In this document: positions 1 to 32,000 of the stretch, piece after piece
Numbering within the stretch: position 1 is the first letter of the stretch
Layout: each line of letters begins with the position of its first letter
NCBI RefSeq assembly: GCF_003966335.1
Contig: NZ_CP034549.1
Location: 1,710,001-1,742,000 of the forward strand
Length of the DNA: 32,000 nt
Direction of reading: 5' to 3'
Origin: Nonlabens ponticola
GTDB lineage: Bacteria; Bacteroidota; Bacteroidia; Flavobacteriales; Flavobacteriaceae
The notes under the pieces: generated by a model
The model's database searches: none
The model's input: the letters and a program-made list of their open reading frames with translations, nothing else
What the model was told of the DNA's origin: nothing
Made by a program: the position numbers and the translations under genes

Positions 1-449
1 GCCAAGTGAGTTTACAAATGAAGGACGTAGATCATGTTAATAAGGTAGGTAACCATTTATTTACTGATACAGGATCACCGCATCACGTGCAGCTTACCGA
101 TAATGTAGAACATACCGACGTTGTAGCCATGGGTCGAGCACTGCGTCATGATCTATATGGTGAGGCTGGTGCCAATATCAATTTTGTACAGCCGGTAACG
201 GCGGCGACCTTTAAAGTGCGCACCTATGAGCGTGGAGTAGAGGACGAGACCTTGAGTTGTGGCACTGGTGTTACAGCCGTGGCACTTGCCATGCATGCCA
301 GCCAGCAAACCACAGCGCATGAAGTCACCTTGCAAACGCCAGGTGGTGAGCTCAGGGTAGAATTTGACATAAATCCTAGTGGCGGTTATCACAACATCTG
401 GCTCACAGGAGCAGCCACTCAAGTTTTTACAGGAAGTATTGACGTATGA
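1..449 (+). CDS. dapF: diaminopimelate epimerase, C-terminal portion (5' end outside window)
   Basis: ORF is open to the left edge. The C-terminal domain has the second active-site cysteine context LSCGTGVTAVALA. Its stop overlaps the next start (ATGA at 446-449). Confidence 0.8.
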   Translation, partial: QVSLQMKDVDHVNKVGNHLFTDTGSPHHVQLTDNVEHTDVVAMGRALRHDLYGEAGANINFVQPVTAATFKVRTYERGVEDETLSCGTGVTAVALAMHASQQTTAHEVTLQTPGGELRVEFDINPSGGYHNIWLTGAATQVFTGSIDV

Positions 450-970
450 ACGTATTGACGACAGACATATGCAAACTTAGAGCCGTCGATCCAGAAGATC
501 TTGACTTTATTTATGCCCTTGAAAACAATCCTGATCTTTGGGATGTAGGTCACACGTTGACACCCTATTCAAAATATACTATACGAGAGTATCTAGAGAA
601 CGCGCATCGTGATATTTATGAAGTAAAACAATTGCGTCTCGCCATTTGCAGGCAAGATGATTCTATTATAGGAGTGGTAGATTTATATGATTTTGATCCC
701 TATCACAAGCGCGCTGGTGTAGGTATCGTGATTTCTAGCACCATCGACCGATCTAAAGGTTATGCCACGGCAGCGATGCAGCTCATGATCAATTATGCCT
801 TCAGGCACTTGAGATTACACCAGTTGTATGCTGGTGTCTCAGAGGATAATCTGGCTAGTAGAAAATTATTTGAAAAGTTACGCTTTCGCGAAAGCGGAAT
901 AAAAAAAGACTGGATTGCTACCGAAACTGGATTCAAGGACGAGATCCACTATCAATTGATCAATGAATAA
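446..970 (+). CDS. GNAT-family N-acetyltransferase (RimJ/RimL-like)
   Basis: 174-aa ORF with an acetyl-CoA motif-A-like segment GVGIVISSTIDRSKGYATAAM. Translationally coupled to dapF. Confidence 0.75.
   Translation: MNVLTTDICKLRAVDPEDLDFIYALENNPDLWDVGHTLTPYSKYTIREYLENAHRDIYEVKQLRLAICRQDDSIIGVVDLYDFDPYHKRAGVGIVISSTIDRSKGYATAAMQLMINYAFRHLRLHQLYAGVSEDNLASRKLFEKLRFRESGIKKDWIATETGFKDEIHYQLINE
881..896. repeat. palindrome copy 1: CGCTTTCGCGAAAGCG (16 bp perfect)
   Basis: Inside the GNAT CDS, read as R-F-R-E-S. Confidence 0.95.
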
Positions 971-2009
971 TTACAAAAAAATCATATTAGGCGTTGTGTT
1001 GTTAGGTCTAGTAGGCATGGCCGTTTTTGCTTACAATGTGTATCAAACATTCTTTGGACCCAATACAAATTTTACCAGCGAGAATTATGAAGTCCTTATA
1101 CCTACTGGTGCCGATTACAATGAGGCATTCCACATTATAGCCGATGCAGTCGAGGATCGTGACGCTTTTCACAATACCGCAGTACGTAAGGGCTATCATA
1201 AAAATGTGAAACCTGGACGTTATTTATTACGGCCTGGAATGAATAATAATGAGATAATCAATACCGTACGCAGTGTAAACGTTCCTGTCAAGTTGCGGTT
1301 CAATAATCAGGAGCGACTTGAGGATCTAGCTGGTAGAATTGCCATGCAGATCGAGCCTGATAGTTTGTCACTGCTCATGGCCATGCAGGACCCGACTTTT
1401 CTCAAGGCTCATGGTTTTACTCGCGAGAATGCGCTTGCCATGTATTTACCCAACCAATATGACACTTATTGGAATAGCAGCGCGACAGAATTTAGAGATA
1501 AAATGCTGCGTCAATATCAAGCTTACTGGAATAGTAACAGATTGCAAAAAGCCGCGCGGCTAGAAATGACACCACAAGAAGTGGTGACTCTGGCTTCTAT
1601 CGTTCATAAGGAAACTGCCAAAGTTGACGAACGGCCGCGCGTCGCTGGTGTTTATATCAATAGGCTAGAAAGTGGTATCAAGCTAGATGCAGATCCAACG
1701 GTAATCTATGCTAAAAAAATGGCTGATAACGATTTTAATCAGGTTATCAAGCGCGTTCTATATAAGGATCTGGTCATAGATCAGCCGTACAATACATACC
1801 GTAATGCTGGATTACCACCAGGCCCTATCGTTACTCCAGATTTAAGCGCTATCGATGCGGTGCTCAATCATGAGGATCATGGGTACTATTTCTTCGTCGC
1901 AGACGTGGAAAACTTTGGTTATCACAAGTTTGCACGCACATTGAGCCAGCATAATGCAAATGCTGCGGCATATCGACGATGGGCAAATGAGCGCAAAATC
2001 ACTCGATAA
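963..2009 (+). CDS. mltG: endolytic murein transglycosylase MltG (YceG-like)
   Basis: Single N-terminal TM helix followed by a YceG-type core: LASIVHKETA, RPRVAGVYINRL, DADPTVIYA, YNTYRNAGLPPGPI. Confidence 0.85.
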   Translation: MNNYKKIILGVVLLGLVGMAVFAYNVYQTFFGPNTNFTSENYEVLIPTGADYNEAFHIIADAVEDRDAFHNTAVRKGYHKNVKPGRYLLRPGMNNNEIINTVRSVNVPVKLRFNNQERLEDLAGRIAMQIEPDSLSLLMAMQDPTFLKAHGFTRENALAMYLPNQYDTYWNSSATEFRDKMLRQYQAYWNSNRLQKAARLEMTPQEVVTLASIVHKETAKVDERPRVAGVYINRLESGIKLDADPTVIYAKKMADNDFNQVIKRVLYKDLVIDQPYNTYRNAGLPPGPIVTPDLSAIDAVLNHEDHGYYFFVADVENFGYHKFARTLSQHNANAAAYRRWANERKITR

Positions 2010-2191
2010 TTCTCAAATTCGACGTTTTGCATGTAATTCATTCTCAATTCTTATGAGAATTACAACGTTTGCGTAGATTTTTCACATAATTATAGGAATT
2101 AACTTACACGTTTTAACGCTGTAATGGCGTGCCTTTGCTCGGTTTTATTGTAATATAAGCGGTATAAATAGCTGTTTAACAATATTTTAGA

Positions 2192-2219
2192 TTGTAACTT
2201 GTTTAAAGTCGTAAATTTG
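2192..2219 (+). promoter_or_regulatory. candidate Bacteroidota-type promoter (TTG-N17-TAAATTTG)
   Basis: TTG at 2192-2194 and TAAATTTG at 2212-2219 match the -33 TTG / -7 TAnnTTTG consensus. It lies about 45 nt upstream of the ATG at 2265. Confidence 0.35.
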
Positions 2220-2264
2220 CAGCGTTTTTAGAAAGAGTGACAGCAGCTTTCTCAATCACAAACT

Positions 2265-2921
2265 ATGAGAACACAAATAACTCAATTGCTAGCATATCCG
2301 TTGATATTGATCATGGGATTCTTTCTTTTCAAAAAAGATCGTGTGAGTAAGATAAGTGTTAAGGCTCACCAAGAGTCAAGGATGACTTATATTAAGAGTA
2401 ATGCAGCCTCACCTTACGGTCCATTTTTAGAGGATTACAACTTTGAGATTGATGATGTTAGAGATTTTTCTCTGGCTACATCATCTGCAGACTCATTTAT
2501 CTCATTCAAAGAAGCTCTTGCATTTAAAGAATCTCAAGGTAAGTACTGGAAAGTAAATTCCTTAGGGTATCTAGGGAAATACCAGTTTGGTATGACCACA
2601 CTCAACCAATTAGGTGTGCGTGATTCCTTAAGTTTCATGCGATCACGCAAATTGCAAGAGCGTGTTTTCCTTAAAAATATACGTTATAACCACAAGCAGC
2701 TACAAGATTATATTGATCGCTATGAAGGTCAAACGATTGGTGGTGTAGAAGTAACTGAGAGCGGTATTTTAGCCGCAGCTCACCTGAGTGGTGTAGGCGG
2801 CGTCAAGAAATATTTGCGCACTAACGGTCGTGGTCGCAGTCGCGATGCTTACGGTAGCTCCGTGCGTGGATACATGAAACGCTTTGCAGGTTATAATTTA
2901 AGTGAAGTGCTTACTAAATAG
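2265..2921 (+). CDS. membrane-anchored lysozyme-like / SLT-like protein (function unproven)
   Basis: N-terminal hydrophobic anchor. The C-terminal half has transglycosylase-like motifs FKESQG (Glu-Ser), GYLGKYQFG and GILAAAHLSG. Confidence 0.5.
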   Translation: MRTQITQLLAYPLILIMGFFLFKKDRVSKISVKAHQESRMTYIKSNAASPYGPFLEDYNFEIDDVRDFSLATSSADSFISFKEALAFKESQGKYWKVNSLGYLGKYQFGMTTLNQLGVRDSLSFMRSRKLQERVFLKNIRYNHKQLQDYIDRYEGQTIGGVEVTESGILAAAHLSGVGGVKKYLRTNGRGRSRDAYGSSVRGYMKRFAGYNLSEVLTK

Positions 2922-2926
2922 TCAGG

Positions 2927-3655
2927 CTATTTGCGCGCACCAAAGATGGCGCTGCCTATCCTAATCATCGTGCTTCCTTCTTCAAGGGCAATTTCATAAT
3001 CACCAGTCATTCCCATAGATAATTCATCGAACTGGTGTCTTGAATCTAGTAATTTTTGTTGCTTTACTGTGTCAAAAAGTCCTTTGAGAACTTTAAACTC
3101 TTGACGTACTTGGTCCTTATCATCGGTAAAGGTGGCCATTCCCATCAAACCTCTTACTTGAACATTTTCTAAAGATTTGAAAGCATCACTTGCTAAGTAA
3201 TCAAGCAGATCATCTTTATCAAAACCATATTTTGATTCCTCATCTGCGATATGCACTTGTAGCAATCCGTTGATGATTCTATCGTTTTTTATGGCTTCTT
3301 TATTCACTTCCTTGATGAGTCGCGGTGAATCAAGACTATGTATCAAATGCACATATGGAGCCATGTATTTCACCTTGTTACGTTGTGTATGACCTATCAT
3401 GTGCCACTTGATATCTTTAGGTAATAGGTCATGCTTTTCGGTCATTTCTTGGATCTTATTTTCACCAAAATGGCGCTGACCAGCATTATAAGCCTGCTGC
3501 AAATCTTGTATGGGTTTTGTTTTGCTCACAGCCACTAGAGTAGCTTTGGGTTGTACGCTTTCGTCCCGTGTCGTTGCACGGGACAAACTCAAGTCGTCAA
3601 TGACTTCCTTGAAGCGTAATATTGAAGAGGTTATATCACTCATTTTCAAATTCAT
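2927..3655 (-). CDS. yggS: YggS-family pyridoxal-phosphate homeostasis protein
   Basis: Motifs LVAVSKTKP (PLP lysine), HFGENKIQE, WHMIGHTQRNK, SMGMTGDYE and IRIGSAIFG. The start is ATG 3655 or 3643; both overlap the stop of the upstream gene. Confidence 0.85.
   Translation of the reverse strand: MNLKMSDITSSILRFKEVIDDLSLSRATTRDESVQPKATLVAVSKTKPIQDLQQAYNAGQRHFGENKIQEMTEKHDLLPKDIKWHMIGHTQRNKVKYMAPYVHLIHSLDSPRLIKEVNKEAIKNDRIINGLLQVHIADEESKYGFDKDDLLDYLASDAFKSLENVQVRGLMGMATFTDDKDQVRQEFKVLKGLFDTVKQQKLLDSRHQFDELSMGMTGDYEIALEEGSTMIRIGSAIFGARK
3554..3563. repeat. palindrome half-site TACGCTTTCG
   Basis: Inside yggS, directly abutting an 8-bp-stem hairpin (3563-3584). Confidence 0.5.
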
Positions 3656-4862
3656 ATATGATTAAACCACTAGGCAATTTGGGTCTAATATAGGTGCTCT
3701 TAGGCGGCATTGTAAGGTCGGCATCTGCAATCGACTTCATTTGATCAACAGTGGCAGGAAAGAGTCCAAATCCTACCTCAAATTTGCCGCGATCAATGCG
3801 ATCCTTCATTAAAAGCAGGTCAGACTTACCATAACTGTAATCGATGCGGCTGTCAGTACGCAAATCGCCAATTCCCAATAAAGGCTTAAGCACAAGATCA
3901 TAAAGCATCTGTGTGTCTAGATCGTCCAGTGGTGTTTTGATCTCGTGACCATCCTTGCGCAAATACAAGCTATAAAACTCACCATCCAGATACATAGAAA
4001 AATGATGTTTTTTAGATGGTTTGTAGATCTCCAATCCTCGATTTTGAATCCTAAAATGTTGATCCAGTTGCATGAGGAATTGTTCTTTACTCAAACCGTT
4101 GAGATCCTTGACGAGCCTGTTAAACTCGTAAATGTTCAGCTGGCTTTCTGCAATCAAAAAACTCATGAAATAGTTGTAGCTATCATGCTTACTTCCCATT
4201 TCTTGAGCAAGAAGATGTGAACTAGCCGTGCGATGGTGACCATCTGCTATGTATAGATTCTTTTTTTGCGAAAAAATATTTTGAATGGTATCAATGGTAT
4301 GCTCATCTGCAACTTTCCAGACCTGATGACAATTATGATCTGTAGTCATAAAATGATAATCAGGAGTGGTCGTCTTGATATTTGCGATAATCTCATTGAG
4401 AGAATCATCGTCTTTGTAGGTTAGTAATACAGGCTCTGCATTGAAGCCTACCGTATTCAAATAATCCTTGAATAAAACTTCCTTGTGATGCAGTGTGTTC
4501 TCGTGACGTTTGATATGATTATTTTCATAATCTAGTGTATTAGCGCCTGCAATGATTCCTGTGTAGCTATGGTGTGGATCTACATTTTCATAGATATAAA
4601 AGCAGGAAGTGTCTTCAGTAATGAGGTGTCTTTCTTCCTTAAATTCTAGGAATCTATTTCTTACCAAATTGAACCTCTCATTACCACTAATGTCATGGCT
4701 AAACTTATAGCCAGGATTCAAAATTTGTAAAAAGCTATATGGATTGTATTTAAGTTGCGCTTCAAGCTCGTCCATATCATAATCTTGATAAGTGCGAGAT
4801 ATGAGATGCGGCGCTTTGGCTGGTGTGGCTCTTGTAGCTTTAAAGGGTATTATGGATGGCAT
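3636..4862 (-). CDS. DUF1015 family protein
   Basis: 408 aa with an N-terminal IIPFKATRATP segment and a central YIADGHHR motif, as I recall for DUF1015 proteins. Confidence 0.7.
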   Translation of the reverse strand: MPSIIPFKATRATPAKAPHLISRTYQDYDMDELEAQLKYNPYSFLQILNPGYKFSHDISGNERFNLVRNRFLEFKEERHLITEDTSCFYIYENVDPHHSYTGIIAGANTLDYENNHIKRHENTLHHKEVLFKDYLNTVGFNAEPVLLTYKDDDSLNEIIANIKTTTPDYHFMTTDHNCHQVWKVADEHTIDTIQNIFSQKKNLYIADGHHRTASSHLLAQEMGSKHDSYNYFMSFLIAESQLNIYEFNRLVKDLNGLSKEQFLMQLDQHFRIQNRGLEIYKPSKKHHFSMYLDGEFYSLYLRKDGHEIKTPLDDLDTQMLYDLVLKPLLGIGDLRTDSRIDYSYGKSDLLLMKDRIDRGKFEVGFGLFPATVDQMKSIADADLTMPPKSTYIRPKLPSGLIIYEFENE

Positions 4863-4914
4863 GATTATTCTCTATTTGAAGATATAAAACCTGGATTTTC
4901 AGGCTTTTTATTTC

Positions 4915-5349
4915 TTAGATGTCTTCTCTCAGCGTTAGAGATTGAAGTTTGGTAATTTTATTTTGAGAGCGTTTGTTTTCAAATACGATTTCATAGAAGT
5001 CATATTCTTCCTTGTTCAAAATCTCCTTTGAGACTAGTGAATCAATAGAAGCTTTGAACCTCAAGGCTTTTTTCTCTTCAGAAAGTTTGAGACCAGATTG
5101 TCGTATATAGATGACAAATCCTCGTTCCTCTATACCGTTGGTACTTCCAGATCTAAATCCGATGAAAACATTAGAAGCACTTGCAATAGATCCAACTTCA
5201 TCTTTAAAATAGCTCGCACTATGATCATACTCAGGCATGCCCAAAGAATTTTCATCTCCAGACTTCAAGGCTCGTTTTATATCATCTCCTTCAATACAAG
5301 AGGTATTTATAACGCAGAGACCCAAAAAAACTAAAATCTTTATTCTCAT
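4915..5349 (-). CDS. hypothetical lipoprotein
   Basis: Signal peptide MRIKILVFLGLCVINTSC with a lipobox-like Cys. No recognisable domain. Confidence 0.55.
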   Translation of the reverse strand: MRIKILVFLGLCVINTSCIEGDDIKRALKSGDENSLGMPEYDHSASYFKDEVGSIASASNVFIGFRSGSTNGIEERGFVIYIRQSGLKLSEEKKALRFKASIDSLVSKEILNKEEYDFYEIVFENKRSQNKITKLQSLTLREDI

Positions 5350-5352
5350 AAC

Positions 5353-6240
5353 CTATTGAAACGCTTTTGAAATCTTTTCTGCCTTTCTAGATTCAGAATA
5401 ATCGTAGAAACCTTCTCCAGATTTCACCCCTTTTTTACCGGCCATCACCATGTTAACGAGCAATGGACACGGCGCATACTTGGGATTTTTGAATCCATCA
5501 TACATCACATTGAGAATAGATAGACACACGTCAAGTCCTATAAAGTCTGCTAATTGTAATGGTCCCATTGGGTGTGCCATACCTAATTTCATAACCGTAT
5601 CAATTTCTGCTACACCAGCCACGCCATTATACAAGGTTTCAATAGCCTCATTAATCATTGGCATCAAGATGCGGTTTGCTACAAATCCTGGGTAGTCGTT
5701 CACCTCAGTTGGTGTTTTTCCTAGCTTTCGCGAAAGCGTCATAATGGTCTCTGTCACTTCATCGCTGGTGCTATATCCACGTATGATCTCTACCAACTTC
5801 ATGATCGGTACAGGATTCATAAAGTGCATACCAATTACCTTATCAGGTCGCTGTGTCACTGCTGCAATTTGAGTAATAGAAATGGATGAGGTATTTGTCG
5901 CTAGGATGCAATCTGCTGGCGCATGGGCATCTAACTCACCAAAAATCTTCAACTTGAGCTCCACATTTTCAGTAGCTGCTTCAACCACAAGGTCGGCTTC
6001 CTTGATGCCATCTGTAAGACTTGTAAATGTCTTGATATTGCCCAATGTACTTTCTTTATCTGCCTCGCTAATTTTTTCCCTAGCGATCATACGATCCAGA
6101 TTCTTTCCTATCGTGGCGAGACCTCTATTAATATTTGCCTGTGACACATCAACAAGTGAAACCGTGAATCCTGATTGTGCAAAAGTGTGTGCAATCCCAT
6201 TACCCATGGTGCCTGCGCCTATAACTGATATCTTTTTCAT
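5353..6240 (-). CDS. hbd: 3-hydroxybutyryl-CoA / 3-hydroxyacyl-CoA dehydrogenase
   Basis: ISVIGAGTMGNGIA Rossmann motif, plus NTSS, GMHFMNP, PGFVANR and GMAHPMGP. Confidence 0.85.
   Translation of the reverse strand: MKKISVIGAGTMGNGIAHTFAQSGFTVSLVDVSQANINRGLATIGKNLDRMIAREKISEADKESTLGNIKTFTSLTDGIKEADLVVEAATENVELKLKIFGELDAHAPADCILATNTSSISITQIAAVTQRPDKVIGMHFMNPVPIMKLVEIIRGYSTSDEVTETIMTLSRKLGKTPTEVNDYPGFVANRILMPMINEAIETLYNGVAGVAEIDTVMKLGMAHPMGPLQLADFIGLDVCLSILNVMYDGFKNPKYAPCPLLVNMVMAGKKGVKSGEGFYDYSESRKAEKISKAFQ
5724..5737. repeat. palindrome copy 2: GCTTTCGCGAAAGC (14 bp perfect)
   Basis: Inside hbd (minus strand), read as L-S-R-K. Confidence 0.95.
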
Positions 6241-6253
6241 ATAATATGTTTAG

Positions 6254-6269
6254 ATCCTGAAATCAGGAT
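6254..6269 (-). other. intercistronic hairpin (6-bp stem, 4-nt loop)
   Basis: ATCCTG-AAAT-CAGGAT lies directly after the stop of the oxidoreductase gene and 13 nt before the hbd start. There is no clear U-tract. Confidence 0.3.
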
Positions 6270-7238
6270 TTATAGTTGTTTAAAATTCTCAATGATTTGC
6301 ATGGCAACATCTAGTGCTCGTGTACCATCTTCCAGATTGACAATAGGCCTGGTATCATTTTCAATCGCATCTGCAAAGGTTTCCAATTCCATCAAAATGG
6401 CGTTGGTTGCGGCGATATCTGGATTGTCAAAATAGATTTGTTTTTTAATTCCTTCGGCATTTTGAAGGATCATGTCAAAGTCACCAGGCGTTTCTGGCGC
6501 GTCCTTCATGCGTACTACTTCAACAGCTTTGGTCAAGAAATCGACTGATATATAAGCATCACGCTGGAAGAATCGTGCTTTGCGCATTTTTTTGAGACTT
6601 ATGCGACTTGCTGTAAGATTTGCCACACAACCGTTCTCAAACTCGATGCGTGCGTTGGCAATATCAGGAGTTTCTGAAATCACACTTACGCCACTAGCAC
6701 TCACGCTTTTCACCTCGCTTTTCACGACGCTCAAGATGGCGTCTATATCATGTATCATTAGATCCAGCACCACGCTCACGTCAGTACCTCTTGGATTGAA
6801 TTCTGCCAATCTATGTGACTCGATGAACATAGGATTATCGATGCGGTCGTGTACAGATCTAAAGGCGTCGTTAAAGCGCTCGACGTGTCCTACCTGGCCT
6901 TTGACATTATGCTTTCGCGAAAGCGTAATCAATTCCTGCGCCTGTGCAACAGTAACGGTAATAGGTTTTTCAATAAATAAGTGTTTACCAGCTTCTAGGA
7001 CTTTCTTGCCGCTATCATGATGGTAGGTGGTAGGCGTCACGACGTCTATCATGTCACAAGCCTCAATGAGCTCGTCAAGATTATCATAGAATTTGTAACC
7101 TAATTCTTGCTCCAACTGCTTGCCGTGCACGGAATCGGTATCATAAAATCCAATTAGATCATATCGATCGCTTTGCTGTAAGAGTTTGAGGTGGATCTTG
7201 CCTAAATGGCCAGCTCCCATGACACCTGCTTTTAACAT
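6270..7238 (-). CDS. Gfo/Idh/MocA-family NAD(P)-dependent oxidoreductase
   Basis: N-terminal GVMGAGHLGKIH Rossmann segment and the family EKP motif (LFIEKPIT). Confidence 0.8.
   Translation of the reverse strand: MLKAGVMGAGHLGKIHLKLLQQSDRYDLIGFYDTDSVHGKQLEQELGYKFYDNLDELIEACDMIDVVTPTTYHHDSGKKVLEAGKHLFIEKPITVTVAQAQELITLSRKHNVKGQVGHVERFNDAFRSVHDRIDNPMFIESHRLAEFNPRGTDVSVVLDLMIHDIDAILSVVKSEVKSVSASGVSVISETPDIANARIEFENGCVANLTASRISLKKMRKARFFQRDAYISVDFLTKAVEVVRMKDAPETPGDFDMILQNAEGIKKQIYFDNPDIAATNAILMELETFADAIENDTRPIVNLEDGTRALDVAMQIIENFKQL
6911..6924. repeat. palindrome copy 3: GCTTTCGCGAAAGC (14 bp perfect)
   Basis: Inside the Gfo/Idh/MocA CDS (minus strand), read as L-S-R-K. Confidence 0.95.
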
Positions 7239-7363
7239 GTAGTTTGTGTTTCTGACAAAAATAGGGATTTTACAGGCTCTTTTAAGTGCCGTGGCTAGGT
7301 CATTTTATGAGTTGCGTGCTGTGAATAAATGGACCAGTAAATAGCCACTGCGCTATTTAATAT

Positions 7364-8032
7364 GTGGTTTTTGAAGTTATTTTTGCAATCATCGAGGACA
7401 ATTTTATACATAAAGGTAAACGTCGACAGTTGGTGCAATTAATGCGCGAGGAAGGCATACAAGATCAAGTGGTGCTGGATGCCATCAATCGGGTGCCTCG
7501 TCATTTGTTTCTGGACAGCTCTTTTCTAGAGCATGCTTACAAAAACAAGGCGTTCCCGATAGGTGCAGATCAAACGATTTCACATCCTTTTACCGTGGCT
7601 TTTCAAAGCGAATTATTACAAGCTTTGCCCGGCGATAAAGTGCTGGAAATAGGAACTGGTAGCGGTTATCAATGCGCTGTGCTGCTGGAAATGAAATTAC
7701 AGGTTTACACAATTGAACGTCAAAACCAATTATTTAAATCAACGGGAAAGCTGTTCAATAAGCTGAAGTACCGACCTAGGAAATTCGTTTTTGGCGATGG
7801 TTACCAGGGTTTACCTCAAGAAGCACCGTTTGATTCAATTATTGTCACTTGTGGCGCCGAGAGCATACCGCAGCAATTATTGTTACAGCTAAAAATTGGA
7901 GGTAGGCTGGTCATTCCAGTAGGACAAGATCCACAGATCATGACACTCATCGTACGCAAGTCAGAAACAGAGTTTACCAAAAAGACCTATGGCGAATTTA
8001 GGTTTGTGCCGTTCTTAGGTGGTAAGGAGTGA
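7364..8032 (+). CDS. pcm: protein-L-isoaspartate O-methyltransferase
   Basis: VLEIGTGSGYQ SAM-binding motif, PFDSIIVT and GGRLVIPVG. The start codon is uncertain (GTG at 7364). Confidence 0.85.
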   Translation: MVFEVIFAIIEDNFIHKGKRRQLVQLMREEGIQDQVVLDAINRVPRHLFLDSSFLEHAYKNKAFPIGADQTISHPFTVAFQSELLQALPGDKVLEIGTGSGYQCAVLLEMKLQVYTIERQNQLFKSTGKLFNKLKYRPRKFVFGDGYQGLPQEAPFDSIIVTCGAESIPQQLLLQLKIGGRLVIPVGQDPQIMTLIVRKSETEFTKKTYGEFRFVPFLGGKE

Positions 8033-8092
8033 TTGATAAATTTACTGCTGCATCAGGAAAATAAAAATGCCTATGATGTTTTCGATGATATC

Positions 8093-9004
8093 CTAATTGA
8101 AAGACTGCCTGTATTCCAAAGGTGTCATCTCTGTCTTTCTCTTGAAAAGTTTGCCAAATGATTGTGGATGCTCAAAACCCAGCGCATAGGATATTTCACT
8201 TACAGACAGAGGCGTGTTGGCGAGCTGTAATTTGGCTCTTGAAATGATCGTCTCATGAATATGCTCTTGGGTACTTTTATTAGTTAGGGTCTTAAGTAAT
8301 CGGCTCAAATAATTAGGAGATAAGTTGAGATCGTCAGCTATTTGTTTTACCGTTGGAATACCTGGGTTCAATAGTTTATTTTCAAAACTTTCGCGCAGTA
8401 AAATCTCAAATTTTTCCAGAACATCATGATGGACCTTACGCCTCGTGTGGAATTGACGCTCATAAAAACGTGCGCTGTATGTGAGCAGCAAATCAATCTG
8501 GGAAATAATTACATTGTGGCTATGAGAATCTATATTATTTTGCAGTTCTAGCTCTATTTGATTTAAGAGGTCATTAATGAGTTGTTGTTCCCTATCTGAT
8601 AAATGCAATGCCTCGTTAAGATGGTATTCAAAAAAGTCATACGACTTCATCTTGCTAGCTAGACCAGTCTTGTAGATAAAATCAGGATGCATGAGTAACA
8701 TTTTTCCTTTATGTTTGAGCTGTGACCCATCATTGACCTCTACACTCATGTTCTGGTGTGGTGCTAGAAATGCTAGCACGCCGTCTTTAAAATCATATTC
8801 CTGCAGGCCATATTTCATGGCGCCGTTTATCAAATCCTTGAGCGCTACACAGTAAAAACCAAAAGTCATTTTTCCCGTGGATTTATACTCTTGTTGCATG
8901 TCATTAAAGTCAACGATACTCAATAATGGGTGTAGTGGACTTTTCAAACCTTTCAGTTTGTGATAGGCAGTAATGCTGGATATGTGCAGGATTTCTGTTG
9001 TCAT
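8093..9004 (-). CDS. AraC-family transcriptional regulator
   Basis: C-terminal double HTH: IADDLNLSPNYLSRLLK and ISYALGFEHPQSFGKLFKR. Confidence 0.85.
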   Translation of the reverse strand: MTTEILHISSITAYHKLKGLKSPLHPLLSIVDFNDMQQEYKSTGKMTFGFYCVALKDLINGAMKYGLQEYDFKDGVLAFLAPHQNMSVEVNDGSQLKHKGKMLLMHPDFIYKTGLASKMKSYDFFEYHLNEALHLSDREQQLINDLLNQIELELQNNIDSHSHNVIISQIDLLLTYSARFYERQFHTRRKVHHDVLEKFEILLRESFENKLLNPGIPTVKQIADDLNLSPNYLSRLLKTLTNKSTQEHIHETIISRAKLQLANTPLSVSEISYALGFEHPQSFGKLFKRKTEMTPLEYRQSFN

Positions 9005-9006
9005 GA

Positions 9007-9885
9007 TTATTTGTTATAGGCCATCGCAAAATCTTTGGCAAAATCTGCAAGGCCCACCTTTCCTAATTGCTTTGGTTTATGGTTATCATAATCTTGGTTA
9101 AGCCTGCCGTTTTCAAGACTTTGGTACATCTCAGTATAAAGTTGTGCGATGGACTCAGGTATCCCATTATCAATCATACCTTTTTTGACAGCTGCATCGT
9201 CAATAATTTCCCATTTTAAATCTGGTTTACCTATTGCCGCTCCTAGCGTTGCAGCAATCTCCTTACCTGTATGATGCGAGCTGGCGATGTACTTGAAAAT
9301 ACTGCTCTGTTCTTTTACAAGCTCTTGTGATGCTACGGTCGCGATGTCCCTAGGTGAGACTAATGGGAATGACTTACTTCCATAGTTTGCCATGATTTTA
9401 CCTGTGTACTTGATCATATCAATATTGTGCATCAAATTGTAGTAGAAGTAGGTAGGCCTCAATATGGTCAATTCGATATTGGGTATCGCGCTTATTATTT
9501 GCTCTGTAAAGTAGGACCCTAATATAGGTCCAGTGCCGTAGCTCAAGTGAGCCCCAAAACTACTTAATAATACCACTCTCTTTACCGCAGTTAGTTCAAT
9601 GGCTTTGGCATATACTGCCGCCGTCTTGCGATAATATTCTCGTATATCTGGCTGCTGGTAGTCTGGTGGACACATTAGGAATACTGATTCCGCTTTCGCG
9701 AAAGCGGAAACTAAAAAATCCACATCCTGCAATGATCCAATCATAGGCGTCGCGCCCAGATCCTCAATTTGTGAGGCTCTAGCTGGTGAATGGCTAATGA
9801 TAGTCAGGTCGTGACCTTGTTCCTGCAATTGTTGCGCAAGCGGTTGACCAATGTTTCCCAAAGAGCTTGCAAGTGTGATATTCAT
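9007..9885 (-). CDS. NmrA-like / atypical SDR NAD(P)-binding protein
   Basis: 292 aa with a degenerate N-terminal dinucleotide-binding segment (ASSLGNIGQPLAQQL). A 2-nt gap to the AraC gene suggests an operon. Confidence 0.65.
   Translation of the reverse strand: MNITLASSLGNIGQPLAQQLQEQGHDLTIISHSPARASQIEDLGATPMIGSLQDVDFLVSAFAKAESVFLMCPPDYQQPDIREYYRKTAAVYAKAIELTAVKRVVLLSSFGAHLSYGTGPILGSYFTEQIISAIPNIELTILRPTYFYYNLMHNIDMIKYTGKIMANYGSKSFPLVSPRDIATVASQELVKEQSSIFKYIASSHHTGKEIAATLGAAIGKPDLKWEIIDDAAVKKGMIDNGIPESIAQLYTEMYQSLENGRLNQDYDNHKPKQLGKVGLADFAKDFAMAYNK
9688..9709. repeat. palindrome copy 4: TTCCGCTTTCGCGAAAGCGGAA (22 bp perfect)
   Basis: Inside the NmrA-like CDS (minus strand), read as S-A-F-A-K-A-E. 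Confidence 0.95.
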
Positions 9886-10338
9886 AATATGATTTTAAGA
9901 TACAAATATCAATCGCACTGTTAGAAGGAATGTATCTAGATCTATCTAACTGTAAGCCAAATAGTGCTTTCCATCTATTCTATATGTAATGCTCCTTGCG
10001 ACCTATCCTTACTTTGGGCGCGGTCGAGATCCTTTGCTCTACAAATGCGAGTTCCTTTATATAAATGGTATTATGCGTGCCGTATTTCTCGACTCGCTGC
10101 CGCTTTCTGGTCTTTGGGTTGTAAGAGTAAGGAAGGAAATCATGATCCTATAGGCGTTGGAATATTTTATCTTTATCATATCCGTTTAGAAAGGATTATT
10201 TAAGCTACCGTACTTGGTATGAATCTAGAAAATTTAACCAGCGAGCGCAAAGATAATATGAGTAATTGCACCAACTTGTTTTTAAGTCGATCGGGAGCAA
10301 GTATGGGTGATGATTTAGATTAAATGTATAGGGATCAC

Positions 10339-10352
10339 GCTTCTGCGAAAGC
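10339..10352. repeat. palindrome copy 5, degenerate (GCTTCTGCGAAAGC, 12/14)
   Basis: Intergenic, 10 nt beyond the stop of the 827-aa gene. Confidence 0.6.
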
Positions 10353-10361
10353 AAAATCATC

Positions 10362-12845
10362 CTACAACCCAAAGTTTATTCCAACCACAAACGCACCATA
10401 ATTGCGATCGCTGGTGATACTGCGTATGTAGTCTACCCTAAATGGCCTGAAGCTACCAAAACCTATATTGTCAATACCTGCGCTTACTTCAAAGTACGGA
10501 TTACGGTCTGTGACAAGCGCCTTACCACTCAATATCAAGTCATAATTGAGCAAATTGAGACCTGGTATTTTACCCAGAATAAACCCTTTAAAATCGTGTT
10601 GCAGATGTAATTGAGCATAATCGCTATTGGTACTGTAATCATAGTAATCCAGTAAACCAAAACCGTAAGTGTTCAACGCCTGCAACTTATAGCGCAATTG
10701 GTTGCCATTAAAATGTTGATAATCCACAAATGAGATATCGTCACCAGTATCTAGGAAAGTACCGCCATTTATCCAATAACTAGATCGTCCCACATTACCC
10801 ATGTCAAACGTTTGAAAAATGCTTGCTTTCAATTGATGAAACTCGTTGCCATCATTACTAGCGGCAAAGCCACCTTCATAATTCACGGATACTACTGGGA
10901 ATTTCTCGTTGGGAATATTGATCTTTTGATCTGGATAGCTCTGATATTTTTGACCTGGACGCCAGGTCAAGGTAATACCTGTTTTTATGATCTCGTGATC
11001 TCGAATAAATGCAAGGCGACTGTTATCTAAAGTCAAAGGATTGTTTCTCGTATAACTAGTATCATCCCAATCAAACCAAGTTTGATCTGTAGTATTTTCA
11101 AGCGGTTGCCTGCGCTCGTAGGCAACACTCGCGTTTAATGACAATCCATTAACTATTTCTTCATAATAATTTATACGTCCAAAATCAACCTCATAGAACT
11201 TGGCAAAATTCCTCTCAAATGCCAGTGTCGATAGGGTGTTTTCCAGCGTGGAAATAGGATTGCCATTATTTATTTGTCGAGCCTCGGTACCACCTGTGAT
11301 TCCTATGTATCTGCGATTAATACGATTAAATCTATAGCCGGCTCTTGCTGTGTATCTCAAGCGATCGTCAGACACACCATACTCTGCATCGACACCAACA
11401 TTAAATACTTGATTGTAATCATCATCAAATCCTTTTACAAATCGCAATCCTGTTCCTATTACAAATCCTTGAACGGTATTGAATCCTCTAAAGTTATCTA
11501 GACCTATCAATCCATCATAAGTAATGCTATAGTTCTCGTTACTGTCGCGATAGCTGTAACCAGTAATAGGATCTAACAGATTGAATTTATTATTTACCTG
11601 ATCCACACTGTCCTTGTAAGCAGGGTCATTGCGCACGGCAGCAATACTGTCTTTTTTTACATATTCGTTAGATTCTTCTAGAGTCAACGGCACTGGACGT
11701 ATGGTTCTCCAATACAAGCTATCCTTTTCATTTGCTTTGCTTTCAAAGGCTAGCGTTTCTCTACCAAAGGTTTTCTTATCAAACTGTGGTTCAAAGTCAT
11801 AATCGGTATAGTTAGCAATAAATCGACCTGTCCCTTTAAATCCAAAGAGCCCGAAAGCAAATACAATATTTTGACCACGTTTTACCCATTGCTCACTGCT
11901 GGAATCATAGGTAAACTCTTGATTAAAGGTGAGCTCCTTAATGGCAGGTACATTTATATTTTGACCAGTCGTAGTGAGCTCAAGACCGTAAATGGTCCAT
12001 TGATCCTCGACGATGTAGATGGTACCATTGAATGTATTGTCCTTAGGACGACGCGATATAACTTCTATCTTGTTGATTAAGAAATTATTGCTGTCATAAA
12101 AAGTTCCTAGCAGCTTGTATTTATAGTAAGAGAAAGCATAGTCTGCAATGGGTGAGACGATGCGGTTGTTTAGGTCAATATTATTCTCGTAAAAGTCAAA
12201 GTTTGCAGCCTCGGCACTATTGACGCTAAAGCCGTTATCATCACCACTCACCTTGCTCGCAGTTATATATTCTTTAAAGTTGTCAGGAGCCTTAAATGCA
12301 ATATTGCTCACAGTTTCAGATAAATAGATGACGCCACTGCGTGTGATGCTATCTAGCGAGCCGCCTAGATCGCCCACTTCTTGTCCTAGAAATTTTTCTG
12401 GTACATCTTCCATACGCCACAGTCCACGAGAGTAGAAGTTAGCCGTATAGCTTTGTGTTTTTTGACCGTTCTTTTCTCGATTTTCAATTGCTGCGCGTAT
12501 GACTCGGTTTGCTGGGTTTTCATCACTGCGCACCACGATTTCATCCAGCGACATGGTTTCTTCAATTAGAACAACATTTTCGGTATATGGAAAAGATTTG
12601 ATCTCGATTGTCTTCTCGATAGTCTTGTATCCTAAACTTTGATAAACGATACGATAGGTGCCAGTTTGAGCAAGTTCCAGTGCATAAGATCCATTACTAT
12701 TGGTAGTTGTGCCAGAGTAAGTGTCTTTTACATATATAGAGGCAAAAGCTATGGGCTCGTTTTTCTCATCAGTGATAACCCCAGTAAGTTGGGCTTGAGA
12801 AAATAATGATAAAAGAAAAAGCAGTGATAAGTAAACGTTTTTCAT
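10362..12845 (-). CDS. large secreted protein with N-terminal carboxypeptidase-regulatory-like domain (DUF5686-like)
   Basis: Signal peptide, then a CarboxypepD_reg-type segment GVITDEKNEPIAFASIYVKDTYSGTTTNSNGSYAL, then a long beta-rich remainder. Confidence 0.65.
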   Translation of the reverse strand: MKNVYLSLLFLLSLFSQAQLTGVITDEKNEPIAFASIYVKDTYSGTTTNSNGSYALELAQTGTYRIVYQSLGYKTIEKTIEIKSFPYTENVVLIEETMSLDEIVVRSDENPANRVIRAAIENREKNGQKTQSYTANFYSRGLWRMEDVPEKFLGQEVGDLGGSLDSITRSGVIYLSETVSNIAFKAPDNFKEYITASKVSGDDNGFSVNSAEAANFDFYENNIDLNNRIVSPIADYAFSYYKYKLLGTFYDSNNFLINKIEVISRRPKDNTFNGTIYIVEDQWTIYGLELTTTGQNINVPAIKELTFNQEFTYDSSSEQWVKRGQNIVFAFGLFGFKGTGRFIANYTDYDFEPQFDKKTFGRETLAFESKANEKDSLYWRTIRPVPLTLEESNEYVKKDSIAAVRNDPAYKDSVDQVNNKFNLLDPITGYSYRDSNENYSITYDGLIGLDNFRGFNTVQGFVIGTGLRFVKGFDDDYNQVFNVGVDAEYGVSDDRLRYTARAGYRFNRINRRYIGITGGTEARQINNGNPISTLENTLSTLAFERNFAKFYEVDFGRINYYEEIVNGLSLNASVAYERRQPLENTTDQTWFDWDDTSYTRNNPLTLDNSRLAFIRDHEIIKTGITLTWRPGQKYQSYPDQKINIPNEKFPVVSVNYEGGFAASNDGNEFHQLKASIFQTFDMGNVGRSSYWINGGTFLDTGDDISFVDYQHFNGNQLRYKLQALNTYGFGLLDYYDYSTNSDYAQLHLQHDFKGFILGKIPGLNLLNYDLILSGKALVTDRNPYFEVSAGIDNIGFGSFRPFRVDYIRSITSDRNYGAFVVGINFGL

Positions 12846-12909
12846 ACTTCAGTGGTTGGTTAGTGATATAGCACTATCCTTATAGACACGATGAAGTTAC
12901 AATAGTTTA

Positions 12910-13374
12910 CTAGGCGTTATAAGTTTTTTTGATTTGATCAAGACGTTTTTTGTTATCGCGATTCTTGATCGTTTCACGTTTGTCAAACAATTTTTTACCC
13001 TTAGCAAGTGCTATTTGAACCTTGGCAAGGCCACGATCGCTAATGAACATGACCAGCGGTATTATAGTATTACCAGAGTTGGCTACGTCTTTTTCTAGCT
13101 TTTTAAGTTCGCGTTTGTTGAGTAAGAGTTTACGTGGCGCTTTGGGCGCATGGTTGTAATGGGTCGCGTGAGAATATTCTTGTATGGTCATGTTGATGAT
13201 CCATAACTCGCCATCTTGGAATTCGCAAAACGCCTCGGCAATACTGGCTTTTCCTAAACGTATGGCCTTAATCTCGGTACCACCTAGCACGATGCCAGCC
13301 GTGTACTTATCCAGTATCTCATATTCAAATCGAGCCTTACGGTTCTTGATTCTTACATTGTTCTTTAAATCCAT
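12910..13374 (-). CDS. smpB: SsrA-binding protein
   Basis: Motifs KNRKARFEYEI, GTEIKA and LLLNKRELKKL, with a basic C-terminal tail. Confidence 0.9.
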   Translation of the reverse strand: MDLKNNVRIKNRKARFEYEILDKYTAGIVLGGTEIKAIRLGKASIAEAFCEFQDGELWIINMTIQEYSHATHYNHAPKAPRKLLLNKRELKKLEKDVANSGNTIIPLVMFISDRGLAKVQIALAKGKKLFDKRETIKNRDNKKRLDQIKKTYNA

Positions 13375-13426
13375 ACAATCGCAAATATAATTTAATGAGT
13401 TGCAGGCATCGTTATATATTTGTGAA

Positions 13427-14188
13427 ATGCAAAAAGCCCTTTTATCACTCCTATTATTAGTATTTATAACGATTGCCAGCTGTAATCAGGATCACATCAA
13501 TCCTGCGACCATTGTCGAGGAAACAATGATGGCACACGGCACTGATGTCATGGATAATGCTACTGTTGATTTTAATTTTAGAGGTATCGACTATAGCGTG
13601 AGTCGTAGTAATGGTTATTTTGAGTACTCGCGCAGTTTTAATCAAGCAGGTAACAAGGTCGTGGATCGATTGACCAACGATGGTTTTACCAGGAGCATCA
13701 ACGATAGCATTGTGCAATTGCCAGATTCTTTATCCAGCCGATATCGATCTAGCCTTAACAGCGTTGTATATTTCGCTCAGTTACCATACGGTCTGGACAA
13801 TCCAGCAGTAAATCTTGAATATCTAGGAACTGACAGCATCAAGCAAAACAAGTATCACGAGATCAAGGTTACTTTTGATGAGACTGGTGGTGGCGAGGAT
13901 CACGAGGATGAATTCTTGTACTGGATCAACGTGCAGGATTCCCTAATAGATTATTTAGCATATTCCTATTGCGAGGAAGATTGTGGATTACGCTTTCGCG
14001 AAAGCATAAACCGCAAAAACATAAAAGGAATCGTAATACAGGATTACAACAATTATAATCCAGAACAAGAGGCTGCAGAACTCGAGGATCTTGATCGTCT
14101 TTTTGAAAAAGACCAGCTCAATTTACTGAGCACCATACGTACAGAATTTCCAGAAGTAAGCCTCAATGACGAGGTCGCAGATCTATGA
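13427..14188 (+). CDS. hypothetical lipoprotein
   Basis: ATG at 13427 gives the lipoprotein signal MQKALLSLLLLVFITIASC. The track start at 13400 is TTG. Confidence 0.55.
   Translation: MQKALLSLLLLVFITIASCNQDHINPATIVEETMMAHGTDVMDNATVDFNFRGIDYSVSRSNGYFEYSRSFNQAGNKVVDRLTNDGFTRSINDSIVQLPDSLSSRYRSSLNSVVYFAQLPYGLDNPAVNLEYLGTDSIKQNKYHEIKVTFDETGGGEDHEDEFLYWINVQDSLIDYLAYSYCEEDCGLRFRESINRKNIKGIVIQDYNNYNPEQEAAELEDLDRLFEKDQLNLLSTIRTEFPEVSLNDEVADL
13992..14005. repeat. palindrome copy 6: GCTTTCGCGAAAGC (14 bp perfect)
   Basis: Inside the lipoprotein CDS (plus strand), read as R-F-R-E-S. Confidence 0.95.
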
Positions 14189-14190
14189 TT

Positions 14191-14221
14191 ACAGTTGGGT
14201 AGCCCTTTTTGACAGTTGGGT
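14191..14221 (+). promoter_or_regulatory. candidate LytTR-regulator operator: direct repeat ACAGTTGGGT x2, 21-bp phase
   Basis: Exact 10-mers at 14191-14200 and 14212-14221. The 9-mer ACAGTTGGG fits the LytTR consensus [TA][AC][CA]GTTN[AG][TG] with a 12-nt spacer. It sits 11 nt upstream of a candidate -33 TTG. Confidence 0.55.
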
Positions 14222-14232
14222 CACTCGCATTC

Positions 14233-14262
14233 TTGATCAAGTGATGTGGTAGTTCATATTTG
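14233..14262 (+). promoter_or_regulatory. candidate promoter of kinase operon (TTG-N19-CATATTTG)
   Basis: TTG at 14233-14235 with a 19-nt spacer. The -7-like box CATATTTG at 14255-14262 has one mismatch to TAnnTTTG. It lies 43 nt upstream of the ATG at 14305. Confidence 0.35.
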
Positions 14263-14304
14263 TCGTGTTGATATTCTTTACATTTAAGAATTCATTACAC
14301 GATT

Positions 14305-15636
14305 ATGAATACAAAAAGCTTTTATCGGTTATTACTCATCGGCGCCATTATTGCCCTTGTTATTACGGCTAGTACGTTGCTTTTAAATAAGGCGAGTGTA
14401 AGCATCCCGATGCTTGCAGAATCTTTTGCGATAAACTTCTTGTTTGCCTTTACGCTCACGCTGGTCAATGAGACCTATTTTTCTTATCTCACGACCATAT
14501 TTCCGTGGACAACCGCAGCGGTAAAAAGATTGCTGGTCGGGATTTTGGGATCTTGTGTCTTGACTATGATCGCGCTTTTTTTGGTTCGTGTATTTGTAGC
14601 CATCGTTATCTATGGTAGAACACTAGATAATTTCATCGAGAGTGAGCGCATGCAGTTCTACATTATTGGTGTCATTTTCACGTTGGTCATTTCTGTAATC
14701 TTCCATGCAATTTACTTTTATAAGGAGTTGCAGCAGGCTAAAATACAGGAGCAAAAAGTCATCGCAGGATCTGCCACCGCACAGTTTGATGCTCTTAAAA
14801 ATCAGCTGGATCCGCATTTTTTGTTTAATAGCTTGAATGTACTTGTTTCTTTAATTGAAGAAAATCAGGACGCTGCTGTCAAATTCACAACCTCACTATC
14901 CAAGGTTTACCGTTATGTACTAGAACAACGTGGAAAGCAGCTGGTATCAGTACAAGAAGAGCTTGAGTTTGCTAGACTCTATGTGCAATTGCTCAAGATG
15001 CGATTTGAGGATAGTCTTATCGTTGATATTGCGGATTCATCTGTCTTACCAGATCAATATATCGTGCCGTTGTCTTTACAACTACTCATTGAGAATGCCG
15101 TAAAGCACAATGTTGTAAGCAGCTCACAGCCACTGCACCTGTCAATCCATCCAGCTGGTGATAAGCTAGTCGTATCAAATACCTTATCGCCTAAAAAGGT
15201 TTTATCTACTACCACAGGTGTTGGTTTACAAAACATTGCCAGTAGGTATGGTTTGATTTCTACCCAACAGATGAGCGTCTTGAAAAGTGAAACACATTTT
15301 AACGTGCAGCTACCCATGTTGCCTCTTAATCCTGAACTACCTAAAACTAAAGCTATGGAAATTCAATTAGAAGATCAAAAACTAGTCAATGCTCGCGAGA
15401 AAGTCAAGAACATGAAAGAATTTTATGATGAGCTCGTGCGATTCATATTCATTATTGCCTTCTTAGGATTACTTAACTATTTCACGAGTGATTTTCCTTG
15501 GGTGATTTTCCCTGCGATAGGGATGAGTATAGGATTATTTTTCAAATACATGAAAAACTTTGACCGTCACATCTTGCTGGGCAAAAACTGGGAAGAGCAA
15601 AAAATAAATAAATACATGAACGACTCAAATTTTTAA
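14305..15636 (+). CDS. LytS/YehU-type sensor histidine kinase with C-terminal 2TM domain
   Basis: About 4 N-terminal TM helices, the His_kinase motif LKNQLDPHFLFNSLNVL and the N-box LLIENAVKHN. The C-terminal TM pair resembles the next gene. Confidence 0.8.
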   Translation: MNTKSFYRLLLIGAIIALVITASTLLLNKASVSIPMLAESFAINFLFAFTLTLVNETYFSYLTTIFPWTTAAVKRLLVGILGSCVLTMIALFLVRVFVAIVIYGRTLDNFIESERMQFYIIGVIFTLVISVIFHAIYFYKELQQAKIQEQKVIAGSATAQFDALKNQLDPHFLFNSLNVLVSLIEENQDAAVKFTTSLSKVYRYVLEQRGKQLVSVQEELEFARLYVQLLKMRFEDSLIVDIADSSVLPDQYIVPLSLQLLIENAVKHNVVSSSQPLHLSIHPAGDKLVVSNTLSPKKVLSTTTGVGLQNIASRYGLISTQQMSVLKSETHFNVQLPMLPLNPELPKTKAMEIQLEDQKLVNAREKVKNMKEFYDELVRFIFIIAFLGLLNYFTSDFPWVIFPAIGMSIGLFFKYMKNFDRHILLGKNWEEQKINKYMNDSNF

Positions 15637-15638
15637 TT

Positions 15639-15935
15639 ATGACAACTACTACAGAGACTTATCAAGAAAAATATGCTAGGGCCAAAGCTCGCGTGAACGA
15701 GATCAGGTATTTTTATAACCATGTAGCCGTCTATTTACTTATCAATGCTGCACTTGCAGGGCTTAATTATTGGGAGAATCAATTTGCATTTCCATGGTTC
15801 CTATTCCCTTTATTAGGTTGGGGTATAGGTTTATTGAGCCATGCGGTAGGAACCTTTAGGCTCAATCCTTTTGTAAGTAAAGAATGGGAAGAGCGCAAAC
15901 TGCGTGAGATCATGGAACAACAAGATAAATCCTAA
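15639..15935 (+). CDS. 2TM domain-containing small membrane protein
   Basis: 98 aa with a two-helix hairpin (VAVYLLINAALAGLNYW / WFLFPLLGWGIGLLSHAV) paralogous to the kinase C-terminus. A 2-nt gap separates it from the kinase stop. Confidence 0.7.
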   Translation: MTTTTETYQEKYARAKARVNEIRYFYNHVAVYLLINAALAGLNYWENQFAFPWFLFPLLGWGIGLLSHAVGTFRLNPFVSKEWEERKLREIMEQQDKS

Positions 15936-15936
15936 G

Positions 15937-16716
15937 ATGTCAATCAATGTCCTTATTATAGAAGATGAAAAGCCAGCGGCAAGACGATTGCAGCGCATGG
16001 CAGAAAAGCTAGATCTTACCGTCGCTGCGGTATTACACAGCGTGGCAGAATCTATTGCCCATCTATCATCACAGCCGCATCCAGATCTCATATTTCTGGA
16101 TATACAATTAAGTGATGGGCTGTCCTTTGAAATTTTTGAACAGGTAAGCGTCAAGAGTTCTATAATCTTTACCACAGCCTATGATGAATATGCCTTACAA
16201 GCCTTCAAACTCAACAGCATTGATTATTTACTCAAACCTATAGATCAAGATGAGCTCGTGACAGCGGTAGATAAATTTAAGTCACGCTTTCGCGAAAGCG
16301 GAACAAACCCAAACACCTTACCTGCATCCATCATGCAGCAGATGGCACAAATGCTTTCTAACCCTGCAGGACAACAGTATCGTGATAGATTTACAGCTAG
16401 AGTAGGTGAGCATATCAAGATCTTTGCGGTCGATGAAGTGCAATTATTCTTCTCAGAGAATAAAGGCACCTATCTTAATGTTGCAAATGGTCGCAATTAC
16501 CTGTTGGACTATAAAATGGAAGAAATGGAACAATTGCTGGATCCCAATAAATTCCACCGTATTTCTAGGCAGGCAATAGTTCATGTCAACGCTATCAATG
16601 ACATCATAGCTTATACCAACTCACGTTTAAAAGTCAAAATAGACTCATTTAAGACTTATGATTTGATTGTAAGTAGAGAGCGTGTAAAGGACTTTAAGAA
16701 ATGGCTCGAGCGATAA
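15937..16716 (+). CDS. LytTR-family DNA-binding response regulator
   Basis: ATG at 15937 is 1 nt after the upstream stop. Receiver domain (VLIIEDE, DLIFLDIQLSD) and C-terminal LytTR domain (FHRISRQAIVHVNAI). Confidence 0.85.
   Translation: MSINVLIIEDEKPAARRLQRMAEKLDLTVAAVLHSVAESIAHLSSQPHPDLIFLDIQLSDGLSFEIFEQVSVKSSIIFTTAYDEYALQAFKLNSIDYLLKPIDQDELVTAVDKFKSRFRESGTNPNTLPASIMQQMAQMLSNPAGQQYRDRFTARVGEHIKIFAVDEVQLFFSENKGTYLNVANGRNYLLDYKMEEMEQLLDPNKFHRISRQAIVHVNAINDIIAYTNSRLKVKIDSFKTYDLIVSRERVKDFKKWLER
16285..16300. repeat. palindrome copy 7: CGCTTTCGCGAAAGCG (16 bp perfect)
   Basis: Inside the LytTR regulator CDS, in the receiver/LytTR linker, read as R-F-R-E-S. Confidence 0.95.
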
Positions 16717-16825
16717 TTGCCTAATTATTTGATTATCAATATGAAGAATTAATTGGGCTTTAACGTTTCCTTGTAAACCACAACATGTTTGCTCGCGTAT
16801 GTTTACTGTAAACAAAAACATACAC

Positions 16826-17518
16826 ATGAAAAAAATTGCCCTATGGTCAAGCATTGCAATCTGCGCTATCGCAGGTCTGTTCATTGCCGCTGATCACCTT
16901 GATGCACCAGATGTTGCAGGAACAACATCAGACATCGCAGACTTTTATGCCTTTGAAGGACAAAACTCTGATGCTACAACATTTGTAGTAACTATTCCGG
17001 CCTCAGACGAGAATTCTCAATTTGATGAGAACGTTCTTATCGAGATCAACATTGATAATACCGGTCTAGATTCTGGTACTACTGGTGTCACTGAAGATTT
17101 AGTAATCCAGGCATTGCGCCAGGGCGACCAGATGTATTTCTTTGGACCATATGCTCCAGGATCAACAGGACTTAACAGTACTATTGATACTGATGAATTT
17201 TCTGCTTCTGTAGAAATAGGAAGTACTGAAACTACTGGTGGTGTTAGCTATTTTGCAGGACAACGTCAAGACGCGTTCTTCTTTGATTTTGAAGAGTTTA
17301 ATAATGTAATTGGTAATGCACCAGCTGAAGGTTTTGGCGATGATGGTGATAACCTTTTTGAAGACTTCAATGTCAATGCAATTGTTATCGAGATTCCTAA
17401 CTCCATGTTAGGTACTGCACCAACACACCTTGCTGATCAACTTGCTGCTGCAGTAGGTTTACCAGCATTCAATTTACCTAATGCATACAATGTATGGGTA
17501 GAAACTAAGCGTCGATAA
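16826..17518 (+). CDS. DUF4331 family protein, N-terminal-half type, secreted
   Basis: ATG at 16826 gives the signal peptide MKKIALWSSIAICAIAG. Motifs ADHLDAPDVAG..SDIADFYAF, LIEINIDNTG and NVNAIVIEIP match the front half of DUF4331 proteins as I recall them. Confidence 0.65.
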   Translation: MKKIALWSSIAICAIAGLFIAADHLDAPDVAGTTSDIADFYAFEGQNSDATTFVVTIPASDENSQFDENVLIEINIDNTGLDSGTTGVTEDLVIQALRQGDQMYFFGPYAPGSTGLNSTIDTDEFSASVEIGSTETTGGVSYFAGQRQDAFFFDFEEFNNVIGNAPAEGFGDDGDNLFEDFNVNAIVIEIPNSMLGTAPTHLADQLAAAVGLPAFNLPNAYNVWVETKRR

Positions 17519-17542
17519 TCACAACCCTTTAAAAGAAAAGAA

Positions 17543-18169
17543 ATGAAATTATTTAATATTAAATATGCTGTTGCTGCATTAGCACTAGCAACTATCACAA
17601 TAAGTTGTGATGATGACGATGATGTAACAGGCTTTCCAGCTACAACTGATTTCTCCGGTACTTTTGTACAAGAAGATCAAATGGGTCGTCCTGGTATCAA
17701 CACCGTTTTCACTCCAACTGAGGATGATGAGAATGAATTTAATGTAACCTTGCCAGCAAATGGTATCGCTAACTTTCAAGCTATCTTTCAAGATAGACTA
17801 GAAGCATACTACGACGCTTATGGTGCGGAATATGAAAACAACATTCTAGGTCTTGACATTGCAACATTGACGACTGTACTTGCACTTGATGTGTTACAAG
17901 TTGCTCCTAATGCAGATACTAGTTATTTTAATCCTAACACGGGCGTACCACTTACTGGTAGAAGGCTAACTGACGACGTTATTGACGTTTCTTTGATCCT
18001 CCTTTTTGGTGGTGAGAGCGGTGCACGTTTTGACGGTGGTGAAGGTAATGGTGATGACGACGATGATGATGATTCTAACAACGTACCTAACCTTGTTTCA
18101 GACAATGTAGGTGTTGAAGATGATGCTGTTCAAAACACATTCCCATACTTGACGCCAGCTGACTTCTAG
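17543..18169 (+). CDS. DUF4331 family lipoprotein, C-terminal-half type, with poly-Asp tracts
   Basis: Lipoprotein signal ...ATITISC. Motifs QMGRPGINTVF, TGRRLTDDVIDVSL and FPYLTP match the back half of DUF4331. D5 follows the lipobox Cys and D7 lies near the C-terminus. Confidence 0.65.
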   Translation: MKLFNIKYAVAALALATITISCDDDDDVTGFPATTDFSGTFVQEDQMGRPGINTVFTPTEDDENEFNVTLPANGIANFQAIFQDRLEAYYDAYGAEYENNILGLDIATLTTVLALDVLQVAPNADTSYFNPNTGVPLTGRRLTDDVIDVSLILLFGGESGARFDGGEGNGDDDDDDDSNNVPNLVSDNVGVEDDAVQNTFPYLTPADF

Positions 18170-18193
18170 AAGTTAGTTTGTGACATTATTTAT

Positions 18194-18228
18194 AAGCCGA
18201 TTTCTTTGTAAATCGGCTTTATTATTTA
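18194..18228 (+). terminator. rho-independent terminator/attenuator between DUF4331 pair and TPR gene
   Basis: 10-bp perfect stem AAGCCGATTT/AAATCGGCTT with a 6-nt loop, followed by TATTATTT. Confidence 0.6.
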
Positions 18229-18242
18229 CCCTATTTTGATTT

Positions 18243-19538
18243 ATGAAAAACCTAATTATCATTTTGATTTTAATGTTGTTCATCACTAGCTGTGGTGACC
18301 GCAATGTTGATGTAGCATCCAGTACCATTACAGCTGCCGAGGATTATCAAGAATACCTGGAGAATGACAATACTAGTGAGATAGAAGCATTTAAGCAAGA
18401 GGTTGATTTTCTACGTGAAGTAGTTACAGAGGATAGTACCAGAATTGTAGTAATGAGCCAACTTGCAGGCAAACTAGATCGATTATTTGATCTTACTGGT
18501 GAAGTTGATTATTTGAATGAGTCAGTTAGCTTTCGCGAAAACGTAACCCAGAAAACATACATCAAACCAGAGAATGCAAAGCGTAATCTGGCACAAGCAT
18601 ACATAAAGCAACATCGCTTCAAAAAAGCCGATAGCCTGATGAAATCATTTACGGCAAATTATGCCAGTAAGGAAAGTCAGTTTGTCCAATTTGACATCGC
18701 CATGGAGTTGGGAGAATATCAAACGGCGCAGTTGCTGCTGGATTCCCTGCGCAATACAGGTGATTATAATTATTTAATTCGTGCTGCCAAATGGAATGAT
18801 CACGACGGTAATCTGGAAAATACGATTAACCTCATGGAGCAGGCAAAGCAACTAGCTGATGAGAGTGGTAGTCAATCACGACAGTTGTGGAGTTATTCAA
18901 ACATAGCAGATTATTATGGTCACAATGGCCAGTTAGAGGACTCTTATGAGCATTATTTAAAAACGCTAGAATTAGATCCAGGTAACACCTATGCCTTGAA
19001 AGGTATATCGTGGCTGGTTTATTCAAATGATCGCGATCCAGATCAAGCATTAGAAATATTGACAACGCTTAAAGAAAGGCATCCATTACCCGATTACAAC
19101 CTAGAAATGGCTGAGGTTTATGAATACAAAGATGCCTCGCAAACTGCTGATTCTTTACGCGCTGTATTTCTTTCTCAAGTGAGTGATCCGGGTTATGGAG
19201 ACATGTATAATGCCTATAAAATTGAGGAATTAATTGCAGCTGGTGAATCACAGCAAGCCGTTGATCTAGCACGTCTTGAAATTACCAATCGCGCTACTCC
19301 TGAGACTTATGATTTGTTGGGCTATGCTTTATTATCTAATGATGAGGCTGCTGCAGCTCTTGAAAATCATAAGAAATATGTCATCGGTAAAACATATGAA
19401 CCGGTAGCGCAATTGCACACGGCTCAGATTTTGAAAGCAAATAACATGAACGAGATGGTAGAGAAACTCAAAAAGGAGCTTCTAGAGACTGAATATGAAT
19501 TAGGGCCAGTAACCTATAAACAAATACAGGCATTGTAA
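18243..19538 (+). CDS. TPR-repeat lipoprotein
   Basis: Lipoprotein signal MKNLIIILILMLFITSC. All-helical sequence with TPR-like repeats (e.g. YYGHNGQLEDSYEHYLKTLELDPGN). Confidence 0.7.
   Translation: MKNLIIILILMLFITSCGDRNVDVASSTITAAEDYQEYLENDNTSEIEAFKQEVDFLREVVTEDSTRIVVMSQLAGKLDRLFDLTGEVDYLNESVSFRENVTQKTYIKPENAKRNLAQAYIKQHRFKKADSLMKSFTANYASKESQFVQFDIAMELGEYQTAQLLLDSLRNTGDYNYLIRAAKWNDHDGNLENTINLMEQAKQLADESGSQSRQLWSYSNIADYYGHNGQLEDSYEHYLKTLELDPGNTYALKGISWLVYSNDRDPDQALEILTTLKERHPLPDYNLEMAEVYEYKDASQTADSLRAVFLSQVSDPGYGDMYNAYKIEELIAAGESQQAVDLARLEITNRATPETYDLLGYALLSNDEAAAALENHKKYVIGKTYEPVAQLHTAQILKANNMNEMVEKLKKELLETEYELGPVTYKQIQAL
18529..18542. repeat. palindrome copy 8 (GCTTTCGCGAAAAC, 13/14)
   Basis: Inside the TPR CDS, read as S-F-R-E-N. 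Confidence 0.8.
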
Positions 19539-19577
19539 AACCACAATTACCGTACACACGTATATAGTGTATAGTTG

Positions 19578-19607
19578 TTGCTCTAGAAGTTGAGAGAGCT
19601 AGAGCAA
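19578..19607 (+). other. hairpin (9-bp stem, 12-nt loop) downstream of TPR gene
   Basis: TTGCTCTAG ... CTAGAGCAA, followed by T/G-rich sequence. Confidence 0.3.
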
Positions 19608-19631
19608 TTGATTGGTTGGTTAGTTTAGATG

Positions 19632-19665
19632 TGCTCGGGTTTAGGGATCCGAGCATTTCTGTGTT
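19632..19665 (+). terminator. rho-independent terminator of the TPR gene
   Basis: Stem TGCTCGG/CCGAGCA followed by TTTCTGTGTTT, in a convergent intergenic region. Confidence 0.55.
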
Positions 19666-19688
19666 TATATCTCACTTAAACGACCGTC

Positions 19689-19904
19689 TTATTGCCTGTA
19701 CTCTTCAATGACTTTTTGAGCTTGCGGTAAATCTTTTTGAGCTACAAATAACTCAATGTCGTTAGGTGGCGCTCCAAATCCGGCAAGACGAGCAGATTCA
19801 GTATGATCTTTAATTAATGTAGCGATATTCTTCTCGTTGAGAAGCTGGGCTATTCTATTAATAGTTGTTGAGCTACCAGAAATGAGTTTGACTTCTTGTT
19901 GCAT
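19689..19904 (-). CDS. DUF2007-like small protein (putative signal-transducing fold)
   Basis: 71 aa. The pattern NRIAQLLNEKNIATLIKD...GFGAPPNDIELFVAQKDLPQAQKVI resembles DUF2007 proteins. Confidence 0.55.
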   Translation of the reverse strand: MQQEVKLISGSSTTINRIAQLLNEKNIATLIKDHTESARLAGFGAPPNDIELFVAQKDLPQAQKVIEEYRQ

Positions 19905-19920
19905 GATTAAAAATCAGGTT

Positions 19921-20622
19921 TTACTTCATTTGTGTATAGTCACAAATGGATTGTATAATTATTTTCTTGTCAATCTTCTTAGCCTCAATAAACCGTTCTA
20001 TTTTTGAGACTCTTTTATCATAATTGATTGTTTTCCTTTCTAAATGTAATGATTTAGGAGCTTTGAAACCAGCTTTGAGCATTTCGTATTCGGTTGCAAA
20101 AGGTAAAAGCGGTGCATGGTATTTCATCTTGGGGTTTAATATATATGCTATGGATGCGAGCTTTTCACTGTCAACTTTTGTCTGGTCGGTATGTTTTAGA
20201 ATCCATCTTTCATGGACGACATTATTAATAGTTGTATCATTTATTTGATTATAGGCAGTATATTCAATAACATCCTTAAACGGATTACTAAGTGGGTCAA
20301 CATCACGGCAAGGAATACTAATAAACTCAGCTTTTATAAAGTCAGCCTTTTTCATTTTAGATTCAGATTTCAAGCCATTACGATCAAACATATATATCAT
20401 GTAATTTTCATTGTCGTGAGGCATTAAAAGAGCATAGTAATCGCTAGTAGCCGAATTGGTCAAGTATAATTTTGTAACAGGATATTCTGTATCGTTTCCT
20501 GGCTTTACAAAATCTTCCACTAGTGTATATTGGTATTCTAAGACATGATCGAACTCATAGACCTTTTGCGCGCTGGCTTGTTGAATAAAGAAGATAAATA
20601 CTAGTAAAGAAGAATATTTCAT
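19921..20622 (-). CDS. hypothetical secreted protein (orphan, AT-rich gene)
   Basis: ATG at 20622 gives the signal peptide MKYSSLLVFIFFIQQASA. No recognisable domain. Local GC is clearly below that of the neighbours. Confidence 0.5.
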   Translation of the reverse strand: MKYSSLLVFIFFIQQASAQKVYEFDHVLEYQYTLVEDFVKPGNDTEYPVTKLYLTNSATSDYYALLMPHDNENYMIYMFDRNGLKSESKMKKADFIKAEFISIPCRDVDPLSNPFKDVIEYTAYNQINDTTINNVVHERWILKHTDQTKVDSEKLASIAYILNPKMKYHAPLLPFATEYEMLKAGFKAPKSLHLERKTINYDKRVSKIERFIEAKKIDKKIIIQSICDYTQMK

Positions 20623-20970
20623 TAACTGTTTTTTGTTCAATTAAATTGATTTTATCTAAGTATAACGTAAAACATTTACCTGCCCAAATCATTCCTATTA
20701 AGATTCATTATCAGTCTTGAACTAAGAATTGTGATTAGAGCACTGGCCGATTTTTTTTTACAAAAAAAAGTATGCTTTTCTGATGCATCAAGCACAAACA
20801 CCTGCGAATCAAAATTTAGTTGAGAATTGACTTAAGCTACTTTAAATTAATCACTGCTAATGTGGATTGCTCGTAGAAGAGCCGCGAGGTCAAAGCAATG
20901 TTAGCACTACTAAATTGCGTTGCATAACTCCAATTAAAAACGATTGTTTATTCAAATGCCAATCAACTGA

Positions 20971-21753
20971 TCAATCAGTTGGCAAAGCGCCTAGTACATA
21001 CAACCTTTCCAAAGTTGGCCCTTGACTACCGCCAGCAGGTTCTAGAGTAATCCCAAAGGCTTGAGTATCAAACTTGTTTTCTACCGCAAAGGCATCTTCT
21101 TGATAAGCCAGCACACCTAGGTCAGTTGGTGTTAATGGATTCAGCGTTAATGACCATAATTGATAAGTCATATTTTCTGGTGGTGCAGGAAGGTTTGCGA
21201 TATCAATATAGGTGATGTTCAAGTCAGGATTATGGAAGGCGACGGCGCTGCTGCTCTCAAATCCAGCCTGACCAGCCAGCGGTACTTTCACTGTTTCTGG
21301 TGCTTTTATGAAATCCAGAGCTTCTTGATAATCAAGAGCAAGCTGCTCAGTTTGCTGTAATTCTTGATCTAGGAACTCATTGCGCTCCACGTTACCTCGT
21401 ATTTCCTCTTTGAGATTTGTGTTGGATCTGTATAAAAATCCTGCGCTTATAAACAATAGTATCGCAGCTGCCCATCCTAGATATTGTCTCCATAGCGCGA
21501 CACGATGTTCTTGTGAATGTTCTTTTATGTACGCGCGAATATTTTCTAGCATGGTGATGCCATCCAATTGTGGTGCTACACCTCTGGCGATAGTTTGGTA
21601 TGCGTTTTCAATGCGTATTACTTCTTCCTCAACCTCAATGTGTTGATCAACCATTTGGGTGATTTCCACGCATCTTTTTGTGGGTAGAACACCACAAACA
21701 TAGGCTTCTAATTCGCCACTCTCGATTAATTCATTTACTGTCAATTCCATCAT
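20971..21753 (-). CDS. anti-sigma factor, RskA-like
   Basis: ATG at 21753 overlaps the sigma stop (ATGA). N-terminal anti-sigma helix region, one TM helix (WAAAILLFISAGFLY) and a C-terminal RskA-type segment (MTYQLWSL...P..LGVL). Confidence 0.7.
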   Translation of the reverse strand: MMELTVNELIESGELEAYVCGVLPTKRCVEITQMVDQHIEVEEEVIRIENAYQTIARGVAPQLDGITMLENIRAYIKEHSQEHRVALWRQYLGWAAAILLFISAGFLYRSNTNLKEEIRGNVERNEFLDQELQQTEQLALDYQEALDFIKAPETVKVPLAGQAGFESSSAVAFHNPDLNITYIDIANLPAPPENMTYQLWSLTLNPLTPTDLGVLAYQEDAFAVENKFDTQAFGITLEPAGGSQGPTLERLYVLGALPTD

Positions 21754-22286
21754 CCTACCATCATTTTGCGTAGAGAATTTAGGCATTTACGGTGACGTGT
21801 TTTAAGCGTTCCCGACGGCATTCCTAATTCCTCAGCGCCGTCTTTAAAAGTGAAACCTTTAAAGAAAATAATATCAATAATTCTTACACACATTGGTTCT
21901 AATTTCTGCACCCATTCCTTTAAGAATAGGGTGTCTGTCTGTTCATCCAGATTATCTTTACTTACAATAATATCTACGAAATTATCTGTGCTTAAGTTCT
22001 TTAATTTGTTTTTATGACGTTTACTGCGCAGATAATCGATTGATGCATTGCGAGATATGTTGAGTGCCCAGGTGAAAAATCTACCAGCATCGGCATCGTA
22101 GGATGTTCTATTGCGCCATATTTTGACAAAAACATCTTGAAGTATTTCTTGAGCGACTTCTTCTTCCTTTACAATACCGTAAATAATGCCATAAAGCGCA
22201 TCCTTGTAACGGTCATAAATTCTATTGAAAGCTACCTCGCTACCTTCTTGTAGCCTATTGATGAGCAGATCTGGTTGGGATTTCAT
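21750..22286 (-). CDS. ECF-type RNA polymerase sigma-70 factor
   Basis: Region 2 (YKDALYGIIYGIV, QDVFVKIWRN) and region 4 (GFTFKDGAEELGMPSGTLKTRHRKCL). Confidence 0.85.
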   Translation of the reverse strand: MKSQPDLLINRLQEGSEVAFNRIYDRYKDALYGIIYGIVKEEEVAQEILQDVFVKIWRNRTSYDADAGRFFTWALNISRNASIDYLRSKRHKNKLKNLSTDNFVDIIVSKDNLDEQTDTLFLKEWVQKLEPMCVRIIDIIFFKGFTFKDGAEELGMPSGTLKTRHRKCLNSLRKMMVG

Positions 22287-22311
22287 GTGTAATCTTGAAT
22301 TTTAAAGATGC

Positions 22312-22347
22312 AAAAAAAAATCTACAACCAGGTGGTTGTAGATTTTT
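22312..22347 (-). terminator. strong rho-independent terminator of sodC (A9/T5-flanked, potentially bidirectional)
   Basis: The minus-strand RNA forms the stem AUCUACAACC-ACCU-GGUUGUAGAU followed by U9. Confidence 0.8.
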
Positions 22348-22367
22348 AAATCGATTGGGATGTTCAT

Positions 22368-22964
22368 TTACTCGACAACGCCACAAGCAACACGAGCACC
22401 AGCGGCGCCACTAGGCTGTGATGTAAAGTCATCGGCTTTTGCATGAACGATAACTCCTTTGCCAACAATGTTTTTATTTTCATCATCACATCCTATACAC
22501 CACTTGTCAGTAGAGAAGACGAGCGATGCATTACCTTCAGCATCTGCTTGTAGATTTCCTATGTCCCCTTTATGGTGCTGATTATCGCCCCATGATCCAT
22601 GATCTTCAGACGTTGGATTCCAGTGTCCACCAGCGCTTGAAGCATCATCGGCACTACAATCACCATTCTGGTGTAAATGGATGGCGTGCGATCCTTCTTC
22701 AAGACCTACTAGTTCAACTACCATTTCTACTTCATCACCTTTTTCGGTAAAAATGATAGAGCCAGTCACGTCACTACCGCTTTTTGATCCCATTGGGACG
22801 TTTACTGTTTTAGGTTCATCCATATTTTCATCTTCATTACTACTGTCCTCCATTTCCATGTCAGTATTGTTGCTGTCCATGTTTTCTTCTTCCTTGTTTT
22901 CTTTACAAGAAGCTATGCTTAATGTTAGTGCTAGTGCCAATAAGGCGATGTTTAATTTTTTCAT
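22368..22964 (-). CDS. sodC: Cu,Zn superoxide dismutase lipoprotein
   Basis: Lipobox LSIASC. Motifs HAIHLHQNGDC, GGHWNP, HHKGDIGNL, VIVHAKADD and GARVACGVV. All Cu/Zn ligand positions appear present. Confidence 0.9.
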   Translation of the reverse strand: MKKLNIALLALALTLSIASCKENKEEENMDSNNTDMEMEDSSNEDENMDEPKTVNVPMGSKSGSDVTGSIIFTEKGDEVEMVVELVGLEEGSHAIHLHQNGDCSADDASSAGGHWNPTSEDHGSWGDNQHHKGDIGNLQADAEGNASLVFSTDKWCIGCDDENKNIVGKGVIVHAKADDFTSQPSGAAGARVACGVVE

Positions 22965-23043
22965 TGGTTGTTATTTAAGTTAGTGAATGTAATAATTAGT
23001 ACAGGCTTGACCTTGACTTTCACAATTCTTTATAGATGACAAA

Positions 23044-23535
23044 TCAAGGATATAATTTCTCAAATTTCATAGGGTTGTTATTTCCTATCTTGAGATTTTC
23101 CATGGCATTAAGTGCGATGTCAACACGTTTTTGTGAATCCTTGACACCGTACACCATGAATATGATGTTACGCTGTTTGCCTGGCAATAGTTTTTCAAAG
23201 AGTTCGTAGGCTTCATGATCGCTCAATAAAACGGCTTCCAGCTCTTCGGTCATGGGAGCTTGATATTTGCTAGTATCTTCATGCATGCTTACATGAACCT
23301 CGTCGCCTTGATCTATATTGAGGAGTTTCTTGTTAGCCTTAGAACACATCAAGTAAAACATTCCTTTCTTCTTTATGACACCAGCATAAAGAGTAATTTC
23401 GTTTTTACCAGAAGTAACAGTGGCAACGACTCTTTTAATTTTGGATACAGTTAGTTGGTCTGCTATATCTTCAGGTATTGGCAAGGCGCCCATCCAGCCA
23501 TCGGTACTCAACTGCGTTTCAAATTCAAAAATCAT
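23044..23535 (-). CDS. DUF1905 / YdeI-like two-domain protein
   Basis: 163 aa. The N-terminal beta-barrel-like part (GALPIPEDIADQL...ATV) and C-terminal helical part (LLPGKQRNIIFMVYGVKDSQKRVDIA) resemble DUF1905 plus YdeI/OmpD-associated domains. ATGA overlap with the upstream gene. Confidence 0.6.
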   Translation of the reverse strand: MIFEFETQLSTDGWMGALPIPEDIADQLTVSKIKRVVATVTSGKNEITLYAGVIKKKGMFYLMCSKANKKLLNIDQGDEVHVSMHEDTSKYQAPMTEELEAVLLSDHEAYELFEKLLPGKQRNIIFMVYGVKDSQKRVDIALNAMENLKIGNNNPMKFEKLYP

Positions 23536-24746
23536 TCTACTACATTAGTTATAATCTGCGTTTGGGAATGCATGGTACGATGTACGGGACACTTATCGGC
23601 AATTTGTAGTAATTTCTCTAACTGTTTTTCATCTAAGTCGCCCGTGAATTTAATTTCTCTCGTAAACGTATCAATTTTTGATTTCTCGTCTTCGCAGTTT
23701 GCACAGTCGGCGGCGTGTTGTTTGTCATAATTCACGTGACATTCAATATTGTCTAGTGGCCATTCCTTGCGCCGCGCGTACATCTGTACGGTCATTACTG
23801 TACAGGACGCTAGTGCGCTAGACATGAGTTCATAAGGCGTTGGGCCAAAATCATTTCCCTGCACACTTTCTGGTTCATCAGCTATAAAATAATGTCTTCC
23901 AGCTTTCATCTGTGTGGTAAACATACTTTCTTGATCAAGACTGGCGACTACGTGATGATTAGTATCGATAGAATCTTCCTCTGGTATTTCTACATATCTG
24001 GAAGCCCATCCAGCAATGACCTCACCTACATACTTAGAATCATTTTTGTTGGTCAACAAATGATCTGCTCCATCCAAACTCACAAAACTCTTAGGATGGA
24101 TTGCCGCATGATACAGCTTTTCTGCATGATTAATACTTACCGTATCATCCTGTGGTGAATGGCAAATGAGTAAAGGCTTGCGCAATTCTTTCAGCGTTTT
24201 GATGACCATTTGCTCATTGATATCACGCAAGAATTGCTTTTTAATCCTAAACGGTCTACCGCTCAACTGTACTACGGCTTCACCATTTGCTTCAATAGCT
24301 TTAATTTGATCGCCAAAAAGATGCTTCACATGATCAGTATCACTAGGAGCTCCGATTGTTGCAAGGGCTTTAATGGATTTCGCTTTCGCGGAAGCATAAA
24401 CCACAGCAGCACCGCCCAAAGAATGACCTATCAGTAGGCTAGGAGCTTTGTAGTGCTGTGCCAGATGGTCGATCGCTGCAAGCAGATCGTCAACGTTTCC
24501 AGAGAAATTGGTATCACCAAAATCGCCCTCGGAATCGCCCAAGCCTGTAAAATCAAATCGCAATACACCATAACCAGCCGTCGTTAGGGCACGTGAGATA
24601 TTGCGTGTAGCACTAAAGTTTTTACTGCAGGTAAAACAATGAGCAAACACCGCATAATTATGTGGATGCCTATCTGCCGGTAATTCGAGCCTGCCACTCA
24701 ATTGATAGCCTGCTTGATTAGTAAACTCTATTTTTTCAAAATTCAT
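23532..24746 (-). CDS. bifunctional alpha/beta-hydrolase - OsmC-family fusion protein
   Basis: N-terminal hydrolase with the nucleophile elbow GHSLGG. The C-terminal OsmC-like domain has two Cys contexts (ALASCTVMT, ADKCPVHRT). Confidence 0.8.
   Translation of the reverse strand: MNFEKIEFTNQAGYQLSGRLELPADRHPHNYAVFAHCFTCSKNFSATRNISRALTTAGYGVLRFDFTGLGDSEGDFGDTNFSGNVDDLLAAIDHLAQHYKAPSLLIGHSLGGAAVVYASAKAKSIKALATIGAPSDTDHVKHLFGDQIKAIEANGEAVVQLSGRPFRIKKQFLRDINEQMVIKTLKELRKPLLICHSPQDDTVSINHAEKLYHAAIHPKSFVSLDGADHLLTNKNDSKYVGEVIAGWASRYVEIPEEDSIDTNHHVVASLDQESMFTTQMKAGRHYFIADEPESVQGNDFGPTPYELMSSALASCTVMTVQMYARRKEWPLDNIECHVNYDKQHAADCANCEDEKSKIDTFTREIKFTGDLDEKQLEKLLQIADKCPVHRTMHSQTQIITNVVE
24382..24395. 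repeat. palindrome copy 9 (GCTTTCGCGGAAGC, 13/14)
   Basis: Inside the hydrolase-OsmC CDS (minus strand), read as A-S-A-K-A. Confidence 0.8.
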
Positions 24747-24760
24747 GGAGCGCGTATTAG

Positions 24761-27700
24761 TTAATCTTCCCAGATGTCAAGTTCTACCTGCTTCATGGCT
24801 GTTTTATACTCGTCCCATTCCTTGTTAAGAAAAGCTCTACTTTTCATCATCGCTTGACTCGCAGCGTCTTGAGTTTGTTTTGTCAATTGTTCTTCAGTAG
24901 CCGTTTGAGCACCTTGTCTACTAGCGATATAGCTGCGAGCCGTTCCCAATCGTTGCATGACGGTAACGCCAGGATTACGTGTTATTCCTTGTCGATCATC
25001 AGTGGCACCAAAGTATCGCGCTTGCTCTTCTTCAATGCTTTTTATAATACTATCAGTAGCTTTAATTTGTTCTTTAAATGCTTCTTTGTCCTTGTCTTGT
25101 AACATTTTCTTGAAAGTGGTAGCCGTTTGTTTTGCTTTGGCCAGTTCCTGAGTCAATTCATAAATATCTCCAGATAACTTTTCATGATTTTTGAGTGCCT
25201 GATACTTTTCTTTTCTATCGGCAGCTGTTAATTCATCGATTCTTGGGTCATCTTGCACGGTAATCATAGTCTCGCTGCTGTAATCACCTAGTTCAAGCAC
25301 AGCCTTGTAGGTACCAGGAAGCACGCTCACACCGGATGGCTCACGTGTAGATTTATTTACACTTCTAGATGGATAATTCTCACCGCTTTCCCTCAATCTC
25401 CAGCTCCATTCATGAACGCCAGCTTCCTTGGGAGTCTTGCTCTTCAAGGTTCTGATCAATCGATCACCGTCATAGATTTTAAGTTGAAGACTATCTGTTC
25501 CAACGGTGTCACTTTCTTTGAGCAAAGCTTTGTCAAAGAAATATTTGAATCTACCGCTGCTACCACGGTTTTCACCTTGGTACATCGCATCACCGCTAAA
25601 TCTTGTTCCCGTAGGTTGCTGGTATCTCGCTTGATAAGCGACTGGTGGTTCAAATAATTTGATTGGTTTTTTAAATTTCGCATTCTGTGAAGCTATCTCA
25701 CGCATAGGCCTGAGATCGTCCAGCACCCAAGCCGCACGACCAAAAGTTCCAATCACAAGGTCCTGCTCACGCGGATGAATTACTAGATCTTTAACCGAAA
25801 CCGTTGGAAAACCATTGGTATATTTTGTCCAGTTATCACCAGCATCGATGCTCACATACAGTCCATCATCCGTTCCTAGAAAAACAAGGTTGTTTTCTTC
25901 TGGGTCTTCAACGATGGATAAGGTGTAACTCTCCACATCATCTGCATCTACAATGCGCGTCCAAGACTTTCCATAGTTGGTGGTGCGGTATGCATAAGGC
26001 TCATAGTTATAGCGACGGTAATCGTTTGCAATAAGTAGAGCGTGACCGGCTTTAGTCTGTGAGGCCTTAATTTGTGCGATCCAGCTACCCTTAGGCAAAC
26101 CTTTGAGACCACTGCTTACATTTTTCCAGTTTTTACCACCATCCGTGGTTACATGAATTAATCCATCGTCAGATCCTGTATAGATTACGCCTTTTTCTAC
26201 TGGACTAGGTTCTATCACCAGAATAGTCGTGTGATTTTCTGCGCCTGTAGCGTCCATGGTCAGTCCACCAGAATCGCTTTGCTTTTGCTTTTCTGGATCG
26301 TTGGTGGTAAGATCTGGACTTATAACTTTCCAGGTCAATCCTTTATCTGTGGATTTGTGTACAAATTGACTACCAAAATACAGCGTCGATGGATCAAAAG
26401 GATCAATATTTATCGCAGCATTCCAATTGAATCGCAGTTCCAAATTAGGATCTGGATGAGTAGGTCGCACGCTGTAATTATTGCCAGTTTCCCAGTCATA
26501 GCGACTTACATATCCTTGCTGGCTCATGCTATAACCATAGCGATTATTGGTAGGATCAGGTACCACGTCAAATCCATCACCAAAACTTATTTCCTGCCAG
26601 TAAGAATTTCTAATGCCCTGATCTCTCCAAGTGTAGGCTGGACCGCGCCAGCTACCATTATCCTGCATACCACCATACACATTATAAGGAATTTCCATAT
26701 CCACATTAATGTGATAGAATTGAGCGACTGGCAAGTTTCCTATGAATCGCCATGTTTTACCGCGATCTCTTGTGATATTGAGACCACCATCATTACCATC
26801 AATCATAAACGATCCATCCTTTGGATGAATGTACCACGAGTGGTGATCTGGATGCACACCGTTATTCGCACCGTATGCGTTCATCAATTGATCAAAGTTT
26901 TTACCACCATCTTCTGAGACGTTCACGTAAGTGAAAATGGAATAAACTCGATTTTCATTTTGAGGATCCACATAGATTTCAGAATAGTAGAATGGTCTAT
27001 TTCCTATATCGCTCTTGTCATTGATCATTTTCCAATTAAAACCACCATCGACAGATTTATAAAGCGCATTCTTTTTGGATTCAATAAGTGCATACACTGT
27101 TTTAGGATCGCTAGGAGCAATGGCAACACCTATTCTTCCTAGCTCGCCAGCTGGTAAGCCGTCGTCCTCGGTCATTTTTTTCCAATTCTCACCACCGTCG
27201 TAAGTGATGTACAAACCAGAGCCTTCACCACCTGATTTAAAAAACCATGGGTCGCGCTTGTGTTCCCACATGGCAGCGATCAATTTGTTGGGATTGGATG
27301 GATCTATAACAAGGTCTGCTGCGCCTGATCTATCGTTTGTGTAAAGAATCTTATTCCATGTTTTACCACCATCTGTTGTTTTGAAAACACCACGCTCTGG
27401 ATGCTCACCCCATGGTGATCCTATGGCCGCGGCATAAACGACATTGGGATTTGTTGGATCGATGACAATTCTATGAATGTGGCGTGTTTCTTCAAGTCCC
27501 ATGGATTTCCAGTTCTTACCACCATCCAGAGACTTGTAAATTCCATAACCGCCGTTGAGTGAGTTGCGAGGATTTCCTTCGCCAGTTCCTACCCAGATTA
27601 CACTAGGATTTGATTGCTGTACGGCAACCGCACCTATGGATGCAGTCACCTGATCGTCAAAAATGGGCATCCATGCAATGCCGCCACTTTCTGATTTCCA

Positions 27701-27895
27701 CAGGCCACCGCTGGCGGTACCAGCATAAATTACATCAGGATCATTCTCAACCACGTCGATGGATGTGATACGTCCAGACATACCACCTGGCCCGATGTTT
27801 CTAGGTTTCATATTCTTCACCAGTTCAAGATCTAATGGTTGCCCTAGACTCAAAACAGGTACAAGAAGTAATAATAGGATGGATAGTTTTTTCAT
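24761..27895 (-). CDS. BNR/sortilin(VPS10)-like repeat protein with helical C-terminal extension
   Basis: ATG at 27895 gives the signal peptide MKKLSILLLLLVPVLSLG. Repeated S/T-x-D-x-G-x-x-W motifs (SLDGGKNW, TTDGGKTW, YDGGENW, SVDGGFNW, SEDGGKNF, TRDRGKTW, STDKGLTW, TTDGGKNW). Confidence 0.7.
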   Translation of the reverse strand: MKKLSILLLLLVPVLSLGQPLDLELVKNMKPRNIGPGGMSGRITSIDVVENDPDVIYAGTASGGLWKSESGGIAWMPIFDDQVTASIGAVAVQQSNPSVIWVGTGEGNPRNSLNGGYGIYKSLDGGKNWKSMGLEETRHIHRIVIDPTNPNVVYAAAIGSPWGEHPERGVFKTTDGGKTWNKILYTNDRSGAADLVIDPSNPNKLIAAMWEHKRDPWFFKSGGEGSGLYITYDGGENWKKMTEDDGLPAGELGRIGVAIAPSDPKTVYALIESKKNALYKSVDGGFNWKMINDKSDIGNRPFYYSEIYVDPQNENRVYSIFTYVNVSEDGGKNFDQLMNAYGANNGVHPDHHSWYIHPKDGSFMIDGNDGGLNITRDRGKTWRFIGNLPVAQFYHINVDMEIPYNVYGGMQDNGSWRGPAYTWRDQGIRNSYWQEISFGDGFDVVPDPTNNRYGYSMSQQGYVSRYDWETGNNYSVRPTHPDPNLELRFNWNAAINIDPFDPSTLYFGSQFVHKSTDKGLTWKVISPDLTTNDPEKQKQSDSGGLTMDATGAENHTTILVIEPSPVEKGVIYTGSDDGLIHVTTDGGKNWKNVSSGLKGLPKGSWIAQIKASQTKAGHALLIANDYRRYNYEPYAYRTTNYGKSWTRIVDADDVESYTLSIVEDPEENNLVFLGTDDGLYVSIDAGDNWTKYTNGFPTVSVKDLVIHPREQDLVIGTFGRAAWVLDDLRPMREIASQNAKFKKPIKLFEPPVAYQARYQQPTGTRFSGDAMYQGENRGSSGRFKYFFDKALLKESDTVGTDSLQLKIYDGDRLIRTLKSKTPKEAGVHEWSWRLRESGENYPSRSVNKSTREPSGVSVLPGTYKAVLELGDYSSETMITVQDDPRIDELTAADRKEKYQALKNHEKLSGDIYELTQELAKAKQTATTFKKMLQDKDKEAFKEQIKATDSIIKSIEEEQARYFGATDDRQGITRNPGVTVMQRLGTARSYIASRQGAQTATEEQLTKQTQDAASQAMMKSRAFLNKEWDEYKTAMKQVELDIWED

Positions 27896-27932
27896 GAAAA
27901 TAAATTGAGATCTAAAGATAGTCAATCGTTAC

Positions 27933-27946
27933 GCTTTCGCGAAACC
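27933..27946. repeat. palindrome copy 10 (GCTTTCGCGAAACC, 13/14)
   Basis: Intergenic, between the amine oxidase stop and the BNR-protein start. The left flank is TTAC, as in other copies. Confidence 0.8.
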
Positions 27947-27994
27947 TGCGCTGAGCGATGTCGACGTGGCGCAATCACCACAAACCTATAAACA

Positions 27995-29059
27995 CTACAA
28001 AATATTCAAAGAGAGCACCTGTTCAAACGCAAGCTGTGCAGACCGTAGTGCGCCTTCCATATAGCCAGCGTGCTGGTCGCTCGTCTCGCTGCCAGCCATA
28101 ATTAATGTGCCGCCATTTAAAGACTGTCTCAAGATGGGATGACCATTATTCTCATGAGGCGTGCGCAAATTTTGAGCATCTGGATTTGTGGAAGGTTGCT
28201 CGTTCCAAGCTGAAAGTTCAAACGATATATAATTATGAACCTCGATGCCCAATAATTCTGCTAATTGATCAACGATTACTTTTTTCCTTTCATCTGCTGG
28301 TAATCTCGTTGCGGTAGGATGAACAAATCCCATCAATGCAAACCGGCTAGATGGATAATGGCTGTAATCATAAAGTTCTGCAATCGGTCCAGAGTTGCTG
28401 AAGGCAGTCGCCGGAATGCCTTTTTCTTTCCAGAATGGTGACTTAAAGCCTAATCCAAATTTGACCGAATCTTCCATCCATGTCTGTGTACGTCGAGCTA
28501 TATAGAGATAATTTATAGGCATCGATGGCTCAAAAGTAATGGCACTTGCCGTGATTTGTGGTGGTATGGTGTTGATGACTACATCTGCGTTATAAATAAT
28601 ATCATTGGTATGAATTTGATATGTATCGCGATGATGGACAACTCGTTGCACGGTGGTATTATATTTTACCTGACCTTCTTTGAGCACAGCATTGAGAGAT
28701 AATATCAAGTTAGAACTGCCACCACGCAACCTATAGCTTGCTGGCTGGTTTGCTGGCATGTCAATCAATTGATAAGAGGTTCCTGGATGAGATTTGTACC
28801 ACACCTTACTATCCATATGCTGCTCTTCATATTTTAGTCCTAGCTTGTCAATTAGGCTTAAAACTTCTCTATTGTAAGACCAGAACCAGGCTGCGCCCAG
28901 ATCGATAGGAGTATGGTTGCCAGACATTTTGGTAAATATGCGGCCGCCAACACGATCCCTAGATTCTAGAATGGTTACCTCAATACCTTGCTGCTGCAGC
29001 TTGTAAGCAAGGCTTAAACCGGTCAAGCCGGCGCCTAATATGATAATAGATCTAGACAT
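27995..29059 (-). CDS. FAD-dependent amine oxidase-family oxidoreductase
   Basis: N-terminal IIILGAGLTGLSLAYKL...LESRDRVGGR dinucleotide motif and a C-terminal LIMAGSETS..AGYMEGAL flavin amine-oxidase signature. Confidence 0.8.
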   Translation of the reverse strand: MSRSIIILGAGLTGLSLAYKLQQQGIEVTILESRDRVGGRIFTKMSGNHTPIDLGAAWFWSYNREVLSLIDKLGLKYEEQHMDSKVWYKSHPGTSYQLIDMPANQPASYRLRGGSSNLILSLNAVLKEGQVKYNTTVQRVVHHRDTYQIHTNDIIYNADVVINTIPPQITASAITFEPSMPINYLYIARRTQTWMEDSVKFGLGFKSPFWKEKGIPATAFSNSGPIAELYDYSHYPSSRFALMGFVHPTATRLPADERKKVIVDQLAELLGIEVHNYISFELSAWNEQPSTNPDAQNLRTPHENNGHPILRQSLNGGTLIMAGSETSDQHAGYMEGALRSAQLAFEQVLSLNIL

Positions 29060-29087
29060 AAAAAAACTCCTGATATTGTCAGGAGTT
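29060..29087 (-). terminator. rho-independent terminator of the S41 peptidase gene, abutting the next start codon
   Basis: The minus-strand RNA forms AACUCCUGA-CAAUA-UCAGGAGUU followed by U5, then immediately the AUG at 29059. Confidence 0.7.
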
Positions 29088-29112
29088 CAAAAGTAAAATC
29101 TATTTGCGTTGC

Positions 29113-30549
29113 CTACTCGATAGGCAACGATAAGTTTTCATTCCACATATCATTACCTAGTAATTTAAGGTCGTTACTGCTGCTCACTTTATTAAATAAT
29201 ATGCGTGGTCTTGTTGGGAAGCTAGAAATAACACTACCGTCAATTATATCATCAAGACAGGCTCGTAATAATCGCTCATTAGGATCACCTAGAGTTCCCA
29301 AATTATCAATTTCTTCTACCAGTTCAATGTCAGGTTCTAGACCATCAAAATAATCAGTATTGCCAGCGCTATTCACACTGCGATATACTAATGGTTGCAT
29401 GGCATAGGTATGTGCAGGATTGGCGCCTGCTCTTCTAAAGTCCTCACTATCATACACCGTAATGCTCGCCTGAAACTTCCCAGCAGTATTATCGCCTACC
29501 TGGATCACATTGATATAAGGAGCTAGCGAATTAATAACCAATTCACTGGCACTTGCCGTGCTAGGTGTTGTAATAATGTATACCTCACTTAAGCCTAGCT
29601 CATTAAGGGCAGAACCATCATCGGTACGATCTTTAAAAAAGTTAAGTAATTGGTCTGGATTATTGGCTTCTAGAAATTCTTGGATATCTGGGTTCCACTC
29701 TTCTCGAGTAAAGAGATCGCTTGTTGGGTTGCCAGAAATCAAGCTACCCAAAATGATAGCAGTATTTACTGATCCACCGCCATTGTATCTCAAATCAAGC
29801 ACTAAATCAGTAATGCCTTGAGATTTAAAATCACCAAAAACATCATTCAAGTCCTCGTCAAACTGTCTCAAGAAACTACTATAAAACAGGTAGCCTACCT
29901 TACGGCCGTCTTCCTCTATAACCTTACTAATATGAATTGGATCTTCTTGAAAAGGCTCCTTAAATAGCGGTATTTCTTGATCTATGTCCTCTATTTCATC
30001 ATCTTCTAGCGTTGCTAGACCCAGCGTATAAGTGCTTTGATTAAGTAACGTTCTAAAGTTGCTGCGTGTCAATTGAATGCCATCAATGCGATTGAAGATC
30101 ATGCCTCGCTCCACGCCATTTTCTGCCGCGCTTGAATTATTTTGTGTATATCGTACAAATCCAAAAACGTTGGCATCATTATCTGGATATTCTACCAGGA
30201 CAAATTCCATACCGTTGGATGGACTTTGTCCTGACAATACTTGCTCTAATGCTATATAATCATCGTAAATGATGGAGAATTTATCACGATCAAATTTAAG
30301 GGAATTGAAAAATTCTTCTGGTGAATCAAACTGCTTGTGATATTCCTCTAGCTCATTAACTGTTTCAAATCTATCGTCAGCCAGTACCGGAATCTCTGCC
30401 TTATATAGATAAAAGGCGTTCATGCCACGATATACAAAGTTCTTGATGGTGACATCACTGGCAAAGCGATCATCATTATCATCTGCACATCCAATAATTA
30501 AACTAGTTGCAGCAATAAAGGAAATAAGTAAAAGAGGTCTATAATTCAT
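29113..30549 (-). CDS. S41-family (tail-specific-like) peptidase lipoprotein
   Basis: Lipobox LIIGC. Motifs DLRYNGGGS and the TASASE catalytic-Ser context typical of S41. Confidence 0.7.
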   Translation of the reverse strand: MNYRPLLLISFIAATSLIIGCADDNDDRFASDVTIKNFVYRGMNAFYLYKAEIPVLADDRFETVNELEEYHKQFDSPEEFFNSLKFDRDKFSIIYDDYIALEQVLSGQSPSNGMEFVLVEYPDNDANVFGFVRYTQNNSSAAENGVERGMIFNRIDGIQLTRSNFRTLLNQSTYTLGLATLEDDEIEDIDQEIPLFKEPFQEDPIHISKVIEEDGRKVGYLFYSSFLRQFDEDLNDVFGDFKSQGITDLVLDLRYNGGGSVNTAIILGSLISGNPTSDLFTREEWNPDIQEFLEANNPDQLLNFFKDRTDDGSALNELGLSEVYIITTPSTASASELVINSLAPYINVIQVGDNTAGKFQASITVYDSEDFRRAGANPAHTYAMQPLVYRSVNSAGNTDYFDGLEPDIELVEEIDNLGTLGDPNERLLRACLDDIIDGSVISSFPTRPRILFNKVSSSNDLKLLGNDMWNENLSLPIE

Positions 30550-30672
30550 AAAGCAATTTTAAGTCAGCATTAAAAATAAAGAATTAAGCAGCATAAGGTT
30601 CAATCTATAGTGAAACTATTGTGCCATACCTACGATATAAAAGGCCTATTTGTTTTAAAAATTTGATGACCT

Positions 30673-30698
30673 TGTAACAAATTGAAAACAGGCTCGTC
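30673..30698 (+). promoter_or_regulatory. candidate ECF-type promoter TGTAAC-N16-CGTC
   Basis: AAC at 30676-30678, a 16-nt spacer and CGTC at 30695-30698, 21 nt upstream of the sigma-factor ATG. This matches the general AAC-N16/17-CGT architecture of ECF autoregulated promoters. Confidence 0.45.
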
Positions 30699-30718
30699 AT
30701 GCCTATAGAGACGTTTAC

Positions 30719-31228
30719 ATGAACCAACCAACTTTCATAGCGACATTTCAAGACGTACAAAAAAGAATGTACCAATTGTCAAGAAGATTGCTCACCTCGC
30801 ACGAGGAAGCAGCAGATGCCGTGCAGGAAACCATGCTCAAGCTATGGGAAAAGCGCGAGAAGTTGAAAGATGTAAATAATAAGGAAGCCTATGCCATGCA
30901 AATGGTGAAGAACTTCTCTCTAGATCGATTGAAGAGTAAGCAGGCTGGACATCTTAAAATTGTCCATAATAATTATGACTCAGGCGATCGCAACGCACAG
31001 GAAGAAATGGAGCGAGCTACCACGGTAAGCACCGTACAGCAGCTCATCGCAGATCTTCCAGAGAATTATAGAATGGTCATACAACTGCGTGACATACAGC
31101 AATATGACTATGAGGCGATAGAGAAAATAATGAATATGAAGGCAACGGCAGTGCGTGTTAGTTTAAGCCGGGCACGCAAGTTGCTTAAAGAACGAATAGA
31201 ACAGTATCACAACACAGAAACAGCATGA
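30719..31228 (+). CDS. ECF-type RNA polymerase sigma-70 factor
   Basis: Region 2 (EAADAVQETMLKLWEK) and region 4 (YRMVIQLRDIQQYDYEAIEKIMNMKATAVRVSLSRARKLL). Confidence 0.85.
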   Translation: MNQPTFIATFQDVQKRMYQLSRRLLTSHEEAADAVQETMLKLWEKREKLKDVNNKEAYAMQMVKNFSLDRLKSKQAGHLKIVHNNYDSGDRNAQEEMERATTVSTVQQLIADLPENYRMVIQLRDIQQYDYEAIEKIMNMKATAVRVSLSRARKLLKERIEQYHNTETA

Positions 31229-31689
31229 ATGATTTGTTAGAAAAATACTGGAATGGTGCTACCAGCCTGCAAGAAGAGCAGCAACTGCGCGATTATTTTG
31301 CAGGAGACTCTGTGGCGAGAAGCCACGAGGTGTACCGCAGCTTGTTCAACAGTTTTGAGCTGGAGAGTAGGTTAGAGGATGGTGATTATGACGCTTTCGC
31401 GAAAGTGAAATCAAAACAATCACAAGACCACATTTTTAACCGCAGAACATGGAAAGGAATCGCCATAGCAGCAAGCATGGCCGTGGCAGTAGCGGTAGGA
31501 ACTGGATATTTTGAGACCCAGCAGCAACAAGATTTAGGCACCTATGAAACGCCTGAAGAAGCGTATGAAGCAACCGTGGCAGCGCTAGAAATGGTAAGTG
31601 CCAGAATCAATAAGGGTAAAAGCACCTTGCAGCCCATGAAAGAAATTAATCAACAAGCAGCGCCAGTCATACAGCTGGCTCAAAAATAA
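31225..31689 (+). CDS. putative anti-sigma / membrane protein of the ECF-DUF4252 module
   Basis: ATGA overlap with the sigma stop. Single TM helix (GIAIAASMAVAVAVGTGYF). No zinc-finger motif. Confidence 0.5.
   Translation: MNDLLEKYWNGATSLQEEQQLRDYFAGDSVARSHEVYRSLFNSFELESRLEDGDYDAFAKVKSKQSQDHIFNRRTWKGIAIAASMAVAVAVGTGYFETQQQQDLGTYETPEEAYEATVAALEMVSARINKGKSTLQPMKEINQQAAPVIQLAQK
31393..31406. repeat. palindrome copy 11 (GCTTTCGCGAAAGT, 13/14; perfect 12-bp core)
   Basis: Inside the anti-sigma-like CDS, read as A-F-A-K-V. Confidence 0.8.
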
Positions 31690-31715
31690 TTATCAAAACA
31701 ACAAAAATTAAAAAC

Positions 31716-32000
31716 ATGAAAAATTTACTTTACATAGCGACTTTTATTCTAGCAGGAATGACCGCTACCGCCCAAAACTTCAATAAGGTAGGCAACTTAC
31801 CGAAGGTAAGTGAGACCTATATCACAGGAGAAATGTTCAAGATGATATCCGGCATTGATAGCGAGGATCCAGAATTTAATGAGCTCATGAAAAGCGTCGG
31901 TAACTTAACAGAGCTGCGTGTTTACACAACTCAAAATGCCTCAAGTGCTATACAAATGAAAAAGTTTACGGACGATTTTGTTACCACTAGCAAGATGCCA
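31716..32000 (+). CDS. DUF4252-like secreted protein (3' end outside window)
   Basis: Not in the ORF track because it runs off the edge. ATG at 31716 with 95 in-frame codons and no stop. Signal peptide MKNLLYIATFILAGMTATAQ, and a position after an ECF pair typical of DUF4252. Confidence 0.55.
   Translation, partial: MKNLLYIATFILAGMTATAQNFNKVGNLPKVSETYITGEMFKMISGIDSEDPEFNELMKSVGNLTELRVYTTQNASSAIQMKKFTDDFVTTSKMP

Follow-up and report, generated by a model that had tools for sequence, protein, structure and literature searches.

HIP1 of cyanobacteria (GCGATCGC) and the alternate HIPs are, like the motif analyzed here, GC-rich perfect palindromes with vast over-representation in one bacterial lineage. 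Elhai (2015) reports that a cognate methyltransferase accompanies each alternate HIP, and Xu et al. (2018) report that HIP1 is better conserved at orthologous sites than neutral evolution would predict. Uptake sequences (USS in Pasteurellaceae, DUS in Neisseriaceae) form a second class. USS are significantly evenly spaced according to Karlin et al., as cited in PMC1939737, and PMC7811141 describes uptake sequences as letting cells tell self from foreign DNA. Here we analyzed a palindrome of which no published description was found in the literature, starting from a 32-kb stretch of the Nonlabens ponticola genome (the window).

The window contained 11 matches to the 14-mer GCTTTCGCGAAAGC at no more than two mismatches (6 exact, 4 with one mismatch, 1 with two), and a twelfth copy interrupted by a 45-nt in-frame insertion. 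Dinucleotide-preserving shuffles predicted 0.11 matches at this threshold, with 0/100 shuffles reaching 11, and Markov models of order 0-3 predicted 7e-6 to 1.4e-4 exact copies. A preliminary description of this DNA had reported the same copy classes and a hyper-abundance of 6 exact copies where about 1e-4 would be expected; both were confirmed. ORF mapping also bore out its statement that 9 of the 11 copies lie in coding sequences of unrelated proteins on both strands: nine were in long ORFs of unrelated housekeeping genes, covering all three reading frames (RFRES, LSRK, AFAKA), and two were intergenic (10339 and 27933). Most of its start coordinates were correct; three were wrong by 1-4 nt (881 is 882, 16285 is 16286 and 9688 is 9692). 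Position 9688 is the start of a 22-bp palindrome whose 14-mer starts at 9692. This copy was the only perfect 22-mer in the window; those at 882 and 16286 were perfect 16-mers, and the remaining exact copies were perfect 14-mers.

The exact copy at 882..895 (16-mer CGCTTTCGCGAAAGCG, 881-896) is read as RFRES in a GNAT acetyltransferase gene (446..970) and is exact at the same codon position in N. marinus and N. dokdonensis. Two exact copies are read as LSRK in minus-strand genes. The first (5724..5737), in a 3-hydroxyacyl-CoA dehydrogenase gene (5353..6240), is exact in Croceiramulus, has one mismatch in N. dokdonensis and is missing in N. marinus, the 59% lineage and Oceanihabitans (ELSKK). 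The second (6911..6924), in a GFO/IDH/MocA oxidoreductase gene (6270..7238), has exact counterparts at this codon in N. marinus, N. dokdonensis and the 59% lineage; without the motif, the site reads ALVAE in Oceanihabitans and ALAKK in Croceiramulus. The perfect 22-bp palindrome TTCCGCTTTCGCGAAAGCGGAA (9688..9709, 14-mer 9692-9705) is read as AFAKA in an NmrA-like gene (9007..9885, minus strand). RFRES is again encoded by the exact copy at 13992..14005 in a DUF6503 gene (13400..14188), which is matched exactly at this codon in three further lineages while outgroups have RFREA with 4-6 mismatches, and by the copy at 16286..16299 in the inter-domain linker of a LytTR response-regulator gene (15904..16716). 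The LytTR-gene copy was gained or lost recently, since the motif is missing in the closest relative, L242, which has 10 mismatches at the orthologous position. One-mismatch copies were located in a TPR gene (GCTTTCGCGAAAAC, 18529..18542; gene 18243..19538), where the orthologous position is exact in L242; in a hydrolase-OsmC fusion gene (GCTTTCGCGGAAGC, 24382..24395; gene 23532..24746, minus strand); between two minus-strand genes at 24761..27925 and 27995..29059 (GCTTTCGCGAAACC, 27933..27946); and in an ORF at 31225..31689 (GCTTTCGCGAAAGT, 31393..31406), possibly an anti-sigma factor 3' of an ECF sigma gene. The two-mismatch copy GCTTCTGCGAAAGC (10339..10352) is intergenic, 10 nt 3' of the stop of a DUF5686 gene (10362..12845, minus strand); in L242, 22 nt 3' of the same gene, an exact copy forms part of the 18-bp perfect palindrome TCCGCTTTCGCGAAAGCGGA.

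Density was measured in eight loci fetched via unrelated proteins and not via the motif (Nonlabens ponticola, N. marinus, N. dokdonensis, N. spongiae, two uncultured lineages, Croceiramulus and Dokdonia). These held 36 exact copies in 178 kb, an unbiased density of one per 5.0 kb. For a 74-kb subset, Markov models predicted 7e-5 to 3e-4 exact copies, and the density in protein-anchored DNA was about 1e5 times the Markov expectation. The excess over a compositional model asserted for the window was therefore reproduced beyond it, and the same motif was present in protein-anchored loci of the related genera Dokdonia and Croceiramulus, with an overall spacing of about one copy per 3-5 kb in the three genera and an implied copy number of roughly 600 per genome. 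No copies at two or fewer mismatches were detected in three loci (65.8 kb) of the outgroups Leeuwenhoekiella, Altibacter and Oceanihabitans, or in the Nonlabens phage P12024S (35.7 kb), where the host density predicts about 7. The phage result was counted in favor of reading the motif as a chromosomal tag. Across 185,579 species genomes, about 83 of 120 sampled matches belonged to Dokdonia, Nonlabens or uncultured Flavobacteriaceae. Its range is a patchy one among marine Flavobacteriaceae and takes in Nonlabens, Dokdonia, Croceiramulus and, probably, some Aquimarina. The figures for density, spacing and range come from about 180 kb of unbiased DNA plus about 600 kb ascertained through the motif, without a whole-genome scan.

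The functional unit was the perfect 16-mer palindrome rather than the 14-mer, a correction to the preliminary proposal of a 14-22-bp palindrome, and it extends to a perfect 20-22 bp in intergenic DNA. Of the half-sites, 84% had C at -8 or G at +8, and a weaker TT(A/C) lay beyond these; the optimum is approximately (T)TAC-GCTTTCGCGAAAGC-GTA(A). Perfect palindromes of 18, 20 and 22 bp made up 60%, 42% and 21% of intergenic copies compared with 25%, 8% and 4% of coding copies. The intergenic excess of symmetric -9/+9 flanks could mean a hairpin or template-switching component; alternatively, it could only reflect pooled species preferences. Matches were all-or-none, with 173 exact, 21 one-mismatch, 16 two-mismatch and 23 three-mismatch copies against chance expectations of 0.001, 0.06, 1.2 and 16, respectively. 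Half-sites alone were not enriched (20 isolated, 14 expected). Specificity spans at least 14-16 bp, because TCGCGA (13 observed outside the motif, about 10 expected) and CGCG were at expected frequency outside the motif and TTCGCGAA never occurred outside it in the DNA examined. The TCGCGA frequency also gives no pointer to a restriction system on TCGCGA/CGCG.

An RNA or single-stranded DNA hairpin, acting as a terminator, processing site, stabilizer or priming signal, would also use a palindrome, which gives an identical stem-loop from transcription in either direction. Folding energies of the 22-mer are -8.3 to -10.5 kcal/mol (z about -2.3 to -2.6). Copies between genes show about 2.6-fold enrichment and have longer perfect stems, and A or T runs precede or follow some of them. 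However, the invariant 14 and 16 nt fold weakly (-1.9 and -4.3 kcal/mol), the CGCG loop bases are no less invariant than the stem, compensatory variants are lacking (0/17 two-mismatch copies remain palindromic), no Rfam family was matched by the motif and the majority of copies are intragenic at roughly uniform positions. We give the hairpin only a very slim chance. Absent palindromic two-mismatch copies, weak folding and the Rfam result together speak for a feature recognized as sequence and not as structure.

Codon alignments of 13 gene-internal sites revealed no indels, only substitutions relative to outgroups, which had 4-11 mismatches to the motif at an unchanged codon number. Amino acids changed at these sites (RFREA to RFRES, ELSKK to TLSRK or ELSRK, ALVAE to LSRK), and an otherwise invariant FADA became FAKA at one of them. 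The copies were not inserted; they were made in situ by point substitutions from motif-like sequence, at the cost of amino-acid changes. Common flanking sequence stopped about 4 nt to either side, which rules out a longer repeat containing the copies; the contrast with extragenic REP/BIME/MITE repeats drawn in the preliminary description fits the data. That description withstood both of its own refutation checks, on excess over composition and on embedding in a longer element. A miniature mobile element that a transposase has carried into genes in frame, either REP/REPIN/MITE-like or formed by a pair of abutted terminal inverted repeats, would account for a high-copy palindrome, and one copy, split exactly within the palindrome, could be taken for an element with internal cargo or for an insertion target. 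This split copy (3554..3619), at the N-terminus of a minus-strand YggS-like gene (2927..3655), consists of TTACGCTT, a unique 48-nt segment in place of TCG, and CGAAAGCGTA, a net gain of 45 nt and 15 additional amino acids; in N. marinus and N. dokdonensis the motif is intact at this position (LRFRESV). The insert was found nowhere else in all DNA examined, though, and GCTTT/AAAGC arms were enriched at no spacer length except that of the intact motif. With the indel-free alignments, the dissimilar flanks and 74% of copies being intragenic, the mobile-element reading is already largely refuted and retains almost no credence.

Exact copies occurred at orthologous codons in 3-4 species, sometimes across genera, as in the DUF5686 gene (Dokdonia and Croceiramulus) and the dehydrogenase gene (Nonlabens and Croceiramulus). 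Third-position identity where sites were common was only 33-49%, and tile pairs at 70-80% identity likewise had sites in common. Copies have thus been kept exact long enough for synonymous sites to saturate. For some shared positions, convergent gain at pre-adapted sequences, and not inheritance, could be the source.

Analysis of spacing revealed strong regularity. Gaps below 500 bp numbered 0/64 compared with 8.6 expected, gaps below 1 kb 1/64 compared with 16.6 expected, and the coefficient of variation was 0.45 compared with 0.85 under random placement; in protein-anchored loci only it was 0.40 compared with 0.86, with no simulation equally regular. Copies avoid one another below about 1-2 kb. 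Gene-level placement was absent: all three reading frames were used (53, 29 and 27 copies), positions along genes were roughly uniform (KS P = 0.07) and 26% of copies were intergenic. Such regularity speaks against a mutational or gene-conversion bias that acts purely site by site. This bears on methylation-linked repair bias (Elhai's model), in which an orphan methyltransferase marks an internal subsequence such as TCGCGA or CGCG and methylation-dependent short-patch repair converts near-cognates to the full palindrome site-autonomously, leaving a HIP1-type by-product without coverage function. A GC-rich perfect palindrome with a CpG-rich center, made by substitution within genes in all frames, is the HIP1 pattern; the methyltransferases that Elhai reports agree with this model, the patchy taxonomy fits a mobile methyltransferase gene, and C>T was the most frequent single deviation (8/21). 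The model nevertheless predicts random spacing, its proposed target is not enriched, the length of the specificity far exceeds known methyltransferase sites, the phage carries no copies, and a crude screen of 654 open frames of sampled DNA, albeit a small sample, yielded no methyltransferase-like candidate. We consider it unlikely, though not negligible.

The spacing is in line with a Chi-like hotspot, recognized by the host's AddAB/RecBCD-type nuclease during resection of broken chromosomal DNA and marking DNA as self, as its benefit would be distance-dependent and saturate with close neighbors. One copy per about 5 kb equals the density of Chi in E. coli, and the lack of copies in a phage of the genus Nonlabens agrees. 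A palindrome would act in both orientations. Known Chi sites, however, are asymmetric 5-8-mers read on one strand, modestly over-represented and oriented with replication, and a 16-22-bp perfect palindrome without half-site enrichment is ill-suited to single-strand recognition. A Chi-like role is highly improbable.

On balance, and with slightly better than even confidence, we favor a genomic signature word of the HIP1/DNA-uptake-sequence class, read by a dimeric protein and kept by a distance-saturating force. The inferred reader is a protein homodimer that is particular to the clade, recognizes the sequence in duplex DNA and contacts one half-site of 8-11 bp with each subunit. Selection or an uptake-and-recombination drive may create and maintain the sites, with a force inferred to scale with the distance to the next site and to saturate once a neighbor lies within a few kb. 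Such a force would imply that the motif serves as a tag for 'coverage' or 'self' across the chromosome. Two uses are most plausible and are not separable on these data: it may label conspecific DNA for recognition during uptake or recombination, or it may provide anchor sites for a nucleoid-organizing protein. The favored reading is weakened by the lack of an identified binding protein, methyltransferase or competence receptor for the motif, and no literature report of natural competence was found for Nonlabens, Dokdonia or Croceiramulus.

Compared with known systems, parS (ParB), Noc-binding, SlmA-binding and matS sites resemble the motif as 13-16-bp near-perfect palindromes read by dimers (for the motif, by inference), scattered along the chromosome, often intragenic and conserved in sequence. 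By eye, the TTTC block of the motif half-site is 1 bp nearer the center than in parS (half-sites TGTTTCAC and GTGAAACA) or Noc sites (ATTTCCC and GGGAAAT). A genome has tens of parS, Noc-binding or SlmA-binding sites, and by this analogy the roughly 600 copies of the motif would argue against a nucleoid use. REP/BIME/REPIN and MITE repeats are likewise high-copy, palindromic and dispersed over the chromosome, but are extragenic, longer, imperfect, looped and spread by transposition or duplication, whereas the motif is mostly intragenic, exact, without a loop and born by substitution. The likeness to HIP1 and uptake sequences noted in the preliminary description fits the data. HIP1 and the motif both occur in coding and non-coding DNA, arise by substitution, are retained at orthologous sites more than neutrality predicts and have a non-random large-scale distribution; the function of neither is known. 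The motif, in Flavobacteriaceae, is 16-22 bp compared with 8 bp, about fivefold sparser (one per 5 kb, where HIP1 reaches one per gene), shows an exclusion zone below 1-2 kb where a 10-90-kb periodicity is reported for HIP1, and, unlike HIP1, has an internal hexamer that is not itself enriched and no known cognate methyltransferase. Uptake sequences are 9-12-mers that lack symmetry and occur about once per kb, many of them as imperfect copies, an analogy that would count against an uptake use for a perfect, all-or-none palindrome at one per 5 kb, for which uptake bias and competence are unproven. Both nevertheless comprise hundreds to thousands of copies, mostly intragenic (65% in ORFs in H. 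influenzae, PMC1939737; 74% for the motif), with intergenic enrichment and a point-mutation origin in coding regions. The motif is missing from the single Nonlabens phage examined, matching the self/foreign role described for uptake sequences; both are common to related genera, and even spacing is shared by USS and the motif.

A search of the window for the 14-mer GCTTTCGCGAAAGC allowing up to two mismatches returned 11 matches. Six of these were exact (positions 882, 5724, 6911, 9692, 13992 and 16286), four had one mismatch (18529, 24382, 27933 and 31393) and one had two (10339); the coordinates in the preliminary description were correct to within 1-4 nt. The number of matches expected by chance was 0.11, and none of 100 dinucleotide-preserving shuffles attained 11. 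Markov models of order 0-3, with copies masked or unmasked in training, predicted 7e-6 to 1.4e-4 exact copies in the window. ORF mapping agreed with the earlier placement of nine of the 11 copies in coding sequence of unrelated genes on both strands: these nine lay inside long ORFs and the other two were intergenic. The host genes were unrelated housekeeping genes, including those for a GNAT acetyltransferase, a 3-hydroxyacyl-CoA dehydrogenase, a MocA-type oxidoreductase, an NmrA-like protein, DUF6503, a LytTR response regulator, a TPR protein and a hydrolase-OsmC fusion, and the three reading frames of the palindrome in these ORFs encoded AFAKA, (R)FRES and LSRK. No flank similarity was detected between window copies past approximately 4 nt on either side.

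A scan for the exact 14-mer using one genome per species (185,579 species) matched at least 120 stretches of 8 kb; the window overlapped none of those listed. Among the 120 matches listed, 57 came from named Dokdonia or Nonlabens (counting Flavobacteria bacterium BBFL7) and 26 from uncultured Flavobacteriaceae, and the listed stretches from these sources frequently contained 2-3 copies each; the remaining listed stretches mostly had one match apiece and came from unrelated genomes of higher GC. Because this sample was selected for the motif, loci were also fetched via two unrelated proteins, the dehydrogenase and DUF5686. Eight protein-anchored loci, from N. ponticola, N. marinus, N. dokdonensis, N. 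spongiae, a Nonlabens lineage of 76% identity, a lineage of 59% identity, Croceiramulus getboli and a Dokdonia species, contained 36 exact copies in 178,428 bp, or 1 per 5.0 kb, and ranged in GC from 31% to 47%. In a 74-kb Nonlabens subset, the 14-mer was by far the commonest 10-14-mer and exceeded the order-1 and order-3 Markov predictions (7e-5 to 3e-4 exact copies) by 5e4 to 2e5 times. The excess over a compositional model reported for the window therefore held outside it, and related genera were found to carry the same motif, with exact copies at the Croceiramulus and Dokdonia loci. No copies at up to two mismatches were found in three outgroup loci (Oceanihabitans, Leeuwenhoekiella and Altibacter; 65.8 kb), nor did these loci contain a repeated 12-14-mer as an alternative or shifted word. 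The range estimate rests on one 15-22-kb locus per lineage. Extrapolation from locus density gives a copy number of approximately 570-600 for the 2.87-Mb genome, which was not itself scanned.

A neighbor-joining tree of DUF5686 and SmpB grouped Nonlabens with the 59%-identity lineage (100% support) and left two motif-bearing genera, Croceiramulus and Dokdonia, unresolved together with two that lack the motif, Leeuwenhoekiella and Altibacter. The distribution is therefore patchy, which implies that whatever acts on the motif has been lost or transferred, and the monophyly of the motif-bearing genera is not settled. Two assemblies of uncultured Aquimarina had a copy in common (L071:7055 and L110), consisting of 32 identical nt inside a region only 69% identical, and L110 contained copies at 157 and 1090, the second 933 bp from the first. 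The motif may thus reach some Aquimarina, at a density that is unknown. The 35.7-kb Nonlabens phage P12024S had no copies at up to two mismatches, compared with approximately 7 predicted from host density, which argues that the motif belongs to the chromosome and not to any DNA replicated in these cells. Most matches in IMG/VR viral contigs (L124-L203 and beyond) were single-copy, lacked taxonomy and were uninformative; a group of contigs of approximately 50 kb (UViG 29747xxxxx series) had one copy each, and a few contigs, such as L176 (3 copies in 11 kb), had densities like those of the host and may be prophages or misclassified host DNA from motif-bearing flavobacteria. The longest copy-free gap seen, 9.3 kb at the Dokdonia sp. 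locus (L243:13173-22487), contained an ORF of 2663 residues without a Pfam match and a DUF4062 gene, and may be a recently acquired island.

Alignment of 147 exact copies defined the unit. Counting from the center of the palindrome, C at -8 or G at +8 was present in 84% of half-sites, with both present in 75% of copies, and the unit is therefore the 16-mer CGCTTTCGCGAAAGCG. Further out, T occupied position -10 in 70% and position -11 in 60%, and -9 was A or C, which gave the consensus TT(A/C)C-GCTTTCGCGAAAGC-G(T/G)AA; the extended form is TTACGCTTTCGCGAAAGCGTAA. Perfect palindromes of 18, 20 and 22 bp made up 60%, 42% and 21% of intergenic copies, compared with 25%, 8% and 4% of coding copies; the palindrome is longer where coding constraint is missing. 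Across 788 kb we counted 173 copies with no mismatch (0.001 expected by chance), 21 with one (0.06), 16 with two (1.2) and 23 with three (16). Copy quality is sharply bimodal and the motif acts as one block. In unbiased DNA, all 42 occurrences of TTCGCGAA fell within full or near-full copies, isolated 7-nt half-sites were at chance level (20 seen, 14 expected) and no spacer length was enriched among spaced or split variants.

The aligned flanks had patterns of their own. The left flanks of the 147 copies were depleted of C from -12 to -21 (4-9% at most positions, compared with about 18%) and enriched for T with a period of 3 (-11, -14, -17 and -20), with A at the mirror positions to the right, and symmetric -9/+9 pairs occurred at 0.71 in intergenic copies compared with 0.41 under independent frequencies. 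We have no explanation for these patterns; codon effects, pooled species preferences or a hairpin or template-switch component are possible sources. At the N. spongiae locus, two 12-mers with no relation to the palindrome, AGCTCCAAGCTC and AAGCTCCAAGCT, were present 5 times each, suggesting a short tandem repeat.

When the codons of 21 gene families were aligned across loci, the motif fell at 13 gene-internal positions, none of which had an indel. Orthologs without the motif had the same number of codons and 4-11 differences from it, and in several cases the pre-motif sequence was already motif-like. Thus RFREA became RFRES in DUF6503, ELSKK in the dehydrogenase gave way to TLSRK (Nonlabens) and ELSRK (Croceiramulus), ALVAE in the oxidoreductase became LSRK, and a Croceiramulus gene had EAFAKAIH in place of ETFADAIE, which is nearly invariant elsewhere in that gene. 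Since the orthologs differ by substitutions and not by indels, the motif was written into these genes by substitution, at the expense of the protein. The absence of indels and the unrelated flanks ruled out a mobile element or longer repeat, and the refuting condition set at the outset, that every copy be embedded in a longer shared sequence, was not fulfilled. The sites were also retained. The site in GNAT was exact in three species of Nonlabens, and those in the oxidoreductase and DUF6503 in four lineages each. Two sites were common to different genera: Croceiramulus has one in DUF5686 in common with Dokdonia and the dehydrogenase site in common with Nonlabens. An intergenic copy directly downstream of DUF5686 was exact in the closest relative and had two mismatches in the window. 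Identity in these alignments was 33-49% at third codon positions and 53-72% overall, so chance retention of 14 consecutive bases is negligible. Orthologous motif-ascertained stretches likewise had sites in common at 70-80% identity. Turnover was evident, with the response-regulator copy at 16286 missing in the closest relative and the dehydrogenase copy missing in N. marinus, and some common positions may be convergent gains.

Several further features of the window were recorded. In N. ponticola a motif copy is split near the N-terminus of a YggS-like gene (2927..3655, minus strand; site at 3554-3619), where N. marinus and N. dokdonensis carry an intact copy (LRFRESV). The central TCG is replaced by a 48-nt unique segment (net +45 nt, +15 aa in frame) that contains its own 8-bp hairpin, GTCCCGTG-CAACGA-CACGGGAC, and has no second occurrence in the DNA examined; the palindrome center may be prone to breakage or may be targeted by insertions. 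Besides the split copy, N. ponticola had 6 exact and 5 degenerate copies, compared with 28 exact and 3 degenerate copies in six pooled motif-bearing loci (L121, L122, L242, L243, L246 and L247; Fisher p = 0.02), and the sites at 18529 and 10339 retained the exact form in the closest relative. Although these numbers are small, motif erosion may be under way in N. ponticola. The longest copy-free gap in the window, 18543-24381, includes an ORF without a Pfam match (19921..20640) in lower-GC DNA. DUF4331 is represented by two adjoining ORFs, 16799..17518 and 17543..18169, which cover the N-terminal and the C-terminal portion of the Pfam model. The closest relative divides it in the same way (L242 5271-5957 and 4630-5298), indicating a conserved arrangement rather than a frameshift error.

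Overall, 74% of copies were in long ORFs, in all three frames (53, 29 and 27 copies), and were distributed roughly uniformly along genes (KS p = 0.07); of 95 coding copies, just one lay within 30 nt of a stop codon. The intergenic share of approximately 26%, set against at most about 10% non-coding DNA, represented a 2.6-fold enrichment. Three-frame usage and the roughly uniform position ruled out a gene-level signal. An intrinsic terminator was rejected on the same uniformity, the intragenic location of most copies and the weakness of the core hairpin (-1.9 kcal/mol for the invariant 14-mer and -4.3 kcal/mol for the 16-mer). Structured RNA fared no better: no Rfam family matched the motif, the core hairpin is weak, the "loop" bases were as invariant as the "stem" bases, and none of 17 two-mismatch copies kept the palindrome through compensatory variants.

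Copies were also regularly spaced, with a typical gap of 2.2-4.9 kb when one-mismatch copies were included. The 64 gaps between exact copies in all motif-bearing DNA included none below 500 bp (8.6 expected from random placement with the same copy number per stretch) and one below 1 kb (16.6 expected), with a CV of 0.45 (random 0.85). The 36 gaps in the protein-anchored loci alone, at up to one mismatch, gave the same picture: none below 500 bp (4.4 expected), one below 1 kb (8.3 expected) and a CV of 0.40 (random 0.86). No simulation was equally regular (0 of 2000 for all motif-bearing DNA, 0 of 5000 for the protein-anchored loci). Copies thus avoid one another, a pattern that is not produced by a process acting on each site independently of its neighbors. 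As chance alone would give practically no copies, each copy needs a positive force to arise, and this force evidently stops acting once there is another copy at a distance of about 1-2 kb or less. Such spacing weakens the main rival explanation, a methylation-linked repair bias of the kind modelled by Elhai. This model is weakened further by the internal hexamer TCGCGA, which has no signal of its own (13 seen outside the motif, about 10 expected, in the 74-kb subset), and we consider it improbable. The same count left a restriction- or methylation-related target on TCGCGA or CGCG without support. A crude motif-based screen identified no methyltransferase among 654 frames of the sampled DNA, which is a weak test.

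Collectively, these results demonstrate that the exact 16-mer originates in situ by substitution and is maintained over the long term, that both half-sites are required in an all-or-none manner, that the constraint is on sequence and not structure, and that accumulation depends on the distance to neighboring copies and is confined to a patchy set of related genera. We infer that a homodimeric, highly specific protein may read the word as duplex DNA, although no binding protein has been identified, and that what matters would be one site per few kb. These two properties together point to a coverage or self tag, and we lean slightly towards this general model. Such a tag might serve in the uptake or recombination of conspecific DNA, for which an uptake bias has not been shown, or its sites might anchor a nucleoid-organizing protein; the two uses fit about equally and we do not choose between them. 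With respect to the first, uptake sequences are mostly intragenic (65% of H. influenzae copies in ORFs) and have been reported to be evenly spaced (PMC1939737), and HIP1 was recently reported in a preprint to raise transformation efficiency (bioRxiv 10.1101/2024.09.10.611283). With respect to the second, Xu et al. propose a nucleoid-anchor use for HIP1. The literature searched contained no account of natural competence for either Nonlabens or Dokdonia. The fullest version of the model, a hitherto unknown chromosome-wide self-marking in a subset of marine Flavobacteriaceae by a dedicated dimer reading approximately 600 evenly spaced 16-22-bp palindromes in ordinary genes, remains tentative, and we would not yet expect it to hold in every part.

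Hyper-abundant genomic words are rare, and what they do is poorly understood. Debate over the purpose of HIP1 continues after 30 years, and what is known of uptake sequences comes mainly from two families of Proteobacteria. The motif represents a third, independent case, in ecologically important proteorhodopsin-bearing marine flavobacteria. If the self-marking model is correct, then depending on the protein involved it would be either a tag for uptake or recombination, the first that is palindromic and the first found beyond the Proteobacteria, or a nucleoid-organizing system of a new kind whose sites far outnumber those of all known ones. Its regular spacing counts against a simple mutational by-product, and a DNA-level requirement overrides protein sequence, as in the change of an otherwise invariant FADA to FAKA. 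The system is tractable, given the very high information content (16-22 exact positions) and the existence of close genera with and without the motif, which permit phyletic profiling for the responsible gene. In practice, the motif offers a near-diagnostic binning marker for Nonlabens, Dokdonia and Croceiramulus contigs, and may be relevant to genetic manipulation of these bacteria.

We found no paper containing the motif as a 14-, 13- or 12-mer or describing such a repeat in these genera. Searches combining Dokdonia or Nonlabens with palindromes returned only irrelevant papers, as judged on titles and abstract openings, and an occurrence of TTCGCGAA in a paper on the RA3 plasmid was in mutagenic oligonucleotides and unrelated. 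The available part of Elhai 2015 does not mention the Flavobacteriaceae taxa that carry the motif. 

REP, BIME, REPIN and MITE repeats are extragenic, whereas long ORFs contain 9 of the 11 window copies and 74% of all copies, with no presence or absence by indel and with orthologs that keep their codon count; the contrast drawn with such repeats at the outset is thus upheld. For ParB and Noc sites, the palindrome and the need for both halves fit, but by eye the half-site register differs from those of parS and the Noc site, and the density extrapolates to approximately 570 sites per 2.87-Mb genome, unlike tens of sites with regional bias. The likeness to HIP1 and uptake sequences proposed in the preliminary description held for abundance and intragenic location and extends to substitution origin. 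Like HIP, the motif is a short GC-rich perfect palindrome far above composition (36 exact copies in 178 kb), occurs in coding and non-coding DNA through substitution (74% in ORFs, no indels at 13 sites) and is conserved beyond neutral expectation (exact at corresponding codons in 3-4 species and between genera). The likeness to HIP1 failed for sequence, length, phylum and spacing behavior: HIP1 is GCGATCGC or its listed alternates in cyanobacteria, while the motif spans 16-22 bp and belongs to Flavobacteriaceae. Like USS and DUS, the motif is a hyper-abundant, mostly intragenic word of point-mutation origin that is common to related genera, and its 2.6-fold intergenic enrichment is much like that of uptake sequences. 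It departs from them in form, since the uptake core is an asymmetric word of 9-12 nt with many graded imperfect copies, whereas the motif is a perfect palindrome whose copies divide 173, 21 and 16 among zero, one and two mismatches.

Follow-up and report, generated by a model that had tools for sequence, protein, structure and literature searches.

An undescribed palindrome iterated in Nonlabens and Dokdonia, formed by point substitution and held at the DNA level

Genomes of the marine Flavobacteriia Nonlabens and Dokdonia share a lineage-specific palindrome, the 14-mer GCTTTCGCGAAAGC. In the 32 kb stretch of Nonlabens DNA analysed here (hereafter the window) it is present in 11 copies, six of them exact, four with one mismatch and one with two mismatches. 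Neither chance nor base composition is the source of these copies, as shown by dinucleotide-preserving shuffles: CTTTCGCGAAAG occurs seven times against 0.01 expected, and the 10-base core TTTCGCGAAA nine times against 0.02 expected. The copies in the window are the following, with the strand of the host gene given in parentheses.

882..895, exact, in the gene of a GNAT acetyltransferase, 446-970 (+), (L)RFRES; the Nonlabens locus L001 has the same copy at the orthologous place
5724..5737, exact, in hbd 5353-6240 (-), TLSRK at residue 168; found only in the lineage of the window, with the motif at this site in 0 of 80 orthologue alignments
6911..6924, exact, in a Gfo/Idh/MocA oxidoreductase gene 6270-7238 (-), TLSRK at residue 105; the corresponding place in L001 holds a copy with one mismatch
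9692..9705, exact and within the perfect 22-bp palindrome TTCCGCTTTCGCGAAAGCGGAA, in an NmrA-like gene 9007-9885 (-), AFAKA
10339..10352, two mismatches (GCTTCTGCGAAAGC), intergenic, 3' of a DUF5686 gene; an exact copy stands at the orthologous position (2202) of L001
13992..14005, exact, in a DUF6503 gene 13400-14188 (+), LRFRES, on the family-conserved RFRE peptide
16286..16299, exact, in a LytTR response-regulator gene 15904-16716 (+), RFRES, in the linker that follows the receiver domain
18529..18542, one mismatch (GCTTTCGCGAAAAC), in a TPR protein gene 18243-19538 (+), SFREN
24382..24395, one mismatch (GCTTTCGCGGAAGC), in a hydrolase-OsmC fusion gene 23532-24746 (-), ASAKA
27933..27946, one mismatch (GCTTTCGCGAAACC), intergenic, between a sortilin/BNR gene and an amine-oxidase gene
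31393..31406, one mismatch (GCTTTCGCGAAAGT), in the gene of a 154-aa protein 31225-31689 (+), DAFAKV (AFAKV)

Nine of the 11 copies lie within genes and cover all three codon phases (RFRES, AFAKA, LSRK), and two are intergenic (10339 and 27933). All host open reading frames but 31225-31689 have Pfam support. A preliminary description, made from the sequence alone, had noted that the palindrome is repeated in genes in all three frames and gives unrelated peptides; this held (RFRES/FREN, AFAKA/ASAKA/AFAKV and LSRK were all confirmed), as did its statement that no stop codon occurs in any of the six frames, which was verified for the 14-mer. Its coordinates 881, 16285 and 9688 were off by 1-4 bases, depending on the first base counted, four of the copies that it listed are one-mismatch variants, the two intergenic copies were missing from its list, and the extent that it gave for the element was too short. 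The core is (C)GCTTTCGCGAAAGC(G), usually found within TTAC...GTAA, and the fuller consensus is TTAC-GCTTTCGCGAAAGC-GTAA together with flanks of skewed composition that extend for about 19 nt; the palindrome is thus 14-16 bp long, or 22 bp if its weak flanks are counted. The TAA of the GTAA flank would be a stop codon in the AFAKA phase, and copies in that phase therefore carry GGAA or GAA flanks.

The unit is the whole duplex palindrome, neither a half-site nor a hairpin. Indeed, 384 of the 474 occurrences of the half-site GCTTTCG are found inside full palindromes and the remainder are at the median of words of the same composition. The sequence TCGCGA is not unusual in the window outside the motif (8 copies in 32 kb). 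The hairpin that the 14-mer could form amounts to only -2.1 kcal/mol, no match to the element was found in Rfam, and no covariation was observed, the sequence itself being kept. An extended hairpin was also considered and rejected, pairing between the flanks being no higher than composition predicts. The preliminary description had left open whether DNA or RNA is the target; the weak hairpin and the empty Rfam search favour DNA. The flanks show a symmetric skew over about 19 nt on each side, C-poor and G/T-rich on the 5' side and G-poor on the 3' side, with a T every third base (flank C 7.8% vs. 18.9%, P ~4e-38). This skew is seen in noncoding copies, in all three coding phases and at all three codon positions. 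Because retrieval of metagenome and viral loci with a 16-mer inflates C/G at the first flank position, the flank statistics were redone on eight loci whose retrieval had not relied on the motif.

Copies of the palindrome arise through point substitutions, synonymous where possible and otherwise residue-replacing, at places where the peptide and the flanks nearly fit. In hbd the usual ELSKKLGK (e.g. GAGCTTTCTAAAAAACTT) has become TLSRKLGK, involving the replacements K to R and E to T, and 80 of 80 tblastn alignments cross the site without a gap, which bears out the earlier proposal that TLSRKLGK stands in for the usual klGK segment without extra length. The orthologues compared for the Gfo/Idh/MocA gene are likewise without a gap and, apart from L001, without the motif. 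In the NmrA-like gene AFSGA or AFSKA has become AFAKA, ungapped against 21 homologues, and in the OsmC-fusion gene AAAEI or AATEI of the outgroup has become ASAKA, also ungapped, with four residues replaced. No gap was observed at the site in homologue alignments of the DUF6503 gene, the GNAT gene and the gene of the 154-aa protein. The motif also makes use of codons that are rare here, TCG accounting for 4% of Ser codons and GCG for 13% of Ala codons. Between genomes, copies are gained and lost by substitution, the length remaining unchanged, and 32 of 43 one-mismatch variants are transitions, many of them at CpG positions. What looked like an insertion of 25 nt with a hairpin, in the window opposite L001:12146, proved to be a blastn alignment artefact; MAFFT aligns an equal-length diverged copy (LRFKEV vs. 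LRFRES).

The claim of substitution rather than insertion is hence upheld: seven host genes are ungapped at the site against orthologues, five of them with solid motif-free outgroups. For the GNAT gene (882) the single motif-free homologue (L054) is only 24% identical and the ungapped local alignment there is weak evidence. Orthologues of the TPR gene (18529) were available from four Nonlabens genomes only, all with the motif at that position; the LytTR gene (16286) lies outside the set of seven and has no orthologue data. The preliminary description had named two observations that would refute it. The first, a clean insertion of 12-24 nt at the sites, was not seen in the seven host genes aligned. 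The second, conservation of the peptide in species without the palindrome, is met at DUF6503, where RFRE or RFRK is present in 15 motif-free homologues (species) and written with other codons, and is probably met for the DAFAK of the 154-aa family, in which DAFAK/DPFAK is widespread. Persistence of the peptide without the palindrome at DUF6503 leaves the DNA-level claim standing; what it shows is that copies come to lie where peptide and even flanking sequence nearly fit already, mostly through synonymous changes.

Once formed, the copies are held by a constraint at the DNA level that is much stronger than that on neighbouring sequence. Of 74 ordered pairwise comparisons within Nonlabens, 54 are identical against 1.8 expected, and for Dokdonia 3 of 4 are identical against a background of 2.3%. 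Synonymous positions within the motif are identical in five Nonlabens genomes that are only ~70% identical at the DNA level, and intergenic copies are kept too. At the place orthologous to 18529, N. agnitus, N. marinus and N. sp. Hel1_33_55 carry an exact copy and N. antarcticus carries one with a single mismatch; the variants at 24382 and at 31393 recur as the same variant in 4 of 4 other Nonlabens genomes, and for 27933 exact copies are found at the corresponding gene junction in 3 of 4. The earlier inference that conservation acts on DNA and not on protein is supported by the three unrelated peptides, the rare codons, the identical synonymous positions and the retained intergenic copies. 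Moreover, spacing is more even than random (CV ~0.5, range 0.17-0.55, over 8 loci, pooled P = 0.0002). The loci underlying the pairwise-conservation and spacing statistics are partly orthologous and non-independent.

Of 249 distinct copies, collected from genomes, from metagenomes and from viral contigs, 74 are in the AFAKA phase, 46 in RFRES and 38 in LSRK, while 65 fall in short open spans (noncoding-like) and 26 are ambiguous. Noncoding-looking copies thus make up 18-26%, compared with ~11% noncoding DNA, which corresponds to an approximately 2-fold intergenic enrichment. The distribution of intergenic copies over convergent, divergent and tandem spacers follows spacer length; a terminator or promoter role was rejected, no preference for convergent or divergent spacers being seen among them. 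Some intergenic copies are located directly after terminator-like hairpins. As for recombination tracts around shared copies, flank identity between species is not generally above background, except at the GNAT site.

Among 80 hbd loci of Flavobacteriia the motif was found in three, Nonlabens L001 and Dokdonia L020 and L025, and was absent from the other 77; it is present in four further named Nonlabens genomes. Eight loci of seven named genomes plus the window give a density of ~0.29 copies per kb, or about one per 3.4 kb. Extrapolation of this locus density, without a whole-genome count, would give some 800 copies in the 2.87-Mb genome. Low-GC metagenome loci retrieved with the 16-mer mostly hold several copies, on contigs of up to 1.4 Mb, and the motif is spread across many separate, unrelated marine metagenome contigs and not clustered. 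The lytic Nonlabens phage P12024S has no copy in 35.7 kb, where ~10 would be expected at host density. Several copies are present on prophage-like contigs, which encode an integrase or a complete virion gene set, and a search of GenBank phages for the extended motif returned chance matches only. No published account of the motif was found in the literature searched (by sequence, for iterated palindromes in Flavobacteria/Bacteroidetes, and for Dokdonia/Nonlabens palindromes).

Comparison with known systems places the motif closest to HIP1 (GCGATCGC) and the alternate cyanobacterial HIPs, which are likewise perfect GC-rich palindromes, hugely over-represented and lineage-specific, located within genes in all frames and between genes, made by substitution, much better conserved between genomes than the background and quasi-regularly spaced (PMC5861425). 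The present motif meets the criteria of a HIP-type element (over-representation, occurrence in all frames and in intergenic DNA, conservation) and is HIP-like but not HIP1 itself. It belongs to another phylum, its sequence GCTTTCGCGAAAGC is unrelated and 14-16 bp long instead of 8 bp, and its density is ~10-fold below that of HIP1-rich cyanobacteria. Symmetric flanks of ~19 nt with strand skew and a 3-nt period are not mentioned for HIP1 in PMC5861425 or PMC4390886, which were not searched specifically for them. HIP1 has cognate orphan methyltransferases (CGATCG or GATC); no such enzyme is as yet known for the motif described here. The function of HIP1 is itself debated between methylation and repair, nucleoid structure, and transformation (PMC4390886, PMC5861425, bioRxiv 10.1101/2024.09.10.611283).

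The uptake sequences of Pasteurellaceae (USS) and Neisseriaceae (DUS) offer a second parallel: hundreds of copies per genome, location in ORFs in several frames with tolerant places favoured, intergenic enrichment, accumulation by point mutation once a gene is in the genome, lineage "dialects" and an extended consensus past the core (PMC2817400, PMC3458573), 35-65% of USS being in ORFs (PMC2817400). These are, however, asymmetric 9-12-mers and not perfect palindromes, and for the present motif neither an uptake bias nor a receptor is established and a perfect copy sits in an apparently accessory gene. The sites parS/ParB, NBS/Noc, matS/MatP and SBS/SlmA are 12-16 bp palindromes, often in genes and read by dimeric proteins, but they number 1-70 and are often regional, against ~800 sites extrapolated genome-wide here. 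The half-sites of parS (TGTTTCACGTGAAACA) and NBS (ATTTCCCGGGAAAT) hold TTTC/GAAA, as does the present half-site; identity with parS or NBS was rejected on geometry, which is TTTC-N2-GAAA (2 bp apart) and not TTTC-N4-GAAA (4 bp). The parS and NBS family is, in addition, low in copy number and usually sits close to the origin. Chi resembles the motif in density, in its location in genes, in origin by substitution, in its rarity in lytic phage and in G/T-rich surroundings; it differs in being a short, asymmetric and strand-biased word that is read single-stranded, while enrichment of the motif is confined to the full palindrome. REP/BIME, MITEs and Rickettsia palindromic elements are also repeated palindromes, and the latter can sit in frame in genes, but those insertions add length, and REPs are intergenic, whereas the present motif adds none.

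The reading that we prefer, without claiming that it is yet probable, is that the palindrome is a self-DNA signal of the HIP1/USS kind, bound by a dimeric protein and serving uptake and/or recombination. This function is inferred, and neither an experiment nor a gene connects the motif with uptake or recombination. On this view a sequence-specific protein would bind the palindrome as a dimer and read it as duplex, an inference made without binding data. As with USS/DUS, and in line with the current proposal for HIP1 of cyanobacteria, uptake or recombination would favour fragments that bear the palindrome; a mutation making a new copy or a better one would consequently spread by molecular drive, and damaging mutations would be lost. 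Because the 5' flanks are G/T-rich with a T every third base, the strand ending 3' at the dyad may in addition be single-stranded when it is processed, perhaps by a protein that forms filaments. A bolder version, also inferred and no more than possible, holds that a palindromic self-recognition signal for uptake and/or recombination operates in marine Flavobacteriia, in which the duplex is bound by a dimer and both strands ending 3' at the dyad are then single-stranded under a protein contacting three nucleotides at a time. Such contacts would leave symmetric, G/T-rich and C-depleted flanks with a 3-nt period.

As precedents, Riemerella columbina, a member of the Flavobacteriaceae, is naturally competent and prefers its own DNA (PMC7965970), and HIP1 enhances transformation (bioRxiv 10.1101/2024.09.10.611283; 10.64898/2026.06.24.733823). 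Several points count against uptake. Neither Nonlabens nor Dokdonia is known to be competent, and no competence gene (ComEC, ComEA, DprA, pilus/pseudopilus) was found in the window. Classical uptake sequences are not palindromes, no recombination tract is visible at shared copies, and the NmrA-like gene that holds a perfect copy is apparently accessory, whereas genes acquired recently seldom contain USS (PMC2817400). Finally, conservation and even spacing fit a structural role in the chromosome equally well.

That structural role is the rival that survives best, and it remains possible. In this case the copies would be sites of a chromosome-organising protein (nucleoid-associated, condensin-loading or occlusion-type, cf. 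matS, the NBS of Noc and the SBS of SlmA), with about one site per 3 kb selected for nucleoid structure, a function that Xu et al. have proposed for HIP1, which is a precedent (PMC5861425). In its favour, sites of dimeric helix-turn-helix proteins are typically perfect palindromes of 14-16 bp like this one, whose halves show no enrichment of their own; conservation is strong, spacing is more even than random and copies are spread over many contigs; and wrapping or bending of the DNA could account for the symmetric composition of the flanks. On the other hand, known sites of that type number tens per genome and not ~800, and so many sites of at least 28 bits, costing residue changes and rare codons, exceed the need of any known nucleoid protein. 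Duplex bending predicts a period of ~10.5 bp and not a 3-nt period or a G/T strand skew, and the ~2-fold intergenic enrichment fits a drive limited by protein constraint.

It is unlikely that the palindrome is the neutral by-product of a methyltransferase acting on the CGCG/TCGCGA core together with biased short-patch mismatch repair, as in Elhai's ratchet model for HIP1 (PMC4390886), by which near-matches would be continually converted into functionless palindromes. The core is CpG-rich and contains TCGCGA, copies arise via single substitutions, and the one-mismatch variants are mostly transitions, many at CpG, all of which fit that model. The specificity of 14-16 bases plus ~19-nt flanks on each side nevertheless goes far past any methyltransferase or Vsr recognition site; TCGCGA is not unusual outside the motif, the spacing is even, and a lytic phage growing in a Nonlabens host is without a copy. 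Still less likely is a Chi-like hotspot read on single-stranded DNA by an enzyme of the AddAB/RecBCD type, the palindrome being two back-to-back hotspots serving both directions. The density resembles that of Chi in E. coli, the G/T-rich 5' flanks resemble sequence preferred by RecA, and absence from a lytic phage, occurrence in genes in all frames and origin by substitution all agree with it. A single-strand reader needs no partner half, however, and half-sites that stand outside a full palindrome are no commoner than background; known Chi sites are, moreover, 5-8 nt long, asymmetric and strand-biased. A miniature mobile element in frame (of the REP, MITE or Rickettsia palindromic element type) or a peptide- or RNA-level motif (terminator, regulatory hairpin), suggested by the repeated palindromic sequence and the terminator-like hairpins preceding some intergenic copies, is all but excluded by the unchanged length at the seven gene sites and gains and losses by substitution, by the three unrelated peptides read in three phases, and by the weak hairpin, the lack of covariation and of an Rfam family, and the occupation of spacer types in proportion to length.

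As far as the literature was searched, the palindrome is an undescribed counterpart, in marine Flavobacteria, of HIP1 and of DNA uptake sequences. The purpose of HIP1 has been unresolved for three decades, and the question has so far been open to study in essentially one phylum; the motif of Nonlabens and Dokdonia provides a second, unrelated case in culturable bacteria. Its length makes chance copies negligible, and sequenced species share some of its sites and have lost others; the function of iterated palindromes therefore becomes testable by comparative genomics and simple experiments. The motif also demonstrates a pressure at the DNA level that overrides protein coding, with residues replaced in conserved enzymes and rare codons fixed, and it is a sharp taxonomic marker for binning DNA of Nonlabens/Dokdonia type and of their temperate phages in marine metagenomes. 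If the uptake role is true, the motif could aid genetic transformation of Nonlabens and Dokdonia. Should the bolder reading be true, it would be the first genomic signal of the uptake or recombination type in Bacteroidota and would offer an independent system for HIP-like palindromes.

Analysis of repeated words in the window, whose GC content is 40%, reveals that CTTTCGCGAAAG occurs 7 times and TTTCGCGAAA 9 times, where shuffles give 0.01 and 0.02 expected occurrences, respectively. By a wide margin, the top repeated word is the palindromic 14-mer GCTTTCGCGAAAGC, which together with its flanks forms a weaker palindrome of 22 bp (TTACGCTTTCG/CGAAAGCGTAA). The copies located when mismatches are allowed are listed below.

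Copies of the 14-mer in the window (position, match, reading phase or peptide, location)
882, exact, RFRES phase, GNAT gene
5724, exact, TLSRK phase, hbd
6911, exact, TLSRK phase, Gfo/Idh/MocA oxidoreductase gene
9692, exact, AFAKA phase, NmrA-like gene
10339, two mismatches, intergenic
13992, exact, RFRES phase, DUF6503 gene
16286, exact, RFRES phase, LytTR gene
18529, one mismatch, SFREN, TPR gene
24382, one mismatch, ASAKA, OsmC-fusion gene
27933, one mismatch, intergenic
31393, one mismatch, AFAKV, gene of a 154-aa protein

Nine copies lie inside ORFs, and Pfam matches back eight of these. The claim of the preliminary description that the palindrome is translated in all three codon phases held exactly as stated when these ORFs were translated, and its claim that no frame contains a stop codon held for the 14-mer. 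In the window, DUF4331 is divided between two adjoining ORFs (16799–17518 and 17543–18169); since the split is also present in all four other Nonlabens genomes (4/4), it is normal gene structure and a pseudogene is ruled out.

The palindrome arises via point substitution. The orthologue material comprised 80 Flavobacteriia loci around hbd, four syntenic Nonlabens loci and protein homologues. At hbd, 80 of 80 orthologue alignments are ungapped, the usual peptide M-E-L-S-K-K-L-G-K (e.g. GAGCTTTCTAAAAAACTT) being replaced in the window by M-T-L-S-R-K-L-G-K (ACGCTTTCGCGAAAGCTA). As the motif is absent from this site even in Nonlabens and Dokdonia loci, the window's hbd copy is a recent gain requiring about 3–5 substitutions. 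The Gfo/Idh/MocA orthologues compared (drawn from 74 hits) are likewise ungapped, with a one-mismatch copy at the equivalent position in the Nonlabens sp. locus L001. Ungapped alignments were also obtained for the NmrA-like protein (AFAKA vs. AFSGA/AFSKA in 21 homologues), for the OsmC fusion (ASAKA in all Nonlabens, AAAEI/AATEI in Aquimarina, Flagellimonas and others) and at the site in the 154-aa protein family, where DAFAK/DPFAK is widespread. In DUF6503, RFRE is a family motif written with other codons in 15 motif-free species, and the palindrome was created there chiefly through synonymous changes. These alignments support the earlier proposal that residues are replaced rather than inserted, to which we add that copies settle where peptides and flanks almost fit beforehand; for instance, Flavobacteriia all keep the A/C-rich LGKTPTEV segment on the downstream side of the hbd copy. 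At the start of a YggS-like gene (2927–3655, minus strand), where L001 and the Dokdonia sp. locus L025 carry an exact copy (LRFRES), window positions 3590–3640 hold a diverged relic of equal length (LRFKEV, GCTTCAAGGAAGTC). The relic is either a copy lost by substitution or one never completed. An apparent 25-nt insertion at this site was an artefact of a blastn alignment, the lengths being equal.

Some copies are common to members of a genus, occasionally even to two genera (L001:12146 and L025:12163), and some are confined to one lineage; every change is a substitution. Where DNA identity is about 70%, background 14-mers stay fully conserved 1.3–4.8% of the time. Of 74 ordered comparisons of motif copies between five Nonlabens genomes, 54 show identity (1.8 expected), as do 3 of 4 in Dokdonia. 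The comparisons lack mutual independence, yet this is a very large effect. All five Nonlabens species keep the copies at 24382 and 31393 in their one-mismatch form, and four of the five retain the intergenic copy at 27933. The palindrome is thus upheld by constraint at the DNA level. In 8/8 loci the copies are spaced more evenly than at random (CV 0.17–0.55 vs. 0.8–0.92; pooled P = 0.0002). The GNAT copy, common to the window and L001, lies within an identical 45-nt block (window 868–912, L001 about 16690–16740), in contrast to genomes about 70% identical overall and gene products 79% identical; no such block was seen around other shared copies. The segment between PCMT and DUF5686 (window 8033–10361, L001 2202–8003) differs between the two genomes, containing an AraC regulator and the NmrA-like gene (nearest homologue 65% identical, Leeuwenhoekiella) in the window and about 5.8 kb of other DNA in L001. 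In either genome, each border has a copy at it or close by (window 9692 and 10339, L001 2202 and 8003), so that copies may mark recombination end-points, a hint from a single case. Elsewhere, in the syntenic Nonlabens marinus locus (L244, 3338–4615), an integrase gene and an RND efflux pump adjoin ychF, whose neighbourhood holds different genes in other Nonlabens genomes; this is likely a genomic island border.

Among the 80 hbd loci, the 14-mer was found only in L001 (4 copies), Dokdonia pacifica (L020, 6 copies) and L025 (5 exact copies), and is absent from the remaining 77 (about 1.4 Mb, many genera). It also occurs in N. antarcticus, N. agnitus, N. marinus and N. sp. Hel1_33_55. One hbd locus labelled 'MAG: Bifidobacterium breve' (CALPIE020000186.1) carries a flavobacterial hbd 80% identical to the window's, probably through bin contamination. 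The eight Nonlabens and Dokdonia loci, the window included, contain 52 copies with at most one mismatch in 179 kb (0.29 per kb), which extrapolates to roughly 800 copies in the 2.87-Mb replicon. A metagenome scan with the 16-mer form of the motif returned at least 120 loci; most low-GC loci, on contigs of up to 1.4 Mb, contain several copies, and high-GC loci one each, these being chance matches. The density across loci and the multi-copy contigs therefore establish a genome-wide distribution and not a local cluster, the replicon count itself being extrapolated. No GenBank phage contains the extended motif. In the 35.7 kb of the lytic Nonlabens phage P12024S, tolerating two mismatches still yields no copy, the motif content of the phage's host strain being unverified. 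The motif occurs at host-like density on IMG/VR contigs that encode terminase, portal, sheath, tape-measure or integrase, some copies lying inside terminase and portal genes. One of these, the myovirus-like IMGVR_UViG_3300040781_000495 (37 kb, 42–48% GC; terminase, portal, tail sheath and baseplate genes), has at least 7 copies, including copies in terminase and portal.

The anatomy of the element was derived from 249 distinct copies, of which 158 lie in long open spans (AFAKA 74, RFRES 46, LSRK 38), with 65 apparently noncoding and another 26 ambiguous. The noncoding share is 18–26%, depending on counting, vs. about 11% noncoding DNA, without bias toward convergent, tandem or divergent spacers. 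The motif includes rare codons (TCG, 4% of Ser; GCG, 13% of Ala). Its hairpin is weak, Rfam gave no match, and half-sites outside full palindromes are not enriched. An unexpected, symmetric skew was observed in the flanks: on each strand, a stretch of about 19 nt on the 5' side of the 14-mer is poor in C (7.8% vs. 18.9%; P about 4e-38 for loci whose discovery did not depend on the motif) and rich in T and G, with T peaking at each third base (d = 4, 7, 10, 13), the 3' flank being the mirror image. This gives an element of about 50 bp. It acts as a whole duplex unit that includes the extended flanks. The skew persists in 236 non-redundant clusters, in noncoding copies, in every coding phase and at all three codon positions; position-by-position pairing of the flanks is no higher than composition predicts. 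All four base shifts have the direction of single-strand deamination (C to U, A to I) on the strand ending 3' at the dyad. The skew, which remains unexplained, is however of equal strength at codon positions 1 and 2, and this speaks for a requirement and against pure mutation. In the pooled loci, the TAA within a GTAA flank would be read as a stop in the AFAKA phase, so copies in this phase have GGAA or GAA flanks instead; hence two flank 'dialects' (TTAC...GTAA and TTCC...GGAA).

The palindrome is thus a lineage-specific, genome-wide iterated one; that a dimeric protein binds it is an inference. Our favoured reading, which we hold tentatively and consider slightly likelier to be wrong than right, is a signal that marks self-DNA for uptake or recombination and spreads by molecular drive. 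This function is inferred from the parallels with HIP1 and uptake sequences, from preprints linking HIP1 itself to transformation (10.1101/2024.09.10.611283; 10.64898/2026.06.24.733823) and from the competence preferring own DNA that exists in Flavobacteriaceae (PMC7965970). A site for a chromosome-organising protein is possible and ranks second; a methylation and repair ratchet ranks third and is unlikely. Readings as an insertion, peptide, RNA, parS or Chi element were tested and are unsupported. As for the favoured self-DNA signal, the palindrome resembles cyanobacterial HIP1 in being palindromic, conserved, quasi-regularly spaced and of debated function (PMC5861425, PMC4390886), and uptake sequences in using all frames, accumulating by mutation, being enriched in intergenic DNA and having an extended consensus with lineage dialects (PMC2817400). 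By sequence it belongs to neither family, and that it behaves like either is an analogy, neither a methyltransferase nor an uptake bias being established for it. A search of the full-text literature gave no account of this motif and, for Flavobacteria or Bacteroidetes, none of an iterated palindrome of any kind. What is unusual in this palindrome is its length, together with the skewed flanks of 3-nt period.

Follow-up and report, generated by a model that had tools for sequence, protein, structure and literature searches.

Two-component systems such as LytSR, BtsSR and YpdAB combine a PF06580 sensor, which has a multi-transmembrane (TM) input, with a regulator in which a receiver is joined to a LytTR domain; local targets of LytSR include small membrane proteins, as in lrgAB. 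The AgrA operator has the consensus ACAGTTAAG. Operators of this type are direct repeats to which a dimer binds (PMC4227749). In RpoE/RseA, a membrane anti-sigma holds an ECF sigma factor, the regulon comprises envelope proteins together with short, terminator-ended RNAs that have their own ECF-type promoters (the sigma-E-dependent MicA, RybB and MicL), and feedback runs via the anti-sigma gene. SigK/RskA of Mycobacterium tuberculosis, in which the anti-sigma has an RskA_C extracytoplasmic domain and the sigma and anti-sigma genes overlap, controls a regulon that includes mpt70/mpt83. FoxJ in Fusobacterium offers a further sigma-dependent small RNA for comparison (PMC11005410).

Elements of both kinds of system lie side by side in a 32,000-nt stretch of Nonlabens ponticola DNA (the window). 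Six plus-strand reading frames encode a LytS-type kinase, a free-standing 2TM protein, a LytTR regulator, two halves of a DUF4331 protein and a TPR lipoprotein. The first-pass annotation had described them as one candidate module of exported or membrane proteins without assigned function, running from a LytTR operator to a terminator at 19632. The reading frames and the gaps it gave (2 nt, 1 nt and 24 nt) are correct, Pfam profile matches bear out the domains, and the description of the products stands; the single module is not supported. Instead, the best explanation, which as a whole we judge somewhat better than an even bet, is that the six genes fall into two units under separate control, set side by side in a larger locus that Flavobacteriaceae conserve. 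Unit A (14191-16716) would be a self-regulating LytS/LytTR two-component system. Unit B (16759-22286) would consist of the DUF4331/TPR set and a candidate small RNA, and is probably the regulon of a neighboring ECF sigma factor. The comparison set comprised 90 related loci; related loci cover the 80 closest relatives only, with presence or absence scored within 10 kb. The counts across these genomes are phylogenetically non-independent, so the Fisher p-values below are optimistic. What computation establishes is the anatomy, the conservation of the motifs, the co-occurrences and the separability of the units.

The kinase (14305-15636, plus strand) has four TM segments, a His_kinase domain (PF06580, E 7.5e-25), an ATPase region and a C-terminal 2TM domain (PF13239, E 9.4e-20). 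Its start at 14305 is supported by homologs of 440-446 aa, which align over 99-100% of the query. Because the loops between the N-terminal TM segments are just 8-29 residues long, there is no periplasmic domain of appreciable size, as the annotation had proposed, and its idea of a membrane-embedded sensor is likewise supported. LytS differs in having a 5TM-Lyt domain instead of four TM segments, and in lacking the C-terminal 2TM domain. The free-standing 2TM protein (15639-15935, plus strand; Pfam 2TM, E 5.9e-27) follows after 2 nt and is indeed a paralog of the kinase tail (31% identity, E 1e-16); relatives carry one to five such free copies, another departure from LytS-type systems. One nucleotide further on, the response regulator gene (15937-16716, plus strand) begins with an ATG and encodes Response_reg and LytTR domains. 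The best NCBIfam matches are LytR and BtsR, but the scores lie far under the equivalog cut-offs, and we therefore rule out orthology with either. We suggest that the kinase senses inside the membrane, through its four TM segments, its 2TM tail and the free paralog.

Sequence search and conservation place a LytTR operator at 14191-14220 on the plus strand. It consists of two 9-bp ACAGTTGGG direct repeats (at 14191 and 14212) separated by 12 nt, and so resembles the AgrA operator in both layout and sequence. A TAnnTTTG-like -7 box (14255-14262) follows about 35 nt downstream of the repeats, and Nonlabens species with diverged flanks keep ACARYTSRG-N12-ACARYTSRG ahead of the kinase. There are exactly two copies, with no second pair in the 16717-16825 gap, as the annotation had noted, or anywhere else in the window. 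Across the related loci, all 34 operator pairs fall inside the two-component operon (ahead of the kinase or of an upstream TonB-receptor-like gene, or separating the kinase from the 2TM genes); none of the 34 lies ahead of the DUF4331 N-terminal half (DUF4331-N). If the regulator binds these AgrA-like repeats ahead of its own operon, its local output would therefore be that operon, small membrane proteins being the targets as in LytSR; in other genera the output would extend to extra 2TM genes and the TonB-receptor-like gene.

DUF4331-N has a promoter-like sequence of its own, missed in the first reading. P1 (16773-16799, plus strand; GTAAACC-N16-CGTA) is an ECF-type motif with the family consensus AAAACC-N16-CGTAaaTA; the GTAAACC of the window departs from the consensus AAAACC, which counts against it. 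The -35 box (16773) is preceded, at a distance of 9 nt, by a conserved TTTAAC element (16759-16764, plus strand), which in other genera becomes the direct repeat ATTAAC-N5-ATTAAC. P2 (19537-19562, plus strand; AAAACC-N16-CGTA) overlaps the TPR stop codon. A third position, P3 (21975-22001, minus strand), falls within codons K-N-L...F-V of the ECF sigma gene; most relatives have the intact motif there, and the window has a degraded version (AAGAACTT-N15-TTCGTA). Strict matches numbered 170 in 1.4 Mb of related loci, and 130 of these sit at the three fixed positions (P1, 54; P2, 35; P3, 41), with a 16-nt spacer in 126. The remaining matches number 40; a single mononucleotide-shuffled version of these loci contained 22 in total. 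A CGT -10 box has been reported as an ECF signature in Flavobacterium (PMC9723704). At P3 the choice of synonymous codons is fixed: AAC in 45/45 (background 41%), TTC in 45/47 (28%) and GTA in 45/45 (44%), with the neighboring Asn codon being AAT in 36/41.

The sigma gene (21750-22286, minus strand) overlaps by 37 nt a gene for an anti-sigma factor (20971-21786, minus strand) with an extracytoplasmic RskA_C domain (E 4.7e-16). The pair is convergent to the DUF4331/TPR unit, and the anti-sigma gene is a neighbor in 45 of the 63 related loci. Of the loci in which an ECF sigma gene adjoins, 31/35 carry P1, versus 5/16 of those without one (Fisher p 7.6e-5, optimistic for related genomes), and the presence of P1 is independent of the LytTR regulator (p 0.47). 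We infer that this sigma is cognate for P1 and P2. The membrane anti-sigma would hold it until an envelope signal frees it, and the released sigma would then fire the promoters ahead of the two DUF4331 genes and of a small RNA of about 100 nt. In most relatives it may also fire P3, yielding more anti-sigma and therefore, we propose, negative feedback. The likeness to RpoE/RseA thus extends from the held sigma to a predicted regulon of envelope proteins plus a short RNA, and to the proposed feedback; the anti-sigma here differs in being of RskA_C type, and the feedback promoter in lying inside the sigma coding sequence. SigK/RskA shares the RskA_C domain and the gene overlap, but belongs to another phylum, uses another promoter motif and has mpt70/mpt83 rather than DUF4331/TPR in its regulon; here, moreover, Pfam detects no N-terminal anti-sigma zinc-finger domain.

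The candidate ECF-dependent small RNA (19568-19666, plus strand; 5' end inferred) is previously undescribed, and differs from those of RpoE/RseA in that an Rfam search matched no family. It comprises a 5' hairpin (19580-19605), an unpaired conserved TTGGTTGGTTAGTTT (19612-19626) and a terminator (19631-19656) with a T-run. Seed and terminator occur in 31/44 loci where the sigma gene is present and in 3/19 where it is absent, and P2 accompanies them in 30/34. Fold z-scores range from -3.7 to -5.5, and there are compensatory changes at 7/7 terminator pairs. A further difference from RpoE/RseA is that Bacteroidota are not known to have Hfq. The terminator reported by the annotation is present, but would belong to a small unit starting at P2 rather than mark the right edge of a six-gene block. 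That annotation missed a second terminator-like hairpin (18194-18219, plus strand), between the DUF4331 C-terminal half (DUF4331-C) and the TPR gene, which is conserved in nearly all related loci although its stem sequences vary. The TPR gene may be reached by read-through of this leaky terminator. Promoters, small RNA and read-through are all predicted from sequence conservation.

Are the two units linked? The neighborhood is conserved, as had been suggested: a LytTR regulator lies no more than 10 kb upstream of DUF4331/TPR in 47 of the 62 related loci with enough flank, spanning about ten genera, and it follows that the two are not "never neighbors". This retention would suit a single envelope module of six genes whose LytTR system responds to a membrane signal and has DUF4331/TPR as its output, either by read-through from the operator-controlled promoter or from an unrecognized LytTR site. 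All six genes are on one strand, their components diverge in parallel, and no terminator is predicted in the window's 109-nt gap from the regulator gene to DUF4331-N, which leaves room for some read-through from unit A. We nevertheless consider such a module improbable. Operators are confined to the two-component operon, and DUF4331-N has an ECF-type promoter that tracks the sigma gene. In most other genera one to three opposite-strand genes, among them a LETM1-related gene and an EptA/CptA-like gene, part the units. Maribacter keeps the two-component system and its flanking synteny but is missing DUF4331/TPR. Aquimarina has the DUF4331 unit inverted, at a distance of 7.8 kb, and retains both P1 and a nearby ECF sigma gene. 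DUF4331/TPR also occurs without the two-component system at 13 or more Flavobacteriaceae loci and at 8/8 distant loci. That the units are neighbors is best explained by shared synteny, each being able to occur apart from the other.

The Aquimarina rearrangement also bears on who reads the motif. Another sigma might do so, or another protein might bind it, with the ECF/RskA pair unrelated and the "small RNA" consisting of the TPR 3' UTR plus terminator. The window has no ECF-type motif upstream of the sigma gene itself, 13/44 loci with that gene are missing the small RNA, P1 persists in the 5/16 loci noted above, and flavobacteria have several ECF sigma factors of possibly overlapping specificity (PMC9723704). 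These points are outweighed, and the idea made unlikely, by the strong association between the adjacent sigma gene and P1, P2 and the small RNA, by the third motif copy that synonymous-site constraint holds inside that gene, by the classic ECF geometry of AAC-N16-CGT, and by the joint survival of P1 and a nearby sigma gene in Aquimarina.

DUF4331-N (16826-17518, plus strand) has a Sec signal peptide and a beta-sandwich (AF2 model, pLDDT 85); its mature N-terminus, DH-x-D-x-P, is invariant. DUF4331-C (17543-18169, plus strand), which follows after 24 nt, has a lipoprotein signal, one beta-strand and a helical domain. The halves correspond to complementary parts of PF14224, DUF4331-N covering profile positions ~131-221 (71 bits) and DUF4331-C positions 246-419 of 421 (44 bits). 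In the model of a full-length homolog (pLDDT 85.9, pTM 0.84) the split point is a turn between strands 212-222 and 228-235. We suggest that the halves leave the cytoplasm as separate polypeptides and probably assemble, by strand complementation, into a single unit of beta-sandwich and helical domain. The lipid anchor of the C-half would hold this complex, which would act with the dedicated TPR lipoprotein. After its lipobox Cys, DUF4331-C carries a conserved acidic run, DDDDD, and this CxDDDD signal, which resembles the published surface-export signals SDDDD and SDDFE (PMC5080379), predicts surface exposure. In this it is like the surface lipoproteins SusD and BtuG; it differs in that no SusC-like or TonB-dependent partner is encoded adjacent in the window, and in that half of the domain is a separate, non-lipidated polypeptide. 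Counting against the best explanation, a soluble N-half would have to join a C-half predicted on the cell surface, and conserved Asp-rich DUF4331 positions could be structural Ca2+ sites. Foldseek returned no informative structural relative, leaving a fold without a solved one, and neither DUF4331 nor PF14224 is mentioned in the literature searched, in agreement with the earlier remark that the family has no assigned function.

The TPR lipoprotein (18243-19538, plus strand) has weak TPR matches and belongs to a family that accompanies DUF4331 across phyla. A TPR-type partner is present in 8/8 distant loci; seven of these partners were compared with the protein of the window, and pairwise similarities link all seven to it in a single chain. 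DUF4331 and its dedicated TPR partner are an ancient pair, and DUF4331 is split in many lineages.

What might this pair do? Its neighbors in other phyla suggest metal handling: Znu genes and two NicO genes precede DUF4331-N/C and TPR at one locus (L086), HupE_UreJ_2 (L090), DUF4198 (L087) and ABC-3 (L085) adjoin at others, and one protein is a NicO-DUF4331 fusion (L091; NicO E 1e-21, DUF4331 E 1e-56). On this gene-content evidence, the likeliest role of DUF4331/TPR, which we rate tentatively and below even odds, would be to capture, buffer or pass on a divalent transition metal (Ni, Co or Zn) in the space beyond the cytoplasm. The pair would then resemble extracytoplasmic accessory proteins of the NicO, HupE/UreJ and DUF4198 uptake or efflux systems, with the difference that no such permease, nor any other metal transporter gene, is found among the window genes or Flavobacteriaceae loci examined, where the only metal-related neighbor gene is one for a Cu/Zn superoxide dismutase. 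The lack of a transporter favors a different role under the same regulatory split, as an envelope-stress-induced factor with a structural, adhesion or biofilm function at the cell surface or outer membrane. Most non-Nonlabens genera pair DUF4331-N divergently with a gene for an NCBIfam "LETM1-related biofilm-associated protein" (E 1e-133), a lipid A/core phosphoethanolamine-transferase-like gene sometimes adjoins, DUF4331-C carries its surface-export signal, and many invariant Asp/Asn residues fit structural Ca2+ sites of surface proteins. We find this role rather doubtful, since it accounts poorly for the NicO fusion and for the recurrence, in unrelated lineages, of operons that join DUF4331 to four different metal-transporter families, and since a near-invariant His stands at the predicted mature N-terminus.

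Every structural statement that the first-pass annotation made about the six plus-strand genes was confirmed by ORF listing and Pfam searches. A kinase with a His_kinase and a C-terminal 2TM domain (14305-15636 +) is followed after 2 nt by a free-standing 2TM protein (15639-15935 +) and, after 1 nt more, by a receiver-LytTR regulator (15937-16716 +). Two genes matching PF14224 lie beyond, DUF4331-N (16826-17518 +) and, 24 nt further on, DUF4331-C (17543-18169 +), and then a TPR lipoprotein gene (18243-19538 +); the reported terminator is also present, at 19631-19656. The interpretation of this anatomy as one module is only partly supported. The reading that fits best is that two adjacent units stand side by side, an autoregulated LytTR two-component operon and an ECF sigma regulon. 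To the latter would belong the split DUF4331 pair with its TPR partner, along with a candidate small RNA; in relatives it would also include a feedback promoter lying inside a gene. This reading rests on comparative sequence evidence, as do all regulatory claims made here on both units, and it replaces a vague "unknown envelope module" with specific, testable units.

We scanned one genome per GTDB species, which gave 481 loci with DUF4331-N relatives in as many species genomes; the best 80 of the 481 were fetched with 10-kb flanks, and their six-frame ORFs were searched with the window proteins and the results tabulated. DUF4331-N, DUF4331-C and the TPR gene are nearly always together (TPR in 67 of the 71 loci with enough sequence). 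The two-component system, which had been tied to these genes by adjacency, is indeed found near them elsewhere: of 62 loci, 47 have the LytTR regulator, and 44 the kinase, at most 10 kb upstream. Downstream and convergent, a gene for an RskA_C anti-sigma factor is present in 45 of 63 loci and an ECF sigma gene in 44. Because all components diverge in parallel between genera, the arrangement as a whole has been inherited vertically. As the locus shows, adjacency that is conserved in a single bacterial family can reflect backbone synteny rather than shared regulation.

Several loci show that the two units can be separated. Anything from 81 nt to 3.8 kb separates the regulator gene from DUF4331-N, and in genera other than Nonlabens the interval holds a divergent gene, called by NCBIfam a "LETM1-related biofilm-associated protein", and in some loci an EptA/CptA-like phosphoethanolamine transferase gene as well. 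The closest kinase relatives outside Nonlabens (48-51% identity) are from Maribacter, Aquimarina and Muriicola. Maribacter sp. HTCC2170 has, in this order, the kinase, three 2TM genes, the regulator, the LETM1-related gene, a 211-aa gene, hydrolase-OsmC, DUF2490 and Sortilin/BNR, a backbone that partly matches the right flank of the window, and no DUF4331, TPR, sigma or anti-sigma gene was found in 19 kb. An Aquimarina contig carries the DUF4331 pair in inverted orientation, 7.8 kb upstream of the kinase; here too the pair diverges from the LETM1-related gene, and it retains the ECF-type motif in front and an ECF sigma gene nearby. Conversely, DUF4331/TPR genes occur without this two-component system in at least 13 Flavobacteriaceae loci and in all eight loci from distant phyla. 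The LETM1-related gene (6643-7860 - in the Ulvibacter locus L001, and equivalents; NCBIfam E 1e-133), which is absent from the window, is divergent from DUF4331-N in most non-Nonlabens genera, and loci that lack the two-component system, or have the cassette in inverted orientation, retain this pairing.

The sensor of the two-component system matches His_kinase (PF06580) at 87.4 bits against a cut-off of 25.2; it has no Pfam HATPase_c match at E <= 0.1, and an N-box-like ENAVKHN and a G-box-like GVGLQN are visible in its sequence. Its N-terminus has four TM segments joined by loops of 8-29 residues, and its 2TM tail shares 31% identity with the free 2TM protein. The NCBI-derived kinase, at 408 aa, spans 92% of the ORF; alignments with homologues of 440-446 aa take in 99-100% of the query, suggesting that translation really begins at the ATG at 14305 (the region at issue is 14305-14409 +). 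The regulator scores 56.7 bits for Response_reg and 63 bits for LytTR, and by NCBIfam equivalog cut-offs it is not an orthologue of LytR (95.8 against 375) or BtsR (95.2 against 246).

LytTR systems are marked by paired direct repeats of about 9 bp, spaced by 12-13 nt and placed before the target promoter. Such a pair is present here: ACAGTTGGG occurs twice upstream of the kinase, at 14191 and 14212, with a 12-nt spacer. In 14 Nonlabens loci the operator is kept upstream of the kinase as ACARYTSRG-N12-ACARYTSRG, within surrounding sequence that has diverged. A pattern scan of the loci found 34 operator pairs, all on the strand of the two-component genes, lying ahead of the kinase operon, ahead of a TonB-receptor-like gene further upstream, or between the kinase and 2TM genes. 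The last two placements occur in non-Nonlabens genera; copies lie, for example, at 2131 and 4435 in locus L052 and at 1854 and 4498 in L002, the one at 2131 being ahead of the TonB-receptor-like gene. The free 2TM paralogues vary in number from 1 to 5 copies. The scan found no operator pair before DUF4331-N in any locus, which leaves the regulator's own operon and small 2TM membrane proteins as its only output visible in sequence. One potential half-site between the regulator and DUF4331-N (16717-16825), TTAATTGGG, was rejected, as it matches at only 6 of 9 positions and has no partner 21 nt away. The best reading is that the LytTR system, with predicted phosphotransfer and DNA binding, is autoregulated and that its own 2TM proteins are its visible targets. 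LytSR controls lrgAB, and the system described here would resemble it in acting on small 2TM membrane proteins. Literature searches with PF13239 and "2TM domain" returned nothing relevant.

When the 130 nt upstream of DUF4331-N were aligned by eye, a motif AAAACC-N16-CGTA was found to be shared across genera, mostly with TTAAC elements in front of it. In the window this candidate promoter, P1, consists of GTAAACC (16773-16779 +), a 16-nt spacer and CGTA (16796-16799 +). Its position would put the transcription start near 16805, which supports the ATG at 16826 as the start codon. The same motif recurs at two more fixed places, directly after the TPR stop codon (P2; 19537-19562) and inside the ECF sigma gene on the sigma strand (P3). 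The 1.4 Mb of loci contain 170 strict matches, 130 of them at the three fixed positions. A single shuffle of these loci yielded 22 matches altogether, compared with 40 real matches outside those positions. The spacer is 16 nt in 126 of the 130 copies, with CGTAaaTA as the extended consensus. A study that mapped transcription starts in Flavobacterium psychrophilum reported a CGT -10 box as the ECF signature (PMC9723704).

Of the 35 loci that have an ECF sigma gene next to them, 31 carry P1, compared with 5 of the 16 that do not (Fisher p 7.6e-5), and P1 is unrelated to the presence of the LytTR regulator (p 0.47), the loci in both comparisons not being phylogenetically independent. Candidate target promoters of the AAC-N16/17-CGT type are present at P1, P2 and P3, and are assigned to the sigma factor by co-occurrence only; together they provide a candidate ECF promoter consensus for marine Flavobacteriaceae. 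In the window a TTAAC element (16759-16764 +) lies 9 nt upstream of the -35 box at 16773. Elsewhere (loci L001, L050, L061 and L093) this element takes the form of a direct repeat, ATTAAC-N5-ATTAAC, with 11-bp periodicity, and the repeats sit in the region shared with the divergent LETM1-related gene. A perfect palindrome, TGTTTAC-T-GTAAACA (16799-16813 +), begins on the final base of the -10 box (16799) and ends some 12 nt short of the DUF4331-N start codon; because relatives do not conserve it, it was rejected as an operator.

The window encodes an ECF sigma/anti-sigma pair on the minus strand. The sigma gene (21750-22286 -) scores 54.7 bits for Sigma70_r2 and 31 bits for Sigma70_ECF; its Sigma70_r4 score of 23.7 bits is just below the cut-off of 24.1, and we take the protein to consist of regions 2 and 4 only. 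The gene for the membrane anti-sigma factor (20971-21786 -; RskA_C, 59.7 bits) is co-oriented and overlaps it by 37 nt. The motif was not found upstream of the sigma gene (22287-22367). Instead, relatives have P3 within it, overlapping the codons K-N-L...F-V, and in 49 aligned sigma genes the choice of synonymous codons there is strongly constrained. Asn is AAC in 45 of 45 cases (background 41%), Phe is TTC in 45 of 47 (28%) and Val is GTA in 45 of 45 (44%); Leu is CTN in 40 of 44, and a nearby Asn is AAT in 36 of 41. The constraint holds in at least 45 genomes (for example, around 14261 - in locus L009) and argues for a function at the DNA level. Most likely, P3 acts as a promoter from which the 3' end of the sigma gene is transcribed together with the anti-sigma gene, an arrangement that would provide negative feedback. 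It would then be an example of a promoter maintained within coding sequence by selection on synonymous sites. The window copy (21975-22001 -) is weakened to AAGAACTT...TTCGTA.

The terminator at 19631 had been read as the end of a six-gene operon. It belongs instead to a unit of about 100 nt downstream of P2 that is conserved among genera of Flavobacteriaceae, with its own ECF-type promoter and intrinsic terminator (P2-to-terminator region 19537-19666 +), which we propose as a candidate small RNA. In Nonlabens it comprises a variable 5' hairpin, an unpaired TTGGTTGGTTAGTTT and the terminator; in other genera the order is GGTTGGTTATC, two hairpins, CAGAGTTTTTTTGTTAGTT and the terminator. Single-sequence folds gave z-scores of -3.7 to -5.5, and the terminator shows compensatory changes in all seven consensus pairs. 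RNAalifold on MAFFT alignments recovered only the terminator, a second alignment giving an artefactual long-range helix, and the 5' hairpins are accordingly described from single-sequence folds, with no consensus claimed. An nhmmer model was too insensitive, missing even the window copy, and a test of seed plus position was used in its place. By this test, seed and terminator are present in 31 of 44 loci with the sigma gene compared with 3 of 19 without, and they coincide with P2 in 30 of 34. Loci with the sigma gene and no small RNA are mostly from one clade, in which the TPR and anti-sigma genes are convergent within 100 nt. No Rfam family matched the candidate at gathering score or at E <= 10. 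It is a candidate ECF-dependent small RNA in a phylum with very few understood regulatory RNAs.

The conserved stretch of this RNA shows 12-nt perfect complementarity (ACTAACCAACCA) to 12852-12866 (-), at -8 to -19 of the start codon of a DUF5686/CarbopepD_reg gene that encodes an outer-membrane-like protein of 827 aa. The pairing site is not conserved in three other Nonlabens loci, and pairing with this mRNA or with the start region of the sigma mRNA could not be substantiated.

Within the DUF4331/TPR operon, a strong hairpin followed by a T-run separates DUF4331-C from the TPR gene (18194-18219 +), and it recurs in nearly all loci with differing stem sequences. Conservation of a terminator-like hairpin at this point suggests uneven expression within the operon: it probably lowers expression of TPR relative to the DUF4331 pair, or stabilizes the upstream message.

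No single polypeptide in the window carries the whole DUF4331 domain, which is split in all 80 of the closest loci. The halves match PF14224 at 71 bits (N) and 44.2 bits (C), against a cut-off of 27, and are complementary on the model, the N-half extending to about position 221 and the C-half covering 246-419 of 421. A search of 1.84 billion representative proteins gave 428 DUF4331-N clusters at 50% identity, in which the split is also common; members include split forms of about 210-260 aa and full-length forms of 350-770 aa. The full-length proteins share the window motifs: a signal peptide then (A/S)-DH-x-D-x-P, DIADxYAF, IDNTGD..EDLVIQ, FAGxRDDPFFFD, QxDRxGxPxINT, NGRxxxDDVID and FPYL. One might suppose that the split is a recent pseudogene lesion. 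This was rejected, as the split itself, the 23-24-nt gap in the loci checked and the lipoprotein signal of the C-half are all conserved across genera. The two genes (16826-18169 +) are in the same frame, separated by TAA and 24 nt, as they are in frame in L001 and L002 and out of frame in L003; read-through is unlikely to be important, given that the C-half carries a lipoprotein signal of its own.

The lipobox cysteine of the C-half is followed by an acidic run, CDDDDD in the window and Cx-DDD(D/E) in essentially all orthologues. This run matches the lipoprotein surface-export signal of Bacteroidota (PMC5080379), implying that DUF4331-C would be exposed on the cell surface. A full-length homologue gave a confident model (pLDDT 85.9, pTM 0.84) in which a helical domain comes after a beta-sandwich, and the window N-half alone gave a model of pLDDT 85.2. 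The split falls in a turn between two strands, which suggests that the C-half would donate a strand to the sandwich of the N-half. No solved structure was found by sequence, whether the query was either half or a 50-sequence profile, and Foldseek searches of the PDB with the full-length and N-half models returned nothing better than E 0.009 and TM 0.29; the fold therefore gives no indication of function. DUF4331 and PF14224 had no mention in the literature searched.

A functional lead comes from the eight distant-phylum loci. All have a TPR-type partner, and the seven partners compared join the window protein in one chain of pairwise similarity (34% identity over 380 aa between the window protein and that of locus L088). 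Five of the eight also contain transition-metal transport genes. L086 has ZnuA, ABC and ABC-3 genes and two NicO genes in one string with DUF4331-N, DUF4331-C and TPR; L090 has HupE_UreJ_2, L087 has DUF4198 and L085 has ABC-3. In L091 one of two NicO genes encodes a 693-aa fusion (9090-11171 +) of a NicO permease domain with a complete DUF4331 domain, in an operon with the other NicO gene, split and unsplit DUF4331 genes and the TPR partner. No co-operonic or fused metal permease was found among the window genes or Flavobacteriaceae loci examined. The only metal-related neighbour in the window is the gene for an exported Cu/Zn superoxide dismutase (22368-22964 -), directly upstream of the sigma gene with a terminator between them; in Ulvibacter (L001), a Sod_Cu gene is also near the sigma gene. 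On the basis of the transport genes in the distant loci, we infer, with moderate strength, that the DUF4331/TPR proteins take part in extracytoplasmic metal handling. A concrete lead, Ni/Co/Zn handling, is thus now attached to a widespread family.

A fuller model is speculative, and we consider it rather unlikely to be correct in its entirety. The DUF4331 halves and TPR protein would form an unrecognized, widespread extracytoplasmic device, with a fold unlike solved proteins, that captures metal or hands it over in the service of NicO-, HupE- or Znu-type permeases. Flavobacteriaceae would display it on the cell surface and express it under an ECF sigma factor, and this factor would in addition make a new Hfq-independent class of Bacteroidota small RNA and restrain itself through a promoter in its own coding sequence.
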